In this document: one piece after another, positions 1-64,000 of the stretch
Position numbering within the stretch: position 1 is the stretch's first letter
Layout: each line of letters begins with the position of its first letter
NCBI GenBank assembly: GCA_046116545.1
Contig: CP175956.1
Coordinates: 833,734 to 897,733, forward strand
Direction: 5' to 3'
Length of the DNA: 64,000 nt
Source of the DNA: Candidatus Moraniibacteriota bacterium
GTDB taxonomy: Bacteria; Patescibacteriota; Minisyncoccia; Moranbacterales; GCA-2747515
Notes under the pieces: generated by a model
The model's database searches: none
Told to the model about the DNA's origin: nothing
The model's input: the letters and a program-made list of their open reading frames with translations, nothing else
Translations under genes and position numbers: made by a program

Positions 1-1222
1 TCACCTTATCAGCATAATCATCTTGTACAACTTCAATCTGCTTTTTGCCTGCGTCTACATATAGTCTATCTATTTCCCTATGTATCTTTTTAAGTTTTTT
101 GACTATTTCTTTTACTTCACTCAAATCTTCTACTTTTTCTAAACTATCTACCAAACCACTTTGCTCATTACGTATGCCATCAAGTTGCTTTTGTACATAA
201 ACCAAATCAACTGGAATGCTCTTCACTTTTTCCTCATGATTTTTGCGTTCCTTTTGAATTTCAATATGACCTTCTGCAACGGCAATTTTCTTTTCTAATG
301 ATTGCAATTTTACATATACCTCTCTTTTTTCTTTTTCATAAACACCTATTTTTTCAGCATCTTCAACTTTCTTTGATTCTTCCAAAATCTGATCACTAAG
401 TTTATCCACTTCACGTTCAGCATTTTTTAAAGTTATTCCAACATCTTGTCTTTGATTTTCTAAATTCGTTTTCTCCTCAAATAAATTACTCCACTTAGCA
501 CCAAAATATTGTCGTTGCTTTTCTTTCAATTGTTCAAAAACTTCTTTGCCTTGCTTAGCTTTATTTGCTTGACGACGAAGTGAACGAAGGTGTGGCGTTA
601 CTTCTGTTATAAGTGTCTGCACCTGATCCAAATTATCTTTTGTCTTATCAAGTTTTTTGATTGCTCTATTTTTCCTAATTTGAAAATGTTTCACACCAGC
701 CGCATCTTCTATGATTCCACGTCGCTCAATCGGTGTAGCGTTTAATATCGCATCAGTCATACCCTGACCAACCACACAATGACTTTCTTTACCAATACCC
801 GTTCTAGCCAAGATATCCACAATATCCAAAAGTCGTACTCGTGCATCATTTATGAGATACTCACTCTCACCATTACGATAAATCTTACGAGTAATAATAA
901 CCTCATCAAACTCAACCGGCATCGTCTTATCAGTATTATCAAATACAAGCGCCACACTAGCCATTGATAATTTTCCTTTTTTCTCAGAACCAGAAAAAAT
1001 TACATCCTCACTTTTTTTACCACGCAAGTTTTTCATAGACTGCTCCCCCATCACCCAACGCACAGCATCAGAAATATTTGACTTCCCAGAACCATTCGGA
1101 CCAACAATAGCAGTTATCCCACAACCTTTTTCAACATCGCTATTACATTTTGGCAAAAAATCAAAACTAGTCTCAGCCGCAAATGATTTAAATCCTTTTA
1201 TTTCTATTCTTTTTAGATACAT
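1..1222 (-). CDS. smc: Chromosome segregation protein SMC, N-terminal part; gene continues beyond window start
   Basis: Minus-strand translation from ATG (rc of 1220-1222) reads MYLKRIEIKGFKSFA...ITAIVGPNGSGKSNISDAVRWVMGEQS (SMC N-terminal Walker A head), followed by long coiled-coil-like K/E-rich sequence. The reading frame runs off position 1. Confidence 0.85.
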   Translation of the reverse strand, partial: MYLKRIEIKGFKSFAAETSFDFLPKCNSDVEKGCGITAIVGPNGSGKSNISDAVRWVMGEQSMKNLRGKKSEDVIFSGSEKKGKLSMASVALVFDNTDKTMPVEFDEVIITRKIYRNGESEYLINDARVRLLDIVDILARTGIGKESHCVVGQGMTDAILNATPIERRGIIEDAAGVKHFQIRKNRAIKKLDKTKDNLDQVQTLITEVTPHLRSLRRQANKAKQGKEVFEQLKEKQRQYFGAKWSNLFEEKTNLENQRQDVGITLKNAEREVDKLSDQILEESKKVEDAEKIGVYEKEKREVYVKLQSLEKKIAVAEGHIEIQKERKNHEEKVKSIPVDLVYVQKQLDGIRNEQSGLVDSLEKVEDLSEVKEIVKKLKKIHREIDRLYVDAGKKQIEVVQDDYADKV

Positions 1223-1247
1223 ATTTATTTAGTAATCAGTAATTTAT

Positions 1248-1368
1248 TCCCCTCTCCCTCTGGGAGAGGGGCTAGGGGTGAGGGTTTAGAAATATAAACT
1301 TTTCAATTTCCAAACAAAAAACCCTCATCCGTCCTATCGGACACCTTCTCCCAAAAGGAGAAGGGATT
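1248..1368. repeat. Pair of GC-rich dispersed hairpin repeats (family B then family A, reverse orientation)
   Basis: cccctctccctctgggagaggggctaggggtgagggt is the reverse complement of the acccctcaccccaaccctctccc..gggagaggg units at 15106 and 20840. aaaaccctcatccgtcctatcggacaccttctcccaaaaggagaaggg is the reverse complement of the unit at 15220. Confidence 0.8.
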
Positions 1369-1488
1369 TATAATTTTTTCATAACTCTACATATACTATC
1401 ATATACAAAACATCTTGTCAGAGCAAGAAAAAATAAAAACCACCAGAACAGATTTATCTGTTCTGGTGGTACATGCTTTTCCTATGAA

Positions 1489-2790
1489 TTAATCAGATTT
1501 AACATCAGAAATATTCAGTGGTAATCCATCTCTTTTAAAAAGAATTAAATTACCTCTATTTTCCTGCCACTTTACAAAATCTGACAACTCTACTACATCA
1601 TCAAATGTTGCACCAGAAAAATCCATAATGCAATTAAATTCATCATCAACTTCAATTTCTGGAAAACATCCATGATTACCTTCAAAGAAAATTGCACTAT
1701 CTATAGTTACTTGTTTACCAAAGACAATATTGGAATCACGGTCGTGATTGTGACTACTACGGAAATGGATAGAGCCTATAGTTGCTGACACGAAATTAAG
1801 ATTATGAGCCTCTTCATGATTAACAATCACTTTTTCACAAAGTCCTCTCATATATAAATCACAAAAGCCATCTCCACAATAAAGCTTTTTGACTCTATCA
1901 AGATTTAGTTTTATGGTCATTGCACCAAAATTATCAAGATAAACTTCATTAGCTATAATTTTAGATGCTAATTCCAGAGTGCCAAAGGAAGCTGTTCCAA
2001 AATTAATATTGAAAATAATCCCTTCAGAAAATACCACTTTCTTCAAAATATTAAATGTTGCTGCATCAAAATCAATGCTACAATAACATTGATTAGAGGT
2101 TACAGACATAAAACTAGCTGAGCCAAAATTTATCTCTGGCACAAATTTTTGATCACCGACTCGCAGATTATTAATTACAATTTCAACATTTTCAAAATTT
2201 GCTGATTCAAAGAAAACATTGCAACTACAATTATTGATGACTACGGATCCTTCATAAAAGGCTGTCCCTAACCGAAGTTCTGATTTAACGTTTTCAACAT
2301 GAAATCCGTTATCAAAACATGTCTCCCCACAAATAAGCTTTGAGATTATCAATCCACGAAAATCAACTGTTGCATCAAACACCTTTTCAGGCATATTGAT
2401 TGTACCGATAATGTGAATTGGAGAGTTTTTGCGAAACTCATCAACCCGCGCTACATAACCATCACAAAATAACTCTGCAAAATCATGCTTATCAAAGCCT
2501 TCGTGACTTTCTAAATAAGTAACAAAGTGTTCAGCTTTCATGGTAATAACATCACTTGTTTTTTCGATCATCATATTCTCCTCAATCCCATTCAAGAGAC
2601 GTGTAGTTTCTTTTCGTACTAATTCCTGCATTCCGCGAGGAATTAATTTCTGAGCTTCTGCCTTTTTTAAACCATTTTTCAGATTTGCGAAAGTTTGTTT
2701 GGACTTACCCTGCTCAAGAGCAAGCACGCCCTTTAAAACATTCCGTAATAATTCAAGGGATGAATTATCAGGTTTCTCTAAGCGGTCCAT
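1489..2790 (-). CDS. Hypothetical repeat protein with ~20-residue periodic (I/M)(N/D)FGxA(S/T)F repeats, possible beta-solenoid
   Basis: 433-aa ORF. Motifs SANFENV, INFGSASF, IDFDAATF, INFGTASF, MDFSGATF recur about every 20-23 residues. No recognisable catalytic motif. Confidence 0.4.
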   Translation of the reverse strand: MDRLEKPDNSSLELLRNVLKGVLALEQGKSKQTFANLKNGLKKAEAQKLIPRGMQELVRKETTRLLNGIEENMMIEKTSDVITMKAEHFVTYLESHEGFDKHDFAELFCDGYVARVDEFRKNSPIHIIGTINMPEKVFDATVDFRGLIISKLICGETCFDNGFHVENVKSELRLGTAFYEGSVVINNCSCNVFFESANFENVEIVINNLRVGDQKFVPEINFGSASFMSVTSNQCYCSIDFDAATFNILKKVVFSEGIIFNINFGTASFGTLELASKIIANEVYLDNFGAMTIKLNLDRVKKLYCGDGFCDLYMRGLCEKVIVNHEEAHNLNFVSATIGSIHFRSSHNHDRDSNIVFGKQVTIDSAIFFEGNHGCFPEIEVDDEFNCIMDFSGATFDDVVELSDFVKWQENRGNLILFKRDGLPLNISDVKSD

Positions 2791-2949
2791 ACGGATCCTC
2801 CATTAGAAATAGTTTACGATTTGTCGTAATTGTCGTCTATACAGATCAACAAATTTCTTGAACATATCAAGAAAACGACTAAAAAATTGTTAAAATACTA
2901 ACTATAAATATTAGCATGTTTACGGCTTTTTGTCCATATCACAAAATGT

Positions 2950-3045
2950 ACATCCGCCCTCACGCCCATGCATAATACAACAACATCTCCCCATTTTTAA
3001 GGGGGAGATGTCCGATAGGACAGAGGGGGTTTTAGATTGTTTTTC
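2950..3045. repeat. GC-rich dispersed multi-hairpin repeat (family D)
   Basis: catctccccatttttaagggggagatg is a perfect hairpin. gtccgataggac is a second hairpin, followed by agagggggtttt. It is near-identical to the unit at 32002-32051. Confidence 0.8.
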
Positions 3046-3055
3046 AAAAAATAAA

Positions 3056-3096
3056 AGTCAGATTTATGTAATACATAAATCTGACTATCGTTGCAA
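3056..3096 (-). terminator. Rho-independent terminator hairpin directly 3' of the tRNA-like element (minus strand)
   Basis: agtcagatttatgta-ata-cataaatctgact is a perfect stem. On the minus strand it is followed by ttttatttttt. Confidence 0.6.
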
Positions 3097-3160
3097 GCAG
3101 TACGGGGATTGAACCCGCTAGGCTCTGACCTATGTGGGACCCACCTCACCACCGCCATCA
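3097..3160 (-). ncRNA. tRNA-like fragment (T-arm plus acceptor 3' strand) with no complete cloverleaf. Either a tRNA 3'-end remnant or a small RNA
   Basis: Minus strand reads ...GGTCAGAGCCTAGCGGGTTCAATCCCCGTACTGCTTGCA. GCGGG-TTCAATC-CCCGT is a canonical T stem-loop. No matching 5' acceptor strand, D-arm or anticodon arm was found. The ~63-nt element is followed immediately by a terminator. Confidence 0.3.
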
Positions 3161-3294
3161 AAAATTTCAATATTATTTAAAATCTTTGATGGCAGTAACT
3201 TTTGTACTAACTTTACCAACACTACAATATAGCATATTTTAACTACTTTGTCAAGGACTGTAATTACAAAAAATCACATGCTATAATATCAGTT

Positions 3295-4914
3295 ATGGAC
3301 ATTATTAGAAAACAAAAAAAGAATCCTTCTGTCTCCAAACTAAATTCCCGCCTCCGCGGGAATGACAGTGGTGGTAATTTTCATGATAATGACTCTTTGA
3401 ATGGTGCTTATTCTAATACCAATCATAATCGTACTCAAAAAATTCAGACTCTTGATGAATATTCAGAGATCAAACAATCTTCCGGTGTAGAGACGCGATT
3501 AATCGCGTCTCTGCCAAAAACTCGTAGCAAAAAGATTTTTTGGATTTCTTTGGTTCTTTTTATTTTAGCTATTTTATTTGCTGGTGGATTTTTTATTCAT
3601 AATACCAACAACACAATTAATCAAATAACTGATGGTGAAGAAAAACATTCTTTTATGAAAACTGTTTCTAATTTTGCTAATCCTCAATCTTACAAAGTTC
3701 TACATGGGTTTGATACTGGTCGGATAAATATTTTATTACTTGGTAGAGCAAATACTCACAAAAAGGGTGGCGACCTCACAGATACTATAATGCTAGCAAG
3801 TATAAATACTGAGGATTATACTGTTGGACTTTTTTCTATTCCTCGTGATTTTTTGGTCAGCAATGGAAGCTTTTATTCAAAGATAAATTCTCGTTATCAA
3901 ACAGGCCTCCGAAATGATAAAGGTGCAAAATACATCATCAATTCAGTTGAAAAAATAACTGATCAAAATGTAGATTATTATTTTGTACTTGACTTTGAAG
4001 GTTTCACAAAGATTGTTGATATGCTCGGAGGTATAAATGTAGACGTCCCTAAACATATCAAAGATGAACGATATCCTGGAGCAGGTTATACTTATGAAAC
4101 ATTTGAAGTTTATCCTGGGTTACAAAAATTTGATGGTACTACTGCACTTAAATATGCTCGTACTCGTCATGCTGATATCGAGGGAGACTTTGGACGAGCA
4201 AAAAGACAACAACAAGTCATGCAAGCTGCTCGCAACAAAGCATTTTCGCTTGGCACAATTATGAATCCTCTCAAAATAACTGAACTCCTAAATATACTTG
4301 GTGAACACGTTCACACAGATGTCACTCCTGATGAGATTGAACCTTTTATTTCTCTTATCAAAAAATTAGATACTCACAATATAAATAATGTTGTCCTTGA
4401 TGCTTGGAAGTCTGGCAGCTTACTTATCTCTGCTAGATATCATAATGCTCATGGAGGAATATCTGGATTAGTCCCTCGCTCAGGAACTTATGCTGAAATC
4501 CAAGACCAAGCTAAAAACTTATTTGACCTTGATAAAATAAAACAAAGACAAGACGAAATAGAAGATGAATCCCCTACTATTATACTTATCAATACGACAA
4601 GCAAAAATGTTATATCAGCTAGAGTCAAAACTGCTTTATTATCTCTAGGCTTTGATGACGTTATCATAAAAAGTAATAATTACAACACACAAAACAAAAC
4701 AACTATAATCGATAATACGGGGGGCATAAAAACTTTTTCACTTGATGAACTTATCAAAAAACTACCAGCAAAAAAAGACACCCAAGCAAAGACAAAATAT
4801 GAGGATACTGACTTTGTTATTTTGCTAGGAAGTGATATGGTTGATGCATATACATACACTGAAATTTCACAAGAGGAATTGGAAAGTGAAAATGCACAGA
4901 ACAATGATAAATAA
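3295..4914 (+). CDS. LytR-CpsA-Psr (LCP) family cell-envelope phosphotransferase
   Basis: N-terminal TM helix (IFWISLVLFILAILFAGGFFI). LCP core reads ILLLGRANTHKKGGDLTDTIMLASIN...GLFSIPRDFLV...VDYYFVLDFEGFTKIVDMLGGINVDV...YARTRH. Confidence 0.8.
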   Translation: MDIIRKQKKNPSVSKLNSRLRGNDSGGNFHDNDSLNGAYSNTNHNRTQKIQTLDEYSEIKQSSGVETRLIASLPKTRSKKIFWISLVLFILAILFAGGFFIHNTNNTINQITDGEEKHSFMKTVSNFANPQSYKVLHGFDTGRINILLLGRANTHKKGGDLTDTIMLASINTEDYTVGLFSIPRDFLVSNGSFYSKINSRYQTGLRNDKGAKYIINSVEKITDQNVDYYFVLDFEGFTKIVDMLGGINVDVPKHIKDERYPGAGYTYETFEVYPGLQKFDGTTALKYARTRHADIEGDFGRAKRQQQVMQAARNKAFSLGTIMNPLKITELLNILGEHVHTDVTPDEIEPFISLIKKLDTHNINNVVLDAWKSGSLLISARYHNAHGGISGLVPRSGTYAEIQDQAKNLFDLDKIKQRQDEIEDESPTIILINTTSKNVISARVKTALLSLGFDDVIIKSNNYNTQNKTTIIDNTGGIKTFSLDELIKKLPAKKDTQAKTKYEDTDFVILLGSDMVDAYTYTEISQEELESENAQNNDK

Positions 4915-4994
4915 ATTATTTGTAGTGACGCCCCTTGTGGGTGTCATACCAAAGGACAGGCACAAGACCTGTCCCTACCATAAAATACGAAAAT

Positions 4995-5528
4995 ATGAAA
5001 TTAATAATAGGCCTAGGAAACCCAGGCTCAGAATATGAAAAAACTAGACATAATGCAGGATTTATCCTTGTTGATGTCCTACAAAGTAATCATGAATTCT
5101 CTACATTCACATTAGATAAAAAATTTAATGCCCAGACATCTGAAGGATTTATTGATACTGAAAAATATATCCTTGTAAAACCTCAAACATTTATGAATCG
5201 TTCTGGCGAAAGCGTACGAGCAATAATTGATTTTTATAAAATTGACCCAGAAGATATAACCGTCGCAGCAGATGATCTAGACATAGAAATCGGTAATTAT
5301 AAAATCACACGAGATTCTCGAGCGGCAGGACACAATGGCATTCAAAATATAATAGATAATATTGGAACGCAAGACTTTACCCGCATTAAATTAGGTGTAG
5401 AGGTCTCAGGGGGTAGAAAAGAACGAGGAGAAATATCTGGACATAATTTTGTACTTCAGAACTTCTCATCTGATGAACTAACAACATTAGATACTGCTAT
5501 TAAAAATGCTTTAACAAATTTACAGTAG
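4995..5528 (+). CDS. pth: Peptidyl-tRNA hydrolase
   Basis: MKLIIGLGNPGSEYEKTRHNAGF is the Pth N-terminal signature. The track ORF starts at 4935; the internal ATG at 4995 fits the conserved N-terminus. A hairpin (ggacagg..cctgtcc) lies at 4958-4982. Confidence 0.9.
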   Translation: MKLIIGLGNPGSEYEKTRHNAGFILVDVLQSNHEFSTFTLDKKFNAQTSEGFIDTEKYILVKPQTFMNRSGESVRAIIDFYKIDPEDITVAADDLDIEIGNYKITRDSRAAGHNGIQNIIDNIGTQDFTRIKLGVEVSGGRKERGEISGHNFVLQNFSSDELTTLDTAIKNALTNLQ

Positions 5529-5546
5529 CCTCATTAATTGTATTTA

Positions 5547-5585
5547 TAATATTTCCAAAAAATTAAAAACCACTTGAACAATTTT
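5547..5585. terminator. Bidirectional intrinsic terminator between convergent pth and the lipoprotein gene
   Basis: aaaaccacttgaacaa-ttt-tgttcaagtggtttatttt: perfect stem flanked by an A-run and a T-run. Confidence 0.7.
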
Positions 5586-5596
5586 GTTCAAGTGGT

Positions 5597-6064
5597 TTAT
5601 TTTCGTGGTGTATCTTCATAGGCATCATATAAACAAAACAGTAAAAACAATCCATTATTAGTTTCTACTATTTCACTCATTTTAGCCCTTTCCTCTACAG
5701 AGTAAATACCATCATTATTTCCAGCCTTATCTCCAAGTGCTGCAAGGGCATCAGTAATATCATCTAATGCACTAGCAATATTTGTCCTTGATTGCCCTCC
5801 ATAGTATTTATTTGCAAAATTAATAATAATGCCTTCAATATCACTATTTGTAATTCTACAATATTCAGCAACATCATCAATATCTTCAAGTCCCTCAAAG
5901 CCATCAATGGACTCTAATATGCCATTGCTATAATTAGCTATTTGAGCGACACAGACAATGGAATCCAGTTCTTTGCCAGTAGGCATATTATTAGTACTAA
6001 TTTGTTCTTCATCACAAGCGCTAGTAAAAATTAGGAGCATGCACATGATAATTATATTTTTCAA
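5597..6064 (-). CDS. Hypothetical lipoprotein
   Basis: Signal peptide plus lipobox MKNIIIMCMLLIFTSAC. 155 aa, acidic. Confidence 0.4.
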   Translation of the reverse strand: MKNIIIMCMLLIFTSACDEEQISTNNMPTGKELDSIVCVAQIANYSNGILESIDGFEGLEDIDDVAEYCRITNSDIEGIIINFANKYYGGQSRTNIASALDDITDALAALGDKAGNNDGIYSVEERAKMSEIVETNNGLFLLFCLYDAYEDTPRK

Positions 6065-6654
6065 TGTACATGCCTCCTTTCCATACTAACTTTGTCCCGT
6101 ATGTCATCCAAATCAATGAATTCAATATTAGACAGCGCTGGTTTTGTTAGCTTAATGAGCTCTTTTGCAACTGCCTTTCTTGTGGATAATATTATTATCT
6201 TTTTTCCACAATTATTAGCCAGATCTTTTAAGACAGGCTCGTAATCACTATCGCCTGCGATAAATATCAGGACATCATATTCATCCTTGAATTTATGCAA
6301 TTCATATGCGATTTGAGCATCCATATCTCCTTTTTGAAATTCTCCTTTTTCTCCTTTGTTAATAGTTTTCAATGGTCGCTTTATAATAGTATAACCTATA
6401 TGTTCTTCCATTGTGTACCAAAATTTCTTTTGACTAGAAATTTTTTCCTCTCGCCCAACAAATTCCTCAGGGCTTTCATTTTCAGAAACTTCGCCCTCCA
6501 CTGGTGCACCTGTATAGAAACGCTTCAACCCAATTACAGAGTTGTCACATTGATTAAATTTGTTTAACAAAAAATTTGCCAACTCTTTATAATCAATTCT
6601 ATACTGTGTGTGAAAAACGTTTCCGCCATCAACAAAAATTGCGATGCGTAACAT
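6061..6654 (-). CDS. NYN-domain (LabA/DUF88-like, PIN-like) protein
   Basis: MLRIAIFVDGGNVFH...VLIFIAGDSDYEPVLKDL matches the NYN/LabA acidic-residue pattern. It overlaps the downstream lipoprotein gene by 4 nt (atga), suggesting an operon. Confidence 0.55.
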   Translation of the reverse strand: MLRIAIFVDGGNVFHTQYRIDYKELANFLLNKFNQCDNSVIGLKRFYTGAPVEGEVSENESPEEFVGREEKISSQKKFWYTMEEHIGYTIIKRPLKTINKGEKGEFQKGDMDAQIAYELHKFKDEYDVLIFIAGDSDYEPVLKDLANNCGKKIIILSTRKAVAKELIKLTKPALSNIEFIDLDDIRDKVSMERRHVH

Positions 6655-6974
6655 TGTTCATTCCTCCAAAATTTATATATATAAGTTAAAAAACTTTTTT
6701 AAAAAACAAATTGTTTCTAACCTCCTTTTTTACAAGAGATTGATACAACCACGATTCCGTCCACAGAAATAAATATCATATTATGAAATTCAACACGTTT
6801 ACGATATACAGGCAAGGAGGAGGAGCCTGAACACCACGCGCTGTGGACGAAATCCTAATTGTATACTAATCTAATTGTAATGATAAAGACTACCAAAAAT
6901 ACCCATTTTTGTCAATAAAAAAGTAAGCCTCCAAACTTAAATTTCAAAATTTACAATACCTATAATTAAAACCT

Positions 6975-7108
6975 TTGCCCCTTTTTAAGGGGAAAATGTC
7001 CAAAGGACAAAAGGGGGTTCACCACGAATATCTGTCAAATATAAATTGTAGAATTGATATGTAAAAAACTACCCCTCATTCCCCTCTTTAAAAAGTAAAT
7101 GGGGTTTG
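6975..7108. repeat. Pair of dispersed hairpin repeats (family A/D variant then family C)
   Basis: cccctttttaaggggaaaatgtccaaaggacaaaagggggtt, and ccctcattcccctctttaaaaagtaaatggggtttg. The latter is similar to the unit at 31871-31905. Confidence 0.75.
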
Positions 7109-7127
7109 CGCTAAACTACAAAAACAT

Positions 7128-8243
7128 ATGAAAATTAAAAATGAACACAAATATGTAAATGCATTCAATCTAATTCCTGGCATAGGACCACAGAAACTCT
7201 ATTTAATTGCCCAGTATTTCGAAACTTTTGAGCAGGCTTGGAGATCTAAATCAGAAGAATTAAAAAATGCTAATCTCACACCAAAACTTATTGAAAATAT
7301 ATCGGAAGCAAGAAAAACTATTGACCCTGACCAAGAATTCCAAAGATTACAAGATGAAGAAATTGAAATCATAACAATACAAGATGAACAATTTCCTAAA
7401 AATCTAAAGACTATCACTTCCCCACCTTTTGTATTATATGTCCGTGGAAATTTAGATCTACTCAAGTCCCCATCAATTGCTGTTGTAGGATCACGAAAAA
7501 TTAGTGACTATGGCAAACATGCTATCACAACTATCATAAGAGACATAGCAAAATCTGGCATAACGATAGTGTCTGGATTAGCTCTTGGTACAGATGCCCT
7601 TGCCCATCGTGAAACGCTTGATGCAAGCGGTACAACTATTGCAGTCCTTGGTGGTGGAATAGATGACAAAACCATCACACCACGTTCACACATAAACCTA
7701 GCAAATCAAATACTGGATAATGGTGGTGCAATCATTTCAGAATACCCAATAGGCATACAACCCAACCGTGGCACATTCCCTGCCCGCAATCGCATCATGG
7801 CAGGACTCACAACTGCAACAGTCATAATAGAATCAACTGCAAAATCAGGTACACTCATAACAGCCCAGCACGCTCACAAATTCAAACGAAACCTATTTGC
7901 ATTACCCGGCTCAATATTTACAACAAACTCAGTCGGACCAAATATGTTAATAAGAGAAGGTAAAGCTAAAGCACTTCTTTGTAGTGATGATATAAAAGAT
8001 CTCTTTAAAGATGTCTTAAAAGATACATCTAAAAGTAGTGGACGGACATGTCCGTCCACTACACTAACAGAACATCAAAAAATGTTATTTGAAACAATAA
8101 AAAAACACCCAGACGGTGTAAATATAAACACAATAATAAAAGAAACCAAACTCGATGGCTCCACAATCTCAAGTGAACTAACAATGATGGAAATTGATGG
8201 TATTGTAAAAAATATCGGAAATCAAACTTATATTGTAATTTAA
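7128..8243 (+). CDS. dprA: DNA processing protein A (DprA/Smf)
   Basis: VVGSRKISDYGKHAITTIIRDIAKSGITIVSGLALGTDALAH...IAVLGGGID...ISEYPIGIQPNRGTFPARNRIMAGL (Rossmann-like DprA core), plus a C-terminal winged-helix-like tail. Confidence 0.9.
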   Translation: MKIKNEHKYVNAFNLIPGIGPQKLYLIAQYFETFEQAWRSKSEELKNANLTPKLIENISEARKTIDPDQEFQRLQDEEIEIITIQDEQFPKNLKTITSPPFVLYVRGNLDLLKSPSIAVVGSRKISDYGKHAITTIIRDIAKSGITIVSGLALGTDALAHRETLDASGTTIAVLGGGIDDKTITPRSHINLANQILDNGGAIISEYPIGIQPNRGTFPARNRIMAGLTTATVIIESTAKSGTLITAQHAHKFKRNLFALPGSIFTTNSVGPNMLIREGKAKALLCSDDIKDLFKDVLKDTSKSSGRTCPSTTLTEHQKMLFETIKKHPDGVNINTIIKETKLDGSTISSELTMMEIDGIVKNIGNQTYIVI

Positions 8244-8302
8244 AAGAATTAAAAAGTCGCTAGATATGATTACATATCCAACGACTTCGTGAACAAAGAA
8301 GT

Positions 8303-8482
8303 TCATTGACTTCTTTTTGGTTTTTGACACAACAAGGTCATGCCAATAAATGAGAAAAATACAGCAGCTAGTATAGCAATGATTTTATCGTTATTGGTAA
8401 TTGATACCATTGTTTGCATTGCTACAAAAGCTCCAAGCAATCCCCAAAATAAAAAACCTAACCCTACAAGTATTCTTTTCAT
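8303..8482 (-). CDS. Small hypothetical membrane protein (59 aa, 2 predicted TM); absent from ORF track because shorter than 60 aa
   Basis: Translating the reverse complement gives MKRILVGLGFLFWGLLGAFVAMQTMVSITNNDKIIAILAAVFFSFIGMTLLCQKPKRSQ*. Confidence 0.25.
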   Translation of the reverse strand: MKRILVGLGFLFWGLLGAFVAMQTMVSITNNDKIIAILAAVFFSFIGMTLLCQKPKRSQ

Positions 8483-8499
8483 GACGCTTCTCCATTAAA

Positions 8500-8817
8500 T
8501 TATTTCTCATTTTGATAAGAAATATGTACAACGGAATCTCCGCCATACCTTACACTTACGATTCTTCCATTCAGATAAATATCAGCTGGAATGTGTTTAT
8601 TAACACGCACAACAACACCAGAATAGCTTCCATGTTCAAATGTTCTAATTGTTGCACATTCTCTATCATGTGCAATAAACTGACCCCAACCTCCACTGCC
8701 AATACCTCTTTGTATAGCATATTGTCCCAATTCTAGTGTCTTTGTCACAATTTCTGTAGCTTGCACAGATGAACAACACAACAACAAGAACAAACATCCA
8801 CTAATTATTTTTTTCAT
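8500..8817 (-). CDS. Hypothetical secreted protein
   Basis: N-terminal signal peptide MKKIISGCLFLLLCCSSVQA. 105 aa. Confidence 0.4.
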   Translation of the reverse strand: MKKIISGCLFLLLCCSSVQATEIVTKTLELGQYAIQRGIGSGGWGQFIAHDRECATIRTFEHGSYSGVVVRVNKHIPADIYLNGRIVSVRYGGDSVVHISYQNEK

Positions 8818-8864
8818 AATTTTCTCCTTATGAGATTTTATTCTACTTAATAATTTTGAAACAC

Positions 8865-9188
8865 TTATTCGTGATAAATTAGCCTATCTAAAAATGACCG
8901 CCACTCATCAACTTGTATTCGCAATAACTGTTGCAAGGCATCGATAATATTTGATCTTTCAGTTTGATCACCCACACTTCTTGGCATCAATTGCCAATGA
9001 CTTTTATAATTCCTATAAATATCATGTCTATCGGCAATACTTGGAAATATCCAAACTCTATATTTAGCCCTATGCAACCAATCTCCGATAATTATTTCAA
9101 TCGTACCATTTTCAACAAAATTAATTGTTTTTATAGTATGAGATTTTTCTTTATCGCCATCTTCACAATCCTTAATCAAAAAATTCAT
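8865..9188 (-). CDS. Hypothetical protein
   Basis: 107-aa ORF with no recognisable motif. Confidence 0.3.
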   Translation of the reverse strand: MNFLIKDCEDGDKEKSHTIKTINFVENGTIEIIIGDWLHRAKYRVWIFPSIADRHDIYRNYKSHWQLMPRSVGDQTERSNIIDALQQLLRIQVDEWRSFLDRLIYHE

Positions 9189-9258
9189 AATTCACTCCTA
9201 TTCAAATTATTCATTTTATCAACCTACTTCCATGAATTATACCCATCTACGCTACACC

Positions 9259-9837
9259 TTAACACCGTGATGGCGCTAAACTCGGTTCTGGTGAAAATAC
9301 TTGTTGCATTTTATTTTTAACTCCCTTAATCCATTTGCTCACCTTACTTTGACCTGGTGGCAATGGAGTACATGAAATAAAATATAAGCATACTGGAATT
9401 AATCCAAGTGTAATATCAAATAACCACGCCTCATGTAGATTACCTGTTGTTAATGTTCTCATTAAATCTAAGCTAAAATTCCAAACATGTGCAATGCTCC
9501 ACATAATTCTATGCAAAAACAACGCCTTAACTCTCTCATTTACATAACTATATCCATTTGCATATTTTTTATCCAATTCTAAACATGTGTCATTAATTCC
9601 TAGTACAAAAGCAAGTAATAATAACCAGATCAAAATTCGAGAAAAAATAATCCATGCGTATGCAGTTACATCAAAAACCAAATAAAACTGTATCGTAAAT
9701 GCAACAAATGCAATTGTCGCAAAAAACCTTGTCCACCAAAAATTAGTAAGTCCAAAAGTTTTTTGTGACCAAGTAGAAAATTTTTGAAATATATTAGATA
9801 ATATCCATAAATCTCCGTATATGACTACTTTTTTCAT
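9259..9837 (-). CDS. Hypothetical polytopic membrane protein
   Basis: 192 aa with at least 4 hydrophobic helices (e.g. AWIIFSRILIWLLLLAFVLGI). Confidence 0.4.
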   Translation of the reverse strand: MKKVVIYGDLWILSNIFQKFSTWSQKTFGLTNFWWTRFFATIAFVAFTIQFYLVFDVTAYAWIIFSRILIWLLLLAFVLGINDTCLELDKKYANGYSYVNERVKALFLHRIMWSIAHVWNFSLDLMRTLTTGNLHEAWLFDITLGLIPVCLYFISCTPLPPGQSKVSKWIKGVKNKMQQVFSPEPSLAPSRC

Positions 9838-9998
9838 AAATATAGCTCCTTTAGCTTTACAGAATGTAAAATTGTTAATTTACTACTTCAATAAATATAT
9901 TGATTCATGATATTACTATAATTTCACCATTCCGTCAACCAAAATTTGACAAAATATTGGTTTGATTGTATTTTGTGAAAATAGACTTATGATTTTAA

Positions 9999-10094
9999 CG
10001 TCTTTGCGAGGACGACGATAGGAGGACGAAGCAATCTTCTTCAAATTATCAATAATCTGTTCAAGATTGCTTCGTCGTACCTCCTCGCAATGAC
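9999..10094. repeat. MITE-like palindromic element E1 (~95 nt, ~28-bp terminal inverted repeats)
   Basis: gtctttgcgagg..acgaagcaatct ... agattgcttcgtcgtacctcctcgcaatgac. Same family as the units at 22684-22771 and 48657-48780. Confidence 0.75.
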
Positions 10095-10126
10095 ACTATT
10101 CTTTTATTAAATTAATACAAAAAAAT

Positions 10127-12361
10127 ATGAAACTATTAATAGTAGAGTCACCTACAAAAACAAAAACGATTAAAAAATATCTTGGAGTTGGTTATAAAGT
10201 TACTTCTAGTGTTGGACATATCCGTGATTTGCCTAAATCAAATAAAGAAGCAATTGATGTCGAAAATGATTTCAAACCTCATTACGTCATCTCAAAAGGA
10301 AAAGAGGATGTGGTAGATGAGCTTATTCGACTTGCCAAAAAGGCTGACGAAGGAATCATACTCGCAACCGACCCCGACCGTGAGGGAGAAGCTATAGCGT
10401 GGCATGTTGCTGAAATATTAAAAGATGCTGGAATCCCAAAGTCAAAAATGTCTCGAGTTACCTTCAATGAAATTACAAAAGATGCTGTAAACGAAGCAAT
10501 AAAACATCCTACAACAATAGATCAAAATCTACGTCGTGCTCAAGAAGCTCGCCGTGTTTTGGACCGTCTTGTAGGATATGATTTATCAGGAATTATTTGG
10601 AAAAAAGTGCGATATGGACTTAGTGCTGGTCGTGTTCAATCCCCTGCTCTTCATATACTAGTAGAGCGTGAAAAAGAAATTCAAGCATTTATACCAGAAA
10701 CATACTGGAATCTAAGTGCTGATTTCAAGACCCAAAATAAAGATGCTGTGACACTTACATGCAAAGAAGAGCCCCGTGACAAAAAAGAAGTTACTAGAAT
10801 TGAAAAAGAAGCTGCAAAAGGACAATGGATTATAAAAGATGTAAAAGAAACAACTCGTAAACGTAAACCAAAAGCACCTTTTACAACTTCTACTCTACAA
10901 CAAGCCGCATCATCAAGACTGGGATTTTCTCCATCACGAACAATGCGCACAGCTCAGAAATTATATGAGGGTGGACATATTACTTATATGCGTACTGATT
11001 CAACTACACTTTCCAAAGATGCTCTAAAATCAATCAAAAAAACTGTTGTACGAGAATTTGGAGAAGAGGCTTTTGAATTCCGAATCTTCAAATCAAGAAG
11101 CAAAAATGCTCAAGAAGCTCATGAAGCCGTGCGACCTTCACTAGCAGAAGTTGAAAACGCTGGAACAACTGATGACCAAAAGAAACTCTACAAACTAATC
11201 CGCGGGCGTGCTGTAGCATCTCAAATGGTAGACGCACAGACAAAACAAACACGAATTATTGCAAATGTTGATGGTGACAAAGTGCCTGACTTTACAGTTA
11301 CTGGTTCACGCATTATCTCACTTGGTTGGCTTGAAGCTGATCCTGGAGCTCGTGGTGAAGATACTGAAGTACCCAAAGTCACTAAAGATGAAAAATTAGA
11401 TTTGAAAAAATTTCATACAGAAGAAAAAGAAACTCTGCCTCCATCTCGCTACTCAGAAGCTGGACTTGTTAAAGAATTGGAAAAAAGAGGAATTGGACGT
11501 CCAAGTACATACGCTGCAACTATTCGCACAATACAAACTCGTGGTTATGTAGATAAAGAAGGTAGCGCGCTGAAGCCAACTGATACGGGTGAAGTTGTAA
11601 GTGATTTCTTATGGGCTCATTTTGAAAAATATATAAATGATGAGTTCACTGCAGACATGGAAGATAAGCTTGATGAAATTGCTCGTGGTGAGAGGGAGTA
11701 TGTCAAAACACTTACAGATTTTTATAAACCCTTTATAAAAGAAGTCAAAGCAAAAGAAAAGTTAGACAAAGCAACTGATTTAGGTGATGCTGATCCAAAA
11801 ATGAAGTGTCCGAAATGTAAGGGCAAAATGATCATCAAGTTAAGTAAAAATGGAAAGTTCCTAAGTTGTAAGAAATTTCCAGACTGTGACGGAGCAAGAA
11901 TGATGGATGGAACCGAACTAGAAGGTCCAAAAGAAACTGGTGAAAAATGTCCCAAATGTAAAGATGGAAAACTCGTAGAAAGAGACGGGAAATTTGGAAG
12001 ATTTATATCATGTCATAATTATCCAAAATGTAAATTCATTAAAGAAGATCCCAAAGAAGCTGCAAAAAGAAAAACTGGTGTAAAATGCCCAGACTGTGAA
12101 AAAGGTGAAATGAGTGAACGAAATGGTCGCTTCGGAGTATTTTATAGTTGTACAGAATATCCAGATTGTAAAAATGCCATCAAAGCAAAACCAACTGGTA
12201 AATTTTGCAATTACAAACGTGAAGATAAAGGCAATAAAAAATGTGGAAAACTAATGATGGAAGGAACAAAAACAATTCCAGAGAGATGCTCTGATAAAAC
12301 ATGTCCAAATCATCGTCCCGATAAACTTGAAGGTTACAAAAAACCCAAAAAGAAAAAGTAA
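10127..12361 (+). CDS. topA: DNA topoisomerase I
   Basis: TOPRIM N-terminus MKLLIVESPTKTKTIKKYLG...ILATDPDREGEAIAWH, catalytic-Tyr region, and four C-terminal C4 zinc ribbons (CPKCKGKM...CKKFPDC and others). Confidence 0.95.
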   Translation: MKLLIVESPTKTKTIKKYLGVGYKVTSSVGHIRDLPKSNKEAIDVENDFKPHYVISKGKEDVVDELIRLAKKADEGIILATDPDREGEAIAWHVAEILKDAGIPKSKMSRVTFNEITKDAVNEAIKHPTTIDQNLRRAQEARRVLDRLVGYDLSGIIWKKVRYGLSAGRVQSPALHILVEREKEIQAFIPETYWNLSADFKTQNKDAVTLTCKEEPRDKKEVTRIEKEAAKGQWIIKDVKETTRKRKPKAPFTTSTLQQAASSRLGFSPSRTMRTAQKLYEGGHITYMRTDSTTLSKDALKSIKKTVVREFGEEAFEFRIFKSRSKNAQEAHEAVRPSLAEVENAGTTDDQKKLYKLIRGRAVASQMVDAQTKQTRIIANVDGDKVPDFTVTGSRIISLGWLEADPGARGEDTEVPKVTKDEKLDLKKFHTEEKETLPPSRYSEAGLVKELEKRGIGRPSTYAATIRTIQTRGYVDKEGSALKPTDTGEVVSDFLWAHFEKYINDEFTADMEDKLDEIARGEREYVKTLTDFYKPFIKEVKAKEKLDKATDLGDADPKMKCPKCKGKMIIKLSKNGKFLSCKKFPDCDGARMMDGTELEGPKETGEKCPKCKDGKLVERDGKFGRFISCHNYPKCKFIKEDPKEAAKRKTGVKCPDCEKGEMSERNGRFGVFYSCTEYPDCKNAIKAKPTGKFCNYKREDKGNKKCGKLMMEGTKTIPERCSDKTCPNHRPDKLEGYKKPKKKK

Positions 12362-12551
12362 ACTGTAGTGGCGATCCCTTGTGGTCGCCATTTACAATAT
12401 TTACTGACACCTACAAGGGACATCACCACACAATGTCAAAATAAAGCCCAACCTACTGTCGACACTAGGCTGGATTTTGAATTATATCGAAAATAAAAAC
12501 CCAGTTTTCACATTGTAAAAACTGGGATTCATAATAAAAATTGAAACTTGT

Positions 12552-12764
12552 TCAACTCACCTGTTTTAAGGCTTTTTTCTCGATTCGATTATAGAGAGTT
12601 GGATTGTCTCTATATGATACTGGAATTTGAGATTGCTTTTCTACAATCTCACTAATCTTAAATGCAAATGTTCTCGGACATGTACCAGTCTTTTTCAAAG
12701 AAACATCATATACTACATTTTCCAACATAACTGTGAACGCCATGAATGATTCTCCTTGTTTCAA
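12552..12764 (-). CDS. Hypothetical small protein
   Basis: 70-aa ORF that overlaps the upstream small ORF by 4 nt. Confidence 0.3.
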   Translation of the reverse strand: MKQGESFMAFTVMLENVVYDVSLKKTGTCPRTFAFKISEIVEKQSQIPVSYRDNPTLYNRIEKKALKQVS

Positions 12765-12979
12765 AAATTAATCTTTTTTGTATTCTCATGAATATTTATC
12801 ATCATTCCAAAAAATCCACCAAGAGCAAATATCCACCACTTATCAATAAGAGCTCCATCAGAAATTTTACCTGTATCACCATCAGCTAATGCACAAACAA
12901 GAATTCCAAGTGTCAACGTTAAGCCTCCTATGAAACTAGCAAATTCTTCAGAAGCTACAAAAATAAAAATTCTTTTCAT
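12761..12979 (-). CDS. Hypothetical small membrane protein
   Basis: 72 aa with two hydrophobic segments. Confidence 0.3.
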   Translation of the reverse strand: MKRIFIFVASEEFASFIGGLTLTLGILVCALADGDTGKISDGALIDKWWIFALGGFFGMMINIHENTKKINF

Positions 12980-13084
12980 TTATTTCTCCCATACTCGCTT
13001 TTCACATCCCATAATCACTGCACAATCTATGCAATAATTTGGAAAACTTAAATTTTTAGATTTTTCTTCCAATAATTTTTGTAT

Positions 13085-13321
13085 TTAAAAACTTGCCTCC
13101 GTCCTAACAAAATTAATTGCAACAAAATCATCCTCATTCCTTTTTGTATACTCATTTACAATTTCAGTAATATCAGCACAAGGACTTAACGTAATTTCAT
13201 CAAATGATTCTTCACATCCTGGACAACCTTGCCTTCGCACGTTACAAACTTTTGCAAATCTCACATCAAAATAAACAGAATAAGTATTATCTGCAATAGT
13301 AACAATTATTGATTCAGACAT
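13085..13321 (-). CDS. Hypothetical small Cys-containing protein
   Basis: 78 aa containing GCPGCEE...C. Confidence 0.3.
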   Translation of the reverse strand: MSESIIVTIADNTYSVYFDVRFAKVCNVRRQGCPGCEESFDEITLSPCADITEIVNEYTKRNEDDFVAINFVRTEASF

Positions 13322-13646
13322 TCTATCTTACCTCCTTATATAAACATTTATAATTTTGTTAAATTACATAATAAACAATCATACTACAAGATTAATTAAT
13401 TTGCAATGTAAATTTTCATGACATATTATCAATAAAAATACAAAAAAAGAACAGCATCTACAAAAATTTCTGTAAATGCTGTTTTTGAAATATCATTCGA
13501 TAATTAGTACTCCAATCCACCACAGGTATCCCAAGAATAAACCAAAACCACATGGCCATCCTACACACCATACCCAAAAGTGTGCTTCCAGCTCTTCATT
13601 TGTCACAAAAAGGTTTTTTTCTGAGACTGTTCCATTTTTCCTCTCC

Positions 13647-14309
13647 TCAACCAATATAGGCTAATCCTTTTTCTTTTAACTTACTACGTGCATTCGTCAT
13701 CAATGAACAAAATTCTTCCTCTGTAAGAATAGTGTCTGTTATATCACTTTTACCAATTGAATGAATAAGTTTTCTATTACGTGTTGCCAAAAGTGCAGCA
13801 ACTACATCCAAACTTATATTTTCTAGATCAAAAACTCGCTTAAGCAAATCCCAATATTCTTCCGAATCTCGCTTATAAGTTTTACCCTTCCAATATAATA
13901 TTTGATCTTTTTTCCAATTATTGTATTCTTGACCAGTCTTTTGTACTTCATAACCAGTTAGACTGCACAACCACAACTGTTCATTGAGAAACTTTGTTTT
14001 GAATGCTTGCAACAGCCCTTCCCGAGTTGCACAATAAACTCCATCAAAATAGAATGGACATTGATATAAATTGCTCAACAAATTTGCAGGATACTTACCA
14101 TGCGAATGAATGTCAATTGACTCATGTTTTTTTGCCACATCATACCCAACAAGTGAAAATGCAACAGTCACAAGTGGAACAAGCCACCATTTACTTATTG
14201 TATAACCGAACAATAAAACCTGACTTCCAGATTGGGTCACTAAAATAATATAGATTACTAATGTTCCTGTTAATCCAAATAATGCCCCCCTGCCGATTTT
14301 ACTTTTCAT
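13647..14309 (-). CDS. Membrane-anchored NADAR-domain (YbiA/DUF1768-like) protein
   Basis: N-terminal TM region, then ANLLSNLYQCPFYFDGVYCATREGLLQAFKTKF, which resembles the NADAR signature LSNF.P.PF..DG..Y.S.EH..QA.K. The start is taken at the internal MKSKIG. Confidence 0.5.
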   Translation of the reverse strand: MKSKIGRGALFGLTGTLVIYIILVTQSGSQVLLFGYTISKWWLVPLVTVAFSLVGYDVAKKHESIDIHSHGKYPANLLSNLYQCPFYFDGVYCATREGLLQAFKTKFLNEQLWLCSLTGYEVQKTGQEYNNWKKDQILYWKGKTYKRDSEEYWDLLKRVFDLENISLDVVAALLATRNRKLIHSIGKSDITDTILTEEEFCSLMTNARSKLKEKGLAYIG

Positions 14310-14360
14310 AATTAAACCTCCCAATTGCTATTTAATTTATTGTTCTGTTAACTTACTATC

Positions 14361-14627
14361 CTACCAATCAGGATACTCATAACCAAAATCAGAATCGATT
14401 TCAATTAAACCATATTGATAGTGGTCTTCATCAACATTAATATAATATCCCAATAAAAAACAAATACTTAAAACTACGGGAATACTCCATAAATTATTTG
14501 CGGTAAAATCAAATACCGTTTGATTATTTAAAACAATAACAGCATACAAATACAACAACGCAACCACGAGTACACCAACCATAAATCTTTGCACCATTGC
14601 AATAATGATTTTTCTTGATTTTAACAT
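14361..14627 (-). CDS. Hypothetical small membrane protein
   Basis: 88 aa with two hydrophobic helices. Confidence 0.3.
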   Translation of the reverse strand: MLKSRKIIIAMVQRFMVGVLVVALLYLYAVIVLNNQTVFDFTANNLWSIPVVLSICFLLGYYINVDEDHYQYGLIEIDSDFGYEYPDW

Positions 14628-14748
14628 AATGACCTCCCTTCATTATTTTTATTGTTAAATTACTATGATATGTCACTATACTCCAAAACCCATAGATGTG
14701 CAATAATCCCATTCTCCCAATATTGGGAGAATGGATGAAGGTTTGAAG

Positions 14749-15096
14749 CTATACATTTTTTACAATTTCTTCAAGTTTCAAAAATATACTATCAATATTA
14801 TTATTTACATCATTATTCCAAAATCTCACAACATAGTAACCTTGTAATTCTAGATATTTTGTACGTTCATCATCCTTTTTGCCACAAAATTCTTCCTTGT
14901 GTTGCCATCCATCAATTTCAACAATCAACTTTTTATCAAAACATACAAAGTCAACAATATAATCTCCAATTGGATATTGTCTACGAAATTTCAGATCTAG
15001 AAATCTGCGATTACGCAATCTCGCCCACATCATTGTTTCTTGTGGTGTTTGTTTTTTGCGAAGATTTCTTGCCTTATTTGTATTTTTACTTTTCAT
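14749..15096 (-). CDS. DUF559 endonuclease-domain protein (Vsr/restriction-endonuclease-like fold)
   Basis: LRKKQTPQETMMWARLRNRRFLDLKFRRQYPIGDYIVDFVCFDKKLIVEIDGWQH is the classic DUF559 motif pattern. Confidence 0.75.
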   Translation of the reverse strand: MKSKNTNKARNLRKKQTPQETMMWARLRNRRFLDLKFRRQYPIGDYIVDFVCFDKKLIVEIDGWQHKEEFCGKKDDERTKYLELQGYYVVRFWNNDVNNNIDSIFLKLEEIVKNV

Positions 15097-15105
15097 AATT
15101 GTTTA

Positions 15106-15270
15106 ATTATACCAACCCCTCACCCCAACCCTCTCCCTTAAGGAGAGGGGGCTTTTATTACATTATAATACTAATACACCGCAATTCTAATAATTATTTC
15201 TATGAATTTTCACAACATCCCCTTCTCCTTTTGGGAGAAGGTGTCCAAAGGACGGATGAGGGTTTTTAGG
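15106..15270. repeat. Pair of dispersed hairpin repeats (family B then family A, forward orientation)
   Basis: acccctcaccccaaccctctcccttaaggagagggggctttt, and ccccttctccttttgggagaaggtgtccaaaggacggatgagggttttt. Confidence 0.8.
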
Positions 15271-15271
15271 C

Positions 15272-15940
15272 TTACAAAACTCTCATCACAGGTGCAAAAC
15301 TTTTTCTATGAATTGGAGTTGCTCCGTATTTTTGCAACGCTTCCATATGAATTTTTGTTCCATATCCTTTATGTCTGGAAAATTCATACTCTGGATAATC
15401 TTTATCATATTGTGATATTATTTTATCTCGAACTACTTTTGCTATCACAGATGCTGCTGCAATACTTTTTGATATACTATCCCCTTTTGCTACGCACACT
15501 TGTTCTCTTGTGAAATTTGGGATTAACTGATTTCCATCTATCATTACCATCATTTTTTCTGCATCTGCATACGCATTATTTTTATCAATATCTTTTTCCA
15601 GTGCTTCTACTGACTTTCTCATAGCAAGTAATGTTGCTTGTAAAATATTTATCTCATCAATCGCTTTTGGGCTACACTTTCCAATACCCACAAAGAACCT
15701 TTCCCGAACAAATTCAAAAACTTCTTCTCTTTGCTTTTCACTCAACAGTTTTGAATCTCTAACAAGTTTCCAACTTCCTTCATCTGTGACAACATCAAAA
15801 TCCTTAATATCTTTTATAACACAAGCAGCTGTGACAACTGGACCCGCCAAAGGACCTCTACCCACCTCATCAACTCCAGCTATAATATGATAACCATTTT
15901 CATATAACTTTTTTTCTTTTTCAAATGTTGCAATCTTCAT
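15272..15940 (-). CDS. rnhB: Ribonuclease HII
   Basis: HIIAGVDEVGRGPLAGPVVTAAC is the RNase HII active-site region. The start is taken at the internal MKIATF; the track ORF extends to 15994. Confidence 0.9.
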   Translation of the reverse strand: MKIATFEKEKKLYENGYHIIAGVDEVGRGPLAGPVVTAACVIKDIKDFDVVTDEGSWKLVRDSKLLSEKQREEVFEFVRERFFVGIGKCSPKAIDEINILQATLLAMRKSVEALEKDIDKNNAYADAEKMMVMIDGNQLIPNFTREQVCVAKGDSISKSIAAASVIAKVVRDKIISQYDKDYPEYEFSRHKGYGTKIHMEALQKYGATPIHRKSFAPVMRVL

Positions 15941-16034
15941 ATATCCTATTAATATTCCCTTAAATTTTAAAATTAGACATTTTACATCTAACATACTAAA
16001 ATACTAACATACTAAAATACTACTTACTAAAATT

Positions 16035-19000
16035 ATGTCCTTCACTCACCTGCACGTACATTCTGATTTCTCACTTCTCAACGGTTTAGCAAAAATCGAT
16101 GATTTACTTGATGCTGCCGAAAAAGAAGGCATGAAATCTATCGCACTTACTGATAAGAATGCTGTCTATGGACTTGTTGATCTTCAAGTGAAGGCAAAAG
16201 AGCGTGGTATTAAACCTATTTTTGGTGCTGAAATATTAGTAGCTCCAAATGGCATGGAGAACAAAACTGCCTCAGCGACTGCCCGAAAAGTTAATCAACT
16301 TGTATTACTTGTTAAAAATGAAGCTGGCTATAAAAACTTATTACAAATTGTCACCAAAGCACAATTGGATGGATTTTATCATTATCCTCGTGTTGATTAT
16401 GATGTCCTGCGAGAACATTCAGAAGGACTAATAGCACTTTCAGGAAACAGTTATGGAGAAGTGAATGAACTTCTGAAAAATGATGGTTTTGAGAAAGCAA
16501 AAGAAAAAGCTATTTTATATAGTGACATATTCGGTAAAGATAATTTTTATCTAGAACTACAGGACCATCCTGATTTTGATGCACAACAAAAAATAAATGA
16601 GGGACTTATAAAATTAAATAAAGAAACTGACATACCGCTCGTTGCTTGCGGTGATGTTTTTTATATAAAAAAAGAAGATACTGATGTACATGATATTTTA
16701 CTTTGCATAAAAATGAATCGCCAGGTTGCTGACGGTGATAGACCAAATCTCAAAAAATTTAACCTTTCCTTCCGAACAGTATCCGAAATGACAAAGCTTT
16801 TTTCTCATGTACCCGAAGCACTTGAAAACACGAATAGGATAGCCGAACGTTGTAATTTTGAGATCGAACTTGGACATACTAAACTTCCCTATTATCCAAT
16901 TCCTGACGGAGAAACGGCAGATGGTGTATTACTTGAGATGTGTGAGAAAAAGTTAGTTGAAAAATTTGGTGATAAAATCACAGAGGAACACAGAGAACGA
17001 ATGGCTTATGAACTTAGTATTATAGAAAAAACTGGCTACGCTTCATACTTTTTAATCGTACAAGACTTCACAAATTGGGCTCGTGAAAATGGAGTTGTAG
17101 TTGGACCTGGACGAGGTAGTGCAGCTGGTTCTTTTGTGTCATACCTTACAGGTATTACTAATATGGATCCAATTGAATACAAATTACTCTTTGAGCGTTT
17201 CTTAAATCCAGAGCGAGTCTCCATGCCTGATGTCGACCTTGATTTTGCTGATGATAAACGTGATGATGTTTTAGCTTATGTTCGTAGACAGTACGGAGCA
17301 GACCATGTAGCTCAGATAATTACTTTTGGTACCATGGCAGCTCGAGCTGCTATTCGCGATGCTGGACGAGCTCTGGGGTATGCCTACACCTTCTGTGATC
17401 AGGTTGCAAAGCTAATTCCAGAATTTACTTCAATAGACAAAGCATTAGCAGAAGTACCTGACTTCAAACGCCTCCATAAAGAAAATGTTGACGCTCGTGA
17501 TTTAATAGATGCTGCTAGACGACTTGAGGGACTTTGTAGACATTCTTCTGTTCATGCTTGTGGTGTTGTAATCACTGACAAGCCAGTTTCAGAATACACA
17601 GCCTTGCAGAGAGTTTCTGGAGATGAAGAAGCAACTGTTACTCAATATGCTTCAAGTACTAAATTTTCTGCAGTTGAAAAAATCGGACTTTTGAAAATGG
17701 ACTTCCTAGGACTCAAAAACTTAACCATCATTCAAAATACATTGAACATGGTTAAAAAAATTCATGGAGAAGATATCGATATAGAAAAAATACCACTAGA
17801 TAACAAAAAAGCATACAAACTACTTCAAGATGGATTAACCACTGGAGTGTTTCAATTGGAGTCTAGTGGCATGAAAAGATATCTAAAATTATTAAAGCCC
17901 TCAGTATTAGAAGATATTATTGCTATGGTGGCGCTTTATCGTCCTGGACCAATGGAATGGATACCTGATTTTATTGATGGTAAACACGGCAAAAAGAAAG
18001 TCGTCTATCTACATCCAAAACTTGAGGCAATACTAGCTGACACTTACGGAGTTGCAGTTTATCAAGAACAAGTTATGCGCATTGTTCAAGATCTCGCAGG
18101 ATTTACCCTCGGTGAAGCTGATATTTTGCGCAAAGCTATGGGTAAAAAAATTCTCAAGCTTATTAAAGAACAAAAGATTAAATTTGTTGAGGGTTGTGTA
18201 GAGCAAGGTATCAAAAAAGAAATTGCCGAAAAAGTTTTTTCATTTATTGAGCCTTTTGCTGGCTACGGTTTTAACCGATCTCATGCAGCCTGTTATGGAC
18301 TTATTGGTTATCAGACTGCATATCTTAAAGCTCTTTACCCTGCAGAATTCATGGCAGCACTCATGACAGCTGATCAAGGCAATACCGATAGAATAGCTAT
18401 TGAAGCAGCTGAATGTCGTGATATGGGAATTGAAGTTTTAGCTCCAGATATTAATGAAAGTTTCCAAGAGTTTGCAGTAATCTATGATGAATCTGACACT
18501 AAAAAAGAAAATCCACGAATTCGATTTGGACTTAATGCAATTAAAAATCTAGGAAAACCAGTTGCAAAAGAAATTGTAGCTGAGAGAAAAAGAAATGGAA
18601 AATATACAGATATAACAGATATTTGCACAAGGACTGGCTCAAAAGATCTAAATAAAAAATCAGTTGATGCACTTGCAATGGTAGGAGCACTTGATGATTT
18701 TGCACCTCGTGATGACATCTTAGCAACTATGCCCAGCATCATCACATTTATAAAAGAACTACGTACAAATGCAAGTTCTAATCAAGACTCTCTTTTTGGA
18801 GGAATGAACTTAGCTCGTGCCGAAATAACTCTAGAACACGTAGAAAGCTCTGGCAAAAAACAACATCTTGCATGGGAAAAACAATTAATAGGACTTTATA
18901 TATCTGATCATCCATCAAATGAATATAGGGACTTTTTGGATTATATGTGTGTTCCCCTAAATGAACTTGGTGAAGATAAGGCAAATAAAATAATTTCAGT

Positions 19001-19556
19001 TGGTGGTATCGTAATTGCCATTACTGTAATACTTACAAAAAAAGGAAAAAACATGGCATTCGTCACACTTGAAGATGGCAAAAGCACAACTGAATGTTTA
19101 ATATTCCCGAAGCTTTTTGAAGAGAAAAAAGAATTGTTAATAGAAGGCATGCCCATTGTAATGAAAGGAAATCTATCCGACAAAGATGATGACCTGAAAT
19201 TTCTAGCAGAATCAATAGAAGAAATAGATGAAGAACAAAATAAGTATGCGCAAAAAGTAATGAACACCCGAAAAAAATACGGAGATACTAAAAAAGAATT
19301 GGAGAAAAAAACAGATGAGCGAAATAAGCTCATCAATAAACAAAGACTTTTCATAACGCTACCAAAAAATGGCAGTCATGAAATGATAGGCAAAATAAAA
19401 GAAGTATTGGATAAATGTGAAGACGGCAATACAGCAATATTTCTACTACACAATGAACAAAAAATAAAAACAGCTTACGAAATTAATTATAACTTTCATA
19501 GTGAAGGAGATATTGAAAAGTTAGTAGGAAAAGAAAATATCCTTTTGAAGAAATAA
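16035..19556 (+). CDS. dnaE: DNA polymerase III alpha subunit
   Basis: PHP-domain N-terminus MSFTHLHVHSDFSLLNGLAKI, polymerase core (...GPGRGSAAGS...), OB-fold C-terminal region. 1173 aa. Confidence 0.95.
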   Translation: MSFTHLHVHSDFSLLNGLAKIDDLLDAAEKEGMKSIALTDKNAVYGLVDLQVKAKERGIKPIFGAEILVAPNGMENKTASATARKVNQLVLLVKNEAGYKNLLQIVTKAQLDGFYHYPRVDYDVLREHSEGLIALSGNSYGEVNELLKNDGFEKAKEKAILYSDIFGKDNFYLELQDHPDFDAQQKINEGLIKLNKETDIPLVACGDVFYIKKEDTDVHDILLCIKMNRQVADGDRPNLKKFNLSFRTVSEMTKLFSHVPEALENTNRIAERCNFEIELGHTKLPYYPIPDGETADGVLLEMCEKKLVEKFGDKITEEHRERMAYELSIIEKTGYASYFLIVQDFTNWARENGVVVGPGRGSAAGSFVSYLTGITNMDPIEYKLLFERFLNPERVSMPDVDLDFADDKRDDVLAYVRRQYGADHVAQIITFGTMAARAAIRDAGRALGYAYTFCDQVAKLIPEFTSIDKALAEVPDFKRLHKENVDARDLIDAARRLEGLCRHSSVHACGVVITDKPVSEYTALQRVSGDEEATVTQYASSTKFSAVEKIGLLKMDFLGLKNLTIIQNTLNMVKKIHGEDIDIEKIPLDNKKAYKLLQDGLTTGVFQLESSGMKRYLKLLKPSVLEDIIAMVALYRPGPMEWIPDFIDGKHGKKKVVYLHPKLEAILADTYGVAVYQEQVMRIVQDLAGFTLGEADILRKAMGKKILKLIKEQKIKFVEGCVEQGIKKEIAEKVFSFIEPFAGYGFNRSHAACYGLIGYQTAYLKALYPAEFMAALMTADQGNTDRIAIEAAECRDMGIEVLAPDINESFQEFAVIYDESDTKKENPRIRFGLNAIKNLGKPVAKEIVAERKRNGKYTDITDICTRTGSKDLNKKSVDALAMVGALDDFAPRDDILATMPSIITFIKELRTNASSNQDSLFGGMNLARAEITLEHVESSGKKQHLAWEKQLIGLYISDHPSNEYRDFLDYMCVPLNELGEDKANKIISVGGIVIAITVILTKKGKNMAFVTLEDGKSTTECLIFPKLFEEKKELLIEGMPIVMKGNLSDKDDDLKFLAESIEEIDEEQNKYAQKVMNTRKKYGDTKKELEKKTDERNKLINKQRLFITLPKNGSHEMIGKIKEVLDKCEDGNTAIFLLHNEQKIKTAYEINYNFHSEGDIEKLVGKENILLKK

Positions 19557-19644
19557 ATCAAACCGTAGGGACAGGTTTCAAACCTATTCCTACAATATTT
19601 TTGTAAAACAGGTCAACTTTAAATTAGATATTATGAGTATTTCA

Positions 19645-19684
19645 CAAAAAAAGTCTACTGTAGAATAATTTTCTACAGTAGACT
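19645..19684. terminator. Bidirectional intrinsic terminator between convergent dnaE and the 19703-20407 gene
   Basis: aaaaaagtctactgtagaa-taatt-ttctacagtagactt. Confidence 0.65.
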
Positions 19685-19702
19685 TACCACCTGATTGACT
19701 TA

Positions 19703-20407
19703 TTATATTTTAATCAACTCTATGTAATAGGATTGATCTGAATATAATATACAATCAGAGCTATTACCAACCTGTCCTAGCTGCCACCCATTTTTTTTAA
19801 GATGAGCATTAACTTCAGCATACACTCTCAATCCATCATCCGTGCTCATGCTTATGCCCTCAGTAACATAATAAACATCATCAATCGACATAATTCCATC
19901 CGACGAACGCTTTCCACACTGCTCCGCAATAAAGGTTGTGATGGTGTTCAAAAAATACTGAACCATTTTTTCAAAAGTCGCTTCCCACGCATCATCAAAA
20001 TCAACTGATGTCACAATCTCCGCTGGTTTAAATCTTGAATTAAAAACTAATGTATTTTCACCTGTTGCGTCATTATGTTTGCAACTTATGTCAAATTCAT
20101 TATATTTTTTTTCAAGTACCTGGAGAATGCCGTCAAATAAATTATTTTCTGGCTGAAATGTATTATTCTTTCTATTTATGATACCCATATTATTTGACCA
20201 TTCAAAAACTCCTGCATCATGTTTATCATAATCCCCGTTTAATTCTGTGTACAGATTAATTCTGGGCAATCTACGCATAGAACTTGATGAGTCCGATGAT
20301 GTAAATTCACGCAAATATTCATCAATTAAACTTGATAAAACAATAACGGCTCTCATGATAGTATTATCAAACCTTTTCTGCATTTTATCATTATAAAATT
20401 GTGACAT
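19703..20407 (-). CDS. Hypothetical protein
   Basis: 234-aa ORF with no recognisable motif. Long flanking intergenic regions on both sides. Confidence 0.4.
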   Translation of the reverse strand: MSQFYNDKMQKRFDNTIMRAVIVLSSLIDEYLREFTSSDSSSSMRRLPRINLYTELNGDYDKHDAGVFEWSNNMGIINRKNNTFQPENNLFDGILQVLEKKYNEFDISCKHNDATGENTLVFNSRFKPAEIVTSVDFDDAWEATFEKMVQYFLNTITTFIAEQCGKRSSDGIMSIDDVYYVTEGISMSTDDGLRVYAEVNAHLKKNGWQLGQVGNSSDCILYSDQSYYIELIKI

Positions 20408-20559
20408 TTTCCTCTCCCTTTTCTATTTGTTAAACAACTATATTAATTTACATTTATAATATTGAGAAAATTCTCAATAAGATATAATAACATCAAACAC
20501 CTATATTGTCAATCATTTGACAACATATTATCTATATGCAAAAATATAATTACAATTAA

Positions 20560-20735
20560 ATATTGACTATGAAGTAGCGTAACTAACTATGGAGTCAACG
20601 TAATTATTTGCAAACGTTATCTGCAAAAACCAAGAGTGCCCACAACAAAATGTAAATTTGGGAAACTGAGTGGAACCGCCCTATCAAATAGGGTCTCAGT
20701 ATTGATTTATTATTTGTTGTTGGTGCTTTTTTGTT
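20560..20735 (+). promoter_or_regulatory. Candidate T-box riboswitch leader for thrS (Thr-specific)
   Basis: aaactgagtggaaccgccc matches the T-box consensus AAnnnGGGTGGnACCGCG at about 12 of 18 positions. Its UGGA would pair with a tRNA 3' UCCA; both Thr tRNAs in this window have discriminator U. An upstream stem ttgact..agtcaa encloses AGTAG and ACT-A (ACU Thr codon) candidates. A downstream hairpin ccctatcaaataggg could be the terminator. Confidence 0.3.
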
Positions 20736-20757
20736 TTTATGAAAAAGCAAAAATACA

Positions 20758-20880
20758 ACCTCTTCTCCTTTTGGGGGAAGGTGCCCGACAGGGCGGATGG
20801 GGGGACATGTCATCAAAAACTATATTGTTCAAAACAATAACCCCTCACCCCAACCCTCTCCCTATGGGAGAGGGCGTTTC
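20758..20880. repeat. Pair of dispersed hairpin repeats (family A variant then family B) inside the thrS leader region
   Basis: cctcttctccttttgggggaaggtgcccgacagggcggatggggggacatg, and cccctcaccccaaccctctccctatgggagagggcgtttc. Confidence 0.8.
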
Positions 20881-20903
20881 TAATATACTAACTCACTAAA
20901 ACT

Positions 20904-22667
20904 ATGTGTGGAGAACAAACAAAAGAAATTGACGTGAAGAGACACTCAGCAGCTCATATCCTTGCGATGGCTGTGCTTGATTTACACCCAGATGCTAAAC
21001 TTGGCATCGGACCAGTTATTGATGATGGATTTTATTATGACTTTGAGACCCAAAATCCTATCACAGAAGATGAACTCAAGAAAATTGAAAAAAAGATGAA
21101 GAAACTAATTTCACAAAATATTGATTTTGAGAAAAGTGAATTAGATATCGATGAAGCAAAAGCAAAATTTGAAGCTGATGGTCAAAAATATAAAGTTGAA
21201 ATTATAGATGATTTGAAAAAAGAAGGTGAAAAAACTATTTCAATTTATAAATCAAAAGATTTTGAAGATCTTTGTCGTGGACCTCATGTAGAAAATTCAA
21301 AAGAAATTAACGCCAAGGCACTCAAAATTACTAGACTAGCTGGAGCATATTGGAAAAGTGATGAAAATCGTGAACAACTAACTCGTATTTACGGTGTACT
21401 TTTTGAAACAAACGAAGAGCTTGCTGAATATAATCAAAGGCTAGTAGAAGCAAAAAAACGAGATCACAGAAAACTTGGTAAAGAATTAGATTTATTTACT
21501 TTTTCAGAGACTGTTGGAAGTGGATTGCCAATGTTAACAGAGAAAGGAGCTACGGTGCGAAGAGTGCTTGAAAGATTTATTGTGGATGAAGAACTACGTC
21601 GTGGATATAAACATGTTTATACACAAGATATTGCAAAAGTTGATCTTTATAAAAAATCTGGACATTATCCATATTACAAAGATTCGATGTACGCACCTAT
21701 AGAAATTGATGGCGAGCAATTCATGTTGCGTCCAATGACTTGTCCTCATCATTTCGAGTTATTTTTACGAAAGCCTCATAGTTATAGAGACTTGCCTGTG
21801 CGATATGCTGAACTTGCAAAACTTTATAGATATGAACAATCAGGCGAACTATCAGGACTTATGCGTGTGCGATCATTTACATTAGCTGATGCACATATAT
21901 TTTGTGCTGATGCTGAGCAAGCTGGTAGCGAAATATCCAAAGCGTTGGATTTAATTGATTTCATAGCAGAAAAATTTGGATTAAAAATGGGAGAAGACTA
22001 TTGGTATACACTAGCATTGGGAGATAGAACCGATGAAAAGAAATACTACAAAGATGATGCTGCATGGGACACTGCCGAAGATGTATTGCGAAATATATTA
22101 GAAAATAGAAATTGTCATTTCACAGAAGAAATAAATGGAGCTGCATTTTATGGTCCTAAAATAGACATCCAAATGAAAAATGTTTCTGGGAAGGAAGATA
22201 CTGCATTCACTGTTCAATATGACTTTGTAATGCCTAAACGATTTGACCTAAATTATACAAATGAATCTGGTGAAAAACAAGAAACTATTGTTGTGCACAG
22301 ATCTTCAATTGGAGCGCTCGAAAGAATTATGGCATTTCTCATCGAACATTATGCAGGCGCATTTCCACTATGGCTCTCCCCTGTTCAAGCTGTTGTAATA
22401 CCAGTATCTGACAAATTTAATGATTATGGTCAAAGTGTAGTAGAACGTCTACAGCAAGAAGGTTTCCGTGCTGAGCTAGATAATGACTCCGAGACGCTTG
22501 GAAAGCGTATACGAGTCGCTCAGAAAGCAAAGACACCTTATATGCTAGTAGTTGGTGAAAAAGAAGTGACTGATACTACTGTTGCCGTACGTTCACGTGA
22601 TAATGGCGATGAAGGAGTTATAAGTATTGATGATTTTGTTGAAAAAATGAAAGAAGAAATCAACTAG
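20904..22667 (+). CDS. thrS: Threonyl-tRNA synthetase (short form without N-terminal TGS domain)
   Basis: HSAAHILAMAV (editing-domain-like start), class II core FMLRPMTCPHHFELF...RVRSFTLADAHIF, and a C-terminal anticodon-binding domain. Confidence 0.9.
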   Translation: MCGEQTKEIDVKRHSAAHILAMAVLDLHPDAKLGIGPVIDDGFYYDFETQNPITEDELKKIEKKMKKLISQNIDFEKSELDIDEAKAKFEADGQKYKVEIIDDLKKEGEKTISIYKSKDFEDLCRGPHVENSKEINAKALKITRLAGAYWKSDENREQLTRIYGVLFETNEELAEYNQRLVEAKKRDHRKLGKELDLFTFSETVGSGLPMLTEKGATVRRVLERFIVDEELRRGYKHVYTQDIAKVDLYKKSGHYPYYKDSMYAPIEIDGEQFMLRPMTCPHHFELFLRKPHSYRDLPVRYAELAKLYRYEQSGELSGLMRVRSFTLADAHIFCADAEQAGSEISKALDLIDFIAEKFGLKMGEDYWYTLALGDRTDEKKYYKDDAAWDTAEDVLRNILENRNCHFTEEINGAAFYGPKIDIQMKNVSGKEDTAFTVQYDFVMPKRFDLNYTNESGEKQETIVVHRSSIGALERIMAFLIEHYAGAFPLWLSPVQAVVIPVSDKFNDYGQSVVERLQQEGFRAELDNDSETLGKRIRVAQKAKTPYMLVVGEKEVTDTTVAVRSRDNGDEGVISIDDFVEKMKEEIN

Positions 22668-22683
22668 ATTATTTAGTCACGTA

Positions 22684-22771
22684 GTCTTTGCGAGGAGGTA
22701 CGACGAAGCAACCTCGTTAAGATTATTGATATCATTACGGAGATTGCTTCGTCGTACCTCCTCGCAATGAC
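22684..22771. repeat. MITE-like palindromic element E2
   Basis: gtctttgcgaggaggtacgacgaagcaa ... ttgcttcgtcgtacctcctcgcaatgac: near-perfect 28-bp inverted arms, immediately 3' of the thrS stop. Confidence 0.8.
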
Positions 22772-22832
22772 CTAAAAAAATTAAAAGACAGTATCATTGT
22801 GATACTGTCTTTTGCTTTTGTGTCATTCATCT

Positions 22833-22996
22833 CTTTTAAACTTTATGTCATATTCTCCAGTTATGACAGGTCCTCCATTTTTATACGGAAAAGCTTTTAG
22901 AGAGTATACCTCCTTTGTGCCATCTTCACGAACTAACTTTAACTGTTGACCGTTTTCATCCCTAATAATTTCTATTCCAATAAATTCACCTGACAC
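22833..22996 (-). CDS. Small hypothetical protein (54 aa) with GTG start and strong RBS; not in ORF track
   Basis: The reverse complement reads AAGGAGG, then 5 nt, then GTG...VSGEFIGIEIIRDENGQQLKLVREDGTKEVYSLKAFPYKNGGPVITGEYDIKFKRDE*. Confidence 0.35.
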
Positions 22997-23054
22997 ACTT
23001 GCCTCCTTCTTTTTTAAAATGTACTATGTATATAATAAAATAATTATACTAACC

Positions 23055-23999
23055 ATGTCTAAAAAGTCAATCACAATCATCGGACCAACAGCATCTGGCA
23101 AATCAGATATGGCTATTGGCATTGCAAAAAAATTCAATGGTGAAATCATTAGTGCTGACTCTAGACAAATTCATAGATATTTAGATATAGGAACAGGCAA
23201 AGAGCCTGGCAAAATAACTCTAAATCAAAATCGCGGACCCTATACAAAAAAAGCATATTTAAGTAGCGGTGTCCCACATTATATGATTGACATCATACAG
23301 CCCAATACTATTTACAATGTTCAAAAATTTGTAAAAAAATCAAAAAATATTCGAAACGATATATGGGCAAGAAACAAACTTCCAATTGTAGCAGGAGGCA
23401 CTATGTTCTGGGCACAAGCATTACTAGAAAACTCATCCTTCCCAGCCGTAAAACCAAATACGTTATTACGTAGTGTATTACGTAATAAATCTACTGAGAC
23501 ATTATATGAAAAATTACAAAAACTAGATCCAGTATTTGCAAAAAAAGTAGATAAAAATAATCCTGTAAGACTTATACGCGCAATTGAAATAGCAACAGAA
23601 TTAGGAAGTGTACCAGAACCCAAAGTAACAAAAATCAATCCAGATGAACATCTTATAATAGCAATCTCACATCCCCGAGAAATACTCTTTGATAGAATTG
23701 AAAAAAGAATGGACAAATGGTTTGATGAAGGAATTTTCCAAGAAATAAAAAATGCACACTATAAACTAAAAGTACCATGGAGTAGACTTGAAGGATTTGG
23801 ACTAGAATACAAATGGTGTACTAAATATGTACGAGGCCAAATCTCTTTTGAACAAATGCGAGAAAATACTATCAGAGATCTCAAAAAATATGCACGCAGA
23901 CAAGAAACATGGATTCGCCGCTGGGAAAAACAAGGCACAAAAATTCATCGCATCACCATAGAAAAGGATGCTATAAAAATTTGCAAAGATTTTTTATAA
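23055..23999 (+). CDS. miaA: tRNA dimethylallyltransferase
   Basis: IIGPTASGKSDMAIGIAKKFNGEIISADSRQIHRYLDIGTGK is the MiaA P-loop signature. The start is taken at the internal MSKKSI; the track ORF starts at 23019. Confidence 0.85.
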   Translation: MSKKSITIIGPTASGKSDMAIGIAKKFNGEIISADSRQIHRYLDIGTGKEPGKITLNQNRGPYTKKAYLSSGVPHYMIDIIQPNTIYNVQKFVKKSKNIRNDIWARNKLPIVAGGTMFWAQALLENSSFPAVKPNTLLRSVLRNKSTETLYEKLQKLDPVFAKKVDKNNPVRLIRAIEIATELGSVPEPKVTKINPDEHLIIAISHPREILFDRIEKRMDKWFDEGIFQEIKNAHYKLKVPWSRLEGFGLEYKWCTKYVRGQISFEQMRENTIRDLKKYARRQETWIRRWEKQGTKIHRITIEKDAIKICKDFL

Positions 24000-24113
24000 A
24001 TATACACCTATTCGAATCCTATTACTCCAACCAATTTTTTACAAATAAAAAAAGTGATAACAAATGTTCTTGTTATCACTTTATAGAAAATACAATCAAA
24101 AGACTATACTTTA

Positions 24114-24659
24114 CTACCACTGTGCGATTTCGCCAATGGCATCAACTGTGCTCCCCACATGCATACGTTGAATAACAGCTGAATTTACGTCACCATTCTC
24201 ACGTAATTCATCAATAACTTGTTGGACTGTACCAACTCCATTATCCATTTCAAATCCATGGACGCTAATTTCGTCGCCCTCAATCTGAGTTTTCATGACA
24301 CGACCCAACAGATAATCAAAATATTTCCCTTGTTCGAGAAGTTTTTCTGCTACTTCCCTACTCATTGGTGTAGGGTCATAATGCATAAACCCCATACCCT
24401 GTGGCCTTGCTGTATTATACAATGCTGCAAGAACATCAGCCTTATTCAATCCTGTGATAGAGACATCTCCATCAACCAGTTTACTTATAGGCTCACTCAT
24501 CACAGCACGCGCTGCAATCAGTGCTTTCTTTGGGTTTCTGATACCACAAAAAGTTGCAGCAATATTTCGTCCACGTTTTTTCTGAAATTTTGCATGTGCT
24601 ACCACATACTCTGCTGAACCTTGCTGTAATGTCCGTAAAAAAGATTTTGTTATTGACAT
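24114..24659 (-). CDS. Hypothetical protein (noticeably higher GC than neighbours)
   Basis: 181-aa ORF with no recognised motif. It sits immediately downstream of the 24705-25634 ORF on the same strand. Confidence 0.4.
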   Translation of the reverse strand: MSITKSFLRTLQQGSAEYVVAHAKFQKKRGRNIAATFCGIRNPKKALIAARAVMSEPISKLVDGDVSITGLNKADVLAALYNTARPQGMGFMHYDPTPMSREVAEKLLEQGKYFDYLLGRVMKTQIEGDEISVHGFEMDNGVGTVQQVIDELRENGDVNSAVIQRMHVGSTVDAIGEIAQW

Positions 24660-24704
24660 TTATCTCTCTCCTGTTAAAAAATATTGAACTACTTAATAAG
24701 TATT

Positions 24705-25634
24705 TCAGTCGTATGAAAACCGTACAGTTTTCAATTCTTCTTCTATAGCTGGTCTTACAATTAAACCATTTTTAAACATTTTATCTGTAAATGACAATCG
24801 AGAATGCACATCAACATGTGGCATGACTTCGTTAGTCATCATGTACCCATACGAACCATCTTCAAATTTGCTAGGAGAAGTGTAAAGACGTGCGTATTGC
24901 CATCTAGTTCCTCCATCTTGTGTATACTTTACACATTGACCTGCCAAAGCGTCGAGTCCTTCAACAGAAAACACGTCAGAATCGGTTCGATGTGGCTCAT
25001 TCTTACCACGGGTCTTCTTGATGATATCATCTAATTTGTCACATTTATCATAAGAAAGTGGTGCATCTTGACCTTTGAGTAAATGATAACGCTCAGTAAG
25101 GTCCTTCCATCGAGTCTTACTACTCTCGTAAGACATGTAATCCGTACGACAGTCATGGTACTCTGGTGTAGGAAGCTTTAAGTCATCCACTTGATGAATT
25201 GCATAAATCGGACCAACTGTACCCATTGAAGTATCTTGAACCTCTTGATAAATAATAGCACCAAGTCGATTCAACAACTGTTCAATAAACTCGTCCCATC
25301 TACCGCTACCACTACCCCAACAATTCCAGAATCCCCACGGAGTATGAATTTTACCTGGCTGGCCATAATAAAACTCGATATATAATCCACGTTTTGTCTG
25401 AGAATTAAAAGAGTTTACACCACCATCTCGCCTGTCATCAAGCCATGGCATATCAGAATCATCACTTACATTTGGTGTGGCATATTCATATACCATATCG
25501 GCAATCGCCCTGACTGCCAAATACAATTGAAAATCATCCATTTCATTTGGATTATCTGTATATGTAATCACAGAACCCATAGAATTACCATTTACATCAG
25601 TCACACCATCAAGAACTTTAATAAGGTCACTCAT
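24705..25634 (-). CDS. Hypothetical protein (higher GC than neighbours)
   Basis: 309-aa ORF. Trp/Gly-rich region GFWNCWGSGSGRWDEF. No signal peptide and no recognised domain. Confidence 0.4.
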   Translation of the reverse strand: MSDLIKVLDGVTDVNGNSMGSVITYTDNPNEMDDFQLYLAVRAIADMVYEYATPNVSDDSDMPWLDDRRDGGVNSFNSQTKRGLYIEFYYGQPGKIHTPWGFWNCWGSGSGRWDEFIEQLLNRLGAIIYQEVQDTSMGTVGPIYAIHQVDDLKLPTPEYHDCRTDYMSYESSKTRWKDLTERYHLLKGQDAPLSYDKCDKLDDIIKKTRGKNEPHRTDSDVFSVEGLDALAGQCVKYTQDGGTRWQYARLYTSPSKFEDGSYGYMMTNEVMPHVDVHSRLSFTDKMFKNGLIVRPAIEEELKTVRFSYD

Positions 25635-25810
25635 GGTATCGCCTCCATATTGATTTTATAAGGAATTGCTTAATAAAAAAGCTATATTTACATGTTAAAC
25701 AACAATGTATTAATATAACACACTTCATTAAATTTGTCAACTTATATTCCTTAAATTCTACTCCAAAACTGAATTTAAAAGTGTTCGAACCTTATATCAT
25801 ATACTCAACA

Positions 25811-25839
25811 CAAAACCACTCTTACATAAGAGTGGTTTT
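25811..25839 (-). terminator. Intrinsic terminator after gatB
   Basis: aaaaccactcttacataagagtggttttt: perfect stem with flanking A/T runs. Confidence 0.55.
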
Positions 25840-25861
25840 TAAAATAAATCCAAAAATTAGG

Positions 25862-27334
25862 CTATTTCAATTTCTCTTTTAAAATCTCCATAACCATTTG
25901 AGGATTTGCCTTTCCTCCTGTTTCTTTCATTACTTGTCCCATAAGATATTTGATTGCATTCTCTTTTCCTGCTTTATAGTCATCAACAGATGACTGATTT
26001 GCAGCAAGTACATCATCAACATGCTTCTCTAACTCGCCTGAATCAGAAACTTGTGCTAGATTTTTTTCTTCAATTATATGACTTGGATCATCGTCATCGC
26101 CATAATACATTTCAGAAAGAACTGTTTGAGCAGCTGAAGAGTTAATTGTACCATCTGCAACAATTCCAATAAGTTCTGCGAAATTTTCTGCAGAAATACT
26201 AATATCTGTGATTTTTTGATTTTCTTTAGACATTATTCCCTGTAATTCTCCTACAAGATAATTTGCTGCAAGTTTAATTGCTTTTTGTATATCTGATTTC
26301 ATTTCACCAGACTTATTCTTATCCAGCAACTCACTTACCACATTCTCAAAAAATCCTGCAGTATCTTTATCAGCTGTTATAACTGCACAATTCCCTTCAC
26401 TAAGATCATATTCTTTTTTAAATCTTTCTTCTTTTTGATGCGGTAGCTCAGGTAAAGTTCTTTTTAATTCTTCAATATATTCATCTGTAAAAATCATTGG
26501 AGGAATATCTGGTTCTGGAAAATACCTATAATCATTTGCATTTTCTTTTTTACGCTGTGAAACAGTTTTACCTTTATTATCATCCCAACCACGAGTTTCT
26601 TGTGCGATTGACTCTCCAGCATCAAGAGCTTTTCCTTGTCTTATAATTTCAAATTCAATTGATTTTTCTACAACTTTAAATGAGTTAAGATTTTTAATCT
26701 CAACTTTTTGTCCGCTCAATTTATCTTCACCGTCTTTATAAAGAGAGACATTTACTTCACAACGCATCTGTCCTCGCTCCATATCCGCATCTGCAATATC
26801 AAGATAACGAAATACTTGCTGAATTTTTTGACAAAATAATCTAGCTTCTGCACCTGTTTTAATATCTGGTTCAGTTACAAGCTCCATAAGTGGCACTCCG
26901 GCACGATTCAAATCAACCAAAGTGTAATTAGCACCTTTTGGATGAGTTGATTTGCCTGTGTCTTCCTCCATATGAATACGAGTGATACCTATCTCCCTAT
27001 CACCTATAGTAATCTTACCAAGTCCACAAAGTGGCATATCAAATTGAGAAATCTGATACCCTTTTGGTAAATCAGGATAAAAATAATTCTTTCTATCAAA
27101 TTTACTTGTACGTGCAATTTCACAATTAAGTGCTAACCCCGCCTTTTGCACAAATTCAATAGCTTGCCTATTTGGCACAGGTAAACTTCCAGGTTGTGCA
27201 GTTGTCACTGGATCAATTGATACATTTGGCCTATCTTCCATACCCAAATGATTTGGAGCTGATGAAAACATTTTTGATTTAGTTTTCAACTCAACATGGA
27301 TTTCCATTCCCACTGTTACATTATATTTACTCAT
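25862..27334 (-). CDS. gatB: Asp/Glu-tRNA(Asn/Gln) amidotransferase subunit B
   Basis: YNVTVGMEIHVELKTKSKMFSSAP is the GatB N-terminal signature, with a C-terminal YqeY/GatB tail. Confidence 0.9.
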   Translation of the reverse strand: MSKYNVTVGMEIHVELKTKSKMFSSAPNHLGMEDRPNVSIDPVTTAQPGSLPVPNRQAIEFVQKAGLALNCEIARTSKFDRKNYFYPDLPKGYQISQFDMPLCGLGKITIGDREIGITRIHMEEDTGKSTHPKGANYTLVDLNRAGVPLMELVTEPDIKTGAEARLFCQKIQQVFRYLDIADADMERGQMRCEVNVSLYKDGEDKLSGQKVEIKNLNSFKVVEKSIEFEIIRQGKALDAGESIAQETRGWDDNKGKTVSQRKKENANDYRYFPEPDIPPMIFTDEYIEELKRTLPELPHQKEERFKKEYDLSEGNCAVITADKDTAGFFENVVSELLDKNKSGEMKSDIQKAIKLAANYLVGELQGIMSKENQKITDISISAENFAELIGIVADGTINSSAAQTVLSEMYYGDDDDPSHIIEEKNLAQVSDSGELEKHVDDVLAANQSSVDDYKAGKENAIKYLMGQVMKETGGKANPQMVMEILKEKLK

Positions 27335-27355
27335 GTTATTGCTATTACAAACTAA

Positions 27356-27721
27356 TTATCTATTATCACCATCTCCATGTATTTTATTCCTCATCAATCT
27401 ACTTTGTGTCTTTTTGATATTACCCTCTGCGACATCATCCAAATTCAGATTTAATTCTGTAGCCAGCTGTGCAATATACCAGAGAACGTCTCCCAACTCC
27501 TTTGCAATCTCTGCACGTGTTTCATCATTTATTTTCCCACCTTTATCCCTAATAACTTTTTTAATTTTTTCTGCCACCTCGCCTGTTTCACCCGCAATTC
27601 CCAAAACTGGAAAAATAAAGTTGTTATCCTTATCTGGATAAACTGCATGTTTGCGTGTTTTCTTTTGATACTCACTAAACTTCATAATACTTTTAATCTT
27701 TATATTATCTACCTTATTCAA
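27356..27721 (-). CDS. MazG-like nucleoside triphosphate pyrophosphohydrolase (all-alpha NTP-PPase)
   Basis: FSEYQKKTRKHAVYP...LGIAGETGEVAEKIKKVIRDKGG...ELGDVLWYIAQLATELNLNLDDV is the MazG/dimeric-dUTPase-superfamily EExxE/D pattern. Confidence 0.75.
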   Translation of the reverse strand: MNKVDNIKIKSIMKFSEYQKKTRKHAVYPDKDNNFIFPVLGIAGETGEVAEKIKKVIRDKGGKINDETRAEIAKELGDVLWYIAQLATELNLNLDDVAEGNIKKTQSRLMRNKIHGDGDNR

Positions 27722-27727
27722 CTAATT

Positions 27728-28153
27728 TTATTTAAGCCCTGTGCTACCAAATCCACCGTCACCTCTTTGTGTCTCATCAAGTTCATCTACTTCTTCTATA
27801 ATAGGACATTCTACCCTTTGAATCAACATTTGTGCTATCTTATCTCCTTTATTTATTTTATAATCTTTTTTGGACAAATTTCTTATGATAACACCAATTT
27901 CACCACGATAATTACTATCAATTACACCACCCATTGTTTTAAGACCACCTTTAAAAGCAATGCCACTCTTATCCCAAATAAGCCCTACAAATCCGTCAGG
28001 GATTGCCATACTAATCCCAGTTTGACATGCTACTATGTCTCCAGGACTTAACACGATATCCTCAATAGAATATAACTCCATTGCAGCATCTCCTTCAATA
28101 GTATATTGTGGTAATTTTGCTTCTGGATTAATCTTTTTTATTTTAATATTCAT
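27728..28153 (-). CDS. dut: dUTP diphosphatase (trimeric dUTPase)
   Basis: AMELYS, GLIWDKSG, GVIDSNYRGEIGVIIRN and GDKIAQ are dUTPase motifs. Confidence 0.9.
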   Translation of the reverse strand: MNIKIKKINPEAKLPQYTIEGDAAMELYSIEDIVLSPGDIVACQTGISMAIPDGFVGLIWDKSGIAFKGGLKTMGGVIDSNYRGEIGVIIRNLSKKDYKINKGDKIAQMLIQRVECPIIEEVDELDETQRGDGGFGSTGLK

Positions 28154-28247
28154 ACTTTTAAAAATTCATTAACTATACTAGTCTATCAAATTCAAAGGAA
28201 AATTAAAAGACCCTATCTTTGTTAAGATAAGGTCTTTGCAAGCTAAT

Positions 28248-29615
28248 TTATACCATCCGACGAGGAAAATAATCTCCATCATTCCTCAGTCTAATATCAC
28301 GCCCGCAGTAGCGATCACCTTCAGCACACTTTCCAAGCTCAAAGCAAGGTGGCTGAAACATCGCTAGGAGGTCTGAATTAATGCCACATTTTTTAGCAAC
28401 AGCTTCACGTTCCAAAACACCTAGATAATAAATTTCTTCTTGAGCACACCAGCAAAGCCTCTTGTACTGTTCATGCAAAATAGCATTAAAGGAGCCTTTT
28501 TTAATATACTCTACAACAGCACCATATGGTGCAAGTATCATTGCAAGAGTCCCTGGAACAGTTTTTTCAATTGAAATCCATTGACTCATAAGGTCACGCG
28601 CTCTACCTCCCAATCCTAATTTTTGCACTATTGGTGGTAAATAAAATGCACCTGTGAATTGTGGAGCACCTCTACGAATTGTACGATGTCTTTGATCTTG
28701 TCCCATAGTTGCCACTGACATTCCGACACATACCTCTATATCGCCAATAGAATTATTCATCATCTCTGGTGCAAAATGTGATTTATCAACTGGATGCATG
28801 ACGTCAGCATTTGGTTGCACAAAAACATGTTCATTTTGAACATTGCATGAAAAAATATATGGCTCAGTTGCAATCTCAATATCACTGTGTGATGGAGGCT
28901 GAACAAACCAATCGCCTTCACGACGTCTACTTTCATCAAATACATATGCAATATCTGGATATTTCTGAGAAAATGCACCTGCAATCTTTGCCGTAACATC
29001 CTTCATTGCTGGCGTCCACGCTTCTTCATACATCGCAACAAGAGCTGTGAGATTTAATGTAAAATCTAAAGCTGTTGGAAAAATGGTTGAAATAAACATG
29101 CGCAGTTGCTCCTGAGCAACCTTTGGCGCAATTTGTGCAACCATTTTATTCGCTATAAATGGACGTTCTTGTCGCAAAAAATCTGCAGCAATTTTATTTG
29201 CTTCAGATTTATTTTCCTGATAAATCTTCACGCCAAACTCTAAGTAACGTTCTATCTCCACAAGATCTCTTGATGATACCTGTGGCCAATACACACGAAC
29301 ATACTGCATCATTTTATCAAAGTCAGGCTCCGTAAACATCTTTGCAGCATATCGTCCACTCCGTTGGTCTGTGTTATAAAATGGACTTACTAGATGTAGT
29401 CCAAAAGTTACATCCCCAACAGCAATGCCATCAATACTATTTGTTCTATAAGCATCAGAATGTTGCATCGTTGTATGATGTGAAACACGGAACAACCTAT
29501 TTTCAACATCAATTTCTTTACCAACTTTTGGCACTGTCGATTGATAACATTGCAACGCAGCATGCGAAGCCGATTGTGTTGGCGTCATGTCTGGTAACAT
29601 TTCTACTTTAATCAT
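28248..29615 (-). CDS. thyX: Flavin-dependent thymidylate synthase ThyX-like; apparent tandem-fused (pseudo-dimeric) form
   Basis: 455 aa, about twice a typical ThyX. The N-half has HHTTMQH...FYNTDQRSGRY, which resembles the ThyX SxRY end of the RHRx7SxRY signature but lacks RHR. The C-half has ATMGQDQRHRTIRRG and CAQEEIYYLGVL, which resemble the ThyX RHR motif and AQWEI helix. GC is higher than in neighbouring genes. Confidence 0.5.
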   Translation of the reverse strand: MIKVEMLPDMTPTQSASHAALQCYQSTVPKVGKEIDVENRLFRVSHHTTMQHSDAYRTNSIDGIAVGDVTFGLHLVSPFYNTDQRSGRYAAKMFTEPDFDKMMQYVRVYWPQVSSRDLVEIERYLEFGVKIYQENKSEANKIAADFLRQERPFIANKMVAQIAPKVAQEQLRMFISTIFPTALDFTLNLTALVAMYEEAWTPAMKDVTAKIAGAFSQKYPDIAYVFDESRRREGDWFVQPPSHSDIEIATEPYIFSCNVQNEHVFVQPNADVMHPVDKSHFAPEMMNNSIGDIEVCVGMSVATMGQDQRHRTIRRGAPQFTGAFYLPPIVQKLGLGGRARDLMSQWISIEKTVPGTLAMILAPYGAVVEYIKKGSFNAILHEQYKRLCWCAQEEIYYLGVLEREAVAKKCGINSDLLAMFQPPCFELGKCAEGDRYCGRDIRLRNDGDYFPRRMV

Positions 29616-29631
29616 CTTTTACCACCTCCAA

Positions 29632-29895
29632 TTAAATTTGTTTGAGAAAAACTCTAAATTCAGAAACTTTTTCTTCAAATTTTTTGTATGTATGTTCCAT
29701 TTCTCTCTTTGCACACGTATCACATTTGTAATCCGCAAACCGTGGACAATTACAAAATGAACAAATAACCACTTGAAATTCTTTTGTTCCACCTTTTTTA
29801 CAAATGACTCCAATTAATTGAAGACCTTCTTTTTCTGCCCCGTCCTTAGATTCTTGACTAACAGTCTCTGGAATTGTCCATTTTTTATCACCCAC
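29632..29895 (-). CDS. Small Cys-rich zinc-ribbon-like protein immediately upstream of thyX-like gene
   Basis: VICSFCNCPRFADYKCDTCAK gives a CxxCxC...CxxC pattern. 87 aa. Confidence 0.4.
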   Translation of the reverse strand: MGDKKWTIPETVSQESKDGAEKEGLQLIGVICKKGGTKEFQVVICSFCNCPRFADYKCDTCAKREMEHTYKKFEEKVSEFRVFLKQI

Positions 29896-29963
29896 AATTC
29901 TTCCTCCACTTATAATTTAATAATGTAAAATTAATATACAAAACTGTATTATTATGAGTTTAT

Positions 29964-30055
29964 GTTAAAAAACAAAAAAACTAGTATCTTACTAGTTTCT
30001 AAACTATTGCATCTTACAGTTCTTTAGTCAACCAAAAAATAAAAACTAACCAAAT
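29964..30055 (-). terminator. Two tandem intrinsic terminators after the dNMP-kinase / dCMP-deaminase genes
   Basis: aaactagtatcttactagttt and aaactaaccaaatgttagttt hairpins. On the minus strand each is followed by a T-run. Confidence 0.55.
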
Positions 30056-30114
30056 GTTAGTTTTTAAATATCACATCTATTGCAACATCAATCAATGATT
30101 ATTAATCATATCAT

Positions 30115-30672
30115 TTAACACACTTTTTTTGAATCAACTAGATCATCAACTTGCTTATGTAATTCTTCAACACTTCCACTATTATTTATAATGACATCAG
30201 CAAACTCTTTTAATCCTTTAACTTGTGCTTCTGATTCATTTTTGCTTTCTGCCTCAAATTCTTCAAATGTTTTATTTTGATCATCTACATTTTCACTTCT
30301 TTGAATAATTCTTTCATATCTTGTTCTAATATCAACATCTATATAAACAAGCTTAAATTCTGGCAATTCTTTTAAATATTTTATATCATCCATACGGCGA
30401 ACACCGTCAATTACAATGATTTCAGCAGCATCACTTTTTGCATCCTCAGCCATTACTCTTGCCATCGTATCTTCTCCATAAGTTTGACGAAGCATTGTTG
30501 AGAGATTTTGCAAGTTATCACGAGAATTTTCCAAATGCAATCTATCAAGAACATCTCTAAGCATTGTAGAAAAACGATGTTGTGAAGTGTCACATTTTTC
30601 ATTTAAATATTCTGATACTGTTCCTTTACCACTTGCCATTTCTCCTGCAAGTCCCAAAACCATTCTTGTCAT
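30115..30672 (-). CDS. P-loop deoxynucleoside monophosphate kinase, phage T4 gp1-like (paralog A)
   Basis: LGLAGEMASGKGTVSEYL P-loop and C-terminal INNSGSVEELHKQVDDL resemble T4 dNMP kinase (SGKDT ... NDGSLEEL). It is paralogous to the 31206-31778 gene, with a shared FEEFEAES segment. Confidence 0.55.
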   Translation of the reverse strand: MTRMVLGLAGEMASGKGTVSEYLNEKCDTSQHRFSTMLRDVLDRLHLENSRDNLQNLSTMLRQTYGEDTMARVMAEDAKSDAAEIIVIDGVRRMDDIKYLKELPEFKLVYIDVDIRTRYERIIQRSENVDDQNKTFEEFEAESKNESEAQVKGLKEFADVIINNSGSVEELHKQVDDLVDSKKVC

Positions 30673-30690
30673 TTTTTTGATATTATAAAA

Positions 30691-31182
30691 TTATTTATCA
30701 ATCTTCTTTAACTCAATTCTATTTTGTGGTTCATATTGTCTCAACTTTATACCAGCTGTCTCAAGCATTTTTCTAGCTATTTTAAATATATCAATATTTG
30801 CATACTTATCCGAAACATAAATAACTTCTTTCACACCACTTTGGATAATTATTTTTGCACATTCATTACAAGGAAATAGACTTACATAAAGCCTGCAACC
30901 ACTTACATTATCATTTGCATTCATGATAGCATTTGCCTCAGCATGAACTACATAAGCATATTTTGATTCAGATGTCTCACCATCTCTGCACCAAGGTAAA
31001 TCATCATCATGACAGCCTCTAGGAAATCCATTATATCCAAGTCCTACTACAACATTTTCATTATTCACAATGCAAGACCCGACCTGAGTTGAAGGATCTT
31101 TTGAACGCATAGCTATGAGATTACTCATAAGTACAAATGTCTCATCCCAATCAAGATATTCTTGCCTTTTATCATTTTTCAT
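30691..31182 (-). CDS. dCMP deaminase (ComEB-type cytidine/deoxycytidylate deaminase)
   Basis: Zinc-binding HAEANAIMNA and LFPCNECAKIIIQSGVKEVIYVSD. The N-terminus reads WDETFVLMSNLIAMRSKDPSTQVGSCIV. Confidence 0.8.
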   Translation of the reverse strand: MKNDKRQEYLDWDETFVLMSNLIAMRSKDPSTQVGSCIVNNENVVVGLGYNGFPRGCHDDDLPWCRDGETSESKYAYVVHAEANAIMNANDNVSGCRLYVSLFPCNECAKIIIQSGVKEVIYVSDKYANIDIFKIARKMLETAGIKLRQYEPQNRIELKKIDK

Positions 31183-31205
31183 AATAATGTTTTATTCTAT
31201 CAACC

Positions 31206-31778
31206 TTAATTACAACGTTTTTTTTGCAAAATATTTTTCATAGCATCATCAACTTGCCACAACAAATCATCCATGGATCCATCATTTTTTACAGTAAAAT
31301 CAGCATCTTTTCCAATTACTGGAATTGCCTTTTCTGTTTCTGATTCTGCTTCAAATTTTTTAAATTCATCGAAAGTCTGATCATCATCGCTCTTTTCACC
31401 ACGGCTAGTAACTCGTTTCCATCTCAACTCTTGATCAGCTGTTACATATATAATATAACTATCTTCAAATGATCTTATGAATTCAAGATCCATCATCATA
31501 CGCATACCATTAACACACATAATACCATGATGTTGATGTACATACCTCAATACACCTTTATGCAAAACATCTTCTCCAAAACGATCTTTAAACATACTAT
31601 ACAACCATGCTTGGTCTTCTTTTGAAGATTTATCAAAAAACAAATCCAATGTTTTTTTAAGTGGCATCCCAAATCGTAATAAATCAACATCGTATCGACG
31701 TTTCAAATAATGTGCAACTGTATCTTTCCCACTTCCAGTCTCCCCTACTAATCCAATGATGATTTTTTCATTATACAT
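31206..31778 (-). CDS. P-loop deoxynucleoside monophosphate kinase, phage T4 gp1-like (paralog B)
   Basis: IIGLVGETGSGKDTVAHYL closely matches the T4 gp1 FLSGVKRSGKDTTADFI. The C-terminal TVKNDGSMDDLLWQV matches ITNDGSLEELFSKI. Confidence 0.55.
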   Translation of the reverse strand: MYNEKIIIGLVGETGSGKDTVAHYLKRRYDVDLLRFGMPLKKTLDLFFDKSSKEDQAWLYSMFKDRFGEDVLHKGVLRYVHQHHGIMCVNGMRMMMDLEFIRSFEDSYIIYVTADQELRWKRVTSRGEKSDDDQTFDEFKKFEAESETEKAIPVIGKDADFTVKNDGSMDDLLWQVDDAMKNILQKKRCN

Positions 31779-31870
31779 ATAACTATTTTGTAGAAACTAA
31801 CTTTTTACTTATAAATTATATAGCAAAATTTGTGGAGTTGCAAGTTAAGAATATCCTAAACAAATAACCA

Positions 31871-31905
31871 CCCCTCAATCCCCTCTTTAAAAAGGAGTGG
31901 AGGTA
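31871..31905. repeat. Dispersed hairpin repeat (family C)
   Basis: cccctcaatcccctctttaaaaaggagtggagg, similar to the unit at 7073-7108. Confidence 0.7.
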
Positions 31906-31910
31906 AAAAC

Positions 31911-31970
31911 TAAACTAAACTAAACTAAACTAAACTAAACTAAACTAAACTAAACTAAACTAAACTAAAC
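31911..31970. repeat. Pentanucleotide microsatellite (TAAAC)12
   Basis: Twelve perfect tandem copies of taaac, plus one degenerate copy upstream. The repeat lies upstream of the minus-strand dNMP kinase gene and downstream of rplA. Confidence 0.95.
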
Positions 31971-32001
31971 AGAATTAAGCTTAAGTTAAATTAATAATAC
32001 A

Positions 32002-32051
32002 TCCTCTCCACCTTTTTAAGGGGGAGATGTCCGAAGGACAGAGGGGGTTTT
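32002..32051. repeat. Dispersed multi-hairpin repeat (family D)
   Basis: cctctccacctttttaagggggagatgtccgaaggacagagggggtttt, near-identical to the unit at 2994-3044. Confidence 0.8.
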
Positions 32052-32120
32052 ACAACAAAAATAAAAAAGACGAGCAAGAAACCCGTCTTTCCAAAATTCA
32101 ATCTAAATCTTTACTCTAAT

Positions 32121-32792
32121 TTATTTAATCTTCACAGCAGGACTCATTGTTGAACAAATACTTGTATTTGCAACCAACTGTCCTTTATGTGCATCATTTT
32201 TACAACCTTTTATAGCCTCCATGAATGCATTATAATTTTCTACTATTTTCGCTGCATCAAATGATACTTTTCCAATAACTTGATGGATGTTTCCTGTATT
32301 ATCATTTTTGAAGTTAGCTTTTCCTTTTTTCAAAGATTCTACTGCAGCAGCAACATTTGGAGTTACTGTGTCTGTTTTTGGACTAGGCATAAGACCTCGT
32401 GGTCCAAGTACTCTAGCAGCTTGAGCAAGCTTTGGCATCATATCTGGAGTTGCTACCAATACATCAACATCTGGCAATTCTCCACCCTTCATTTTGTCAA
32501 TCAACTCTTGCCCACCAATCAAATCAGCTCCTGCTTTTTTTGCTTCGTCTGCTTTATCTTCTGTTATAACACCTACGCGAACTTCTTTTCCAGTTCCTCC
32601 TGGCAACACAACACTTCCACGAACTGATTGTTCACCTTTTTTAGTATCAATGTTAAGTCGTACATGCAATTCAATTGATTCATCAAATTTAGCACTTGCA
32701 TTTTCTTTTACGAATGCAATAGCTTCTTCAACTGTCATTTCTTCAGTTGCACGTTTTTCTACTGCTGCTTTATAGTTTTTTCCTCTTTTCAT
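32121..32792 (-). CDS. rplA: 50S ribosomal protein L1
   Basis: MKRGKNYKAAVEK...VELHVRLNIDTKKGEQSVRGSVVLPGGTGK is L1 signature sequence. Confidence 0.95.
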   Translation of the reverse strand: MKRGKNYKAAVEKRATEEMTVEEAIAFVKENASAKFDESIELHVRLNIDTKKGEQSVRGSVVLPGGTGKEVRVGVITEDKADEAKKAGADLIGGQELIDKMKGGELPDVDVLVATPDMMPKLAQAARVLGPRGLMPSPKTDTVTPNVAAAVESLKKGKANFKNDNTGNIHQVIGKVSFDAAKIVENYNAFMEAIKGCKNDAHKGQLVANTSICSTMSPAVKIK

Positions 32793-32893
32793 AATACTTT
32801 CGTGGTTTTAACGAATCATCCGACTCTCCCACAAATTATTTAATTAAATACTTTTCAAATTCATCATTCTGAAATTCATTTCAGAATCTTCCT

Positions 32894-33319
32894 TTATTCA
32901 ACTTTGATACCCATTGAACGAGCTGTGCCTTCTACAATTTTCATTGCTCCTTCTACATCAGCAGCATTCAAATCAACCATCTTGATCTCTGCGATTTCTT
33001 TCACCTGATTTTTAGTAACGCTTCCAACCTTATCAGCTAATGGATTTCCCGCTCCTTTTTTCACACCTGCTGCTTTTTTCAATAATTCAGCACACGGAGG
33101 TGTCTTCATTATAAAACTAAATGAACGATCCTCATAAACTGTAATCTCAATAGGAACTATATCTCCCATTTTCTCTTTTGTTGCCTCATTAAATTGAGAA
33201 CAAAAATCTTGAATGTTTATACCATGTTGACCTAATGCTGGTCCTACTGGAGGAGCTGGATTAGCTTTTCCTGCTGGAATTTGCAATTTCAACGTTGTCA
33301 TCACTTTTTTGTCTGCCAT
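32894..33319 (-). CDS. rplK: 50S ribosomal protein L11
   Basis: [27 protein letters not shown] is the L11 N-terminal signature. Confidence 0.95.
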
Positions 33320-33413
33320 AATCTTTCTATAAATAATTAGTAATTCATTAAATGATTTTTTCTATACTTATTCATTTTAGTGCAGTTCAAGGAAAAATGA
33401 ATTATGTATAAAA

Positions 33414-33959
33414 TTATATCTTTGAGATTTGTAAAAAATCAAGTTCCACTGGTGTCTCTCGTCCAAACACCATAACAAGAACTTTCACCTTACCCTTTGA
33501 TTCATCAAATTCTTGAACTTCTCCATCAAAATCCTTAAACGGACCATCTGTAATTTTTATACTTTCACCTTTTTTAACATCAATGCGATATTTTGGTTCA
33601 TCTGTTCCCATCTTCTTCTGAATAGAAAATATCTCTTCTGGGTTAACTGGTGTCGGTGTAGTTCCAAGACCTATAAAACCTGTTACATTTGGAGTATTAC
33701 GCACCACGTACCATGATGCATCTGTTACTACCATTTCTACAAGAACATATCCTGGATAAATCTTCTCTTCAACTGTAACTCGTTTATTATTTCGTATTTT
33801 AATCTTCTTTTCCGTAGGAACAATTACATCAAAAATATAATCTTGCATATCCATTGATTCGATACGCTGTCTCAGATTTTTAGTAACATTATCTTCATAT
33901 CCAGAATAAGTATGTAGCACATACCAAGCCTTTCCATGATGTTGCGTTTGTTTAGCCAT
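33414..33959 (-). CDS. nusG: Transcription termination/antitermination factor NusG
   Basis: NGN domain (KAWYVLHTYSGYEDNV) and KOW motif (KITDGPFKDFDGEVQEFD). Confidence 0.9.
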   Translation of the reverse strand: MAKQTQHHGKAWYVLHTYSGYEDNVTKNLRQRIESMDMQDYIFDVIVPTEKKIKIRNNKRVTVEEKIYPGYVLVEMVVTDASWYVVRNTPNVTGFIGLGTTPTPVNPEEIFSIQKKMGTDEPKYRIDVKKGESIKITDGPFKDFDGEVQEFDESKGKVKVLVMVFGRETPVELDFLQISKI

Positions 33960-33991
33960 AGTAATAAATAATTAGTTGCAAAAAAACTTTT

Positions 33992-34177
33992 TTATTTTAA
34001 GATTACGTCTTTTATAAAACTTCCAAACATATAATCCAATACGCCCAAAAATGCCGCTATCGTAAGACTAATAATAATAACTAGTGTTGTATAGTGAATC
34101 GTTTGTTCTTTGCTAGGCCATGAAACTTTTTTCATCTCACTATATGCCTCTCGCAAAAATTGTGTAATTTTTCCCAT
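33992..34177 (-). CDS. secE: Preprotein translocase subunit SecE
   Basis: 61 aa: FLREAYSEMKKVSWPSKEQTIHYTTLVIIISLTIAAFLGVLD, a single TM helix. Conserved position upstream of nusG. Confidence 0.8.
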   Translation of the reverse strand: MGKITQFLREAYSEMKKVSWPSKEQTIHYTTLVIIISLTIAAFLGVLDYMFGSFIKDVILK

Positions 34178-34326
34178 AATTTATTCAATTTTAAAAAAGC
34201 CCCTTCGGGCTCCAATTTCTTATATGAATAATAAACGCTTTTTGTATTTTTGTCAAATACAAAAAGTATATAATCATCTCAACAATTATCAATTTGATAC
34301 ACGATTATCTACTATAATTGCTAAAT

Positions 34327-35928
34327 CTATTTCACAATAGGCATTTCTACTATAAACTTTGAACCTTTACCCAGACCATCAGACTCAGCATAAATCCTGC
34401 CGCCCTGTGACTCAACCAGGTTTTTACCAACATATAATCCCAATCCAGTTCCTTCAGTATACATTTTTGTATCATCTGTACCACGAGAAAACTTTGTGAA
34501 TAAACTAGTCAAAGATTCTTTTGATATTCCCACACCAGAATCCTCAATTATAACGCGTAAAATACTTCCATCTTTTTCCATGGATACATGGATGAAACCT
34601 TCTTTTGTATATTTAACAGCATTATCTATCAAATTTGAAATTACTTCCCTCAATTTTGACCTATCAGCTTTTACAGGAGGTGCTTTACCATCTAAAGTCT
34701 TTATGGTTAACTCAAGCCCTTTCTCCTTTGTGCGAAGTATAAACATATCTTCTAACTCTTCCAAAATTCCATCTATTTGCACATCTTCCATATGATACTC
34801 CAATCTACCTGACTCTATACGAGTAATATTCAATAAATCCTCGACCAATTGAATAAGTCTATCATTTGCCAAAAATATCTTATTCAATGCCCCATCTGTT
34901 TCTTCTGTGTTTTTACCATATGCACCTTCAAGTATAAGAGATACATATCCTTTAATCGCTGTAAGTGGTGTGCGCAACTGATGTGATGCAATTGAAATAA
35001 ATTCTGATTTTGCTTTGTCTAGTCTTTTTAGCTCAATGTTCGCTCTTTTTAAATCTTTTGAAGCTTGCTCCAATTTTATTTTTTGCTCAATTTCCTTATT
35101 AATACTTTTTTTCAAAATAAGAGAAATACTAAAAATACCAACGAAAAAAACTGTATTAATAATATATTCTTCTCTTGAGACAGAAACAAAAATACGACTA
35201 AAAACAATAATATTTAATGCTGTTATTAACAAGTTCACTGCCAAAATTCGAGTATTTAATAAATTATACTTTGTAATTGCATATCCAACAATAATAACAA
35301 AAAGAATGCCTGATAAATACGAAAATGGATATACACCAATGGAGTATGCCGGCAAGAAGCCAATGAAACCAATAATGCTAAAATTCAAAAGTCCCACAAT
35401 GATAAATTTCGTTTGTTGCTTTTTATTACCAGTTGCATTTTTATAAAAAGTTACAAGTTGTCTATAAATTTCTAAAGAATACACAAAAAACAAAAAGAGA
35501 AAAATATGATGAAAAATACGAGCCTGTGCATGAACTCCCCAATCATATCTAAAAACATCTTCAATAAAATAATTTGTAAAAGCAAGTGTTAAAAATAATA
35601 TAAAGAAAATAAAATACGACAATACAAGCATTGGTGTTATTTTTTTATTTCCTACAAAAATCATTACAAAATGAAATAAAAAAATTGGAATAAAGATCAC
35701 AAATGAATAAACAACCTTATCCCAAAAAATAATTGCCGCATCCGTATTACCATAAGAAAACAATACAAACGTCCCAAATAACCACCCTGTGACAGAAAGT
35801 GAAAATAGAAGAAAAACAATATTAAGACTTGAAGTCTTGTTTTTACTCCATACGAAAAAGCCAAGCCAAAGCACAAAGAAAGCACTGACAAGAGGAATGA
35901 TTTGAGTAATACTTATTGATGAGATCAT
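34327..35928 (-). CDS. Sensor histidine kinase with polytopic N-terminal membrane domain (orphan, no adjacent response regulator)
   Basis: At least 7 hydrophobic helices, then coiled coil, HisKA H-box ISIASHQLRTPLTAIKGY, and HATPase_c GTGLGLYVGKNLVESQGGRIYAESDGLGKGSKF. Confidence 0.85.
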   Translation of the reverse strand: MISSISITQIIPLVSAFFVLWLGFFVWSKNKTSSLNIVFLLFSLSVTGWLFGTFVLFSYGNTDAAIIFWDKVVYSFVIFIPIFLFHFVMIFVGNKKITPMLVLSYFIFFILFLTLAFTNYFIEDVFRYDWGVHAQARIFHHIFLFLFFVYSLEIYRQLVTFYKNATGNKKQQTKFIIVGLLNFSIIGFIGFLPAYSIGVYPFSYLSGILFVIIVGYAITKYNLLNTRILAVNLLITALNIIVFSRIFVSVSREEYIINTVFFVGIFSISLILKKSINKEIEQKIKLEQASKDLKRANIELKRLDKAKSEFISIASHQLRTPLTAIKGYVSLILEGAYGKNTEETDGALNKIFLANDRLIQLVEDLLNITRIESGRLEYHMEDVQIDGILEELEDMFILRTKEKGLELTIKTLDGKAPPVKADRSKLREVISNLIDNAVKYTKEGFIHVSMEKDGSILRVIIEDSGVGISKESLTSLFTKFSRGTDDTKMYTEGTGLGLYVGKNLVESQGGRIYAESDGLGKGSKFIVEMPIVK

Positions 35929-36026
35929 ATTTTTTTATTTTACATAATTAAGTATATCACATAAAAAAACTGTATTCAAAGTAAAAGCCACTTATTAAGT
36001 AAAATTAATAAGTGGCTTCATCTCAA

Positions 36027-37121
36027 TTACAACACATTACCAAAATTACATTGGGGTGCTGTGACAAACTGAGATTGTTTAAATGCATCTCCGACAATAT
36101 TAATTGCCGGATCATTAACTGTTAAAAACATGTTGCCCTGACTTGAACTATTAGAATATGCAAGTGCCGTAGCTTCACTGAAACAACCAAATAATCGTTC
36201 CTGTGAAAGATTGAGCTGTTTCAAAGCCACACTGGCAATGACAGATCCTGAGTATGCCAAATTGACATTCATCATATTACCTGCATCTTGCCTCGTTACA
36301 AGAATCCCCTCCCTCTTACAATTTTCATATTCTGCACGAGAAAAATTAAATGGCTTACACACATCAATCACATGCACACCTCCATGGTACATAATATCTT
36401 TGATAATCGATTGAGATAATCTAACTCGATGATGATGACTACATGCAACAACAAGTTTTACATCCCTAGCCTCTGCAAATGGATTGTGACCTCTTTGACT
36501 AATCGGAATAATGTTTGTATATCCATTTTCCAACAACTTCTTCCTAATCACAGAACCCAGAAAGCCATTTGGACCAATCACAACAATACCATCATCCTTA
36601 CTTATATCGTTCTTATCTAAAGCAGATCTAACATCTTGCCATAAAGCTATTACTGTACCATTGTCACCAATTGTAAAAATTACACCAGGATGACATGTTG
36701 TGAACTCAGCCAATTCCTGTTTTGAAAATAGGCGTTTGGTCGATGCTCCAAAAAGCACAACTCGCACACCTTTTCTAACAGAATATTTAATCGCTTGTCG
36801 CGCCTGCTTTCGGGCAACTTTCATTCCATCAGTTATCTCACCAGTAACAGGATTTCTATTCATATCCTTGGCTACATTATTAATTGCAATATAGCGACCT
36901 CTTACGTCACCTAATTGTAATTTTAATGCTGGCACAAATGCCTTATCACACCATAATGATGATATACCCATAAAACCTTGTTCAACACTATTGTTGAAAT
37001 TGGTAATATACGCAACATCAAATGAATGATTGGTATTAGACTGCAGGACCTCTTTAATATATACAAAACCACGATATATATCTGAAAGGATCATGAAAGA
37101 AAATTTTAAGAAAATTTTCAT
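36027..37121 (-). CDS. NAD(P)-binding oxidoreductase resembling acyl-ACP reductase (AAR) family
   Basis: Rossmann motif IVVIGPNGFLGSVIRKKL. The pattern TIGDNGTVIA...VVIGPNGFLG...FGCFSEATALAY parallels cyanobacterial AAR (TTGNTHTAY...VVGATGDIGS...FACFAEAMLLEF). Confidence 0.4.
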   Translation of the reverse strand: MKIFLKFSFMILSDIYRGFVYIKEVLQSNTNHSFDVAYITNFNNSVEQGFMGISSLWCDKAFVPALKLQLGDVRGRYIAINNVAKDMNRNPVTGEITDGMKVARKQARQAIKYSVRKGVRVVLFGASTKRLFSKQELAEFTTCHPGVIFTIGDNGTVIALWQDVRSALDKNDISKDDGIVVIGPNGFLGSVIRKKLLENGYTNIIPISQRGHNPFAEARDVKLVVACSHHHRVRLSQSIIKDIMYHGGVHVIDVCKPFNFSRAEYENCKREGILVTRQDAGNMMNVNLAYSGSVIASVALKQLNLSQERLFGCFSEATALAYSNSSSQGNMFLTVNDPAINIVGDAFKQSQFVTAPQCNFGNVL

Positions 37122-37139
37122 TATTTACCTCCTTTTAAA

Positions 37140-37895
37140 TTAGTGTTTTATTTGCTGTACATGATTTGTAAAAACCCATTCAACACCTCTAGTCACTTCT
37201 CTTTGCAAACAATTGCGCGAAGAAATGAATCCTGTGCCGATAGACTGATCAGCTGCACGATGTTTTTGATGAACCTTCTCATTCAACAAAAAATAGTGCC
37301 CTGTTATACCTCCATATCCTTTTGCCAAAGCTAATTCACTCAGCTCAACAACATTCTTTTCTGCAACAGGCAAAAAAGATGCTGACGGCAATTTATCAAT
37401 ACATTCAAATACTCTGGGATGTAGTGATAAAATATGAAATTCTTTACACGATTCAAGTGGCGCCAAATATTCCTGTACACTATGCAAAAAATGCTCATAC
37501 TGATATTCGTATTTTAACTCGATCATCAAATGCATCTTTTTACCATAAAGAGTAACTACCTCAGAAAGTGCTGGAATAAGTGGGACCTCTTTTCTTAATT
37601 CGGCCATTGTCACGTGACTGATCATAATGTCTGCACCAAATATTCTCTGGCAATTTACATCGTGTATTACTACAGGACACAAATCTTTTGTCCATCGAAT
37701 ATCCAACTCTATTCCCCACGCCCCACACTGCATTGCCATTTCAAAAGCTTGCATTGTGTTTTCAAAAACCGAGACATTATCATGAATGCCTCGGTGTGAT
37801 ACGATCTTTGGCACAATATTCTGTACCAAAGATCGTGGACGCAGAGCAAAGTATGTATCAACAAGATTGCAAAGCAATCCATCCACATAACTCAT
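37140..37895 (-). CDS. Glycerophosphodiester phosphodiesterase (GDPD family)
   Basis: IVSHRGIHDNVSVFENTMQAFEMAMQCGAWGIELDIRWTKDLCPVVIHD is the GDPD HR..ENT..AF...G...E.D...T.D...V.HD pattern. The start is taken at the internal MSYVD that abuts the upstream gene stop. Confidence 0.75.
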   Translation of the reverse strand: MSYVDGLLCNLVDTYFALRPRSLVQNIVPKIVSHRGIHDNVSVFENTMQAFEMAMQCGAWGIELDIRWTKDLCPVVIHDVNCQRIFGADIMISHVTMAELRKEVPLIPALSEVVTLYGKKMHLMIELKYEYQYEHFLHSVQEYLAPLESCKEFHILSLHPRVFECIDKLPSASFLPVAEKNVVELSELALAKGYGGITGHYFLLNEKVHQKHRAADQSIGTGFISSRNCLQREVTRGVEWVFTNHVQQIKH

Positions 37896-38635
37896 TTCTC
37901 GCCTCCATTTAGGGTTTTTGCCAATCCTGCAATTTCTTCCATTACAAGATTGGCGCAATCGCTCATGTCTTGTAATTCACAATCTTCATGAATTACTAAA
38001 TTATCAAGAGGCTCTCCAAAGGAAACACTTACTCGACGTTTTTTCAAATTCTCCCATGAAAACATTTTAAATGTCCCATGAAGATACATCGGAATAATCG
38101 GAGCACCTGTTTCTTTTTGCATACATACAACGCCACGCTTCCCCTTTTGCAAGGTCCCGTTTGGACTCATCTTACCTTCCGGAAAGATGAAAACTCGACC
38201 ACCTTGGTTCAAGACTTTTATCGCTGGCGCTAACACGTCTTCGATAAATACTTTGCCAATTTGATCTTTTCGGCGACACTTGATTGGAATGCAAGCACTA
38301 AGCTTTAGCCATACCGACACAAAAATTGATATTGGGAATGGGAATGGCCCAGAAAACTGAATCCATCTAAAGTAATCAGCATAAGCCAAGTACCTAATTG
38401 GTAAAAAATTACCAATCTTAAATCCATTCCACGGCATCGCAATTGCAACAGCTGTAATAACACCATCAAATGGACCATAATGATTACTAGCAAAAATTAT
38501 TGCCTGTCGTGGCGAAATGCCACGCAAACTCTCCTGCCCTCTAACCTCAAATCTAAAAATGACTTTCAAAATAAGGTACAGAGGGAAAAAAACACAAATT
38601 TGAAATAACCTTGCAACTTTTTCTCGTGTGCTCAC
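37892..38635 (-). CDS. 1-acyl-sn-glycerol-3-phosphate / lysophospholipid acyltransferase (PlsC family)
   Basis: HX4D motif FASNHYGPFDGV, and motif III VFIFPEGKMSPNGTLQKGKRG. Confidence 0.8.
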   Translation of the reverse strand: MSTREKVARLFQICVFFPLYLILKVIFRFEVRGQESLRGISPRQAIIFASNHYGPFDGVITAVAIAMPWNGFKIGNFLPIRYLAYADYFRWIQFSGPFPFPISIFVSVWLKLSACIPIKCRRKDQIGKVFIEDVLAPAIKVLNQGGRVFIFPEGKMSPNGTLQKGKRGVVCMQKETGAPIIPMYLHGTFKMFSWENLKKRRVSVSFGEPLDNLVIHEDCELQDMSDCANLVMEEIAGLAKTLNGGEK

Positions 38636-38802
38636 AATGCACCTCCTTGATATTATTTAAAACCTTTAACTTTTATATTATTCTGTAAATGTACTTTAAT
38701 CAAATACTAACATATTTTTATAGTTTTGTAAAGGGATTGTGGACAAAATGATAAAAACATGTAATAATGTAATAAACTACTTAATTTTAATGTAAAAATA
38801 CT

Positions 38803-39546
38803 ATGGACAAAACACTTAAAAAGGACGACTCAATACTACTCATGGAACTAAAAAAACTTGGTTTAACTGAGAAAGAATCTATTTTGTACTTACTTCTTTT
38901 AGATAAAAATGAAGCAACAGCCAGTCAAATAGCATTAATGTCACATATCAGTAGACCAACAGTCTATAGGATACTTGAAGAATTAGAAAGAAAAAACCTT
39001 ATAAACAAAGTAAAAAAAGATAAAAAAACACTTTTTATTGCCACCTCACCAAATACACTTCTTGGACTCTTAAAAATCAAAAAAAAAGAAGCTGAGGAAC
39101 AAGAGCGCGAATTTATGCGTATTATTTCCATGTTGCAAACAACATTTGCCCTCAAAAATAGTGGAAATATCACAAAATTAGATGCCCCAAATAAATTAGA
39201 TATTTTTTTAGATGACCTATTAAATACACCAACAGATAATATTCTTGCATTTTGCAGTAAATCAGAAAATCCCACACAAAAGATTCTTCATGACACTTTT
39301 GTTAAAATACATGAAAGATTCCCAATGCTTACAGTGCACGAAATACGTCATAAATCAACATCAAAACCTACCAGAAGTATGAGCTTTATCAAAACAAAAA
39401 CACTACAATCAACACAAGAAAATTTTTCCATAATAGCTGCAGATAAAGTATTCATCATCACTAAAGACTCTATATTCATCCTTAATCATAAAGAAACAGT
39501 TTTAATAATTAAGTCACTACTAAAAATTTTATGGAACAATCTATAA
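38803..39546 (+). CDS. TrmB-family transcriptional regulator
   Basis: N-terminal wHTH LGLTEKESILYLLLLDKNEATASQIALMSHISRPTVYRILEELERKNLI, typical of TrmB. Confidence 0.65.
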   Translation: MDKTLKKDDSILLMELKKLGLTEKESILYLLLLDKNEATASQIALMSHISRPTVYRILEELERKNLINKVKKDKKTLFIATSPNTLLGLLKIKKKEAEEQEREFMRIISMLQTTFALKNSGNITKLDAPNKLDIFLDDLLNTPTDNILAFCSKSENPTQKILHDTFVKIHERFPMLTVHEIRHKSTSKPTRSMSFIKTKTLQSTQENFSIIAADKVFIITKDSIFILNHKETVLIIKSLLKILWNNL

Positions 39547-39662
39547 TCTTTTACAAGTATCAAAATATCAAGCTTATCTATAGTCAATATTCTTGATTAA
39601 CTTTTTAATATTTGAAGTTTATATGTTATAATATTAATCGTAATAAAATAAAAAGAAAAATT

Positions 39663-40490
39663 ATGAAGAAAATTCTCATGATAGTAGCAGTTTTTTCAAT
39701 GTTATTATCTCCATTTACAACATTAGCATCTCCATCTGGCACGAATACTGACGATATTTATGTAACAGTTAAAGCAAAACAAGGTGGTGAATGGATAACT
39801 GCCTTCAAAGGCAAAACTGACGAAGATAGTGCATTGCGACTTAAGGGTGTGTTGCCAGGAAAGTATAAATTTGAAATAGATGAAGATGATGAAAAAGCTG
39901 GTCAAACACTTGGACTTGAATTAAAAATGAAAGATGAAGATGGAAAAAATATAAAAGAAAAGACTGATGTTGATGCATACATTTATATAGGAGATTCAAA
40001 AGTATTTATAAATAGATTTAGAACAAAAGATAATGGCTACTTAAATCTAGAAGGAATAACTCCTGGAATGACCTATGAATTAAAAGTAAAAGGAGATGGA
40101 AAAGTAAAAAAAGATGAAGGTCTCGCTAGAATGAAGACTAAGACAAAAATAGATGATAGTGATTGGTTTAGTTCTACATATGACTTACTTGATCCAGATC
40201 CAACAGGACTTACAAATGGAATTTTAGAAGTAGAAAATGTATTACCCGGTAAATATAAGTTCAAAGTAAAATCAGGAGATCCTTATGATGCAAGAAAGCC
40301 TTTCATGTTAAAAGCCAGACTGCGTAAAGATAATGGCAAAAAAATCAAAGAACCCACAAAAGTGAGCATCTATGCATATCCTAATAAAATCAAAACAAAA
40401 GTTGGAGAAGTTATGACTGACGCTAAAGGTTGGATACTACTTCCAGAAGTACAACCACATGTTAAATACAGACTTAAAGTAAAGGATTAG
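39663..40490 (+). CDS. Secreted protein with two CarboxypepD_reg/Cna-B-like beta-sandwich repeats
   Basis: Signal peptide MKKILMIVAVFSMLLSPFTTLA. Internal duplication: GVLPGKYKFEIDED... and NVLPGKYKFKVKSGD... A tataat lies at about 39628, inside the longer track ORF that starts at 39612. Confidence 0.5.
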   Translation: MKKILMIVAVFSMLLSPFTTLASPSGTNTDDIYVTVKAKQGGEWITAFKGKTDEDSALRLKGVLPGKYKFEIDEDDEKAGQTLGLELKMKDEDGKNIKEKTDVDAYIYIGDSKVFINRFRTKDNGYLNLEGITPGMTYELKVKGDGKVKKDEGLARMKTKTKIDDSDWFSSTYDLLDPDPTGLTNGILEVENVLPGKYKFKVKSGDPYDARKPFMLKARLRKDNGKKIKEPTKVSIYAYPNKIKTKVGEVMTDAKGWILLPEVQPHVKYRLKVKD

Positions 40491-40508
40491 ATAAAAAATT
40501 TAATTGTA

Positions 40509-40541
40509 GTGACAGAACAATGTTCTGTCACTTTTTTATTT
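40509..40541 (+). terminator. Intrinsic terminator after the 39663-40490 gene
   Basis: gtgacagaac-aatg-ttctgtcac followed by ttttttattt. It shares the TGTAGTG lead-in with the hairpins after LCP and topA. Confidence 0.65.
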
Positions 40542-40621
40542 ATCCTGATATTTAACATATCTTTCATGCAAAATTAAAAGCGGAGGAAAGATTTATCTTT
40601 CACTCCGCTTTTTACTTACAT

Positions 40622-42001
40622 TTAAAACTCCTTTTTAAATATAAGCATTACCCTTGAATCATCCTTGTGAGCACCAAAGATGTCTTCGATACCACTTGAA
40701 TTTGACTCACCATCAATATACTCTCCTCGTACTGTCAAAACAGTATTTTGAAAAAATGCATTCGTAGCCAAACTTGGCAATACAGCATCCAATACAGCCT
40801 CAGCATCTAGACGAAAATAGAAATCATCATCATTTAGACTTTTTGCCATACTTGGTCTGAATGTCACTCCATCACTAGGCGAATATTCTGCCATTGCAAC
40901 AAAATGATTATCAAGTGACCTACGAATATCAAGTTCAGATATTGAAATATCTGAATCATTTGTTGTAAAGCTATTTACATAACCCATCTCAACAAATAAA
41001 CTTGATCCATTTTCAAATTGCCAAATTCTGTCAACTTCTACAATACAAGTTGCAAAGTCATCAGATGACTCTTGAAAGTGTGCATTACAACCAAGTCTTG
41101 TCACCCACTCACCTAGTGTGAGCTCAGCACTTGCTGAAACTGAGGTTTCTTTGACAAAAACTGGAGCAAGTTCAACACCTTTACTTACCACGTGATCAAT
41201 TCCGCTGCCAGATCCATGAAAAATAGCTACTTCAAAAATTGTACCATTATCACGTTCTTGCCACATGCGACATAAATAGTTAACATCACTGCCAACTTCA
41301 ACATCACCATATGACATCCCTGGCTGTAAATCATGAGTCCAATGATCATTTGAACTAGTTGCTATCACTGGATTATTTCTCCCAGCAATAGCACACTCAC
41401 CAAACAAATTTGCGTCTCCAGACAATTTCATGGAGACATTAGCAACAATTACCCCATTCTGAGTATAATCATCCATTGTTGAAAATGGTTCCGATTGATC
41501 ACGACGTGCCAAAGCATTAAATTCTGCAAAATCAAAATTAACTGTATTTTGCATAATCTTTTTACCCAACACAATATTAAGTTCATCCATATTCATATCA
41601 GGAGTAAACTCAACATACATTTCCCGCATGCTCATGATAGTTTTTTTACCATCATGATTATCTAGTGTTGCCCCCTGATAAATATTAGCCGTATCACCCT
41701 GAATACGAACTGAAGCAATAATTGCAACATCTTCCGTTATTTGTGAATCAATACCTATATCAACTCTAACATCTGCAATTATATCATCTTTACCTTTTTC
41801 ATGATGATAAGCAGAAACTCGCGTTTCAATTTCTCCATATACTTCAATTTCCTGTGTAAAAAATACAGGCTCATCAGCATACAAAGCTTCTATTTCTTGC
41901 TTTTTTCTTTTTGAAGCAGCTGCAGAACCACGACTAACCTGAAGTGGCGCACAACTACTCAAAAGAAATGAAAGTAACACAACTAATGAAATATACTTCA
42001 T
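40622..42001 (-). CDS. Hypothetical lipoprotein (459 aa) in MMPL neighbourhood
   Basis: Lipobox LLSSCAP after a signal peptide. C-terminal ...VMLIFKKEF ends in an aromatic residue. No catalytic motif. Confidence 0.45.
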   Translation of the reverse strand: MKYISLVVLLSFLLSSCAPLQVSRGSAAASKRKKQEIEALYADEPVFFTQEIEVYGEIETRVSAYHHEKGKDDIIADVRVDIGIDSQITEDVAIIASVRIQGDTANIYQGATLDNHDGKKTIMSMREMYVEFTPDMNMDELNIVLGKKIMQNTVNFDFAEFNALARRDQSEPFSTMDDYTQNGVIVANVSMKLSGDANLFGECAIAGRNNPVIATSSNDHWTHDLQPGMSYGDVEVGSDVNYLCRMWQERDNGTIFEVAIFHGSGSGIDHVVSKGVELAPVFVKETSVSASAELTLGEWVTRLGCNAHFQESSDDFATCIVEVDRIWQFENGSSLFVEMGYVNSFTTNDSDISISELDIRRSLDNHFVAMAEYSPSDGVTFRPSMAKSLNDDDFYFRLDAEAVLDAVLPSLATNAFFQNTVLTVRGEYIDGESNSSGIEDIFGAHKDDSRVMLIFKKEF

Positions 42002-42009
42002 ATTTCCTC

Positions 42010-42828
42010 CTATCTACCACATGGCAGAGAGCTTTTATTATATGACTTTGGCCAATCATTGAAATTCAGATCTTCATTATCCTGAACTAAATGAGTTCCT
42101 TTTTCTTTAATATCCCAAACAAAAATTTCTGTAGGATACCATTTGCCATCAACATAATCTACTAAAACATTTTCAATTATATAGGAATCAAAATAAATTC
42201 CTTTTATACTAAAATGCTCTTTGTCAATTGCCGCAGTATATCCTGGCAATTTTCCTGTACTTACAGCTTTCACTACGAATACATCAGAAAAACCAAATGT
42301 ATTATCCTCTGTAAACTCATATTTAAATGAATCAGAAGATAATTCAATGCCAGTTTGCATAACCGTCATAGCCCAAGAGCTATTAATGCTACTATCCACT
42401 GTACTGTGTCCTGCTAATGATGTTGTGATACGACGAGCACCCTTACGAGCTAATCGTCCTCTGCAAAAGTATCGAGACGAATCACTCAGATTATCAGGAT
42501 TTAACTTTACAACTAAACCCTTGTTTTTCACCTGCTTCGGAGCAAAGAAATGCAACCAAATGCCATCTTTACCAGAATCATCAAAATACAATGATTGGGC
42601 AAATTGTTTTTCGGCACCTTTCAATGAGTAACATTGTTCGATATCCAAAAAATTATCACATCCATCCCTATATTCATAATCCTGAACACGCCAAAGCGTA
42701 TTTTCTTGTCCAACAATTCGTCGCCCTTGCCAAGTTTTTTCAATAACCTGACGAGCTGTTAATTCCGCAAAGGAATTGATTGGTACAAAAAAACAAATTA
42801 CTAAAACTGCATAAATAATTTTTCTCAT
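42010..42828 (-). CDS. Secreted LolA-like / lipoprotein-sorting-like protein (hypothetical) adjacent to MMPL transporter
   Basis: Signal peptide MRKIIYAVLVICFFVPINSFA. The size, secretion signal and position next to an MMPL/RND gene fit the LolA-like proteins commonly paired with MMPL exporters. This is weak inference. Confidence 0.35.
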   Translation of the reverse strand: MRKIIYAVLVICFFVPINSFAELTARQVIEKTWQGRRIVGQENTLWRVQDYEYRDGCDNFLDIEQCYSLKGAEKQFAQSLYFDDSGKDGIWLHFFAPKQVKNKGLVVKLNPDNLSDSSRYFCRGRLARKGARRITTSLAGHSTVDSSINSSWAMTVMQTGIELSSDSFKYEFTEDNTFGFSDVFVVKAVSTGKLPGYTAAIDKEHFSIKGIYFDSYIIENVLVDYVDGKWYPTEIFVWDIKEKGTHLVQDNEDLNFNDWPKSYNKSSLPCGR

Positions 42829-42882
42829 TTTAATCTCCCTTTTCTTGAATGTAATGGGTGAACATTGTTCACCCATTACAAT

Positions 42883-45339
42883 TTATTTTGACGAACAACA
42901 CCACCGTAAAAACGGTAATGACAGTAAAGTACCCAGATAACAACCTACTAATGCCACTAGAAGCATTAAACCAAGATTAATAATCGGCTTAAATGCCACT
43001 AAAAATGGCATGGCAAGCGGTAAATACGTCAACGCATTAACAAGTACATCAGCACCAGCACGCGTCACCTCGTCTACCATATCATCTGAAACAAGATTCT
43101 TCTCAAAATCCCATCCATATTGTGCAATAACCTGTCTAAATCTCAAAATCAGAAATACAGGCAAATCTGCAGCAGCTGACACAGTAATATTACCAATTGC
43201 AGCCGTAGCAATATCCAAATAAATACCAAACATCATCATAACAATGAGTGTTAAAGTAGTGGACACAACAAACGGAACAATGACAATAGCACCAGCTACA
43301 AGCGGATTGAATCCGCTCACAATGCTAACTCTTCCAATTATCAAAAACAAAATTACACTTAACACACCAATGAGTACAGGAGAACCAACATAGTTCCCTA
43401 TAGCACCCACAGTTATCAAGTCATCTGTTTCTGGATATTGAGCAGTTTTATCAACACCTACGACACCAATATCGCTACCCAAGTCAGCAAGAGCATCCCT
43501 AACATAACGCATGTCACTAGCTTTCGAAGCCAAACCCGTCACATTTATGATGACTGAATTGTCCTCAAGTACAAAGAAATATTTTGACACATTTTCTTGT
43601 GCGACAAGGCCCCACTCTTCTGCAAGCAATTCTTCTACTGAAATTTCAAACTCAGTAGATATCTTGCTAAGAACATCTTCTCTCATACAATCACTTGGTG
43701 AATTACAAAAATCATAAAAATCTCTGTGTAATACATCACCCAGAAAATCAGTTGGAGAAATTATGCCTCGAGCAAAACTATTATTGCGAACATCGCTAAC
43801 AAACTTACTAAGATTTTCAACATCAGTAGCATTGCATAAATCCAAATCTTCTACAAAGATTTTATACAATCCACTACCCGGTTGACCTTCATTTTCAAGT
43901 GAATCCATTACTACACCCGCAGATGTAGCTCGCACAAATGCACCAGGATCACTATCAGTCACAAGCAACTTCATGTTATACAAACCGACTGTAAGCATAA
44001 TTAGAGCCATGACTACCATTGCATTAATGAGCCAACTATATTTTTTGACAGAAAATTTGACAATAGACTGTACAAAAAAAGAAGTCTCCAATTGTGCAGA
44101 TTCTTTGCCAAGTCCGCCCACAAAACAATGTATCACAGGTAAAATTACCCTAGTAACCGGAATAGTAAAAACTACAATAGACACTGTTGCCAAAATAGCA
44201 ACCGTTAACATCGAACGAGCCCCTTCTATGTGTGGCAGTAACATAAATATCAAAAATTCAATACATGTTACTATCACAACAAAATATACGGAACTTTTTA
44301 ATGTATATTCCCTCAAAACAATATTCCAAAAAAATTGTCTATTTGCAAAAATTCTACTAGAAATTCCCTGACTCACAAAACTATACGCCAATGTATTATA
44401 TTCCTTAAAATGCCTCATAAAAAATGAGTAATTCAGCATCATAACTGGAATATAAGCTAATATTGTATATGTTTCCTCATGAAAGGAAAAATTTGTTACC
44501 AAGTCAATTACACCTATAAGTCCACGCATCATCCAAAGGATAGATACATTACAAATAAGTGAAATGAACATTTGTCGGAATGAGCCCAAAATAATCCATA
44601 TGGTAATCGCTGGTAATAATGAACCAACAATGAGTACACTAAAAATGAAAGAGAAACTTTCCTTATTTATAAGTGTACGCCACACGGACCACCCAAATAC
44701 ATCAACTTGAATATTCTCTCCAAAATCAACCTTAGTCAATTTTGTTGACAAACCAAGCCATTTTCTCAAATCATCAAAATACATATCAATCATAACAAAG
44801 TCATGATTATACATAATACTATGAGAAATTTGATACAATTTAAATTCATTCACATCTTGATTTACCGGCATGACCGATATAAAAAAAGAATATTCACCAT
44901 TGTAACTATTCACAAATACATTATTCATGTAATCATGTGATGCTACACTTTCAAACCATTCTTTTCCACTACTGTTTTTGATACTATTTTCTGATAGAAA
45001 ATAATCAACAGGATCAGAGGAATAATCTGTAATTGTTGCAACTGATGCTACATTTACTACTATGTCATTTGCTTCAAAAACAGTCTTAACTCTTTTTGAA
45101 AAATCAATAATAAACTGTCTAGATTTATCAGATAAATTCTTAACAGTTATACGAAATAAAACATCATTAGATAAAATCACATCAGCATTCTTTGCATTTG
45201 ATTGTGCTATAACAAATCTACTTTCATTATTAAGCACAGGCTCCATCAACACACTATCTAAGCGTGTTAACCACAAATTACTATAACTTGCCAAGGCAAG
45301 TACAATAATATAAATACACAAAAATATGTATTTTTTCAT
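42883..45339 (-). CDS. MMPL/RND-superfamily transporter (two 6-TM bundles, each preceded by a large extracytoplasmic domain)
   Basis: 818 aa. N-terminal TM, ~200-aa soluble domain, TM cluster (~aa 230-430), second soluble domain, second TM cluster (~aa 640-810). This is typical MmpL/HpnN topology. Confidence 0.7.
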   Translation of the reverse strand: MKKYIFLCIYIIVLALASYSNLWLTRLDSVLMEPVLNNESRFVIAQSNAKNADVILSNDVLFRITVKNLSDKSRQFIIDFSKRVKTVFEANDIVVNVASVATITDYSSDPVDYFLSENSIKNSSGKEWFESVASHDYMNNVFVNSYNGEYSFFISVMPVNQDVNEFKLYQISHSIMYNHDFVMIDMYFDDLRKWLGLSTKLTKVDFGENIQVDVFGWSVWRTLINKESFSFIFSVLIVGSLLPAITIWIILGSFRQMFISLICNVSILWMMRGLIGVIDLVTNFSFHEETYTILAYIPVMMLNYSFFMRHFKEYNTLAYSFVSQGISSRIFANRQFFWNIVLREYTLKSSVYFVVIVTCIEFLIFMLLPHIEGARSMLTVAILATVSIVVFTIPVTRVILPVIHCFVGGLGKESAQLETSFFVQSIVKFSVKKYSWLINAMVVMALIMLTVGLYNMKLLVTDSDPGAFVRATSAGVVMDSLENEGQPGSGLYKIFVEDLDLCNATDVENLSKFVSDVRNNSFARGIISPTDFLGDVLHRDFYDFCNSPSDCMREDVLSKISTEFEISVEELLAEEWGLVAQENVSKYFFVLEDNSVIINVTGLASKASDMRYVRDALADLGSDIGVVGVDKTAQYPETDDLITVGAIGNYVGSPVLIGVLSVILFLIIGRVSIVSGFNPLVAGAIVIVPFVVSTTLTLIVMMMFGIYLDIATAAIGNITVSAAADLPVFLILRFRQVIAQYGWDFEKNLVSDDMVDEVTRAGADVLVNALTYLPLAMPFLVAFKPIINLGLMLLVALVGCYLGTLLSLPFLRWCCSSK

Positions 45340-45445
45340 TAAACGTACCTCTTAAATTTTATTGTTAAACTACTAAATTTGCCCACAAAATGGACTATTC
45401 ATGATAACAAAAAAACAACCTTTTGTCAAGGCTGTTTTTGCTATT

Positions 45446-45516
45446 TGCACGGGATGAGGGAATCGAACCCCCGACTCAGGTTTTGGAGACCCACGTTATA
45501 CCACTTAACCAATCCC
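45446..45516 (-). tRNA. tRNA-Trp (anticodon CCA), CCA tail not encoded
   Basis: Minus strand reads GCGGGAT..TGGGT-CTCCAAA-ACCTG..GGGGG-TTCGATT-CCCTC-ATCCCGT. Anticodon loop C-U-CCA-A-A. 71 nt. Confidence 0.8.
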
Positions 45517-45568
45517 GCTTTATCTCTCGTATTATCTTACATCTTTTTACTATTTTATTCAAGTCTTG

Positions 45569-45642
45569 AGCCAATGAGCAGAATCGAACTGCTGACCTTA
45601 TCCTTACCATGGATACGCTGCTACCAACTGAGCTACATTGGC
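45569..45642 (-). tRNA. tRNA-Thr (anticodon GGU), CCA not encoded, discriminator U
   Basis: Minus strand reads GCCAATG-TAGCTCAGTTGGTAGCAGC-GTATCC-ATGGTAA-GGATA-AGGTC-AGCAG-TTCGATT-CTGCT-CATTGGC-T. Confidence 0.8.
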
Positions 45643-45693
45643 AAAAAAGAAAACCGAAGATTCTAAACTTCGGCATTTCCCTTACATAATCTG

Positions 45694-45776
45694 TGGGCCG
45701 AGAGGGATTTGAACCCCCGTAGACCGAAGTCGCCTGATTTACAGTCAGGTGCATTTGACCACTCTGCCACCGACCC
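45694..45776 (-). tRNA. tRNA-Tyr (anticodon GUA) with long variable arm
   Basis: Minus strand reads GGGTCGG..CCTGA-CTGTAAA-TCAGG-CGACTTCGGTCTAC-GGGGG-TTCAAAT-CCCTC-TCGGCCC-A. 83 nt, bacterial type-II Tyr architecture. Confidence 0.85.
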
Positions 45777-45807
45777 GATGACTAATATTCTATTATCTGA
45801 ATCACTG

Positions 45808-45880
45808 AGCCACTTGTCAGATTCGAACTGACGACCTGCGGTTTACAAAACCGATGCTCTACCAACTGAGCTAAAGTGGC
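45808..45880 (-). tRNA. tRNA-Thr (anticodon UGU), discriminator U
   Basis: Minus strand reads GCCACTT-TAGCTCAGTTGGTAGAGC-A-TCGGT-TTTGTAA-ACCGC-AGGTC-GTCAG-TTCGAAT-CTGAC-AAGTGGC-T. Confidence 0.75.
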
Positions 45881-45951
45881 ATACTCAACCAGTATATACT
45901 GGTTGATAATTTTGTGCAAGTCTTCATAAATAATATAGACCTACACAAAAT

Positions 45952-46491
45952 TTACAATACTCTATCTAGATTTCTCATAGCAACTTGTGCACGTTTATGT
46001 CGTGGGTCAAGTCGAAGTACAAATTTATAGCATTCCCTGGCATCCTCAAACTTCTCATGTTCCATATAGTAATCAGCCAACTTTTCATATCTTTTACTAT
46101 TTTGAGGATCACTCTCTATATCTTTCATCAACATTATTTCTGACTCATCTCTATCCTCTCCATCAGAAATCTTATCACTGACCATACTTTTTTTCTTCAA
46201 AGATACAATTTTCTTAATATTGTTTCCAGTCATTATTCCTTGTGTAACTGTTTTCTTTGTATTCTTATCAGAAACCAATGTTCTTTTTATCTTATTAGTT
46301 GCTTTATTAGATTTCTCTTGAAAAAACTGTTTTCCCTTCCGCATTTTATTCTTCACCCCTTGCCCACCTACATCTTCTAAGATGAGGTTATTCCTAGATT
46401 TATTTACAGGAGACAAAACACGAGCAAGAAATACAATAAGTATCGCAATCGCAATCACAATGATAATTGGTGGTACAATCAAATAAATCAT
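45952..46491 (-). CDS. Membrane-anchored TPR-repeat protein (hypothetical)
   Basis: N-terminal TM IYLIVPPIIIVIAIAILIVFL. C-terminal TPR-like YEKLADYYMEHEKFEDARECYKFVLRLDPRHKRAQ. Confidence 0.45.
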   Translation of the reverse strand: MIYLIVPPIIIVIAIAILIVFLARVLSPVNKSRNNLILEDVGGQGVKNKMRKGKQFFQEKSNKATNKIKRTLVSDKNTKKTVTQGIMTGNNIKKIVSLKKKSMVSDKISDGEDRDESEIMLMKDIESDPQNSKRYEKLADYYMEHEKFEDARECYKFVLRLDPRHKRAQVAMRNLDRVL

Positions 46492-46537
46492 AACAGACTA
46501 AAACTATTCCCTACTATTTAATACCTTAATAATACAA

Positions 46538-47122
46538 TTAGAATGAAAATCGTGCAAATTCTCCAATTTCAACTTTTTCTCCAATTTTTACAACAAGTTC
46601 ATTCTTCAAATCTTCTATAGTTTGATCAGGATTTTTCACAAAAGATTGTGTAAGTAAAGCAGATTCTTCTCTAAATTTCTTTTCTTTACCTTCCATGATT
46701 TTTTCCATAATATCAGCTGGTTTTCCTTCTCCCTTTAATTGTTCAGTCCAAATTTCTCTTTCTTTTGTAACCAAAACATCATCAACATCAGATGGACTCA
46801 AACATTGTGGATCAGAAGCTGTTATATGCATTGCAATATCTGCTGCAAACGTTTGGAAGTCTTCATTCATTGCTACAAAATCAGTTTCACACAAAACCTT
46901 TACCATTGCTCCAATTTTTTGATTTGAATGAACGTATGTTCCAATAATTCCCTCACTAGCATCTCTATCTGCTTTTTTTGCAGCCTTTGCTTGACCACTT
47001 TTTCGCAATTGTTCTATTGCTTTTTCTTCATCTCCATTTGTTTCATCAAGCGCTTTTTTTACTTCTATAATTCCAGCACCAGTTTGCTCTCTTAATTTTT
47101 TTATTTGTTCTAAAGTACTCAT
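46538..47122 (-). CDS. tsf: Elongation factor Ts
   Basis: [37 protein letters not shown] is the UBA-like EF-Ts N-terminus. The core reads [24 protein letters not shown]. Confidence 0.9.
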
Positions 47123-47149
47123 TTTAATTAGTTTATGTAGTTATTAATA

Positions 47150-47926
47150 TTATTTCAATGCTTTGCAAATATGTGCAAACATCATTGTAATTGATGACAC
47201 AGCATCATCATTTGCTGGAATAGGATATGTAACTCCTGCTGGATTCACATTTGTATCAACTAGTGCTACAACTGGTACTCCAACTATATTTGCCTCAGCA
47301 ACAGCCAATTTATCAGCATTCAAATCTGTTACAAAAACAGCGCCTGGAAGTGATGCCATCTCAGCTATACCACCCATTCTTCTATCAAGCTTTTCTGCCT
47401 CTTCAATTTTCTTCATTTGTTCAAACTTCGTATATTTTTTCAAATCACCTTTTTCAATTTGATCTTTAAGTCGTGTCATGTATCTAGTCCGTCCACGAAT
47501 ATTTCTAAAGTTTGTAAAAGTTCCTCCTAGCCATCTCTCAACTACATATGGATTTTCTGTATATTCAGCAACATCCTTCACTAAATCACAAGATTGCTTT
47601 TTTGTTCCTACAAATAGAATTTGTTTTCCACTCTTTTTCACAGACTCTAAAAATTCAAGAGCTTCACCAGCAAGTTCCACAGTCTTTGCAAGATCTATAA
47701 TATTTATATTATTTCTTGTCGTAAAAATATATTGATCCATCTTTGGGTTTCGTCTTGCTTTTTGATGTCCAAAATGTACACCCGCCTTAAGAAGTACTGG
47801 CATTGTCAATTCAAGATTATCATAATCATACTTCTCAAAAACATTCTTTCTTGCGTTCTTTGCAATTTCTTGCATATCTTTCTTGTCACTGTCTTTTTTA
47901 ACAGCAATTTTTTTATCTTCACTCAT
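47150..47926 (-). CDS. rpsB: 30S ribosomal protein S2
   Basis: LLKAGVHFGHQKARRNPKM is the S2 signature. Its position upstream of tsf is conserved. Confidence 0.9.
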   Translation of the reverse strand: MSEDKKIAVKKDSDKKDMQEIAKNARKNVFEKYDYDNLELTMPVLLKAGVHFGHQKARRNPKMDQYIFTTRNNINIIDLAKTVELAGEALEFLESVKKSGKQILFVGTKKQSCDLVKDVAEYTENPYVVERWLGGTFTNFRNIRGRTRYMTRLKDQIEKGDLKKYTKFEQMKKIEEAEKLDRRMGGIAEMASLPGAVFVTDLNADKLAVAEANIVGVPVVALVDTNVNPAGVTYPIPANDDAVSSITMMFAHICKALK

Positions 47927-48152
47927 ATTACTTTATCCTTAAATATTACATATATACTTCAATTGGCAGTCCTTATTGATGAAAACATTTATCAACAGGA
48001 ATGGACTCCTACAAATATATACTTGATTAATTAATGAACTCAATGGTACATGATACCTCAACACTTGTCAATTAAATTAAATTGTGTTAGTCTGTTGCTT
48101 AGTGGTATGTCCCGATATTTCACCACTTATTTATTGATACTAAATTTTACTT

Positions 48153-48443
48153 ATGAAAAAAGACCTACATCCAAATTATATAAAAGATGCTTCCATAACA
48201 TGTTCTTGTGGTGCTGAGTTCACAACTGGAGCAACACGTGAAGAACTTTCAATAGAATCATGTTCTCAGTGTCATCCAGCTTATACTGGGAAGAAAAAGA
48301 TTATTGACTCAACTGGACGAGTTGATAGATTCAAAAAACTTGCTGAGAAAGCAGCAAAAGCAAAGAATACGCGTAAAGACATTAAGAGTAAAGAAGATAA
48401 AAAAGAAGAAAAAGCAAAAAAGCAAGAAAAAGCTACTGCTTAA
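48153..48443 (+). CDS. rpmE: 50S ribosomal protein L31 with Lys-rich C-terminal extension
   Basis: MKKDLHPNYIKDASITCSCGAEFTTG...CSQCHPAYTGK is the L31 zinc-ribbon signature. Confidence 0.85.
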   Translation: MKKDLHPNYIKDASITCSCGAEFTTGATREELSIESCSQCHPAYTGKKKIIDSTGRVDRFKKLAEKAAKAKNTRKDIKSKEDKKEEKAKKQEKATA

Positions 48444-48656
48444 ATATATTAATGTAACTTGCTTTATAGACACCCGTTATGGGTGTCTTTTCTTTTTTCT
48501 CATTCTGTATTGTGCTTTTTATAATCAATCAGAAACCTAAACAACTACATCTGAGATATATGTGTAGATCTTAATCATGTACCTCCCAAAGTAAGCGACC
48601 CGAGTAAACAGAGTACTTACAAAAGGCTTTTAAAGGTTTATGGATTCGCAGTCTAG

Positions 48657-48780
48657 CGTCTTTGCGAGCAGAAGTGATATTTTATGTGACTAGCGAAGCA
48701 ATCTACTGTAAGTTCATTATCAACTACATCTGAGATTGCTTCTCCGTATACAATGATTATCACTCCTACTCGCAAAGACA
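48657..48780. repeat. MITE-like palindromic element E3 (diverged/composite member)
   Basis: gtctttgcgagcagaagtgata ... tatcactcctactcgcaaagac outer arms. Inner agcgaagcaatct / agattgcttc arms as in E1 and E2. A direct repeat aactacatctgaga also occurs at 48544 and 48718. Confidence 0.65.
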
Positions 48781-48869
48781 TATTTAAAACATAAAGAATT
48801 ATCATTTTTTACTTTGACTGCAGCCAGATAGTACAGTATAGTACTAACCAGTAATAATGAACAAAATTT

Positions 48870-49952
48870 ATGAAAGATATAATTGAAAAAGTGAAAAAAG
48901 AATATACTGAAATCACAGAAGCTTTAAATGACCCAAATATTTCAAGCAATCCTACAAAAATGATAGAACTCAGCAAAAAACAATCTGAGATGAATGAAGT
49001 TATATCAAAAATCACAGAATTTGAAAAAATAAATCAATCCATGAAAGATAATGCTGAAATGATAAATGAAGGAGGAGATGAGGAATTGGCACAAATGGCA
49101 ATGGAAGAAAATGCTGATTTATCTAAAAGAATTCCTATAATTGAAAAAGAATTGGAAGTTTTACTATTGCCAAAAGATCCCAATGATACAAAGAATGTTA
49201 TTGTAGAAATTCGTGGAGGTGCTGGTGGAGATGAATCTGCACTTTTTGCCGCAAACCTATTTCGCATGTATTCACGATATGCAGAAAATAATGCCTGGAA
49301 AGTTGCAATATTAAATTCGAGTCCTACCGGAATTGGAGGATACAAAGAGATAGTATTTGAAATAAGTGCTAGTGGCGATGCAAATTCTGTTTTTAAACAC
49401 ATGAAATATGAATCAGGTGTACACAGAGTACAAAGGATTCCTGAAACAGAAAAGCAAGGACGTATTCACACATCAACTGCTACTGTGGCAGTCTTGCCGG
49501 AAGTTGAAGAAGTTGATGTGAATATAGAGGCAAAAGACTTACGAATTGACACATTTGCATCTAGTGGACCTGGAGGACAAAGTGTAAATACCACTATGAG
49601 TGCAGTCCGTATAACACATATTCCAACAGGTACAGTTGTGTCTTGCCAAGATGGCAAATCTCAAGGTAAAAATAAAGCTCAAGCTATGAAAGTATTACGC
49701 TCTCGAGTCTTACAGAACGAACAAGAAAAACATGATAAAGAAATAGGAACTGAGAGACGCTCCCAGGTAGGTACAGGAGACCGAAGTGAAAAAATTCGCA
49801 CATACAACTTTCCACAAGACAGGATTACAGACCACAGGATAAAACAAAATTGGAGTGGACTAGAAAAAACATTGGACGGCTACATAGACGAAATAGTAGC
49901 AGCGCTCCAAGAAGAAGATATCAGGATAAAACTAGAGCAACAAACTCCATAA
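48870..49952 (+). CDS. prfA: Peptide chain release factor 1
   Basis: GGQ motif SGPGGQSVNTT. RF1-type tripeptide region RIPETEKQGRIHTS (PxT). GGAGGDESALFAANLFRMY. Confidence 0.95.
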   Translation: MKDIIEKVKKEYTEITEALNDPNISSNPTKMIELSKKQSEMNEVISKITEFEKINQSMKDNAEMINEGGDEELAQMAMEENADLSKRIPIIEKELEVLLLPKDPNDTKNVIVEIRGGAGGDESALFAANLFRMYSRYAENNAWKVAILNSSPTGIGGYKEIVFEISASGDANSVFKHMKYESGVHRVQRIPETEKQGRIHTSTATVAVLPEVEEVDVNIEAKDLRIDTFASSGPGGQSVNTTMSAVRITHIPTGTVVSCQDGKSQGKNKAQAMKVLRSRVLQNEQEKHDKEIGTERRSQVGTGDRSEKIRTYNFPQDRITDHRIKQNWSGLEKTLDGYIDEIVAALQEEDIRIKLEQQTP

Positions 49953-50013
49953 TCTATTTGGAACATAAAAAAGACATTCACTCACTGAATGTCTTTTTTT
50001 ATTTAGATTAATT

Positions 50014-50232
50014 TTATTTTGTACCCTGCCCAGAAATATGAGTCGGTGCATTTGGATTTGGAGGAGCCGGTACATAACTTTTATCATTTTTACTTGGACC
50101 TCCTGATTTCATCATCATGAACACAACAAGAAAAAATAATGCTCCAATAATCGCTAAAAACATCTGTACTTGCTTTCCAGTTACTTCCAAAGAAGTGCTA
50201 TCTTCTATCAAATTTTGTATTTTTTCAATCAT
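50014..50232 (-). CDS. Hypothetical small membrane protein
   Basis: 72 aa with a single TM, MFLAIIGALFFLVVFMMM. Confidence 0.3.
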   Translation of the reverse strand: MIEKIQNLIEDSTSLEVTGKQVQMFLAIIGALFFLVVFMMMKSGGPSKNDKSYVPAPPNPNAPTHISGQGTK

Positions 50233-50256
50233 CTTATTTAATTTAACTTTTATAAT

Positions 50257-50841
50257 TTACAGCCTTGAATGTAATTGTACATCTATATAACAATAATCAC
50301 CACTTCTAGACCATCCAATTGACTTACAAATTTTATCAGCATAAGCACCATCCTCAGCATCAGTTGTATCAAGTAAATATAAATTAACACGAGCATAGTC
50401 ATTACTATCACGATCAACATTTAAAGTAATTCCTTGCGTAGCTGCATATGGACTAAATCCATTTTCATCACTTAATATCGGCAGATCACCAAGATGTGTA
50501 ACAGCTTCAAAAATTCTCTGTGCTTCACCTCCTGCAGTCGCAGAGATTGGAGTTCCTATTGTTCCACAAGAAACGTACGTACCTAAACAAAAATCACCAT
50601 CAATATTTCCTCCTGTACTACCTGAACCCATATTACCTTTATCAAATTTTCCAGCAGCAACAGAATCAGCTACCATTTTATGCATTTGAGTTCCATAAGC
50701 TAAATATTTATTTACCTCTGCTCGTTCCCTACCACTATCAAGTGACATCAAAATTACTGTTGATAAAATTGCTATCAGAGCTATAACCATCAAGAGCTCA
50801 ATCAGCGTAAAACCTTTTTGTGTTGATTTGTATTTTTTCAT
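50257..50841 (-). CDS. Type IV pilin / pseudopilin (prepilin N-terminal cleavage-methylation domain)
   Basis: QKGFTLIELLMVIALIAILSTVIL is the class III signal peptide motif (G/FTLIE). Confidence 0.8.
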   Translation of the reverse strand: MKKYKSTQKGFTLIELLMVIALIAILSTVILMSLDSGRERAEVNKYLAYGTQMHKMVADSVAAGKFDKGNMGSGSTGGNIDGDFCLGTYVSCGTIGTPISATAGGEAQRIFEAVTHLGDLPILSDENGFSPYAATQGITLNVDRDSNDYARVNLYLLDTTDAEDGAYADKICKSIGWSRSGDYCYIDVQLHSRL

Positions 50842-51014
50842 ATTTAAAAAATATGTTACGAATTAATAACTTTTCATTATTATAACATTCTAAATAATTT
50901 TGCGCAAAAAAGTTATCCCCATTGAAATGCTCCGTGCATCTACTTAATAAATACTCTACACCCTACAGCTATTTTACAAACAAAAAATGCGATATCTCTA
51001 TCGCATTTTTTCAT

Positions 51015-52271
51015 CTATTTTTTATTCATTGCTATATCATAAATTTTCATAAGACCTTTATAATACACATCTTCATTATTGAATAAATCAACTCGTTTCT
51101 TTGCATTTTCTCCCATTTTTTTTATTAATTCTGGATTTTGTATAAATATCTTCATATATTTTACCAAATTATCACTATTATATGATTCAAATACAAATCC
51201 ACTTTTACCATCTTCAATAATCTCTTTTGTGCCTCCAAGATCTGATACGATTACTGGTGACTTAAAAACCAATGATTCTGATATTGCAACAGGAGCATTG
51301 TCATACCAAATTGATGGTAATACACCAACTGAAGATCTGCTCATTAGTTCCATCCACTCCCCACTGTCTTTTGGATAAAAACCTGTAAACTCTACAACAT
51401 CACTCACATCATTATCACATACATATTCTTTTATCTCATTTTCTTGTGGACCTTTTCCAGCAATAACAAACTTCCACCCATTTAACTCATTAGATTTTTT
51501 TATTTTTTTCATGGCATCTATAGCAAGTTTTAAACCTTTTTCCTCTGATATACGTCCCATAAATAAAAACTCTTTTTTCTTGTTTCCTATTTGTCTATAA
51601 TCATCAAAATTTAATACATTTCTAAGTACTACAATTTTTTCTGCAGAAATACCATATTCAACACATTTATCTTTCATAAATTGACTTGGCGCCAAAAACA
51701 CATCAACGTTATCATAAAAACCAAACCATTTATTTACATACCCCTCAACCATTCCAATAAAACTCTCTCCCCAAGAATCTCCAATTATTTTATTAGTAAA
51801 TAATTTATAATATCTGCCTCCTTTGCAAGAATTATCAACTTTGCCATGTGCAAATAAATGATAATCTGGACATATTACATGATAATCTGTAAGCTCAAAA
51901 ACTATCGGCACACCATGTTTTTTAAATACTCTTAATATCCCAGGTGTCAAATAATGATATATATCATATACATGAGCCACATTTGGTTTTTCATAAGTTA
52001 ATAACTCATCTAGTTTTTTTATAGCGTCTCTATTATAAATAACCTTGGGTACAAGCTTTATTTTTGCCCACAAAGAATGCGCTTCTCGTATATCATAATG
52101 CTTAGCAAAAAATTTCTTATACTCAGTTTTTTCATTTAATTCATCATGCATTGCAAAATTCATTGTCTTATTTCCATACTTTCGCAACAATTTTTCAACT
52201 TCAAAAAGCACAGACACTGCCCCTCCTCCGCGTTCTCTGGTATAATACTTATGTACCTGTAAAATTTTCAT
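51015..52271 (-). CDS. Glycosyltransferase family 4 (GT-B)
   Basis: EEKGLKLAIDAMKKI...KFVIAGKGP and ESLVFKSPVIVSDLGGTKEIIEDGKSGFVFE are GT4 EX7E-type motifs. Confidence 0.8.
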   Translation of the reverse strand: MKILQVHKYYTRERGGGAVSVLFEVEKLLRKYGNKTMNFAMHDELNEKTEYKKFFAKHYDIREAHSLWAKIKLVPKVIYNRDAIKKLDELLTYEKPNVAHVYDIYHYLTPGILRVFKKHGVPIVFELTDYHVICPDYHLFAHGKVDNSCKGGRYYKLFTNKIIGDSWGESFIGMVEGYVNKWFGFYDNVDVFLAPSQFMKDKCVEYGISAEKIVVLRNVLNFDDYRQIGNKKKEFLFMGRISEEKGLKLAIDAMKKIKKSNELNGWKFVIAGKGPQENEIKEYVCDNDVSDVVEFTGFYPKDSGEWMELMSRSSVGVLPSIWYDNAPVAISESLVFKSPVIVSDLGGTKEIIEDGKSGFVFESYNSDNLVKYMKIFIQNPELIKKMGENAKKRVDLFNNEDVYYKGLMKIYDIAMNKK

Positions 52272-52315
52272 AATTGTAATTTCATTACATAATAATCAAC
52301 AATAAATTATAACAC

Positions 52316-53686
52316 ATGAAGTCAACTTTGTCAATAGTAGATAAACATACATTAGGTGTCTTTTCTATCATAGGAATTGTAACTATCTTTATAATTCATT
52401 TTATTTTGCTTTTAAGTCCATTATTTACAATTGGTGCACTTTTCTTTTTATTTATCATCATACTCTTTTTGCATAATCCAGTATATGGCTTCATTTTAAT
52501 TATTATATCACGTACATCAGTAGATTTTTTATCTTCTAAATTTTCCATCTATATTACAGATGCTATAAACTTAAACTTGGCTTCCCTTTTTGCAATACTT
52601 TCTGTATTTCTGTACACGATATTCCTCCTAAATAATAGGAAGAATATTTTATCGGTACCATTAATTATTCCCTTTATATTATTTATAGCATTAACGATAA
52701 CTAGTTACCTTTGGTCTGTAAGCACAATAACGACAATCCAAGAAACTTTACGTATAACTAGTATATTCTTCACCTATTTAGTTGCTTACATAATTTGTAT
52801 AAAAGATATTACTTCCAGAAAAACCATCTTAACTTCAATTTTATTTGCCTCTATAATTCCAATCTCCTTTGCACTATTTCAACTTATTACTCAAACTGGA
52901 ATGACCGATGCAACTGGACTTGATGGAAGATTATTTGGTACTTTTGCAGAAGCAAATGGATTTGCATCATTTATGTTGGTTATAATATCTATACTTCTAT
53001 ACAATACTTTTTCACAAAAAAATTCAATTCAAGACAACAAGCCTCAACTAACACTTTTAGGATTATCCATTCTTTTATTGTTGCTTACATTTAGTAGAGG
53101 CGGTTGGCTAGCGCTCATTGTACTACTTGGTGTATTTGGCCTAATCAAAAAGCCTAAAGCACTTATAGCCTTTACCTTATTATTTATAGTATTATTCTTT
53201 ACATCTTCAAAAATACATGATCGTATAGAGGATGTTTACAATCCTCCAGCTGACAGCTCTATCCGATGGCGAATACGCCAATGGAACGATGTTATTGAAA
53301 CTTGGAAATTATCACCAATTTACGGACATGGTGGAGGTACAGAAATAATTATACACGAACAGGAACATAGTTACTTATCTGGTGACCCCTACACTCACAA
53401 TGATCTTTTGAAAGTAATGCAAGAGACTGGATTAATTGGATTAGCTTTATTTGTATTTCTATTAGCAACTACTCTAATATTATTATTCAAAAAATACTTG
53501 AAACTTACTAATAAAAATGACAAATTATTCGTCTTAATAACCTTATTGTTATTCCTAGCACAACTAAGTTTTGGTATGAGCTCAAATATTTGGAGAGGAA
53601 CTGCTGTTGAATGGATAATCTGGACATTGGTAGCTTGTGCATTATCAATAAGCACATCAAAGGACTCTCAAATTGATCGCGTTTAA
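52316..53686 (+). CDS. O-antigen ligase / Wzy-like polymerase family membrane protein
   Basis: At least 10 TM helices. The periplasmic loop carries HNDLLKVMQETGLIGLALF, the Wzy_C signature. Confidence 0.65.
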   Translation: MKSTLSIVDKHTLGVFSIIGIVTIFIIHFILLLSPLFTIGALFFLFIIILFLHNPVYGFILIIISRTSVDFLSSKFSIYITDAINLNLASLFAILSVFLYTIFLLNNRKNILSVPLIIPFILFIALTITSYLWSVSTITTIQETLRITSIFFTYLVAYIICIKDITSRKTILTSILFASIIPISFALFQLITQTGMTDATGLDGRLFGTFAEANGFASFMLVIISILLYNTFSQKNSIQDNKPQLTLLGLSILLLLLTFSRGGWLALIVLLGVFGLIKKPKALIAFTLLFIVLFFTSSKIHDRIEDVYNPPADSSIRWRIRQWNDVIETWKLSPIYGHGGGTEIIIHEQEHSYLSGDPYTHNDLLKVMQETGLIGLALFVFLLATTLILLFKKYLKLTNKNDKLFVLITLLLFLAQLSFGMSSNIWRGTAVEWIIWTLVACALSISTSKDSQIDRV

Positions 53687-53697
53687 ATCTAAAAAGA

Positions 53698-54213
53698 TTA
53701 TAAACTCTCTATTTCTTCTTCCAGTAATTTAAAAGTATTTGTAATATCTTCTTTTTGATTTTTACTTATATAATTCTCAAATAATCCATTCTCAAATGAA
53801 CGAACAAATCTATTAATAAAAAGTGGTGTATTTCTTGTATCATCAAAATATTTTATTATCTTATAGTCTGGTGAAAAAAACATATGCACTGTTGTATCCT
53901 CTTGATAAAAACCCGTTTGTTTAGATATATTTAATGCAATTTCCTCCAAGTCTCGCAATGCTACACCAATATCTTCTTTTTCTTGTTTGCTAAATTGCTT
54001 TTCATTTAAAATATCAATATATTCCTCAAAGTCTTTTTGTATTATTTGCAAATCAATAATATTTTTATTCATCTTATTATAATGATCTTCTTGTTCACTA
54101 ACAACAATCATTGAAACATACTCCAAACCATTTTGACACACCAAAGCAACCACAATTGATGTAGTCACAAAACAGACACAAATAAAACTAATTATAAATA
54201 TTTTCTTTTTCAT
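53698..54213 (-). CDS. Hypothetical membrane-anchored protein
   Basis: N-terminal TM KIFIISFICVCFVTTSIVVALV. 171 aa. Confidence 0.35.
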   Translation of the reverse strand: MKKKIFIISFICVCFVTTSIVVALVCQNGLEYVSMIVVSEQEDHYNKMNKNIIDLQIIQKDFEEYIDILNEKQFSKQEKEDIGVALRDLEEIALNISKQTGFYQEDTTVHMFFSPDYKIIKYFDDTRNTPLFINRFVRSFENGLFENYISKNQKEDITNTFKLLEEEIESL

Positions 54214-54301
54214 ATTTCAATGATATCAATTTTTTTCAATAAAAGAAAGAAGTCCTACGATACATTGTATCATAGGACTTCAAGTTAAGACTTCAGGTTA
54301 T

Positions 54302-55687
54302 TTACTCTCCAGTATATTCTTCTGTCTGAGCAGCCCAGATAGCACGAAAAGTGTCAGCCACTTTCCATGTACCTATGACACTATACATCATGTCAGGCCC
54401 ATCAAAAAGAATTCTTGGATTGAACAATTTAATGTCCAACAGTTCATAACCACTATAAGCCAATTTAAACCCAAGACCTCCCTGGAAATAAGCAGAGTCC
54501 TTACCCCACAAATAACCCGAGTTGACATTAAGGGTTGGAGACAATCTCCATTTACCTTCATCATCAATGTAATAATCATAGATGTCTGTGTTATAAAACA
54601 GATTCAGCCATCTATTATCATAGGCATATTCAGAACCACGCCCCTCTGAATCAGAGTAATCAACATTGAAAGGATGGATGTAACGACCACCAAACTCATA
54701 ATACGTCCACCAAGCTTCATCATTTTCACGACGTTGCTTGTTGTCATATCTGAGTCTCAGGTCAAACAAGTTTTCACGCTGCTTAGACCAATAACCATTA
54801 GTCATACTACCATTAGTTTTTTGAGTAAATATTCCAGTATTAACTTCAAAACCAGAATTTTCACTCAAATGAGTGTAAGTGCTGATACCACCACCAACGA
54901 TATCATAATCCCACCTTCCGCTGAGATTAGCTCTTGGCTCGTGCATTTTACTTACACCATCCACAAGGTCAAAATAGACCCCAGCATCAGTATTTCCAAT
55001 GCGAAGTGGACGAACATGAACACTCACATTAAAACCCGAATCCGTATGATCTTGATAACCACCACCCATAGATTTTGCATTCCAATGGGTAATATTTACA
55101 ACATCTGTCCAAGAATTGAGATCTCTAACCTCAAGTCCTCCACCTCTCCTAGAAACATCCTGACCTTGACCTGCAATCGAACTACCACCAATCGTACTAG
55201 ACGAAATGGAAAGTGGTTTCAAAGAGGTTTTGGATTTGGATATTGAGCTTGGAATCAACGCAGGCGCTTTTTCCAATGGCTCAAGCTTAGGCACTGTTAC
55301 CGAAACAGGTTGTTTATAAACCGACTTCTGTACAACAACTCTTTTTGCTTGCTGTTGCACTGGTACGATAACAGCAGAAGCATTACAAGATTTAACTGTA
55401 GTAAGCTTCTTACCGGATTTGGAAATAACGAGTCCCGAAAAGGGAAACTTTTTTGGAGATGTATTGGACATAAATCTCATCAATTTGCCGCTATCATCTC
55501 TTCCAATTGCAAAACCATTTGAATAAAGAAACTGAATTTCTCCAATTCCCTCAACTATGGCACATTTACCATCAGAATCCAGTTTATCTACCAGACCCTT
55601 CGGAATGTTTAATGTCCTAGCACTCGACGCCGAAGCGCTCAAAAGCGCAATTGCGAAAATACTAAATAATATTTTCTTCATTCTCAC
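54302..55687 (-). CDS. Hypothetical secreted protein
   Basis: Signal peptide MRMKKILFSIFAIALLSASASSA. 461 aa, aromatic-rich C-terminal half. Confidence 0.4.
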   Translation of the reverse strand: MRMKKILFSIFAIALLSASASSARTLNIPKGLVDKLDSDGKCAIVEGIGEIQFLYSNGFAIGRDDSGKLMRFMSNTSPKKFPFSGLVISKSGKKLTTVKSCNASAVIVPVQQQAKRVVVQKSVYKQPVSVTVPKLEPLEKAPALIPSSISKSKTSLKPLSISSSTIGGSSIAGQGQDVSRRGGGLEVRDLNSWTDVVNITHWNAKSMGGGYQDHTDSGFNVSVHVRPLRIGNTDAGVYFDLVDGVSKMHEPRANLSGRWDYDIVGGGISTYTHLSENSGFEVNTGIFTQKTNGSMTNGYWSKQRENLFDLRLRYDNKQRRENDEAWWTYYEFGGRYIHPFNVDYSDSEGRGSEYAYDNRWLNLFYNTDIYDYYIDDEGKWRLSPTLNVNSGYLWGKDSAYFQGGLGFKLAYSGYELLDIKLFNPRILFDGPDMMYSVIGTWKVADTFRAIWAAQTEEYTGE

Positions 55688-56727
55688 TCTCCCTTATACT
55701 GTTGTTGTATACGCATCATTTGTGCATACATTTTTTTCTGACGAAGTCTATGATAGTTCATGTGTCCGGCAAAGTCTTTACGCTTGATAATTGCCCTTGC
55801 TACACTTGCTTTCCATTCGGAATCAAGTGATGCAGCAATCGTCCCTTGTAACAGACCAGTGACAGCACTATACATCATCATATCTGGAGTTCCTATAATC
55901 AAATTATTGAATCCAGAAGAAAACTTCTGAAATGGTGTGACCATTGGATTTTGAGATAACTTTGCAGTCATCTCTTCCACAGAAAGATTTGATACCACGA
56001 CTTCACCATCAGGCAATACAATTTCATGTCCGATAGTTCTGATGATATTCTTTCTCTGTTTTTGCCACCGTACCGAATTTGGATCAGCAGTAAATTGCTG
56101 CACATCATTCATAAAGTGCACCTGTCCACCACTTTGACTTTCCAAAATATTATTCCATGATTGATTAATCTGATCGATCGATTGACCAAATTTATTGAGT
56201 ATCGCAACACGATATTCAAAATCATCTAGGAATTTTTCATGATCCCATTCACCATCTTCTGATGAACTTTCATGAGCTGGTGGAAAAATCCACACACCAG
56301 TGTCTTTATTTGAAACAAAGAATTTGTAACCATTAGAATTAAAACCTTTCTTAGTTCCATTGATCATACAATTCATTCTCTCAAAATAATAAAGACCAAT
56401 TGGATGAGGTCCTTCTGTATAACAGAAGCCTCCAATTATTGGCGCATCTTCATGTTCAGTACTAGCACCAATTATCGGAAAAAATCCCTTAAGTTCAAAA
56501 CCAAATTCCTCCGAATATACCGGAGTGGCTTCAGTGTCCAAATTGGAATGCCTAATTGCATGAAAAGATATGAACGTGTCATTATCTTTTTCCATCTGAG
56601 TCGGATGCTTTGCAGCATCTCCATACTCATCAACCAATGCAACACCTTCCATGTATGTTTTTTTACCGGCACAACCGGTAAAAAACAATACGATACAACA
56701 CAACAAAATAAAATTTAATTGTTTCAT
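55684..56727 (-). CDS. Hypothetical lipoprotein
   Basis: Signal peptide plus lipobox LLCCIVLFFTGCAG. Overlaps the upstream gene by 4 nt. Confidence 0.45.
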   Translation of the reverse strand: MKQLNFILLCCIVLFFTGCAGKKTYMEGVALVDEYGDAAKHPTQMEKDNDTFISFHAIRHSNLDTEATPVYSEEFGFELKGFFPIIGASTEHEDAPIIGGFCYTEGPHPIGLYYFERMNCMINGTKKGFNSNGYKFFVSNKDTGVWIFPPAHESSSEDGEWDHEKFLDDFEYRVAILNKFGQSIDQINQSWNNILESQSGGQVHFMNDVQQFTADPNSVRWQKQRKNIIRTIGHEIVLPDGEVVVSNLSVEEMTAKLSQNPMVTPFQKFSSGFNNLIIGTPDMMMYSAVTGLLQGTIAASLDSEWKASVARAIIKRKDFAGHMNYHRLRQKKMYAQMMRIQQQYKGE

Positions 56728-56978
56728 ACCAGTCTCCTTTTTTTGACTTATATATTATTGTTAAAGAAATCTTAACTTTTGCGTAATCAATAAGATTACA
56801 TGAAAATACATATGAAATACATACTTTCATGTAATTTTATAAACAACTATCCATTAATATTTTAACCATCTATTATACTACGAAATTACTTTTTTGTCAA
56901 TAGATAGATTGTTGAAAAAAAGAAAAAAGCGATCTGTGTATACAAATCGCTTTTATGTTATTTACCTATCTATAAATA

Positions 56979-57434
56979 TTACTCTGCTTTATAGATAAGG
57001 AATGTCCCCTCCGTCATTTCACGGCCAGGATATTCATGGTCTTCTTCCGAAACTTCTGTTTTAGTTAAAGCCTCTCCAGGAAGCAATAACTCATCTTGGA
57101 TTTCTCCAACTGTTACTACTGCATCTTTTCTAAAAAGACGCACACAATCTCCACCCTGATTGTTATTAATCCTCTGATAGATATATGTCCATCCATCTGG
57201 ATTGGTGTGAAGACGCTTTGCCTCTCTCATGCCGGTTTTTTTATCGAAGATAACTTCGATGACATCGCCACCATGACCATTTGTCGCTTCCAGAACATTG
57301 GAAGAAACGATACCAGGAGGAAATGGATTATGATCACATCGCCCCTCTCCTTGTGGATTAATTCTCATATCTCCAGCAAAGCAGGTACCTACGGAAATCA
57401 ACATCATCCACGCAACCAACAATACTTTTTTCAT
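56979..57434 (-). CDS. Secreted small protein; paralog of the C-terminal domain of the 57607-58950 protein
   Basis: Signal peptide, then MRINPQGEGRCDHNPFPPGIVSSNVLEATNGHGGDVIEVIFDKKTGMREAKRLHTNPDGW, near-identical to residues of the neighbouring 447-aa protein. Confidence 0.5.
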   Translation of the reverse strand: MKKVLLVAWMMLISVGTCFAGDMRINPQGEGRCDHNPFPPGIVSSNVLEATNGHGGDVIEVIFDKKTGMREAKRLHTNPDGWTYIYQRINNNQGGDCVRLFRKDAVVTVGEIQDELLLPGEALTKTEVSEEDHEYPGREMTEGTFLIYKAE

Positions 57435-57606
57435 TTTATTCTCCCTGTTTTGTGCTCATATCTGAGCGTTTTTATTGTTTTGCTAACTTAATTCCAAACT
57501 ATAAAACTAAATCAACTGTAAACTATAACACACAAACTATATTTTGTCAATAAAATGAAAAGAGGTAGTTTGTATATACAAACCACCTCTTTACGTGTGT
57601 GTTATT

Positions 57607-58950
57607 TTACTCTGTGACAGGAACGTCTCCAACCTTATGAACAAGGAAGGTTCCCTCCGTCATCTCACGTCCCCAATACTCATGGTCCATTTCTGAAACC
57701 ATTCTAGGCACAAGAGATTCTCCAGCTCTCAGTAACTGCTGAAGTTGTTCAATAGTGAACATGTCATCTTTTTGAAAAAGCCAAACACAATCACCACCTG
57801 CTCCATTTGGATTAATCCACTGATAAACATAAGACCATCCATCTGGATTGGTATGAAGACGTTTTGCATGTCTCATACCAGTTTTCTCATCAAAGATAAC
57901 TTCGATGACATCACCACCACGTCCATTCGTCGCTTCCATAACATCAGTAGAAACAATACCGGGAGGAAAAGGATTGTGATCACATCTTCCTTCACCCGCC
58001 ACATTAATACGCATGCCAACAAGAGCTGGCATATCTGCATAAACAGTCTGTGTTTGCACACGGACTTCAGGTGGACGAGATTCAGCTACTACACGCTTCT
58101 GTTGTTCTTGGCGAAGTTTCTGTTGCAACTCTCCAATATAAACAGTTTTAGCATGCAGTTCATTGGCATAAATCTTGTTAGCCTCAATAAGATCAACAAC
58201 GATTTTTTTCGCATTAATAATATTTGCATTAAGCACATCAATATGTGCTGTTTGCGCGCGAAATTCCTCAGTCTCCACTCGCTTAGCCTGAACAAGGTCT
58301 GCAACGACCTTTTTGGCTGTGAGTAATTGTGTCTCAAGCGTTTCCACATGAGCAGTTGTTACCCTAAGCTCAGTTGCTACAACTTCACTAGCTTTAACTA
58401 GATCAGCATTAACAACTGTGATATCAGCTACTTGAGCTTCCAAATGCTTAGTATGAACTAAATCAGTTGAAATCTCTTTCACAGACAGCTTGTGACCATG
58501 CTTCTTGTAATAAGCACGCCGAATTTTACCAGCCTTGACAACCATCGCCTTAAAGGTCGGATCGTCAGAACTAATAGTCTTAAGCTCAATACCAGCCTTC
58601 AAACTATTCAAATCAGCGGCCGTAAGACCTGATACAGCAGCAATTAACCATGGATTTTGCCCACGATCATTTGCAAACTTAATCAAGTTTTGATTCTTTG
58701 GTAAAGAACCTAAGATGATAGCCTGTTGAATATCTAAGATATTCTCAGTATCAGCCTTAACCTCACCAATAGCACCAGTTATTACTTCCTCCGATTTAAT
58801 GATCTGATCAAGGATGTGCTGCATTGAAACTTCTGATTTAGAAGCACTATCAACAATTACCTTTACATTCATCTCTTCAGCTACTGCAAATGCAGAAGGA
58901 TGAAGAAATACCATAGCCATTCCTACGAAAAAAAATTGAATTTTTTTCAT
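57607..58950 (-). CDS. Secreted protein with ~33-aa tandem coiled-coil-like repeats and the shared C-terminal GEGRCDHNPFPPGIV domain
   Basis: Signal peptide MKKIQFFFVGMAMVFLHPSAFA. Repeats ...ADLVKASEVVATELRVTTAHVETLETQLL / ADLVQAKRVETEEFRAQTAHIDVLNANII... The C-terminal domain is paralogous to 56979-57434. Confidence 0.5.
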   Translation of the reverse strand: MKKIQFFFVGMAMVFLHPSAFAVAEEMNVKVIVDSASKSEVSMQHILDQIIKSEEVITGAIGEVKADTENILDIQQAIILGSLPKNQNLIKFANDRGQNPWLIAAVSGLTAADLNSLKAGIELKTISSDDPTFKAMVVKAGKIRRAYYKKHGHKLSVKEISTDLVHTKHLEAQVADITVVNADLVKASEVVATELRVTTAHVETLETQLLTAKKVVADLVQAKRVETEEFRAQTAHIDVLNANIINAKKIVVDLIEANKIYANELHAKTVYIGELQQKLRQEQQKRVVAESRPPEVRVQTQTVYADMPALVGMRINVAGEGRCDHNPFPPGIVSTDVMEATNGRGGDVIEVIFDEKTGMRHAKRLHTNPDGWSYVYQWINPNGAGGDCVWLFQKDDMFTIEQLQQLLRAGESLVPRMVSEMDHEYWGREMTEGTFLVHKVGDVPVTE

Positions 58951-59146
58951 GTTTTTCTCCTTTTTTGGTTATGTCCCCATAATAACTGGACAAAGTTTAT
59001 ATTTTTTACTGTTAAATAAACACACACGGTTAGATCAATAAAATAAATTGATCTACCTGTGACAAAAATATTTAATTTTCATCACAAAGTAGAACTGTCT
59101 ATTCTTTAACGTATAACTCTACCACATTTCACAAGAAATGCAATGG

Positions 59147-59995
59147 CTATTCGTTTTTATTAAAGTTACTAATTCTATCATGTAACTCATTCACATTTTG
59201 ATTTAAATACTCAGCATTCTCATCAAAATCATCCTGTTCATCAACTAATTCATCTTCTGCGACATAATCATCAACAGAATTATTTAACTGATTATTAAAA
59301 TGATCTTCAACTGCATTATCATTATGCGTATTTATTTCCTCTATTTCATCCTGCTTTTTCTCTTTTTTTTGAGACAAACAAAACTTGTTTGGAAAAAAAT
59401 ATATAAATACTACAGCAAGAACCCCACCAAACAATCCTCCAATTATAGTATTTGGCAATATTCTAGGTACAGTAGGTCTAAGTGGTGTATTTGGTCCATC
59501 TATAAGACGAACTGTTACACGATCTCCACCGCCATGATACTTATCACCTTTTGTTGTCAATATATAAGCTGCTGCTTTTGCAGTTTCCTCCGCTGTTTTA
59601 CGAGATTCATCAAGTACACTGATATGCATTATACCCGTATTATTTACCTTTTTCACACTTATAACTTTTTTCCATTCTTTTTCCCACTCTTCAGGATCAT
59701 GTGAAAAATCACGACGCACATCAAAAGGTGCATCCTGCACATCATTGAAAAATGATGTCGTGTGTATAACACGAGTAAATATGTTACTCAAAAACTCAGC
59801 AGACTTTGTAGCACTAAATGCATCTACTTTCTCACTTTCTTGTTCCTGTACAACAATCATAGAAATATCACTCTGATATTTCGCTGGCATTATTACAGAA
59901 ATTATAAATGCAATAAGAGCAAAAACTATAATTGACACTATAACAAGTCTCCATCTATGTGCTATATATTTTATTGTTATTTCTTGTTCATTCAT
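59147..59995 (-). CDS. Wzz-like polysaccharide co-polymerase / chain-length determinant
   Basis: Two TM helices (aa ~17-37 and ~195-215) flank a periplasmic domain. The N-terminus AHRWRLVIVSIIVFALIAFIISVIMPAKYQSDISMIV is Wzz-like. Acidic C-terminal tail. Confidence 0.5.
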   Translation of the reverse strand: MNEQEITIKYIAHRWRLVIVSIIVFALIAFIISVIMPAKYQSDISMIVVQEQESEKVDAFSATKSAEFLSNIFTRVIHTTSFFNDVQDAPFDVRRDFSHDPEEWEKEWKKVISVKKVNNTGIMHISVLDESRKTAEETAKAAAYILTTKGDKYHGGGDRVTVRLIDGPNTPLRPTVPRILPNTIIGGLFGGVLAVVFIYFFPNKFCLSQKKEKKQDEIEEINTHNDNAVEDHFNNQLNNSVDDYVAEDELVDEQDDFDENAEYLNQNVNELHDRISNFNKNE

Positions 59996-59998
59996 AAA

Positions 59999-60937
59999 CT
60001 AAATATTATTACTCTTTAGAGAAAAATCATTCTTCATATTACAATTCAAGGCATCACAATTATTCGTTATAAATTCCTGAATTGCCAATCTAATTTTTGG
60101 AGTTTTATCTCTCATTTCTAGATATTTTGTTTTTGATACATAATCCTGAAATGCATACAGTACGGCAATTAGAAACCCATATCTACCATCCAAAAATCCA
60201 AATCTCACTATATACATATATACAAATCTAGCAAATGACGTTCCTGGTATGAAGAACCACACGTCCTTAATCAATGCTTTTGTATATAACCCATTTGTAA
60301 AAAATTGTTTTAAATCGACTTTTGTTTTAAATATGCTCTCATGAGCCTTGACCATATAATTTGCTTGTTGCGTAGAATATCTATTAAATTTTTCAAAAAA
60401 TTGAGATAGACTTCTATCACTATAATGCAACATGTCTCCATCAACTACTTGCATTTTATCTTTTGGTAAAATTATATGTTCGTGCACATTACGATCTTCA
60501 TATCTAATTGTTCGTTTAAATAATCGAACATTATATAGTGGATAGCGACCCCCCCAACGCAAGAATTTTTTCAAAAAGAAATGTTTTCTAGCTATTTCAT
60601 AACCATCATATTTATTCATCCCTTCTCCACTGTTCAATAATTTTTTTATATTATCTCGTAATTCATCAGTTACAACTTCATCACTATCAAGTACCAATAT
60701 CCAATCATATTTTGATTTAGGAATTGCCCAATTTTTTTGATCTGCATGATATGTAAATTTTCTTTGAATAACACGTGCACCATAACTTTCAGCTATTTCA
60801 ACAGTCTTATCTGTAGAAAATGAATCAACAACAAATATTTCATCTGCCCACAAAACAGACTTTATAGCTTGAGCTATAAGATCCTCCTCATTATATGTAG
60901 GTATCAAAACCGTTAATTTGTGTCCATTATTAGTCAT
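59999..60937 (-). CDS. Glycosyltransferase family 2
   Basis: LTVLIPTYNEEDLIAQAIKSV...DEIFVVDSFSTDKTVEIAESYGARV...LDSDE is the GT2 DXD pattern. Confidence 0.8.
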   Translation of the reverse strand: MTNNGHKLTVLIPTYNEEDLIAQAIKSVLWADEIFVVDSFSTDKTVEIAESYGARVIQRKFTYHADQKNWAIPKSKYDWILVLDSDEVVTDELRDNIKKLLNSGEGMNKYDGYEIARKHFFLKKFLRWGGRYPLYNVRLFKRTIRYEDRNVHEHIILPKDKMQVVDGDMLHYSDRSLSQFFEKFNRYSTQQANYMVKAHESIFKTKVDLKQFFTNGLYTKALIKDVWFFIPGTSFARFVYMYIVRFGFLDGRYGFLIAVLYAFQDYVSKTKYLEMRDKTPKIRLAIQEFITNNCDALNCNMKNDFSLKSNNI

Positions 60938-61025
60938 ATATCTTTTTTACAGATAGTATATTTAACTCTATAATTTTCATTTAACTGTATACTATAGCAA
61001 AAAAATGATACTTTGTCAAGGCCTG

Positions 61026-61063
61026 TATTTCAAACAAAAAACACTAGACTATTTAAATAATCT
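61026..61063. promoter_or_regulatory. 30-bp near-perfect palindrome in the divergent GT2/dapB promoter region (operator- or attenuator-like)
   Basis: aacactagactattt|aaataatctagtgtt (1 mismatch), flanked by an A-run and a T-run. No gene converges here. Confidence 0.3.
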
Positions 61064-61263
61064 AGTGTTTTTTCAATTGTGAACTACTGTTTAACAAATT
61101 GGAACTCTTTACTGAAGGAATTTGAAAAATGGAACAGTTTTTATACACTTTAAGCCCTAATAAAAATCTATTGACACGTCCCTATTTCCCTGCTAACTTT
61201 AACCATCAAGTAGTCATTTAACAATGCAGTTAACATTAACTCAATCACAAAGGAGATTGTAAT

Positions 61264-62097
61264 ATGGAAAAGAAAATCCCAGTAATGATAAATGGTTTAC
61301 CTGGTAATATGGCAAGTTTAATTGAAGAAGCTATTTCAAAACAGTCCAATTATCAAATCGTTATCGCCTCATTGACAGGTTATGAAACTGGTGACTGGTA
61401 TGAGAGTCACAGAAGCGGTGGCATAAAACTCTATGAGCCACCAGAACATCAAGCCATACTCGAAGAGGCATCTCTTCAGTGGGGTGAATCTGGTCTCATA
61501 GCAATTGATTTTACTCAACCTACTGCGATTGAAGAAAATGTAAATTTGTACTGCAAAAATAAAATACCCTTCATTACTGGAACAACTGGTGGTAATCGAC
61601 AGTTGCTTACAAAATTAGTTGAGGAGTCTGAAATATCCGCAGTCATTGCTCCAAATATGTCTGTGCCGATAGTAATGCTCATGGATATGATTGCATTTGC
61701 TGCAACCAATTATCCCAATGCACTCAAAGACTGGGAGATACGGATAGTTGAAAGTCATCAATCATCAAAGGCTGATGTGAGCGGAACTGCCTTAGCCATA
61801 GGTGAAATCATAAAAGATCTTGGTGTTAATTATAGTCCTTCCAATATCCGTGATGTACGTGATAAAATTGAACAACGCCTCATGGGCATTCCTGAATTTG
61901 CACTTGATGGACATGGCTGGCATAAATACTCTCTGATATCACCCGATGGTAATGAAATGATTGGATTTGAACATAACATCAACGGTCGCGATACATACGT
62001 CAACGGCACATTGATGGCACTCGACTTTTTAACAAAAAAAGTTGCTGAAGGTGCTAAAGGAAAATGTTTTTCAATGAAGGATGTCATGCGAGGATAA
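61264..62097 (+). CDS. dapB: 4-hydroxy-tetrahydrodipicolinate reductase
   Basis: IAIDFTQP, FITGTTGG, APNMSVPIVML, IVESHQSSKADVSGTALAIGEII, GRDTYVNGTLMAL and CFSMKDVM match the DapB motifs DFTxP, IGTTG, APNFS, EaHHxxKxDAPSGTA and LFDMRDVL. Confidence 0.8.
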   Translation: MEKKIPVMINGLPGNMASLIEEAISKQSNYQIVIASLTGYETGDWYESHRSGGIKLYEPPEHQAILEEASLQWGESGLIAIDFTQPTAIEENVNLYCKNKIPFITGTTGGNRQLLTKLVEESEISAVIAPNMSVPIVMLMDMIAFAATNYPNALKDWEIRIVESHQSSKADVSGTALAIGEIIKDLGVNYSPSNIRDVRDKIEQRLMGIPEFALDGHGWHKYSLISPDGNEMIGFEHNINGRDTYVNGTLMALDFLTKKVAEGAKGKCFSMKDVMRG

Positions 62098-62204
62098 TAT
62101 TCCTTTCATAACAAAAATGCGAAGATTCTCAAAAGAATCTTCGCATTTTAATTTTATCCCATAAAAACAAAAAAACCACTTACATAAGCAGTTTTTCCTA
62201 ACCG

Positions 62205-62276
62205 TGATCCCACGGAGAATCGAACTCCGGTTTCCAGGATGAGAACCTGGCGTCCTAGCCGCTAGACGATGGGACC
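62205..62276 (-). tRNA. tRNA-Glu (anticodon CUC)
   Basis: Minus strand reads GGTCCCA-T-CGTC-TAGCGGCTAG-GACG-CCAGG-TTCTCAT-CCTGG-AAAC-CGGAG-TTCGATT-CTCCG-TGGGATC-A. All four stems are well paired. Confidence 0.9.
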
Positions 62277-62364
62277 TTAAATACAAAATTTATTATAGCA
62301 ATAATATAATAAAAAATCAATACTTCATTAAGTATGAAATAGAGCACTCTATTTCATCCAACAT

Positions 62365-63603
62365 CTATAACACATTTTCACTCTTATTCAAGATAAGCTC
62401 TTTAACAACATTCTCCATATGAATACCCCGTGAACCCTTTATCAAAATAGTATCTTCCGATTTTATAACATCTCTAATTTTATCACATACATTAACACTT
62501 TCATCAAAATGACTTACTGAAATATTTGATTTTTTTAATATAGTAACCGCATATTTCATCTCTTCCCCAACCAAAAACACTTCATCAATTTTAATTTCCT
62601 GTAATTGTCTTGCTATTTTTTGATGCTCTCTTTGTGAGATATCACCCAATTCTTTCATATCTCCTAAGATAGCAATTTTACGACTACCTTCAATATTATT
62701 CAAAACATCTATTGCTGCACTCATTGATTTTGGTGATGCATTATATGTATCATCTATAATTTTTGAACCTTTGATTCCTTCAAAAAATTGCATCCTACCT
62801 GGAGAAGTTTGGAAATCATACACATCATTCATAACTTCAACAATATTCAATTTTAAATGCTCCGCAACAGCAATCCCAGCCAATACAGAATAGATAAAAT
62901 GCTCTGCTATTACATTTTTTAATCTTACTGGAATTATTTTATTTTTATAATTTAATTTAAACGAAAGACCTCTATCATGACAACTATAAAAACATGTTTC
63001 TATATCTGTTGCAACAAAGTCAGCACCATCAGACTTCCCAAAAGTAATTGCAGTATCAACCTTATTCAAAACACTTACAACATTTTTATCATCATAATTA
63101 ATAATTGCTATACCACCCTTTTTCATATTAGTTACTATTTTTTGCTTTTCCCTTGTAATTTCATCAATGCTACTAAAAAATTCACTATGAGCAAATGATA
63201 TTGCAGTTAATACTGATATATCCAATGGTACAATACTAGTCAAATAATCCATATCACCTGGCCTATCCACACCCATTTCAACCACAACAATTTCTGGATA
63301 TTTACAATAAATCATTTTTGTTATCCATACACCAAAAATATAAAATATTGAAAATATTGATTTAATATCTTTATTAACTCCCAATATAGTAAGTGGTACA
63401 CCTATTTCATTATTATAGTTCTTTTTTGTATAATATATCTGCTTATGTTTTTTAAGGATATGCACAATAACATCTTTTGTTGTCGTCTTACCAACAGATC
63501 CTGTTATTCCTATAACGTATGGATTATAACGCCATAAAATAGACTTTGATATAAATCCAAGTATTTTTTCTAACATTCTAATTTTAATACTTTTTCCATT
63601 CAT
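62365..63603 (-). CDS. murF: UDP-N-acetylmuramoyl-tripeptide--D-alanyl-D-alanine ligase
   Basis: VIGITGSVGKTTTKDVI (Mur ligase P-loop), DDTYNASPKSMSAAIDVL, and a C-terminal Mur ligase domain. The start is taken at the internal MNGKSIK. Confidence 0.85.
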   Translation of the reverse strand: MNGKSIKIRMLEKILGFISKSILWRYNPYVIGITGSVGKTTTKDVIVHILKKHKQIYYTKKNYNNEIGVPLTILGVNKDIKSIFSIFYIFGVWITKMIYCKYPEIVVVEMGVDRPGDMDYLTSIVPLDISVLTAISFAHSEFFSSIDEITREKQKIVTNMKKGGIAIINYDDKNVVSVLNKVDTAITFGKSDGADFVATDIETCFYSCHDRGLSFKLNYKNKIIPVRLKNVIAEHFIYSVLAGIAVAEHLKLNIVEVMNDVYDFQTSPGRMQFFEGIKGSKIIDDTYNASPKSMSAAIDVLNNIEGSRKIAILGDMKELGDISQREHQKIARQLQEIKIDEVFLVGEEMKYAVTILKKSNISVSHFDESVNVCDKIRDVIKSEDTILIKGSRGIHMENVVKELILNKSENVL

Positions 63604-63607
63604 AAAC

Positions 63608-64000
63608 TTATTTTTTAACAATTTCTTCTGTTGGTGAAATATTATAAAAATCAAGTAAATACTTCATGATTTTACCAAAAGTTGGAGCTGCACTTGATTC
63701 TGCCCAAATAACTGTTTTTGGATTATCAATCCTTACGACTATTACAAACTGTGGATCATCAATTGGTCCATATCCTGCAAATGTTCCTATTGTTTGAGCA
63801 TCATCATAACCCTTTTTACCAGTATTTGCAACTTGTGCTGTTCCAGTTTTTCCACCTATCAAATATCCAGACACATCAGCTCTTTTCCCATGCCCATTTA
63901 CAACAACACTTCTCAACATTTCCCCAATCTGTTTTGATGCACCTTCACTAATTACTCTATGCACAACATGCGAATCCATTATTTCTTCTTCTCCATTACT
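63608..64000 (-). CDS. Penicillin-binding protein transpeptidase (FtsI/PBP2-like), C-terminal fragment; gene continues beyond window end
   Basis: YLIGGKTGTAQ is the KTG motif of the PBP transpeptidase. The reading frame is open to position 64000. Confidence 0.8.
   Translation of the reverse strand, partial: SNGEEEIMDSHVVHRVISEGASKQIGEMLRSVVVNGHGKRADVSGYLIGGKTGTAQVANTGKKGYDDAQTIGTFAGYGPIDDPQFVIVVRIDNPKTVIWAESSAAPTFGKIMKYLLDFYNISPTEEIVKK

Follow-up and report, generated by a model that had tools for sequence, protein, structure and literature searches.

BoxC-type triplex-motif repeats in a Patescibacteria genome and the DUF559 endonuclease gene that they flank

The GC-rich elements dispersed over part of the window (the whole 64-kb stretch of DNA analyzed here) almost certainly belong to the BoxC/PIT/TMECO class of DNA repeats, built as a class II purine-motif intrastrand triplex motif. 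As an explanation of the material as a whole, we lean toward repeats of the BoxC class with DUF559 as their cognate partner. BoxC-type repeats, also called PIT (potential intrastrand triplex) elements or TMECO, are known from bacterial DNA but lack an explanation; accounts of them reportedly include those of Bachellier in the 1990s and of Hoyne and Maher in 2000. The bracketing of DUF559 genes by such repeats in many phyla provides a testable clue to their spread.

Eleven elements were located at six intergenic sites between 1 and 32 kb of the window, and a twelfth, degenerate copy adjoins the DUF559 gene (Table 1); beyond 32.1 kb of the window no copies were found. The family A core pattern matched four times, against 0.00 matches expected, and a generic finder of Y-R-H mirror motifs returned nine clusters, of which eight correspond to real copies; 100 shuffles gave 0.13 clusters on average and 2 at most. 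A preliminary description of this DNA had reported dispersed, structured, REP/BOX-like repeats, often in adjacent pairs, and this was borne out, as were the motifs of its families A/D and B/C, the mini-hairpin included. Every copy that it listed is real and lies no more than a few bases from the position given, the degenerate copy at 14708..14741 having been overlooked. All copies are intergenic, as it had claimed, lying between ORFs of at least 100 aa, and a spurious ORF that it ascribed to the repeats (2930-3112) exists and reads ...KGEMSDRTEGV... through the element. A degenerate C-rich, H'-like stretch was also observed at 2954-2967, near the A-type copy at 2985-3033.

Table 1. Triplex-type motifs and the DUF559 gene in the window; the strand of a motif is that of its purine-motif orientation
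Feature	Position	Strand	Details
B-type triplex motif	1249..1284	+	Y CCCCTCTCCC, loop TCT, R GGGAGAGGGG, linker CTA, H GGGGTGAGGG; left half of a tails-inward pair
A-type (hairpin-linked) motif	1316..1365	-	CCTTCTCC-TTTT-GGGAGAAGG, T, GTCC-GATA-GGAC, H GGATGAGGG, T-run; right half, paired with 1249-1284
A-type motif, subtype ATCTCCCC / GGGGGAGAT / AGAGGGGG	2985..3033	+	
A-type motif, degenerate (GCCCC / GGGGAAAA / AAAAGGGGG)	6975..7019	+	
C-type, a decayed or deleted B-like motif (...GAGGGGAATGAGGGG)	7072..7104	-	Inverted partner of 6975-7019
Degenerate A-type motif, no mini-hairpin (ATTCTCCC-AATAT-GGGAGAAT-GGATGAAGG)	14708..14741	+	Orientation opposite to that of the DUF559 gene; 7 nt between the H end and the gene's stop codon
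DUF559 (Vsr-like/PD-(D/E)XK-fold) endonuclease gene, 115 aa	14749..15096	-	Repeats on both sides; Pfam PF04480, E 2e-39
B-type motif, in the orientation of the DUF559 gene	15116..15151	-	H GGGGTGAGGGG, ending 20 nt before the DUF559 start codon
A-type motif	15219..15267	+	Outer inverted partner of 15116-15151
A-type motif	20759..20804	+	Compensatory mini-hairpin GCCC-GACA-GGGC; G.T wobble in the Y/R stem
B-type motif	20841..20874	-	Inverted partner of 20759-20804; thrS 30 nt downstream
C-type, degenerate B-like motif	31871..31903	-	
A-type motif	32002..32051	+	50 nt at 100% identity to a copy in a Moraniibacteriota MAG (L031)

Families A and B follow one design, in the order Y, loop, R, linker, and H, in which H mirrors R and does not complement it. 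Because of this symmetry, H can be accommodated antiparallel to R through G·G-C, A·A-T, and T·A-T triads. The classical form with a short linker is family B, which has 3 nt between R and H; in place of these, family A carries a T and a mini-hairpin of 4-5 bp, GTCC-(GATA/AAA/GAA)-GGAC, one copy having a compensatory variant of it. The two multi-hairpin families of the preliminary description stand as two linker versions but not as unrelated families, both consisting of a hairpin with a third strand that is a mirror repeat. In the predicted DNA folding, Y pairs with R, the mini-hairpin pairs with itself, and H is left unpaired. Each pair is a doublet of A and B, inverted without exception, as in E. 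coli.

The mirror relation was examined in 41 distinct copies from several phyla, collected with a search pattern that left R unconstrained. At position 1, H and its partner in R were G/G in 20 copies, A/A in 19, and otherwise in 2; position 4 was T/A in 13 and G/G in 22, and position 6 was A/A in 12 and G/G in 23. The linker mini-hairpin covaries as well (GTCC/GGAC, GCCC/GGGC, GCCCC/GGGGC, GCTGC/GCAGC, GTCAC/GTGAC, CCGC/GCGG, and GGCC/GGCC). Position-by-position mirror covariation, with its A/A and T/A columns, is not predicted by a G-quadruplex/hairpin/duplex switch, in which the G-runs of R and H would form an intramolecular G4 regulating neighboring genes. Such a switch has been put forward for the E. 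coli element (bioRxiv 10.1101/032615), and four tracts of at least three G's do occur in family B and in E. coli BoxC (GGGAGAGGG-TT-GGGGTGAGGGG). However, in family A the subtype GGGGGAGA...AGAGGGGG contains no more than two G-runs, the subtype GGAGAAGG...GGATGAGG lacks four G3 tracts though it is conserved across phyla, and the structure seen for TMECO by NMR was a triplex and not a G4 (PMC4666352). We consider this reading very improbable.

The preliminary description had also suggested that the repeats act as terminators or attenuators. Taken broadly, as a function at the RNA level that includes REP-like, mRNA-stabilizing 3' structures, this idea draws on the T-runs that often follow the GC-rich hairpins, on weak terminator-scan matches at a few copies (15129-15149, 1344-1364, and 20854-20874, all on the plus strand), and on the location of several copies in 5' leaders or between tandem genes. 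The T-run, however, comes after the unpaired H strand of 8-9 nt and not after a stem. The orientations do not track gene ends; copies of either orientation occur at all kinds of site, pairs are inverted throughout, and the genes have separate canonical terminators of their own (long A/T-rich hairpins followed by a T-run), three of them right beside copies (1439-1470, 3056-3086, and 32064-32092). Mirror covariation of R and H has no explanation in RNA secondary structure. According to earlier work cited by Holder et al. 2015 (PMC4666352), RNA is unable to form purine-motif triplexes, and an earlier study by the Maher group, as related there, found the PIT elements of E. coli to be without promoter or terminator activity. 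A role in RNA seems most doubtful, and the terminator proposal is not supported.

Pattern searches confirmed that the motifs recur outside the window. The family A pattern matched 53 stretches, from genomes of many phyla, and the family is present in Patescibacteria, Chloroflexi, Bacteroidota, Firmicutes, and Proteobacteria; family B matched in 5398 of 5426 E. coli genomes, at a median of 15 places per genome. Family B aligns with a BoxC/TMECO pair of E. coli, its match to the E. coli element being nearly base for base, and the A+B doublet is also present in Xanthomonas. Judged from the sequences, the distribution of the repeats is patchy and looks horizontal. The copy at 32002-32051 is identical to that in the Moraniibacteriota MAG, yet the genes of the two genomes do not align. 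E. coli K-12 carries one repeat pair that is cleanly missing from a B2 strain; the same comparison revealed collapse of a pair by deletion between the repeats, and neither a target-site duplication nor defined ends were found at the one empty/filled site compared.

Repeats of this class have been recorded in E. coli, other Proteobacteria, and Cyanobacteria, and TMECO has a published consensus, inverted pairs of types A and B, a strictly intergenic location, and triplex formation in vitro by CD and NMR (Holder et al. 2015, PMC4666352). The elements studied here agree in the order Y-loop-R-loop-H, with H mirroring R, in nearly identical core words (CCCTCTCCC, GGGAGAGGG, and GGGGTGAGGG, compared directly with E. 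coli), in being multicopy, strictly intergenic, and patchy among related lineages, and in inverted doublets that always join two linker types. They differ in their host, a member of the Patescibacteria with ~34% GC, whereas the published TMECO census covers proteobacterial genomes, and in the linker of family A, whose 12-13 nt form a covarying mini-hairpin and are longer than the loops that either published search admitted (1-6 nt in one, 0-10 nt in the other). PMC4666352 does not mention an association with a DUF559 gene. With H-DNA (homopurine/homopyrimidine mirror repeats) the elements share purine-tract mirror symmetry and the purine-motif triad rules, but here all three strands, hairpin plus tail, lie on one DNA strand, so that folding needs single-stranded DNA and not supercoil-driven extrusion from the duplex.

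The window, 64 kb of genome, holds one DUF559 gene, and this gene is bracketed by the elements at 14708-14741 and 15116-15151. Its product carries the invariant acidic and His residues D49, E60, D62, and H66. In 1.7 Mb of compared loci, motifs abut nine of nine DUF559 homologs, E. coli ycjD included, and in the DnaE loci of relatives (1.2 Mb), an unbiased set, the only four real motifs flank its sole DUF559 gene. In 70 DUF559 loci, chosen independently by protein alone, 51.7 kb of DNA close to the gene contained 30 motifs and 215.6 kb elsewhere contained 11, an 11-fold enrichment. Among the 20 closest homologs, 12 were motif positive and most of the rest had long-linker versions; distant DUF559 homologs were without motifs. 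The motifs beside ycjD had been predicted first and were then confirmed. Start and stop codons lie 3-20 nt from the elements, the ATG being preceded by the SD-like G-rich strand of an element and the stop codon falling in the loop or H', which suggests long coevolution of gene and repeats. Orientation of the flanking elements varies, with tails inward at most loci, outward at one (L142), and arranged differently at another (L100). The ORF-less tails-inward pairs (1249-1365, 6975-7104, and 20759-20874) share the geometry of the DUF559 unit, with a spacer of 30-50 nt where the ORF would be. A functional link between the repeats and DUF559 is probably real. To our knowledge, nuclease activity, binding, or transposition has been reported for no DUF559 protein.

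Under the model that we favor, the G-rich strand would form the hairpin and its third strand only while the DNA is briefly single stranded, for example during replication, repair, or transcription, and the elements would act as selfish, horizontally spreading repeats, not as transcription signals. The small DUF559 (Vsr-like/EDxHD-related) endonuclease would be their cognate protein, nicking or cutting at or near the structured element, and repair or copying of the break would then propagate or maintain the ORF-containing unit and the ORF-less doublets, in a partnership that may resemble that of RAYT transposases with REP/REPIN repeats. We offer nuclease-driven propagation, as the specific mechanism, only tentatively. 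Counting against the model, DMS footprinting detected no TMECO triplex in vivo and the duplex competes with the triplex (PMC4666352); earlier tests, as summarized there, found polymerases in vivo and conjugation unaffected by the elements.

With REP/BIME and REPIN repeats and their RAYT (TnpA-REP, Y1) transposases, the present system shares short structured intergenic repeats in inverted doublets, a single-copy nuclease-type gene between inverted copies of its repeat, and ORF-less copies that outnumber the genes and outlast gene loss. Unlike there, no GTAG-tagged REP palindrome or Y1/HUH transposase is involved, the partner being of the Vsr-like PD-(D/E)XK fold and the repeat having a third, mirror strand. 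Like MITEs (Correia/NEMIS and ERIC, for example), the repeats form small (120-180 bp), ORF-less intergenic units with inverted ends that adjoin terminators and promoters and are polymorphic between strains. The repeats described here differ from them in the missing target-site duplication at the site compared, in ends that are self-folding triplex-type motifs and not simple terminal inverted repeats, and in having no associated transposase of a known family.

Tight flanking could equally come from a nuclease gene homing into pre-existing repeats. The repeats would then spread or persist by some other route, such as template switching, recombination, or horizontal transfer, and DUF559 would be a free-standing homing-type gene using the doublet spacer as a multicopy landing pad; we hold this to be unlikely. 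The gene lies between inverted elements, at the very place that the spacer takes up in ORF-less pairs, which agrees with homing, and so does the match of the DUF559 family profile to PDB 3R3P, the EDxHD homing endonuclease I-Bth0305I (E 1.2e-5). The profile also matched PDB 3HRL (E 1.6e-37), and YcjD detects the Vsr mismatch endonuclease in published profile searches (PMC1189080). Unlike I-Bth0305I, DUF559 is a free-standing protein of ~115 aa without the N-terminal DNA-binding region, and its genes lie outside introns and inteins. In E. coli, ycjD is single copy and accessory, and it took an operon's place at one fixed site, fabI-sapF, where other phylogroups carry eefRABCD (PMC12817139). Lineages without ycjD (O157-like) retain 10-13 copies of the repeat, so ycjD is not needed for repeat persistence. 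Against homing, the gene is single copy despite tens of potential target doublets per genome, of which several should be occupied; its codons are integrated into the elements; and its presence goes with higher repeat counts, the median number of TMECO places per chromosome being 15 in ycjD-positive and 3.5 in ycjD-negative genomes (Mann-Whitney p = 2e-9), a comparison confounded by phylogroup.

Improbable, too, is that the repeats are passive relics, inactive GC-rich palindromic debris whose symmetry comes from mutational template switching and whose association with DUF559 reflects a shared ride on horizontally transferred islands. Published tests, as summarized in PMC4666352, found no function, many copies are degenerate (the C-type copies, 6975-7019, and 14708-14741, for instance), and collapse of one pair by deletion was observed. 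Yet near-identity and strict mirror and hairpin covariation extend over at least six phyla and genomes of 33% to 70% GC, the tight flanking of DUF559 recurs in independent samples, and two orthologous copies (L030 and L038) differ by a compensatory A-T to C-G change.

The preliminary description had listed GC-rich repeat copies at a series of places in the window, and a reading of the six regions concerned confirmed every one of them (see the table). The window as a whole has 34% G+C, and the copies rank with the sharpest GC islands that it has outside genes and tRNAs. As had been claimed, all of them lie between open reading frames (ORFs) of at least 100 aa, and the flanking genes are those guessed from the sequence, namely, LCP, DprA, ThrRS, RNase HII, L1, NYN, and a DUF559 protein. 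Of the six intergenic sites, three separate divergent genes, two separate tandem genes, and one follows a gene 3' end; at five of the six, a family A element (with a mini-hairpin in its linker) is paired in inverted orientation with a family B element (with a short linker) or with the decayed B-like form C. No copy was found beyond 32.1 kb within the 64-kb window. The family-A core pattern matched the window four times, against 0.00 expected. Spurious Pro/Gly-rich ORFs do arise from the elements, e.g., one encoding a GEMSDRTEG-type peptide, and should be masked by annotation pipelines; a literature search with the peptide string GEMSGRTEGG gave nothing relevant.

Repeat copies and gene terminators in the window; for the repeats, strand is the orientation of the purine motif
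Feature	Position	Strand	Remark
Family A copy	1316-1365	-	
Family A copy	2985-3033	+	
Family A copy	6975-7019	+	
Family A copy	15219-15267	+	
Family A copy	20759-20804	+	
Family A copy	32002-32051	+	
Family B copy	1249-1284	+	10-nt stems, loops TCT/CTA
Family B copy	15116-15151	-	second loop TT or TTG
Family B copy	20841-20874	-	second loop TT or TTG
Degenerate form C copy	7072-7104	-	
Degenerate form C copy	31871-31903	-	
Degenerate A copy	14708-14741		inverted; 7 nt from DUF559 stop
Gene terminator	1439-1470		terminator scan
Gene terminator	3056-3086	-	terminator scan
Gene terminator	5567-5598		terminator scan
Gene terminator	8253-8288		terminator scan
Gene terminator	12500-12526		terminator scan
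Gene terminator	19651-19685		terminator scan
Gene terminator	22782-22814		terminator scan
Gene terminator	24051-24082		terminator scan
Gene terminator	28206-28237		terminator scan
Gene terminator	32064-32092		terminator scan

The repeats had been taken for two separate multi-hairpin families. They turned out instead to share a single design, made of a pyrimidine strand (Y), its Watson-Crick purine partner (R), and a second purine strand (H), which in A and B alike is the reverse of R and not its complement. The blocks follow in the order Y, R, H on one strand (class II) in all window copies of both families. Written with the purine blocks last, subtype 1 of family A reads CCTTCTCC-TTTT-GGGAGAAGG / T / GTCC-GAWA-GGAC / GGATGAGGG-TTTT and subtype 2 reads ATCTCCCC-loop-GGGGGAGAT / GTCC..GGAC / AGAGGGGG-TTTT, while family B, in reverse complement, reads CCCTCTCC-TTAAG-GGAGAGGG / TT(G) / GGGGTGAGGGG-TT. 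A T in H sometimes answers an A in R, and an H that mirrors R in this manner follows the rule of the purine-motif triple helix (G·G-C, A·A-T, T·A-T), with the three strands on one DNA strand. The mirror relation, which is non-Watson-Crick and cannot be expressed in a covariance model, was assessed by custom counts. A finder demanding only Y, R, and a mirrored H (8 nt, at most one mismatch each) returned nine clusters in the window (100 shuffles: mean, 0.13; maximum, 2), eight of which are real copies whose H mirrors R (G·G, A·A, T·A) with no more than one mismatch. When the proposed folding was checked with Watson-Crick pairs only, Y paired with R, the mini-hairpin paired with itself, and H stayed single-stranded; in the doublets H has an alternative partner, the C-rich H' of the other element. 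The purine strand probably folds as a triplex once it becomes single-stranded. Two further pairings were considered and dropped as general rules. An alternative attenuator-like hairpin between H and Y fits only near-self-mirror sequences, such as CCCTCTCCC, and fails for TCTCCCCC/AGAGGGGG (two mismatches and two G.U pairs in 8 positions), and a three-way junction, with an outer stem formed by the 5' flank (CATCC) and H, is seen in a few copies only.

This design is that of a known repeat class, to which the window elements belong. The BoxC repeat of Escherichia coli was rediscovered by Hoyne and Maher as PIT elements and renamed TMECO (PMC4666352). Its consensus is CCCTCNCCC-N3-6-GGGNGAGGG-N3-GGGNGAGGG, a class II purine-motif intrastrand triplex (Holder et al. 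2015, PMC4666352). The 3610 copies in 262 proteobacterial genomes are always intergenic, without strand bias, and associated with locally variable DNA; in K-12, 5 of 18 loci are inverted doublets, always with both linker types (PMC4666352). A TMECO oligonucleotide is a triplex by CD and NMR; an in vivo footprint was not found (PMC4666352). Family B fits the consensus if a one-base shift of the stem register is permitted. Its 44-mer from the window has matches in 5398 of 5426 complete E. coli genomes, at a median of 15 places and with an identity that reaches 95.5% across 80% of the query (for example, CCCTCACCCCggCCCTCTCCCacaGGGAGAGGG ... CCCCTCGCCCCtttGGGGAGAGGGttaGGGTGAGGGG in E. coli against CCCCTCACCCCaaCCCTCTCCCtatGGGAGAGGG in the window), which makes family B a member of the class. 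The A+B doublet of window 20759-20874 recurs in a Xanthomonas sacchari replicon, and inverted doublets of the A+B type are common to the window, Xanthomonas, and E. coli. Family A does not fit the TMECO consensus, having stems CCTTCTCC or TCTCCCCC and a second loop of 12 to 13 nt; it is a widespread hairpin-linked variant of the class. The two published surveys limit loops to 1 to 6 and 0 to 10 nt, respectively (PMC4666352), and the family A linker exceeds both limits. The variant is thus undetectable by the published search definitions, and current censuses undercount the class. No text containing the family-A core DNA strings was found in the literature searched. Rfam at the gathering threshold reported only tRNAs in the whole window, and E-value scans of 15080-15300 and 3030-3300 gave no family.

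The BoxC/PIT/TMECO class has been known since the 1990s, yet to our knowledge it has been assigned neither a function nor an origin nor a way of spreading. The finding in the window is real and mostly ordinary in kind. What is new here is the hairpin-linked structural variant, the reproducible association with a gene, and the host range, as the class now extends to low-GC, small-genome bacteria of the candidate phyla with a sequence nearly the same as in E. coli. The repeats differ from REP/REPIN, a 20- to 40-nt imperfect palindrome with a GTAG (or CGTC) tag, which is absent from all copies here. They also differ in the gene that they flank: RAYT is a Y1 (IS200/IS605-like) transposase between inverted repeats, whereas the gene here encodes a DUF559 protein (PF04480), and none of the 10 repeat-flanking window genes had a Pfam match to a transposase family.

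That the repeats occur beyond the window was borne out by a scan of a genome collection, in which the family-A core pattern matched 53 stretches. On the Patescibacteria side these come from Moraniibacteriota and Parcubacteria metagenome-assembled genomes (MAGs), and elsewhere from Anaerolineales/Chloroflexi, Bacteroidota (Pedobacter, Chitinophaga, Roseivirga), a Heliobacteriaceae MAG, Legionella, Rhizobium, Mesorhizobium, and other Alphaproteobacteria, with a G+C content of the loci from 31% to 68%; about four matches lack the Y-R-H design and are due to chance. Since the search pattern left R unconstrained, the relation of R to H served as an unbiased test. In 41 distinct copies, H position 1 and its R partner were G/G in 20, A/A in 19, and other in 2; position 4 was T/A in 13 and G/G in 22, and position 6 was A/A in 12 and G/G in 23. 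The linker stem covaries too (GTCC/GGAC, GCCC/GGGC, GCCCC/GGGGC, GCTGC/GCAGC, GTCAC/GTGAC, CCGC/GCGG, GGCC/GGCC), the top of hairpin 1 tolerates long insertions, and two orthologous Anaerolineales copies (loci L030 and L038) differ by a compensatory A-T to C-G change. Both the R/H mirror covariation and that of the linker stem hold across phyla.

The family-A loci do not align with the window genome except in thrS (67% to a Moraniibacteriota MAG). Even so, the copy 32002-32051 matches one from another Moraniibacteriota MAG in all 50 nt (100% identity), and 15233-15267 matches one from an alphaproteobacterium of 68% G+C in all 35 nt (100%). Only four real motifs were found in 1.2 Mb around DnaE homologs of relatives. 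Identical copies in loci that do not otherwise align, together with this scarcity, make the distribution patchy and horizontal-looking. Contigs encoding proteins identical to those of the window are from the same strain (99.9% identical), and the best DnaE relatives in metagenomes (57 to 65% amino acid identity) were without repeats; empty and filled sites were therefore compared in E. coli.

A role of the repeats as terminators or attenuators, suggested in the preliminary description, was not upheld. H (8 to 9 nt) parts the stems from the T-run, the copies are not consistently oriented, and canonical terminators exist apart from the repeats: the window genes have their own long, A/T-rich perfect hairpins followed by T-runs, three of them directly beside repeat copies. 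The repeat hairpins gave only weak matches in the terminator scan, on strands and at positions unfit for gene ends. Neither promoter nor terminator activity was found for TMECO (PMC4666352). On the strength of the folding, the scan, the site orientation, and these published assays, we reject termination as the main function. A G-quadruplex switch has also been proposed for the E. coli element (bioRxiv 10.1101/032615). The canonical G-quadruplex motif (four tracts of three or more G joined by short loops) is found in family B only, family A having two G5 runs or mixed GG/GGG tracts; lacking four G3 tracts, family A cannot be covered by the switch model.

When the window proteins were compared by tblastn with all fetched loci, only the DUF559 protein (14749-15096, minus strand; 115 aa) recurred in the loci fetched by the repeats. 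DUF559 is a Vsr-like endonuclease family whose E. coli member is encoded by ycjD, and the window gene lies 20 nt downstream of the B copy 15116-15151. An iterative search of six-frame ORFs from 1.7 Mb of fetched DNA gave nine DUF559 loci, all nine abutting triplex motifs. In most of them a gene-oriented element ends 3 to 20 nt before the ATG, so that its G-rich strand resembles a ribosome-binding site, and an inverted element begins 3 to 10 nt past the stop codon or overlaps it. The sole DUF559 gene in the 1.2 Mb around DnaE homologs (locus L100) is flanked by the sole four real motifs there. BoxC was also located beside E. coli ycjD, as had been predicted. The loop of CCCTCTCCC-TGAAA-GAGCGAGGG contains the ycjD stop codon, and TMECO no. 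9 (Holder's Table 1) is 170 nt downstream, with a duplicated fragment of the ycjD 3' end between the two. In the K-12 locus fetched for comparison (L138, from NC_000913.3), about 23 nt of the 3' coding end (GAATATTCTCCAGCACCGTCTCC; 1838-1860 against 1943-1965) are duplicated in the fabI-ycjD spacer; the duplicated piece resembles a scar left by a second or rearranged DUF559 unit.

An independent sample of 70 DUF559 loci from viral contigs, chosen by protein pattern alone, contained 30 motifs in the 51.7 kb lying no more than 250 nt from the gene and 11 in the other 215.6 kb, an 11-fold enrichment. Motifs accompanied 12 of the 20 closest homologs, in 7 cases on both sides and inverted; most other close homologs have a Y-R...H design with a hairpin linker of 30 to 45 nt, invisible to the mirror finder, and the distant homologs in this sample had no motifs. 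A DUF559 nuclease gene is recurrently bracketed by the elements. The window protein matches Pfam PF04480 above the cut-off (E, 2.2e-39), and a family profile constructed around it matches PDB 3HRL (E, 1.6e-37) and 3R3P, the catalytic domain of the homing endonuclease I-Bth0305I (E, 1.2e-5). Seven homologs from diverse phyla all share D49, E60, D62, and H66. With 103 bits against a cut-off of 218 for NCBIfam NF007294, the window protein is not the E. coli equivalog. A marginal match to DpdF among the PADLOC defence models (E, 0.0017) was disregarded. YcjD has long been predicted to be a Vsr-like PD-(D/E)XK nuclease (PMC1189080; PMC3384342). Holder et al. mention neither ycjD nor DUF559 nor any endonuclease (PMC4666352), and the titles and abstract openings of 22 papers mentioning DUF559 make no link to these repeats.

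Two further observations concern DUF559 units elsewhere. L023 6800-7700 and L034 (Chloroflexi contig JACRBL010000029) hold at least four copies of a larger unit around a DUF559 gene, spaced by 157 to 577 nt, with a "double-sided" element made of a C-rich H', a hairpin with a 51-nt loop, a mini-hairpin, and a G-rich H; a triplex motif on either strand can make use of a single hairpin. The repeat-adjacent DUF559 copies in L038 and L015 are frameshifted pseudogenes, and the paralog in L008, from the same Anaerolineales MAG as L038, is intact; the nuclease gene thus decays while the flanking repeats stay intact.

In E. coli, ycjD is a single-copy gene present in 3378 of 5426 genomes. The fabI-sapF site is occupied by ycjD in phylogroups A, B1, and C and by eefRABCD in B2/D/E/F/G (PMC12817139). 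Even sampling along the ranked results of a composite ycjD+TMECO query provided 37 chromosomes with ycjD and 22 without, in which the number of TMECO places had a median of 15 (range, 9 to 24) and 3.5 (1 to 13), respectively (P = 2e-9, Mann-Whitney, uncorrected for phylogeny), a contrast confounded with phylogroup. O157-like strains had about 12 places and B2-like strains 1 to 4. Strains 55989, K-12, and IHE3034 belong to phylogroups B1, A, and B2, respectively. The medians agree with the published counts of 29, 23, and 1 in these strains, and Salmonella had none (PMC4666352). The elements are also polymorphic as insertions or deletions. The hrpB-mrcB site, with a doublet in K-12, is empty in one B2 strain, with fuzzy borders and no clear target-site duplication, and in a third strain, 07_3337 (L216, compared with L213), the loss of 64 nt between the two GGGAGAGGG repeats has collapsed the BoxC doublet into one hairpin. 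This collapse fits the "palindrome effect" described by Holder et al. (PMC4666352).

The repeats thus consistently wrap a DUF559 (YcjD-type) gene, and their load in E. coli tracks the presence of ycjD. By analogy with RAYT and REP, DUF559 would be the putative cognate enzyme of the repeats, and the ORF-less doublets with their tails inward (1249-1365, 6975-7104, and 20759-20874) are probably derivatives of the DUF559 unit or targets of DUF559. As the main rival explanation of the bracketing, DUF559 may be a homing gene for which the doublets are mere landing pads. Strong claims call for caution, as no triplex has been seen in vivo, the repeats are retained where the gene is missing, and phylogroup confounds the E. 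coli contrast. We therefore advance the fuller form of the partnership tentatively, rating it somewhat below an even chance: the triplex repeats, including the hairpin-linked variant, may be non-autonomous partners of a dedicated DUF559 endonuclease that recognizes folded single-stranded DNA (hairpin plus third strand), a second, mechanistically different REP/RAYT-like system spread horizontally from Patescibacteria to Proteobacteria. Were this partnership real, it would explain a 30-year-old orphan repeat family and give a function to DUF559/YcjD, a very common domain. The reproducible association with DUF559 makes the nature of BoxC-type repeats directly testable.

Several features of the neighbourhood deserve mention. 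A dense cluster of nucleotide-metabolism genes at 27.3 to 31.8 kb and 13.6 to 14.3 kb comprises MazG, a dCTP deaminase/dUTPase-family gene, a faint ThyX-like match, dCMP deaminase, and two P-loop kinase (AAA_17/AAA_18) genes, one with a faint match to deoxynucleotide-monophosphate kinase (DNMK). The cluster may be phage derived; a Phage_30_3-domain gene adjoins the DUF559 unit, and all the repeat copies are in the same half of the window as the cluster. The ThrRS encoded at 20904-22667 has only 587 aa, with no TGS domain detected by Pfam; in a Moraniibacteriota relative (L051), thrS is likewise preceded, at a distance of about 100 nt, by an A-type element, which is unpaired and has the opposite orientation. 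At 3050-3165, upstream of the LCP gene, a GC-rich stretch comes after a strong terminator-like hairpin (3056-3086, minus strand) and has a tRNA T-arm-like word, GGGGATTGAACCCGC, on the minus strand; ARAGORN and Rfam find nothing there, and the stretch may represent part of a tRNA or else a small RNA not yet described. Finally, a (CTAAA)12 microsatellite (31910-31969) separates the two elements of the doublet at 31871-32051, and the same locus from another sample (L002) has nine CTAAA units, a length polymorphism between strains otherwise 99.9% identical.

Follow-up and report, generated by a model that had tools for sequence, protein, structure and literature searches.

Genes and features at the locus

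The window (the whole stretch of 64 kb that was analyzed) is from a Candidatus Moraniibacteriota genome (Patescibacteria/CPR). It contains a run of seven minus-strand genes, flanked by the rplK-rplA operon on one side and by gatB on the other (Table 1). An earlier reading, made from the sequence alone (the sequence-only reading), had listed these seven ORFs, and all were found with the same order and ends. Related loci are designated by L numbers; L081, L084 and L085 form a sub-clade with the window.

Table 1. Features of the locus in order of position (window coordinates)
Feature	Position	Strand	Characteristics and evidence
gatB	25862-27334		follows the MazG gene in transcription order
MazG-type NTP pyrophosphohydrolase, small, single-domain	27356-27685	-	PF03819 2e-12; phrog_229 1e-34; PDB 2q73 5e-7
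dUTPase (Dut), trimeric type, 141 aa	27728-28153	-	PF00692 5e-32; TIGR00576 144 bits (cutoff 102.6)
Strong terminator-like hairpin between ThyX-like gene and dut	28206-28237	-	14-pair stem, -17.3 kcal/mol, z -6.0
Tandem (fused) flavin-dependent thymidylate synthase (predicted), 455 aa	28248-29615	-	Pfam Thy1, fold, residues, slot, neighbors
Cys-rich ORF, 87 aa	29632-29895	-	CxxCxC-x7-CxxC; GTG start, GGAGG ribosome-binding site
Terminator-like hairpin 2 with U-run	29967-30000	-	11-bp stem, -9.8 kcal/mol, z -2.97, then UUUGUUUUUU
Terminator-like hairpin 1 with U-run, after kinase A	30033-30066	-	11-bp stem, -9.6 kcal/mol, z -3.66, then AUUUUUU
Kinase A, UPF0200-like paralog of kinase B, 185 aa	30115-30672	-	profile matches
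dCMP deaminase, eukaryote (DCTD) type, 163 aa	30691-31182	-	PF00383 1.9e-23; HAE and PCNEC zinc motifs
Kinase B, P-loop nucleotide/nucleoside kinase, UPF0200/SSO1041-like, 190 aa	31206-31778	-	profile matches; GSGKDT P-loop
Promoter-like site upstream of kinase B	31815-31843	-	TTGCAA-17-TATAAT, consensus match only (10/12)

The identities of the deaminase, the dUTPase and the MazG protein are secure by family profile searches. From family membership, the deaminase would convert dCMP to dUMP, and the dUTPase would convert dUTP to dUMP, thus keeping dUTP low. The MazG-type protein would hydrolyze an NTP or dNTP. The dut gene is missing from the same slot in L081, L084 and L085, and precedes gatB in L001, L009, L011 and L021. 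Because mazG alternates with dut in this slot among relatives, a dUTP/dCTP-type pyrimidine is a reasonable guess for the MazG substrate. The mechanically called MazG ORF (27356-27721) begins at a TTG at 27721; translation probably starts at the ATG at 27685 instead, resulting in a protein of 109 aa. The orthologs from L081 and L084 have this length.

The Cys-rich (Zn-ribbon) ORF ends 16 nt upstream of the start of the ThyX-like gene. It has no family match in profile searches, no tblastn match in 80 related loci and no phage match. It is missing in the three closest relatives, where the gap between kinase A and ThyX is only 106-127 bp. By these sequence comparisons, it is a lineage-specific orphan outside the conserved cluster.

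A double-length ThyX

The 455-aa ORF had been read as a ThyX homolog of double length, and this was borne out: both halves (N-half, approximately residues 1-235; C-half, approximately 236-455) adopt the ThyX fold. Its match to Pfam Thy1 is marginal (score 28.0, cutoff 24.8). An AF2 model was obtained (pLDDT 89, pTM 0.90), and its top 50 PDB matches are all ThyX or PolB. When the C-half is considered alone, Pfam Thy1 is matched by 18 of 23 members, and there are 156 PDB matches at E<=1e-3 (TM about 0.55). The N-half retains the equivalents of the dUMP-side residues H53, S88, G89, R90, Y91 (S-G-R-Y), E144 and R147, while the C-half retains the side with Q75 and R78-H79-R80 (RHR). The C-half residues were mapped to TM0449 through a statistically insignificant hhalign alignment (E = 0.34), backed only by the matching fold and the logic of the motifs. 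Across 76 sequences (38-64% identity), these complementary catalytic residues show little or no variation. With good support, we predict a flavin-dependent thymidylate synthase in which two very divergent ThyX domains are fused head to tail. Because the two halves retain complementary residues, we propose one composite active site per fusion protein: the dUMP side of the N-domain and the Q75/RHR side of the C-domain would together make up one competent site. A dimer of fusions would then mimic the ThyX tetramer, with two proposed active sites as compared to four in the tetramer.

Several observations would also fit a ThyX-fold enzyme with another activity that is not the thymidylate synthase of the cell, e.g., a PolB-like UMP methylase, a dCMP methylase or another flavin-dependent nucleotide modifier. 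The ORF does not match the curated thyX equivalog model (TIGR02170), its sequence similarity to solved ThyX structures is marginal, and PolB is among the fold matches. The equivalent of R174 is apparently missing from both halves. Four extra C-terminal cysteines (C388, C424, C430 and C437), which probably bind a metal, are invariant in the 76 sequences. In some Moraniibacteriota loci, a second tandem paralog (546 aa) adjoins the tandem ThyX, leaving room for sub-functionalization. However, two sister genomes carry a canonical ThyX exactly where the tandem form sits, within an otherwise identical operon; it reaches 89.2 bits against TIGR02170 (cutoff 87.9), and its RHRxxSxxxxSxRY motif is intact. 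The most common neighbor of the tandem form in wider relatives is canonical tmk (24 of 50 loci), followed by dUMP-producing deaminases and glyA (dCMP deaminase, 18; glyA, 8; dCTP deaminase, 7), besides a kinase (13) and dut (9). Nearly all of these neighbors are on the same strand as the tandem ThyX gene. In addition, little or no variation is seen at the mapped residues of the dUMP and FAD sides. Another activity is thus considered improbable. The role as thymidylate synthase is supported by the canonical ThyX in the same slot of sister genomes together with the tmk, dCMP deaminase and glyA neighbors in relatives.

The deaminase and the two kinases

The dCMP deaminase is a close homolog of human DCTD (2w4l; 7e-55, 57% identity over 150 residues), while its match to T4 Cd (1vq2) is partial (7e-13). 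It also matches phrog_174 (1.6e-42).

Kinases A and B share 30% sequence identity. The sequence-only reading had them as T4-gp1-like, which was not supported. Their family profile has its best match, over the full length, to archaeal SSO1041/UPF0200 (8e-17), while T4 gp1 is matched over the P-loop only (0.0027); CoaE (5e-6, partial) and Adk (2.7e-4) are also detected. Individually, kinase A matches SSO1041 (3lw7) at 7.8e-11 over its full length. Kinase B matches SSO1041 at 7.6e-6 over its full length, T4 gp1 (1dek) partially at 0.015, and PF21448 (DNMK) with 30.7 bits over residues 7-56 only. Kinase A scores 91 bits against NF006226, which is below the cutoff (189). In databases, kinase A is named "AAA family ATPase" or "dephospho-CoA kinase", and JGI names both kinases dephospho-CoA kinase. 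Ties to phage dNMP kinases are limited to PHROG 139 (1e-20; kinase B, 1.6e-20 over the full length; kinase A, 1.9e-20) and some short motifs.

One kinase had also been read as the dTMP kinase. Relatives speak against this, as they carry canonical Tmk beside the ThyX gene plus both kinases; the paralog pair co-occurs with Tmk in L001, L003, L010, L021 and others, so that another ancestral role is indicated. The kinases have no specific similarity to PF02223 in the profile search. Still, one of them may have taken over dTMP phosphorylation in the sub-clade, which has no tmk in the cluster. The 64-kb window has no tmk, nor was one found on the contig of L081 or in the +/-7 kb covered in L084 and L085, and none of the top 120 Tmk homologs is on the megabase contigs of these three genomes. 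T4 gp1 phosphorylates dTMP, and kinase B carries a gp1-like GSGKDT P-loop and an NDGSxDDL tail. However, the homolog search cannot show absence because it was restricted to matches with at least 57% identity. We consider such a takeover unlikely. As a weak inference, the two putative UPF0200-like P-loop kinases, which flank the deaminase gene, are not the canonical dTMP kinase and may have as substrates pyrimidine (deoxy)nucleoside monophosphates or nucleosides that feed the route.

The kinB-dcd-kinA arrangement could also be read as a split AvcD-type anti-phage dCTP deaminase (P-loop NTPase and deaminase domains), which would deplete dCTP during infection and would have no housekeeping function. 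The PADLOC "dCTPase" model (630 positions) is matched in the corresponding domains (kinases, 153-331; deaminase, 435-500). NF041025 is matched by kinase A (1.9e-7 over positions 2-207) and by the deaminase (2.1e-21), but the score is 76 bits against a curated cutoff of 400. The kinase profile touches a Tad2 deaminase-subunit chain (7eey), a match that may hint at a part resembling a kinase in a further protein of the deaminase family. The three genes are, however, separate and unfused, and the deaminase is a homolog of the housekeeping, allosteric DCTD. They are 70-84% identical in relatives and, across many Patescibacteria, syntenic with genes for ribosomal proteins, ThyX, tmk, dut and gatB. 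This is typical of core metabolism and not of patchy defense islands, so that a defense system is very improbable.

Genomic setting and transcription units

Gene order from rplKA to gatB is conserved in close relatives. L084 and L085 have identical synteny (secE-nusG-rplK-rplA-kinB-dcd-kinA-ThyX-mazG-gatB-miaA), and L081 has the order rplA-kinB-dcd-kinA-ThyXL-mazG-gatB. Cluster proteins are 70-84% identical to their counterparts in these three loci (kinase B, 82-84%). Of 50 wider loci, 18 have pyrimidine-nucleotide genes of three or more classes no more than 3 kb away from the tandem ThyX gene. Nucleotide-metabolism neighbors are missing from about 40% of related loci with the tandem ThyX, among them two relatives at 57-60% identity. 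As the order recurs in close relatives and several gene classes are found together in the wider loci, the functional clustering of pyrimidine-nucleotide genes is non-random. Co-directionality by itself says little here: the minus strand carries about three-quarters of the large ORFs of the window, and the minus-strand run spans approximately 24 kb to 38 kb.

One earlier proposal was a domesticated phage module, taken from a T-even-like phage, with a possible function in making or handling a modified pyrimidine. PHROG families do exist for all five enzyme types (phrog_139, 1e-20; phrog_174, 1.6e-42; phrog_135, 1.4e-52; phrog_229, 1e-34). Three large IMG/VR contigs encode distant relatives of the tandem ThyX (31-32% identity) beside genes for phage replication, and these copies keep nearly all catalytic residues and all four cysteines. 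BFVD contains double-length ThyX-like proteins, e.g., from Microcystis phage Ma-LMM01, and a T4 gp30.3-family ORF is encoded elsewhere in the window. However, close phage homologs were not found: in 50,697 phage genomes, there was no match for the tandem ThyX and only five marginal ones for kinase A, and a scan of IMG/VR revealed no match for the kinase family. The kinases are nearest to the archaeal protein and not to gp1, and the deaminase, with its 57% identity to human DCTD, is far from T4 Cd. The GC content of the cluster (0.31-0.36) is that of the remainder of the window. Neither an integrase nor a tRNA nor any other phage gene borders the cluster, and its position is conserved across relatives. 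No hydroxymethylase or glycosyltransferase is present; the swap for canonical ThyX in sister genomes, together with the tmk and glyA neighbors, fits ordinary dTMP. A phage origin is thus extremely improbable.

The region is instead most likely a native housekeeping cluster for dUMP/dTMP supply in Candidatus Moraniibacteriota. The gene observations of the sequence-only reading stand, as do its identities for the deaminase, dUTPase, MazG and ThyX proteins and the supply route; the phage module, the gp1-like kinases, the dTMP kinase and the modified pyrimidine are not supported. Overall, the cluster is an ordinary CPR dTMP-supply set with one unusual part, the double-length, internally fused ThyX.

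A single co-transcribed module is not supported. Three terminator-like hairpins split the region, suggesting about three transcription units, which are predicted to be, probably, kinB-dcd-kinA, the orphan ORF with ThyX, and dut-mazG-gatB. The promoter-like site upstream of kinase B is downstream of a terminator-like hairpin of rplA (32064-32092); the number of such promoter-like sites in the region is not above that in shuffles. The two tandem terminators already proposed after kinase A are real hairpin and T-run structures (z -3.7 and -3.0). Hairpin 1 is unique in the window, and both were missed by a consensus scanner because their stems are AT-rich. The third hairpin, between ThyX and dut, had escaped the earlier reading and is stronger than these two; none of 200 shuffles folds as well.

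A probable dUMP/dTMP supply cluster next to gatB

The cluster is a native dUMP/dTMP supply in a reduced-genome bacterium and, as a gene cluster, it is ordinary. It shows reduced-genome Patescibacteria securing dTMP from salvaged cytosine deoxynucleotides. Its interest lies in an uncharacterised fused ThyX and an orphan kinase pair, which stand beside a eukaryote-type dCMP deaminase. The sequence-only reading had listed seven minus-strand ORFs, all of which were found where it placed them, and its gene calls and pathway sketch (dCMP and dUTP to dUMP, dUMP to dTMP, dTMP to dTDP) were largely right. gatB lies downstream of the cluster, while rplA, rplK, nusG and secE lie upstream. For MazG, the ATG at 27685 is the more likely start codon, giving a predicted protein of 109 aa that matches the relatives.

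Features of the window referred to in the text (positions count along the window)
Feature	Position	Strand
Kinase B (kinB)	31206-31778	minus
dCMP deaminase (dcd)	30691-31182	minus
Kinase A (kinA)	30115-30672	minus
Cys-rich ORF, 87 aa	29632-29895	minus
ThyX-like ORF, 455 aa	28248-29615	minus
dUTPase (dut)	27728-28153	minus
MazG	27356-27721	minus
dut/mazG slot compared with relatives	27356-28153	
ORF of 225 aa, Phage_30_3 family	13647-14324	minus
(GTTTA) element	31878-32028	
(GTTTA) array within the element	31907-31970	
Arm-like sequence with adjacent conserved stretch	2984-3030	
Intergenic region with tRNA-like candidate	2790-3300	
tRNA-like candidate	3090-3165	minus

The co-directionality of the cluster, which had been taken as a feature of it, is uninformative because the minus strand holds most genes in that part of the window. 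The GC content (0.31-0.36) is like that of the remainder of the window. Two terminators had been proposed in tandem 3' of kinase A, and two hairpins followed by U-runs are indeed found there (-9.6 and -9.8 kcal/mol, z -3.7 and -3.0); a consensus terminator scanner missed both. A stronger hairpin lies between the ThyX-like gene and dut (-17.3 kcal/mol, z -6.0), and a consensus scan placed a terminator after rplA and a promoter match (10/12) before kinase B. The three hairpins, the terminator after rplA and the promoter match suggest that the cluster is transcribed as about three predicted units and not as a single operon. An Rfam scan of the cluster returned no family, riboswitch or leader, and the 64-kb window contains no tmk, glyA, dCTP deaminase or deoC.

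The deaminase belongs to the dCMP deaminase family (PF00383, 82.7 bits, cutoff 25, 1.9e-23) and carries the zinc motifs VHAE and PCNEC. It matches human DCTD (2w4l) over its full length (57% identity over 150 residues, 7e-55) and has the zinc motifs in common with it, although it comes from a bacterial host. The match to T4 Cd is only partial (7e-13). Comparison with related loci suggests a xenologous replacement of the deaminase within the cluster. Most other Patescibacteria loci code for a different deaminase type of 188 aa, 27-30% identical to that of the window, and the DCTD-type enzyme is limited to a few close relatives (loci L002, L003, L011, L079, L081, L084 and L085).

The dUTPase is of the trimeric type (PF00692, 110.8 bits, cutoff 22; TIGR00576, 144.3 bits, cutoff 102.6). 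MazG has a MazG domain (PF03819, 47.6 bits, cutoff 22), and its nearest solved relative is a small single-domain protein (PDB 2q73, 5e-7). There are hints that the two have overlapping roles, e.g., in dUTP or dCTP hydrolysis. When the slot just upstream of gatB was compared among the window and nine related loci (L001, L003, L006, L009, L010, L011, L021, L024 and L081), the relatives were found to carry either dut or a small mazG in it, whereas the window has both.

The Cys-rich ORF, previously described as a Zn-ribbon protein, matches no family and no phage protein. None of the 80 wider loci has it, and the three closest relatives lack it too, with only 106-127 bp between kinase A and ThyX. 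The ORF has a good ribosome-binding site and may be expressed; judged from this comparison, it is an orphan outside the conserved cluster.

A tandem ThyX with a predicted divided active site

The 455-aa ORF matches Pfam Thy1 above threshold (PF02511, 28.0 bits, cutoff 24.8, residues 10-197), with no single stretch passing alone, and has a ThyX fold, which bears out the ThyX homology claimed for it. PF02511 is precomputed on all 120 homologues listed, and 18 of 23 family members have a Pfam Thy1 match with their C-terminal half alone. No NCBIfam model matches the ORF at E <= 0.01, and it fails the thyX equivalog TIGR02170. Full-length relatives number more than 850; almost all have 450-470 aa, and most come from Patescibacteria. 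Those that are named are called "FAD-dependent thymidylate synthase". An exhaustive profile search gave 708 representative clusters at E <= 1e-3, 129 of them at E <= 1e-30. Distant tandem relatives have 485-528 aa and carry uninformative names; the long chlamydial ThyX has about 529 aa.

Searches of PDB sequences gave only marginal ThyX matches with the full-length profile and nothing with the single 455-aa sequence or with the profile of the C-terminal half, so the ThyX homology had to come from the fold. The AlphaFold2 (AF2) model is confident (pLDDT 89, pTM 0.90). Its best 50 PDB fold matches consist entirely of ThyX and PolB structures, and each of them spans roughly half of the 455-aa protein. 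When the C-terminal half is folded by itself, it has 156 PDB matches at E <= 1e-3; the 50 that are listed are without exception ThyX, and the TM is about 0.55 across whole ThyX monomers. The N-terminal half aligns with ThyX from Thermotoga maritima (TM0449) in hhalign (E = 1.7e-6). For the C-terminal half, a global hhalign alignment to TM0449 was not obtained; a local one is topology-consistent and agrees with the fold match, but is not significant alone. As modelled, the ThyX fold is thus present in both halves, and it is common to them and to canonical ThyX (TM0449 and the M. tuberculosis enzyme). Similarity between the two halves is undetectable by hhalign, so that a duplication is not demonstrable by sequence.

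Residues were numbered after a TM0449 sequence that was checked at 17 numbered positions, including residues in PDB mutant titles. The equivalents of canonical ThyX residues are kept in the tandem protein but are divided between the domains. The N-terminal half retains H53, T55, S88-G89-R90-Y91, E144 and R147 and has lost R78 and R80; the C-terminal half retains Q75, R78-H79-R80 and an R..AQ.E helix (in the non-significant alignment) and has lost the equivalents of SGRY, E144 and R147. Worded as motifs, the N-terminal half has G..H...SGRY with the RHR arginines gone, and the C-terminal half has QDQRHRTxxR with the SGRY part gone. Neither domain has a contiguous RHRxxSxxxxSxR; it takes both halves together to make up the whole motif. 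Across 76 sequences, the mapped catalytic residues show little or no variation. Every one of the 76, MAGs labelled as Alphaproteobacteria included, has the four cysteines C388, C424, C430 and C437.

Canonical ThyX methylates dUMP using FAD and CH2-THF, and is a homotetramer with four composite active sites. From the complementary residue pattern, each fusion protein would have a single competent site, and two such proteins as a dimer would mimic the ThyX tetramer with two sites. The tandem form differs from the canonical enzyme in its two-domain chain, in a predicted two instead of four active sites per tetramer-equivalent, and in its invariant four-Cys site and C-terminal tail. In it, nature has put into one chain an enzyme that normally builds its active sites from several subunits, and it is conserved in many Patescibacteria, in some MAGs labelled as Alphaproteobacteria and in a few large phages. 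ThyX is an antibacterial target, and the fused form suits the study of how many active sites are required and of flavin reduction. Literature searches returned nothing relevant on fused or tandem ThyX, on ThyX in CPR or on thymidylate kinase in Patescibacteria.

The genomic neighbours were surveyed in 50 related loci, each flanked by 2.5 kb or more in both directions, counting partners within 3 kb of the tandem ThyX and assigning their classes with class-specific references. A canonical tmk was found in 24 of the 50 loci, a dCMP deaminase in 18, a UPF0200-type kinase in 13, dut in 9, glyA in 8 and a dCTP deaminase in 7, on the same strand as the tandem ThyX in nearly all cases. At least one partner occurs in 29 of the loci, and at least three partner classes occur in 18. 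The flanking tmk genes in relatives are genuine (1e-21 to 1e-45); in the Tmk homologue search, the best 120 matches were all at least 57% identical. Two relatives with 57-60% ThyX identity have the tandem gene without nucleotide-metabolism neighbours. The cluster is recurrent but fluid. tmk, dCMP/dCTP deaminases and glyA are also genomic partners of canonical ThyX.

The three closest relatives (L081 and the sister genomes L084 and L085) stand at much the same distance from the window, by identities of 80-83% for gatB, 82-84% for kinB and 76-80% for dcd. In L081, the gene order is rplA-kinB-dcd-kinA-tandem ThyX-mazG-gatB. The order is identical in L084 and L085, with a canonical ThyX of 335 aa in the slot of the tandem gene. 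This protein has an intact RHRPCSFLQESQRY motif, passes TIGR02170 (89.2 bits, cutoff 87.9) and matches a PDB ThyX (7e-11); a pairwise comparison with the tandem protein revealed no similarity. This displacement in situ, with the rest of the operon left as it was, argues strongly that the tandem and the canonical ThyX do the same job. Together with the tmk, dcd and glyA neighbours, it gives indirect support to the prediction that the tandem ThyX is a dUMP-methylating thymidylate synthase.

Some Moraniibacteriota (L046, positions 10053-11693 of that locus; also L055, L071 and L080) encode another tandem Thy1 protein, 546 aa long, next to the 455-aa tandem ThyX and a dCMP deaminase. As in the 455-aa protein, the pattern is split into SGR (N-terminal) and RHR (C-terminal), and a cysteine motif R-x-C...P-x-C-x5-C...CG is present. 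The four-Cys tandem architecture may define a wider superfamily. Tandem ThyX proteins with 40-44% identity were also found in MAGs labelled as Rickettsiales, Alphaproteobacteria or Ca. Enterousia (L048, L053, L056-L058, L060, L064, L065, L067, L069, L073, L076 and L078). They have all four cysteines and nearly all key residues, and lack the gene neighbours seen in Patescibacteria. This distribution suggests that the tandem ThyX spread laterally among reduced-genome lineages.

The kinase pair around the deaminase

Kinases A and B are paralogues with 30% sequence identity. They had been considered T4-gp1-like, but the similarity to gp1 is partial and a full-length match is to the archaeal UPF0200 protein SSO1041 ("AdkA-like"). 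The T4 gp1 family model (Pfam DNMK, PF21448) scores 30.7 bits with kinase B (cutoff 27.1), covering only 50 of its 232 positions, and 19.3 bits with kinase A, which is below the cutoff; in the kinases, the match is limited to about the first 50 residues. The sequence of the gp1 structure (1dek) matches the kinases only partially (E = 0.015 and 0.0027). An assignment as gp1-type dNMP kinases, which calls for a full-length DNMK or gp1 match, was thus rejected. Both kinases belong over their full length to PHROG 139 (phage dNMP kinase; 1.6e-20 and 1.9e-20), PHROG clusters being broad.

Dephospho-CoA kinase was also rejected, with scores below the CoaE family cutoffs (PF01121, 21.0 and 24.7 bits, cutoff 27, P-loop only; TIGR00152, 29.8 and 23.9 bits, cutoff 65.6), although "dephospho-CoA kinase" is, besides "AAA family ATPase", one of the source names of the family. 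The Tmk model PF02223 matches neither kinase. In several genomes, a canonical tmk coexists with both paralogues, so the kinases are not simply substitutes for Tmk.

A family profile built from 30 sequences has SSO1041/UPF0200 (3lw7/3h0k) as its sole strong full-length PDB match (8e-17), followed by CoaE fragments, adenylate kinase (2.7e-4) and T4 gp1 (0.0027, P-loop only). Against NF006226 (UPF0200/PRK08356), the kinases score 91 and 63 bits (cutoff 189). By these profiles, they are relatives of UPF0200/PRK08356 but not equivalogs; they are predicted NMP-kinase-fold enzymes that are distantly related to gp1 and not gp1 orthologues. SSO1041, T4 gp1 and the window kinases have in common the P-loop, a DG[VM]R motif and the C-terminal tail N[DN][GS]S..[ED][ED]L; likeness to gp1 is confined to the P-loop or to the C-terminal third. 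Unlike SSO1041 and gp1, the window kinases are a paralogue pair around a deaminase. No literature was found on the functional characterisation of SSO1041. The structure of this UPF0200 protein is solved, and the place beside a dCMP deaminase gives a concrete substrate hypothesis for the kinase pair: this position is suggestive only, but would fit putative phosphorylation of dNMPs, an activity that in gp1-type kinases covers hm-dCMP, dTMP and dGMP.

A reading that combines an uncharacterised ThyX class, a redox-active four-Cys metal centre and a UPF0200-like kinase acting as dTMP kinase is, taken as a whole, rather improbable in our estimate. The ThyX would be an obligate fused pseudo-heterodimer with divided active-site residues and half as many active sites as usual. 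In known ThyX, NAD(P)H reduces the flavin; here, the four-Cys site would hold a redox metal (e.g., an Fe-S cluster) and provide an alternative route of flavin reduction. One UPF0200-like kinase would be the missing dTMP kinase of the sub-clade, and this, if true, would be the first function for a widespread orphan kinase family.

Anti-phage dCTP deaminases of the AvcD type likewise combine a kinase-like P-loop domain, which the window kinases resemble at scores well under the family cutoffs, with a deoxycytidylate deaminase of the CDA fold. They are single polypeptides with the kinase-like domain at the N-terminus and the deaminase domain at the C-terminus, whereas in the window the genes are three and unfused, their core-metabolism surroundings are conserved and the deaminase is DCTD-like. 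Membership was rejected on the separate genes and on scores far below the cutoffs: the best NF041025 score among the kinases and the deaminase is 76 bits (cutoff 400), and the PADLOC dCTPase scores (29, 42 and 90 bits) are domain-level only. The kinase profile touches a PDB 7eey chain (tRNA adenosine deaminase subunit Tad2; E = 0.0028, residues 4-171). Kinase-like P-loop modules are recurrently paired with CDA-fold deaminases, as in the window cluster and in the anti-phage dCTP deaminases.

Phage comparisons and intergenic elements

A domesticated phage module had been proposed, possibly handling a modified pyrimidine. T-even sets (gp1, cd, dut/56 and td) have overlapping enzyme activities with the window cluster. 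No window protein shows a particular likeness to T4, however; the thymidylate synthase is of the ThyX type in place of ThyA/Td, a dCMP hydroxymethylase is not encoded, and the chromosomal synteny is conserved. A phage derivation finds no backing in 50,697 phage genomes, where tblastn gave no match to the tandem ThyX; kinase A had five marginal matches there, and the kinase family was not found in IMG/VR. L084 and L085, where a canonical ThyX replaces the tandem form in situ, speak against a modified-pyrimidine role.

Distant tandem ThyX genes were found on three large IMG/VR contigs, beside PolB-like and DnaB-like genes; these phage copies are 31-32% identical and have nearly all key residues and the four cysteines. 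In BFVD, a 491-aa protein from Microcystis phage Ma-LMM01 aligns structurally from end to end (TM about 0.5, E = 2e-10), the double-length ThyX-like proteins of this database being only 11-12% identical to the tandem ThyX. In contrast to these phage genes, that of the window lies on a chromosome, in synteny with genes for ribosomal proteins. The tandem architecture is common to some phages and is not unique to this locus, and nothing indicates a phage-derived cluster. The only clearly phage-named family met in the window is that of a 225-aa ORF unrelated to the cluster (Pfam Phage_30_3, the T4 gp30.3 family; 1.4e-36).

The intergenic region between rplA and kinB carries a perfect (GTTTA)x12.8 microsatellite, bracketed by imperfect inverted arms of 26 nt (77% complementary). 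Since this gap is longer in the window (342 bp) than in the three closest relatives (105-170 bp), the element probably arose as a small insertion. Another intergenic region has a sequence resembling the arms, with 3 mismatches, together with adjacent conserved ~25 nt. Inspection by eye also revealed a tRNA-like candidate with a GGGGATTGAACCC T-arm-like motif.

What the first reader, a model, noticed from the sequence alone, without database searches (positions are those of the whole stretch)
28248..29615. ThyX-like gene of double length with complementary motif degeneration in its two halves (candidate fused pseudo-dimer)
Typical ThyX is ~220-250 aa with the signature RHRx7-8SxRY. Here one 455-aa ORF has the SxRY end in its N-half (FYNTDQRSGRY) but no RHR. 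The C-half has the RHR (QDQRHRTIRRG) and an AQEEI helix like ThyX AQWEI, but no SxRY.

ThyX active sites are built across subunit interfaces. A tandem fusion could therefore let each half lose a different motif while one composite site survives. That would be a neat case of subfunctionalised internal duplication.

The gene also has visibly higher GC than its neighbours.
Basis: partly seen in the sequence, partly recalled or inferred. Interest (0 to 1): 0.65.

Follow-up and report, generated by a model that had tools for sequence, protein, structure and literature searches.

The report
Double-length ThyX with split active-site motifs
This gene from a tiny uncultured (Patescibacteria) bacterium encodes a thymidylate-synthase-like enzyme made of two fused ThyX-type domains, each of which keeps only the catalytic residues the other has lost; one chain therefore probably does the work of two subunits, and it also has an undescribed four-cysteine site.

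Summary
The 455-aa ORF (28248-29615, minus strand) is a real, conserved gene in a Candidatus Moraniibacteriota genome.

Both halves have the ThyX fold. The N-half matches canonical ThyX by profile comparison (98% probability, E 3e-14). The C-half, modelled alone, hits only ThyX crystal structures (Foldseek E 4e-7).

The motif split is exact and invariant in 224 relatives. The N-half keeps Ser86/Arg88/Tyr89, Arg172 and His46/Thr48. The C-half keeps Arg309-His310-Arg311 and Arg386. In solved ThyX tetramers these two residue sets come from different subunits of one active site. A dimer of fused chains should therefore have two live and two dead sites.

Gene neighbours support dTMP synthesis: dCMP deaminase, dUTPase and nucleotide kinases here, plus thymidylate kinase and SHMT in relatives.

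The architecture is not new. Roughly 510-540-aa relatives occur in at least 566 species genomes, and a 2009 paper noted an uncharacterised "domain duplication". I found no description of the complementary degeneration or of the invariant Cys4 site.

The higher GC is real but ordinary. Quaternary structure, activity and metal content are untested.

The parts
28248..29615 (-). Whole gene: 455-aa tandem ThyX-like protein (stop codon 28248-28250)
   Evidence: ORF list. 100% identical database protein from Candidatus Moraniibacteriota. Pfam Thy1 in two stretches. AF2 full-length model pLDDT 88.5, pTM 0.90.
29625..29629 (-). Shine-Dalgarno GGAGG, 9 nt upstream of the ATG
   Evidence: Sequence read and coordinate check.
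28926..29615 (-). N-half ThyX-fold domain (residues 1-230). It keeps the 'gamma/beta-role' residues and has lost RHR and the Arg174 equivalent.
   Evidence: hhalign against canonical ThyX: 95.8% and 98.3%, E 2.6e-14. Pfam best stretch 10-197.
29469..29480 (-). H46-H47-T48-T49, equivalent to T. maritima G-H53-E-T55 (the flavin/folate-stacking His and the FAD-phosphate Thr/Ser supplied by the third subunit)
   Evidence: Alignments. H46 in 224/224 and T48 in 217/224 relatives. Role from PMC6514825 and PMC11940539.
29394..29402 (-). G72-L73-H74 at the position of the canonical RHR motif (motif lost; H74 invariant)
   Evidence: hhalign. Column counts: G/F/L, never R, at position 72.
29349..29360 (-). 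S86-G87-R88-Y89, equivalent to T. maritima S88-G89-R90-Y91 (dUMP-binding and catalytic loop)
   Evidence: hhalign. S86 and R88 in 224/224; Y/F at position 89.
29100..29102 (-). R172, equivalent to T. maritima R147
   Evidence: hhalign. 224/224 conserved.
28878..28925 (-). Inter-domain linker (residues 231-246), modelled with high confidence
   Evidence: pLDDT blocks of 94-97 in the AF2 model.
28371..28877 (-). C-half ThyX-fold domain (residues 247-415). It keeps the 'alpha-role' residues and has lost the Ser/Arg/Tyr loop, the R147 equivalent and the His53 motif.
   Evidence: C-half-only AF2 model against the PDB: 156 hits at E<1e-3, and all 50 listed are ThyX or ThyX-fold entries. hhalign E 8.6e-5, collinear.
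28683..28691 (-). R309-H310-R311, the ThyX RHR motif (FAD phosphate/ribityl, isoalloxazine and dUMP contacts)
   Evidence: Aligned on T. maritima R78-H79-R80. 224/223/224 of 224 conserved. Role from PMC6514825.
28431..28463 (-). K385-R386-L-C388-W-C390-A-Q-E-E-I395. R386 is equivalent to T. maritima R174 (dUMP contact). C388 is the first ligand of the Cys4 site. C390 sits at the position of T. maritima H178.
   Evidence: hhalign. R386 in 224/224, C388 in 223/224, C390 in 142/224.
28251..28370 (-). C-terminal extension absent from canonical ThyX (residues 416-455), carrying C424, C430 and C437 (28305-28346)
   Evidence: C424, C430 and C437 in 224/224 relatives. Also invariant in the distant long group. 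Lower pLDDT of 62-70 around the cysteines.
27728..28153 (-). dUTPase, immediately downstream (supplies dUMP)
   Evidence: Pfam PF00692, E 5e-32. The same adjacency is seen in relatives L084, L001 and L002.
27356..27721 (-). MazG-type nucleotide pyrophosphohydrolase
   Evidence: Pfam PF03819. Also next to the gene in L086 and L087.
29632..29895 (-). Small Cys-rich ORF (87 aa; CSFCNC...CDTC) directly upstream, with its own GGAGG. Function unknown; probably co-transcribed.
   Evidence: ORF list, sequence. No Pfam or NCBIfam hit.
30115..30672 (-). P-loop nucleoside/nucleotide kinase-like protein
   Evidence: Pfam AAA_17/AAA_18 and weak DNMK. NCBIfam PRK08356-like.
30691..31182 (-). dCMP deaminase (supplies dUMP)
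   Evidence: Pfam PF00383, E 1.9e-23. Conserved next to the gene in L084, L086 and L087.
31206..31778 (-). Second P-loop deoxynucleotide-monophosphate-kinase-like protein
   Evidence: Pfam DNMK PF21448 at 30.7 bits, above its cut-off.

Best explanation
The gene encodes a flavin-dependent thymidylate synthase (ThyX/FDTS) of a fused, two-domain type.

Each chain is a pseudo-heterodimer of two ThyX-fold domains that have divided the active-site residues between them. The C-half supplies the 'alpha' set: the RHR motif (R309-H310-R311), which holds the FAD phosphates, the isoalloxazine ring and dUMP, plus R386 (equivalent to T. maritima R174). The N-half supplies the 'gamma' set: the S86/R88/Y89 loop and R172, which bind and activate dUMP. 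The N-half also supplies the 'beta' set, H46/T48 (equivalent to H53/T55).

A canonical D2 homotetramer builds each site from three subunits. A dimer of these fused chains would therefore reproduce the tetramer, but with only two competent sites. Each live site would be made from one C-half and both N-halves. The two sites that would need RHR from an N-half and Ser/Arg/Tyr from a C-half would be dead.

The enzyme sits in a deoxypyrimidine operon. dCMP deaminase and dUTPase would feed it dUMP, and kinases would take the dTMP onward.

What is shown: the fold of both halves, the residue partition and its conservation, and the gene context. What is inferred: the dimer-of-pseudo-dimers assembly, the number of live sites, FAD and folate use, and dTMP synthesis. 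An invariant Cys4 site next to the R386 helix probably binds a metal; its role is unknown.
For: Fold:
- Pfam Thy1 matches in two stretches above the cut-off.
- N-half against a canonical ThyX profile: 98.3%, E 2.6e-14. C-half: E 8.6e-5, collinear.
- Full-length AF2 model: pLDDT 88.5, pTM 0.90. Its top 50 PDB matches are ThyX or ThyX-fold entries.
- C-half model alone: 156 PDB hits at E<1e-3, best E 3.5e-7; all 50 listed are ThyX or ThyX-fold entries.

Residue partition, counted in 224 full-length relatives at 21-84% identity:
- N-half: S86, R88, R172, H46 and H74 are 100% conserved, and position 72 (equivalent to R78) is never Arg.
- C-half: R309, R311, R386 and H381 are 100% conserved, and H310 is 223/224.

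Subunit roles in solved ThyX structures: RHR plus the Arg174-type arginine come from subunit A, Ser/Thr55 and Arg165 from subunit B, and the Ser/Arg/Tyr loop from subunit C (PMC6514825). His53 comes from the third monomer, and Ser88 and Tyr91 are critical for activity (PMC11940539).

Gene context:
- In the window: dCMP deaminase, dUTPase, MazG and two nucleotide-kinase-like genes.
- In relatives: SHMT - dCMP deaminase - kinase - thymidylate kinase - ThyX - dUTPase (L084), and dCMP deaminase - kinase - ThyX - thymidylate kinase - MazG (L086 and L087).
- dUTPase sits next to distant archaeal-type and phage-type relatives.

Link to canonical ThyX: the distant 510-522-aa relatives P0366 and P0377 pass NCBI's ThyX equivalog model TIGR02170 (110 bits against a cut-off of 87.9, two stretches).
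Against: - The window protein itself scores only 8.6 bits on TIGR02170. It has no significant sequence match to any PDB chain.
- Neither half alone carries the defining RHRx7-8S motif.
- Some canonical contacts are missing from both halves: the Arg165 equivalent is T190 in the N-half and I379 in the C-half. The gamma-subunit phosphate-binding Arg (M. tuberculosis R87 / T. maritima R74) is V66/D68 in this subfamily, although it is Arg in the long relatives.
- I could not inspect model coordinates, so the relative packing of the two halves and the proximity of S86/R88 to R309/R386 are not shown.
- No folate-pathway gene lies in this 64-kb window.
- One relative's genome carries two different tandem Thy1 genes side by side (L087), so not every tandem ThyX-like protein need be the dTMP synthase.
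- No member of this fused class has been shown here to be biochemically characterised.
Confidence: 0.7

Rival explanations
1. Same architecture, different origin. The protein arose by fusion of two already diverged thyX paralogues, an ancestral alpha2-beta2 heterotetramer, and not by internal tandem duplication followed by subfunctionalisation.
For: The two halves show no detectable similarity to each other, even profile against profile (probability 0.1-0.6%). The N-half is much closer to canonical ThyX (E 2.6e-14) than the C-half is (E 8.6e-5).
Against: No separately encoded N-like or C-like half genes were found. The 'half-length' database hits I checked were a contig-edge fragment (L088) and an assembly with a duplicated ~78-nt stretch that splits the gene (L089). 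Three lineages of fused forms share the same domain order and the same motif split, which points to a single old fused ancestor either way.
Confidence: 0.3
2. It is a ThyX-fold flavoenzyme with a different substrate or chemistry, for example a PolB-like UMP/dUMP C5-methylase or another pyrimidine-nucleotide modification, and not the cell's dTMP synthase.
For: It is very divergent from canonical ThyX (TIGR02170 8.6 bits). PolB, a UMP/dUMP methylase, is among the structural matches (4p5b). One dUMP-phosphate-binding Arg is missing. There is an extra invariant Cys4 site. Some Patescibacteria carry a second, different tandem Thy1 gene next to this one.
Against: Every residue known to contact the uracil and deoxyribose phosphate of dUMP and the flavin that could be mapped is invariant in one half or the other. 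The conserved neighbours are exactly the dUMP suppliers (dCMP deaminase, dUTPase), thymidylate kinase and, in L084, SHMT. No other Thy1 or ThyA gene lies in the window.
Confidence: 0.12
3. It is a bona fide ThyX in which all four sites, or sites built differently from the scheme above, remain active because other residues (for example R314/R315 after the RHR motif, and H74) substitute for the lost ones.
For: R315 is conserved in 202/224 relatives and H74 in 224/224. The long relatives also keep an Arg in the loop after RHR.
Against: Ser88 and Tyr91 are reported as critical for activity (PMC11940539) and have no counterpart in the C-half. The N-half lacks both arginines of RHR and the Arg174 equivalent in all 224 sequences.
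Confidence: 0.06
4. It is a catalytically dead ThyX relic or a regulatory or nucleotide-binding protein.
For: Neither half has a complete ThyX motif. The match to ThyX family models is weak.
Against: The complementary catalytic residues are strictly invariant across hundreds of sequences and several phyla. Operon context is conserved. It is the only thymidylate-synthase-like gene seen in these loci.
Confidence: 0.03

Closest known systems
Canonical single-domain ThyX / FDTS (T. maritima TM0449, PDB 1O26/1KQ4; M. tuberculosis 2AF6/3GWC; H. pylori 3N3Y)
   Same: Both halves have the same fold. All mappable active-site residues are present somewhere in the chain: RHR, the Arg174 type, Ser88/Arg90/Tyr91, Arg147 and His53/Thr55. 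The role in deoxypyrimidine metabolism, judged by gene context, is the same.
   Different: There are two domains per chain instead of one. The ThyX motif RHRx7-8S is split between the domains, so a dimer would replace the homotetramer and only two of the four sites are predicted to be competent. It has an extra C-terminal extension with an invariant Cys4 site. Sequence similarity is very low (TIGR02170 8.6 bits; no phmmer hit to the PDB).
'Duplicated-domain' ThyX of Chloroflexi and other phyla (about 485-545 aa), annotated as FAD-dependent thymidylate synthase
   Same: Homologous over the full length (E 1e-25 to 1e-33). It has the same domain order, the same complementary motif split and the same four conserved cysteines. 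dUTPase is a neighbour in the two loci examined. [quoted passage not shown]
   Different: The window protein belongs to a compact (~455 aa) Patescibacteria subfamily, judged by the organism names on database hits. Its inter-domain region is shorter, it has lost the N-half 'SR' arginine (V66), it has an extra Cys (C390), and it no longer reaches the ThyX equivalog score, whereas the long forms P0366 and P0377 score 110 bits. The long forms are found in at least 566 species genomes of Acidobacteriota, Ignavibacteriota, Planctomycetota, Verrucomicrobiota, Chloroflexota and others, and in Microgenomates.
Double-length phage 'thymidylate synthases' (e.g. Microcystis phage LMM01, 491 aa; BFVD)
   Same: The predicted structures align over the whole length with the window model (520 columns, E 2.5e-9). 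A related 523-aa protein lies on a phage-like contig beside ribonucleotide reductase and a dUTPase (L003).
   Different: Only 11-12% sequence identity. The annotation is by similarity only. I did not examine the motif pattern or the Cys site in these viral proteins.
PolB (UMP/dUMP C5-methylase of polyoxin biosynthesis, PDB 4P5A/4P5B) and other atypical ThyX structures (C. glutamicum 3GE9; T. thermophilus 6J61 with an extra C-terminal domain)
   Same: ThyX fold, and among the best structural matches. They show that the fold tolerates altered specificity and added domains.
   Different: They are single-domain homo-oligomers with a complete motif in each subunit. None has a split motif or a Cys4 site.
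Chlamydial ThyX
   Same: From my memory only: chlamydial ThyX proteins are about 530 aa and C. trachomatis ThyX is enzymatically active. Its activity assay is mentioned in PMC3498832. If it is of the fused type, it would be the characterised representative of this class.
   Different: Not verified here. The length and architecture of the chlamydial enzyme could not be checked with the tools. My attempt to reach it through P0384 found Microgenomates proteins instead.

Membership tests
ThyX / flavin-dependent thymidylate synthase (Pfam PF02511, TIGR02170) | ThyX (Thy1) fold | tested here: met
   Met twice. N-half: hhalign 98.3%. C-half model: Foldseek E 3.5e-7 to ThyX structures, 156 hits. Pfam PF02511: 28 bits against a cut-off of 24.8.
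ThyX / flavin-dependent thymidylate synthase (Pfam PF02511, TIGR02170) | ThyX motif RHRx7-8S(xRY) within one domain | tested here: not met
   The N-half has GLH...SGRY. The C-half has RHR, but the Ser/Arg/Tyr loop is shortened and lost. The motif is complete only when both halves are combined.
ThyX / flavin-dependent thymidylate synthase (Pfam PF02511, TIGR02170) | Score above NCBI's equivalog cut-off (TIGR02170, 87.9 bits) | tested here: not met
   8.6 bits for the window protein. The homologous long forms P0366 and P0377 reach about 110 bits, and P0379 and P0384 reach 83 and 71 bits.
ThyX / flavin-dependent thymidylate synthase (Pfam PF02511, TIGR02170) | Full set of active-site residues (RHR, Arg174, Ser88, Arg90, Tyr91, Arg147, His53, Thr55, Arg165; T. 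maritima numbering) | tested here: inconclusive
   All except the Arg165 equivalent are present and invariant in one half or the other. A gamma-subunit phosphate Arg (M. tuberculosis R87) is absent in this subfamily.
ThyX / flavin-dependent thymidylate synthase (Pfam PF02511, TIGR02170) | D2 tetrameric arrangement with active sites at three-subunit interfaces | not testable with these tools
pTM 0.90 shows that the two halves are placed confidently relative to each other, but the type of interface is unknown.
ThyX / flavin-dependent thymidylate synthase (Pfam PF02511, TIGR02170) | FAD-bound enzyme converting dUMP + CH2-THF + NAD(P)H to dTMP | not testable with these tools
   Needs biochemistry or genetic complementation.
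ThyX / flavin-dependent thymidylate synthase (Pfam PF02511, TIGR02170) | Genomic association with dUMP supply and dTMP use | tested here: met
   dCMP deaminase, dUTPase, MazG and dNMP-kinase-like genes lie in the same operon. Thymidylate kinase and SHMT lie in relatives' operons.
ThyX / flavin-dependent thymidylate synthase (Pfam PF02511, TIGR02170) | Sole thymidylate synthase of the genome (no ThyA) | not tested
   Only the 64-kb window could be scanned. It holds no ThyA or second Thy1.
Fused two-domain ('duplicated') ThyX | Two ThyX domains in one chain, N-type then C-type, homologous over the full length to the ~510-aa forms | tested here: met
   Profile search hits 485-528-aa proteins over both halves at E 1e-25 to 1e-33. 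The motif pattern is shared.
Fused two-domain ('duplicated') ThyX | Four conserved cysteines (R-L-C ... C ... C-x-E-G ... C-G) in the C-half and its extension | tested here: met
   C388, C424, C430 and C437 are conserved in 223-224 of 224 sequences and invariant in the long group. Metal binding itself is not testable here.

The most novel reading that the evidence does not exclude
The invariant Cys4 site comprises C388, two residues after the dUMP-binding R386 on the active-site helix, plus C424, C430 and C437 in a C-terminal extension that canonical ThyX lacks. The most novel reading is that it binds a redox-active iron-sulfur cluster sitting close to the flavin. This cluster would wire the fused ThyX to a ferredoxin-type or other low-potential electron donor. 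That would make it a thymidylate synthase whose flavin is reduced through an Fe-S relay and not, or not only, by NAD(P)H. The two 'dead' sites would be repurposed to house this relay. A structural zinc site is the more ordinary and more likely alternative.
Probability: 0.12. Interest if true: 0.8.

Novelty: new variant of a known kind. Interest (0 to 1): 0.5.

Why it matters
ThyX is an essential enzyme of DNA-precursor synthesis and a sought-after antibiotic target. Its hallmark is an active site built across three subunits.

A natural fused form would show how an obligate homo-oligomer can evolve into an asymmetric pseudo-hetero-oligomer, with half its sites abandoned. In this form each domain has irreversibly kept only one side of the shared site, and the pattern is invariant across hundreds of lineages. 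It also gives a ready-made system for asking which subunit contributes what to catalysis. Otherwise that question requires mixed-mutant tetramers.

Practically, the Patescibacteria subfamily falls below the curated ThyX model, and this copy is labelled 'hypothetical protein'. Metabolic reconstructions of these reduced genomes may therefore wrongly score thymidylate synthesis as absent.

The conserved Cys4 site, if it binds a metal, would be a new cofactor element in this enzyme family.

Tried and rejected
1. Direct evidence for internal duplication. Profile-profile comparison of the N-half against the C-half gave nothing, with either the 40-sequence or the 224-sequence profile. 'Duplication' as opposed to 'fusion' stays open.

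2. Sequence search against PDB chains with the protein found nothing. The family profile gave only marginal ThyX matches at E about 0.03. Fold comparison was needed.

3. The AlphaFold-database fold library (afdb50) was not available, so no named full-length structural neighbours from cellular organisms were obtained.

4. Model coordinates are not exposed, so I could not measure whether the N-half Ser/Arg/Tyr loop faces the C-half RHR, nor whether the four cysteines cluster.

5. Looking for naturally split genes. The half-length database hits checked were a contig-edge fragment (L088) and a gene broken by a duplicated ~78-nt stretch in a poor assembly (L089).

6. I suspected a compensatory swap of an arginine between the N-half (position 66) and the C-half (position 315). 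Inspecting the sequences showed that the long group also has an Arg in that C-half loop and that MAFFT had misaligned it. Claim dropped.

7. I suspected a FolC next to a DapB at the window's end, as a folate link. NCBIfam shows it is MurF.

8. I tried to confirm from the literature or databases that chlamydial ThyX is a characterised member of the fused class. The key papers are not held, and the 528-aa lead (P0384) turned out to belong to Microgenomates. This remains unverified recollection.

9. Literature searches for a fused or tandem ThyX, or for an Fe-S or Zn ThyX, found only the one-sentence remark in PMC3224940.

10. Foreign origin suggested by GC was rejected, because GC3 is within one sd of the window mean.
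Full report
**What is there**

The ORF at 28248-29615 on the minus strand is 455 codons long and starts with ATG. A GGAGG ribosome-binding site lies 9 nt upstream. An identical protein is on record from a 1.29-Mb contig of a Candidatus Moraniibacteriota (Patescibacteria/CPR) genome, labelled 'hypothetical protein'. A search of 5.8 billion proteins found 858 homologues. The best 120 are about 441-494 aa (most 450-470), and those that carry an organism name come from Patescibacteria. A few are named 'FAD-dependent thymidylate synthase'.

**Are both halves ThyX?**

- Pfam Thy1 (PF02511) matches the whole protein in two stretches at 28 bits, against a gathering score of 24.8. The C-half alone is only marginal (E 0.23).
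- NCBI's ThyX equivalog model scores 8.6 bits against a cut-off of 87.9.
- No PDB chain is matched by sequence.

This is therefore a very divergent relative, and stronger methods were needed.

I built a family alignment (A1). I also built a canonical ThyX alignment seeded with the T. maritima sequence (A2). I had recalled that sequence from memory and verified it as identical to PDB 1KQ4/1O26.

- Profile against profile, the N-half matches canonical ThyX at 95.8%. With a 224-sequence profile this rises to 98.3%, E 2.6e-14, over 192 columns.
- The C-half gives E 0.011, improving to E 8.6e-5. In both cases the alignment is collinear over the whole domain. RHR aligns on RHR, FYLPP on FYIP, and KRLCWCAQEEI on LRADSHAQWEI.
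- An AlphaFold2 model of the full protein is confident (pLDDT 88.5, pTM 0.90). Its 50 best PDB matches are ThyX or ThyX-fold entries.
- To test the C-half on its own, I modelled residues 232-455 separately (pLDDT 85.7). Foldseek then gave 156 PDB hits at E<1e-3. All 50 listed are ThyX or ThyX-fold entries (best E 3.5e-7, about 210 of 224 residues aligned, TM about 0.52).

The two halves have no detectable similarity to each other.

**The motif split**

Mapped onto T. maritima numbering (for M. tuberculosis):

| Half | Kept | Lost |
|---|---|---|
| N-half | H46/T48/H52 (= H53/T55/H59); S86-G87-R88-Y89 (= S88-G89-R90-Y91); R172 (= R147) | RHR is replaced by G72-L73-H74; no counterpart of R174 |
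| C-half | Q306 (= Q75); R309-H310-R311 (= RHR); R386 (= R174) | The Ser/Arg/Tyr loop is shortened; no R147; no His53 motif |

I aligned 224 full-length relatives spanning 21-84% identity to the query.

- S86, R88, R172, H46, H74, R309, R311, R386 and H381 are conserved in 224/224. H310 is conserved in 223/224.
- The N-half position equivalent to R78 is never arginine.

This is far beyond chance and shows selection on both partial motifs.

**Why the split makes sense**

In solved ThyX tetramers each active site is built from three subunits (PMC6514825 section 3.1).

- Subunit A gives the RHR motif (FAD phosphates and ribityl, isoalloxazine, dUMP) and the Arg174-type arginine (dUMP).
- Subunit B gives the Ser/Thr55 and Arg165 contacts to the FAD phosphates.
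- Subunit C gives the Ser/Arg/Tyr loop that binds dUMP and covers the reacting atoms.

His53 comes from the third monomer, and Ser88 and Tyr91 are critical for activity (PMC11940539). The C-half has thus kept exactly the 'A' role, and the N-half exactly the 'C' role plus the His/Thr of the 'B' role.

I worked through the D2 symmetry by my own inference. With sites (A,B,C), (B,A,D), (C,D,A) and (D,C,B), only one assignment satisfies all three roles: the two C-halves occupy positions A and D, and the two N-halves occupy B and C. That gives two competent sites per dimer of fused chains, each made from one C-half and both N-halves, and two dead sites. I could not check this against the model because coordinates are not exposed.

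**Function from context**

The gene sits in a minus-strand run:

dNMP-kinase-like (31206-31778) - dCMP deaminase (30691-31182) - kinase-like (30115-30672) - small Cys-rich ORF (29632-29895) - this gene - dUTPase (27728-28153) - MazG (27356-27721) - GatB (25862-27334)

Relatives repeat and extend the pattern:

- L084: SHMT - dCMP deaminase - kinase - thymidylate kinase - ThyX - dUTPase - GatB.
- L086 and L087: dCMP deaminase - kinase - ThyX - thymidylate kinase - MazG - GatB.

These neighbours make dUMP, make CH2-THF and consume dTMP, which argues strongly for thymidylate synthesis. One relative (L085) lacks this context. No ThyA, second Thy1, SHMT or FolD lies in the window. The rest of the genome could not be examined.

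**How widespread, and is it known?**

An exhaustive profile search of 1.84 billion cluster representatives found 721 clusters at E<=1e-3 and 130 at E<=1e-30. The more distant ones are 485-528 aa and match over both halves. They show the same split (N-half LHSHPFYN..Q.SQRY; C-half SQ.QRHR ... RLC.NAQEEI). Two of the four tested pass the TIGR02170 cut-off (110 bits, two stretches), which links the window protein to bona fide ThyX annotation.

They include Acidobacteriota, Ignavibacteriota, Bacteroidota, Planctomycetota, Verrucomicrobiota, Chloroflexota, Nitrospirota and Gemmatimonadota. Other occurrences:

- a ~540-aa version in Microgenomates;
- one 522-aa member on an archaeal-looking contig beside a dUTPase (L001);
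- one 523-aa member on a phage-like contig beside ribonucleotide reductase and a dUTPase (L003);
- double-length phage 'thymidylate synthases' that align structurally over the full length.

In the literature available to me, only Valas & Bourne (2009) mention that Chloroflexi ThyX 'contains a domain duplication' and that it 'has not been characterized' (PMC3224940). Searches for a description of the split motif or of a metal site found nothing. My recollection that chlamydial ThyX is about 530 aa, and might therefore be a characterised member, could not be verified.

**The cysteine site**

Four cysteines are conserved in 223-224 of 224 sequences: C388 (R-L-C, two residues after R386), C424, C430 (C-x-E-G) and C437 (C-G). 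They are invariant in the distant long group too. Three of them lie in a C-terminal extension that canonical ThyX lacks. The model is least confident exactly there (pLDDT 62-70), as is common for metal sites modelled without the metal. I infer a Cys4 metal site. Structural zinc is the ordinary reading. An Fe-S cluster near the flavin is the interesting one. Neither is tested.

**Caveats**

- The Arg165 equivalent is not conserved in either half.
- The gamma-subunit phosphate-binding arginine (M. tuberculosis R87) is Val in this subfamily, although it is Arg in the long forms.
- One Patescibacteria locus carries, right next to a member of this family, a second tandem Thy1 gene of a third lineage (449 aa). 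That lineage has the same N/C motif split but no cysteines, and is homologous to the long form at 95.8% over 310 columns. Functional diversification among fused ThyX-like proteins is therefore possible.
- Whether the ancestor was an internal duplication or a fusion of paralogues is unresolved. Apparent half-genes were artefacts.

**GC**

The gene's GC (0.395) exceeds that of its immediate neighbours, but it ranks 6th of 52 ORFs in the window. GC3 is ordinary at 0.261, against 0.233 +/- 0.049. This is not a sign of recent transfer.

**Verdict**

This is a fused pseudo-dimeric ThyX in which the two domains have complementary, invariant halves of the active site. It most likely works as a dimer with two composite sites and makes dTMP within a deoxypyrimidine operon.

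The fused architecture is widespread and has been noticed before, so this is a divergent variant of a known kind. I did not find the complementary degeneration or the Cys4 site described anywhere, and both are directly testable.

Noticed in passing
window 28305-28346 and 28446-28454 (C424, C430, C437; C388, C390): Four cysteines are invariant across the whole fused-ThyX superfamily (223-224 of 224 sequences; also in the ~510-aa group). They lie beside the R386 active-site helix and in a C-terminal extension absent from canonical ThyX. This is a candidate Zn or Fe-S site that I did not find described.
   Followed up: partly
L087:3508-4857 (next to L087:5001-6356): One Patescibacteria genome carries two different tandem Thy1 genes side by side. 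The extra 449-aa protein has the same split (N-half ...QEASTRY, C-half ...LQRHR) but no Cys site. It represents a third fused lineage: hhalign 95.8% to the ~510-aa group and no match to the window family.
   Followed up: partly
L001:8001-9569 and L003:8001-9572: Fused ThyX relatives also occur on an archaeal-looking contig (ATP-dependent DNA ligase, ABCE1-like, TrmB; dUTPase adjacent). They occur as well on a phage-like contig (ribonucleotide reductase, dUTPase_2, Dam methylase). BFVD holds full-length structural matches from phages, for example Microcystis phage LMM01.
   Followed up: partly
window 29632-29895 (-): An 87-aa Cys-rich ORF (CSFCNC...CDTC, zinc-ribbon-like) with its own GGAGG lies 16 nt upstream of the ThyX gene. 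It has no family match, and no equivalent was seen in the relatives' loci examined.
   Followed up: partly
window 13647-14324 (-): A 225-aa protein matches Pfam Phage_30_3 (bacteriophage T4 gp30.3 family, E 1.4e-36) in a bacterial chromosome context, between DNA topoisomerase I and RNase HII/DnaE. It has no NCBIfam match.
   Followed up: no
window 39612-45339 and 53698-58950: Two runs of sizeable ORFs have no Pfam match at E<=1e-5. The first run holds ORFs of 292, 459, 288 and 818 aa. The second holds ORFs of 171, 461, 347, 151 and 447 aa and lies among glycosyltransferase, O-antigen ligase and Wzz genes. Several in the second run have the highest GC in the window.
   Followed up: no
L089:880-1000: A ~78-nt stretch is repeated in tandem inside a homologue's gene and splits it into two ORFs. 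This is probably an assembly artefact and could be mistaken for a naturally split ThyX.
   Followed up: yes
window 45447-45880 (-) and 62204-62276 (-): A cluster of four tRNA genes (Trp-CCA, Thr-GGT, Tyr-GTA, Thr-TGT) and a separate tRNA-Glu-CTC. ARAGORN finds five tRNAs where Rfam's gathering threshold reports four.
   Followed up: no
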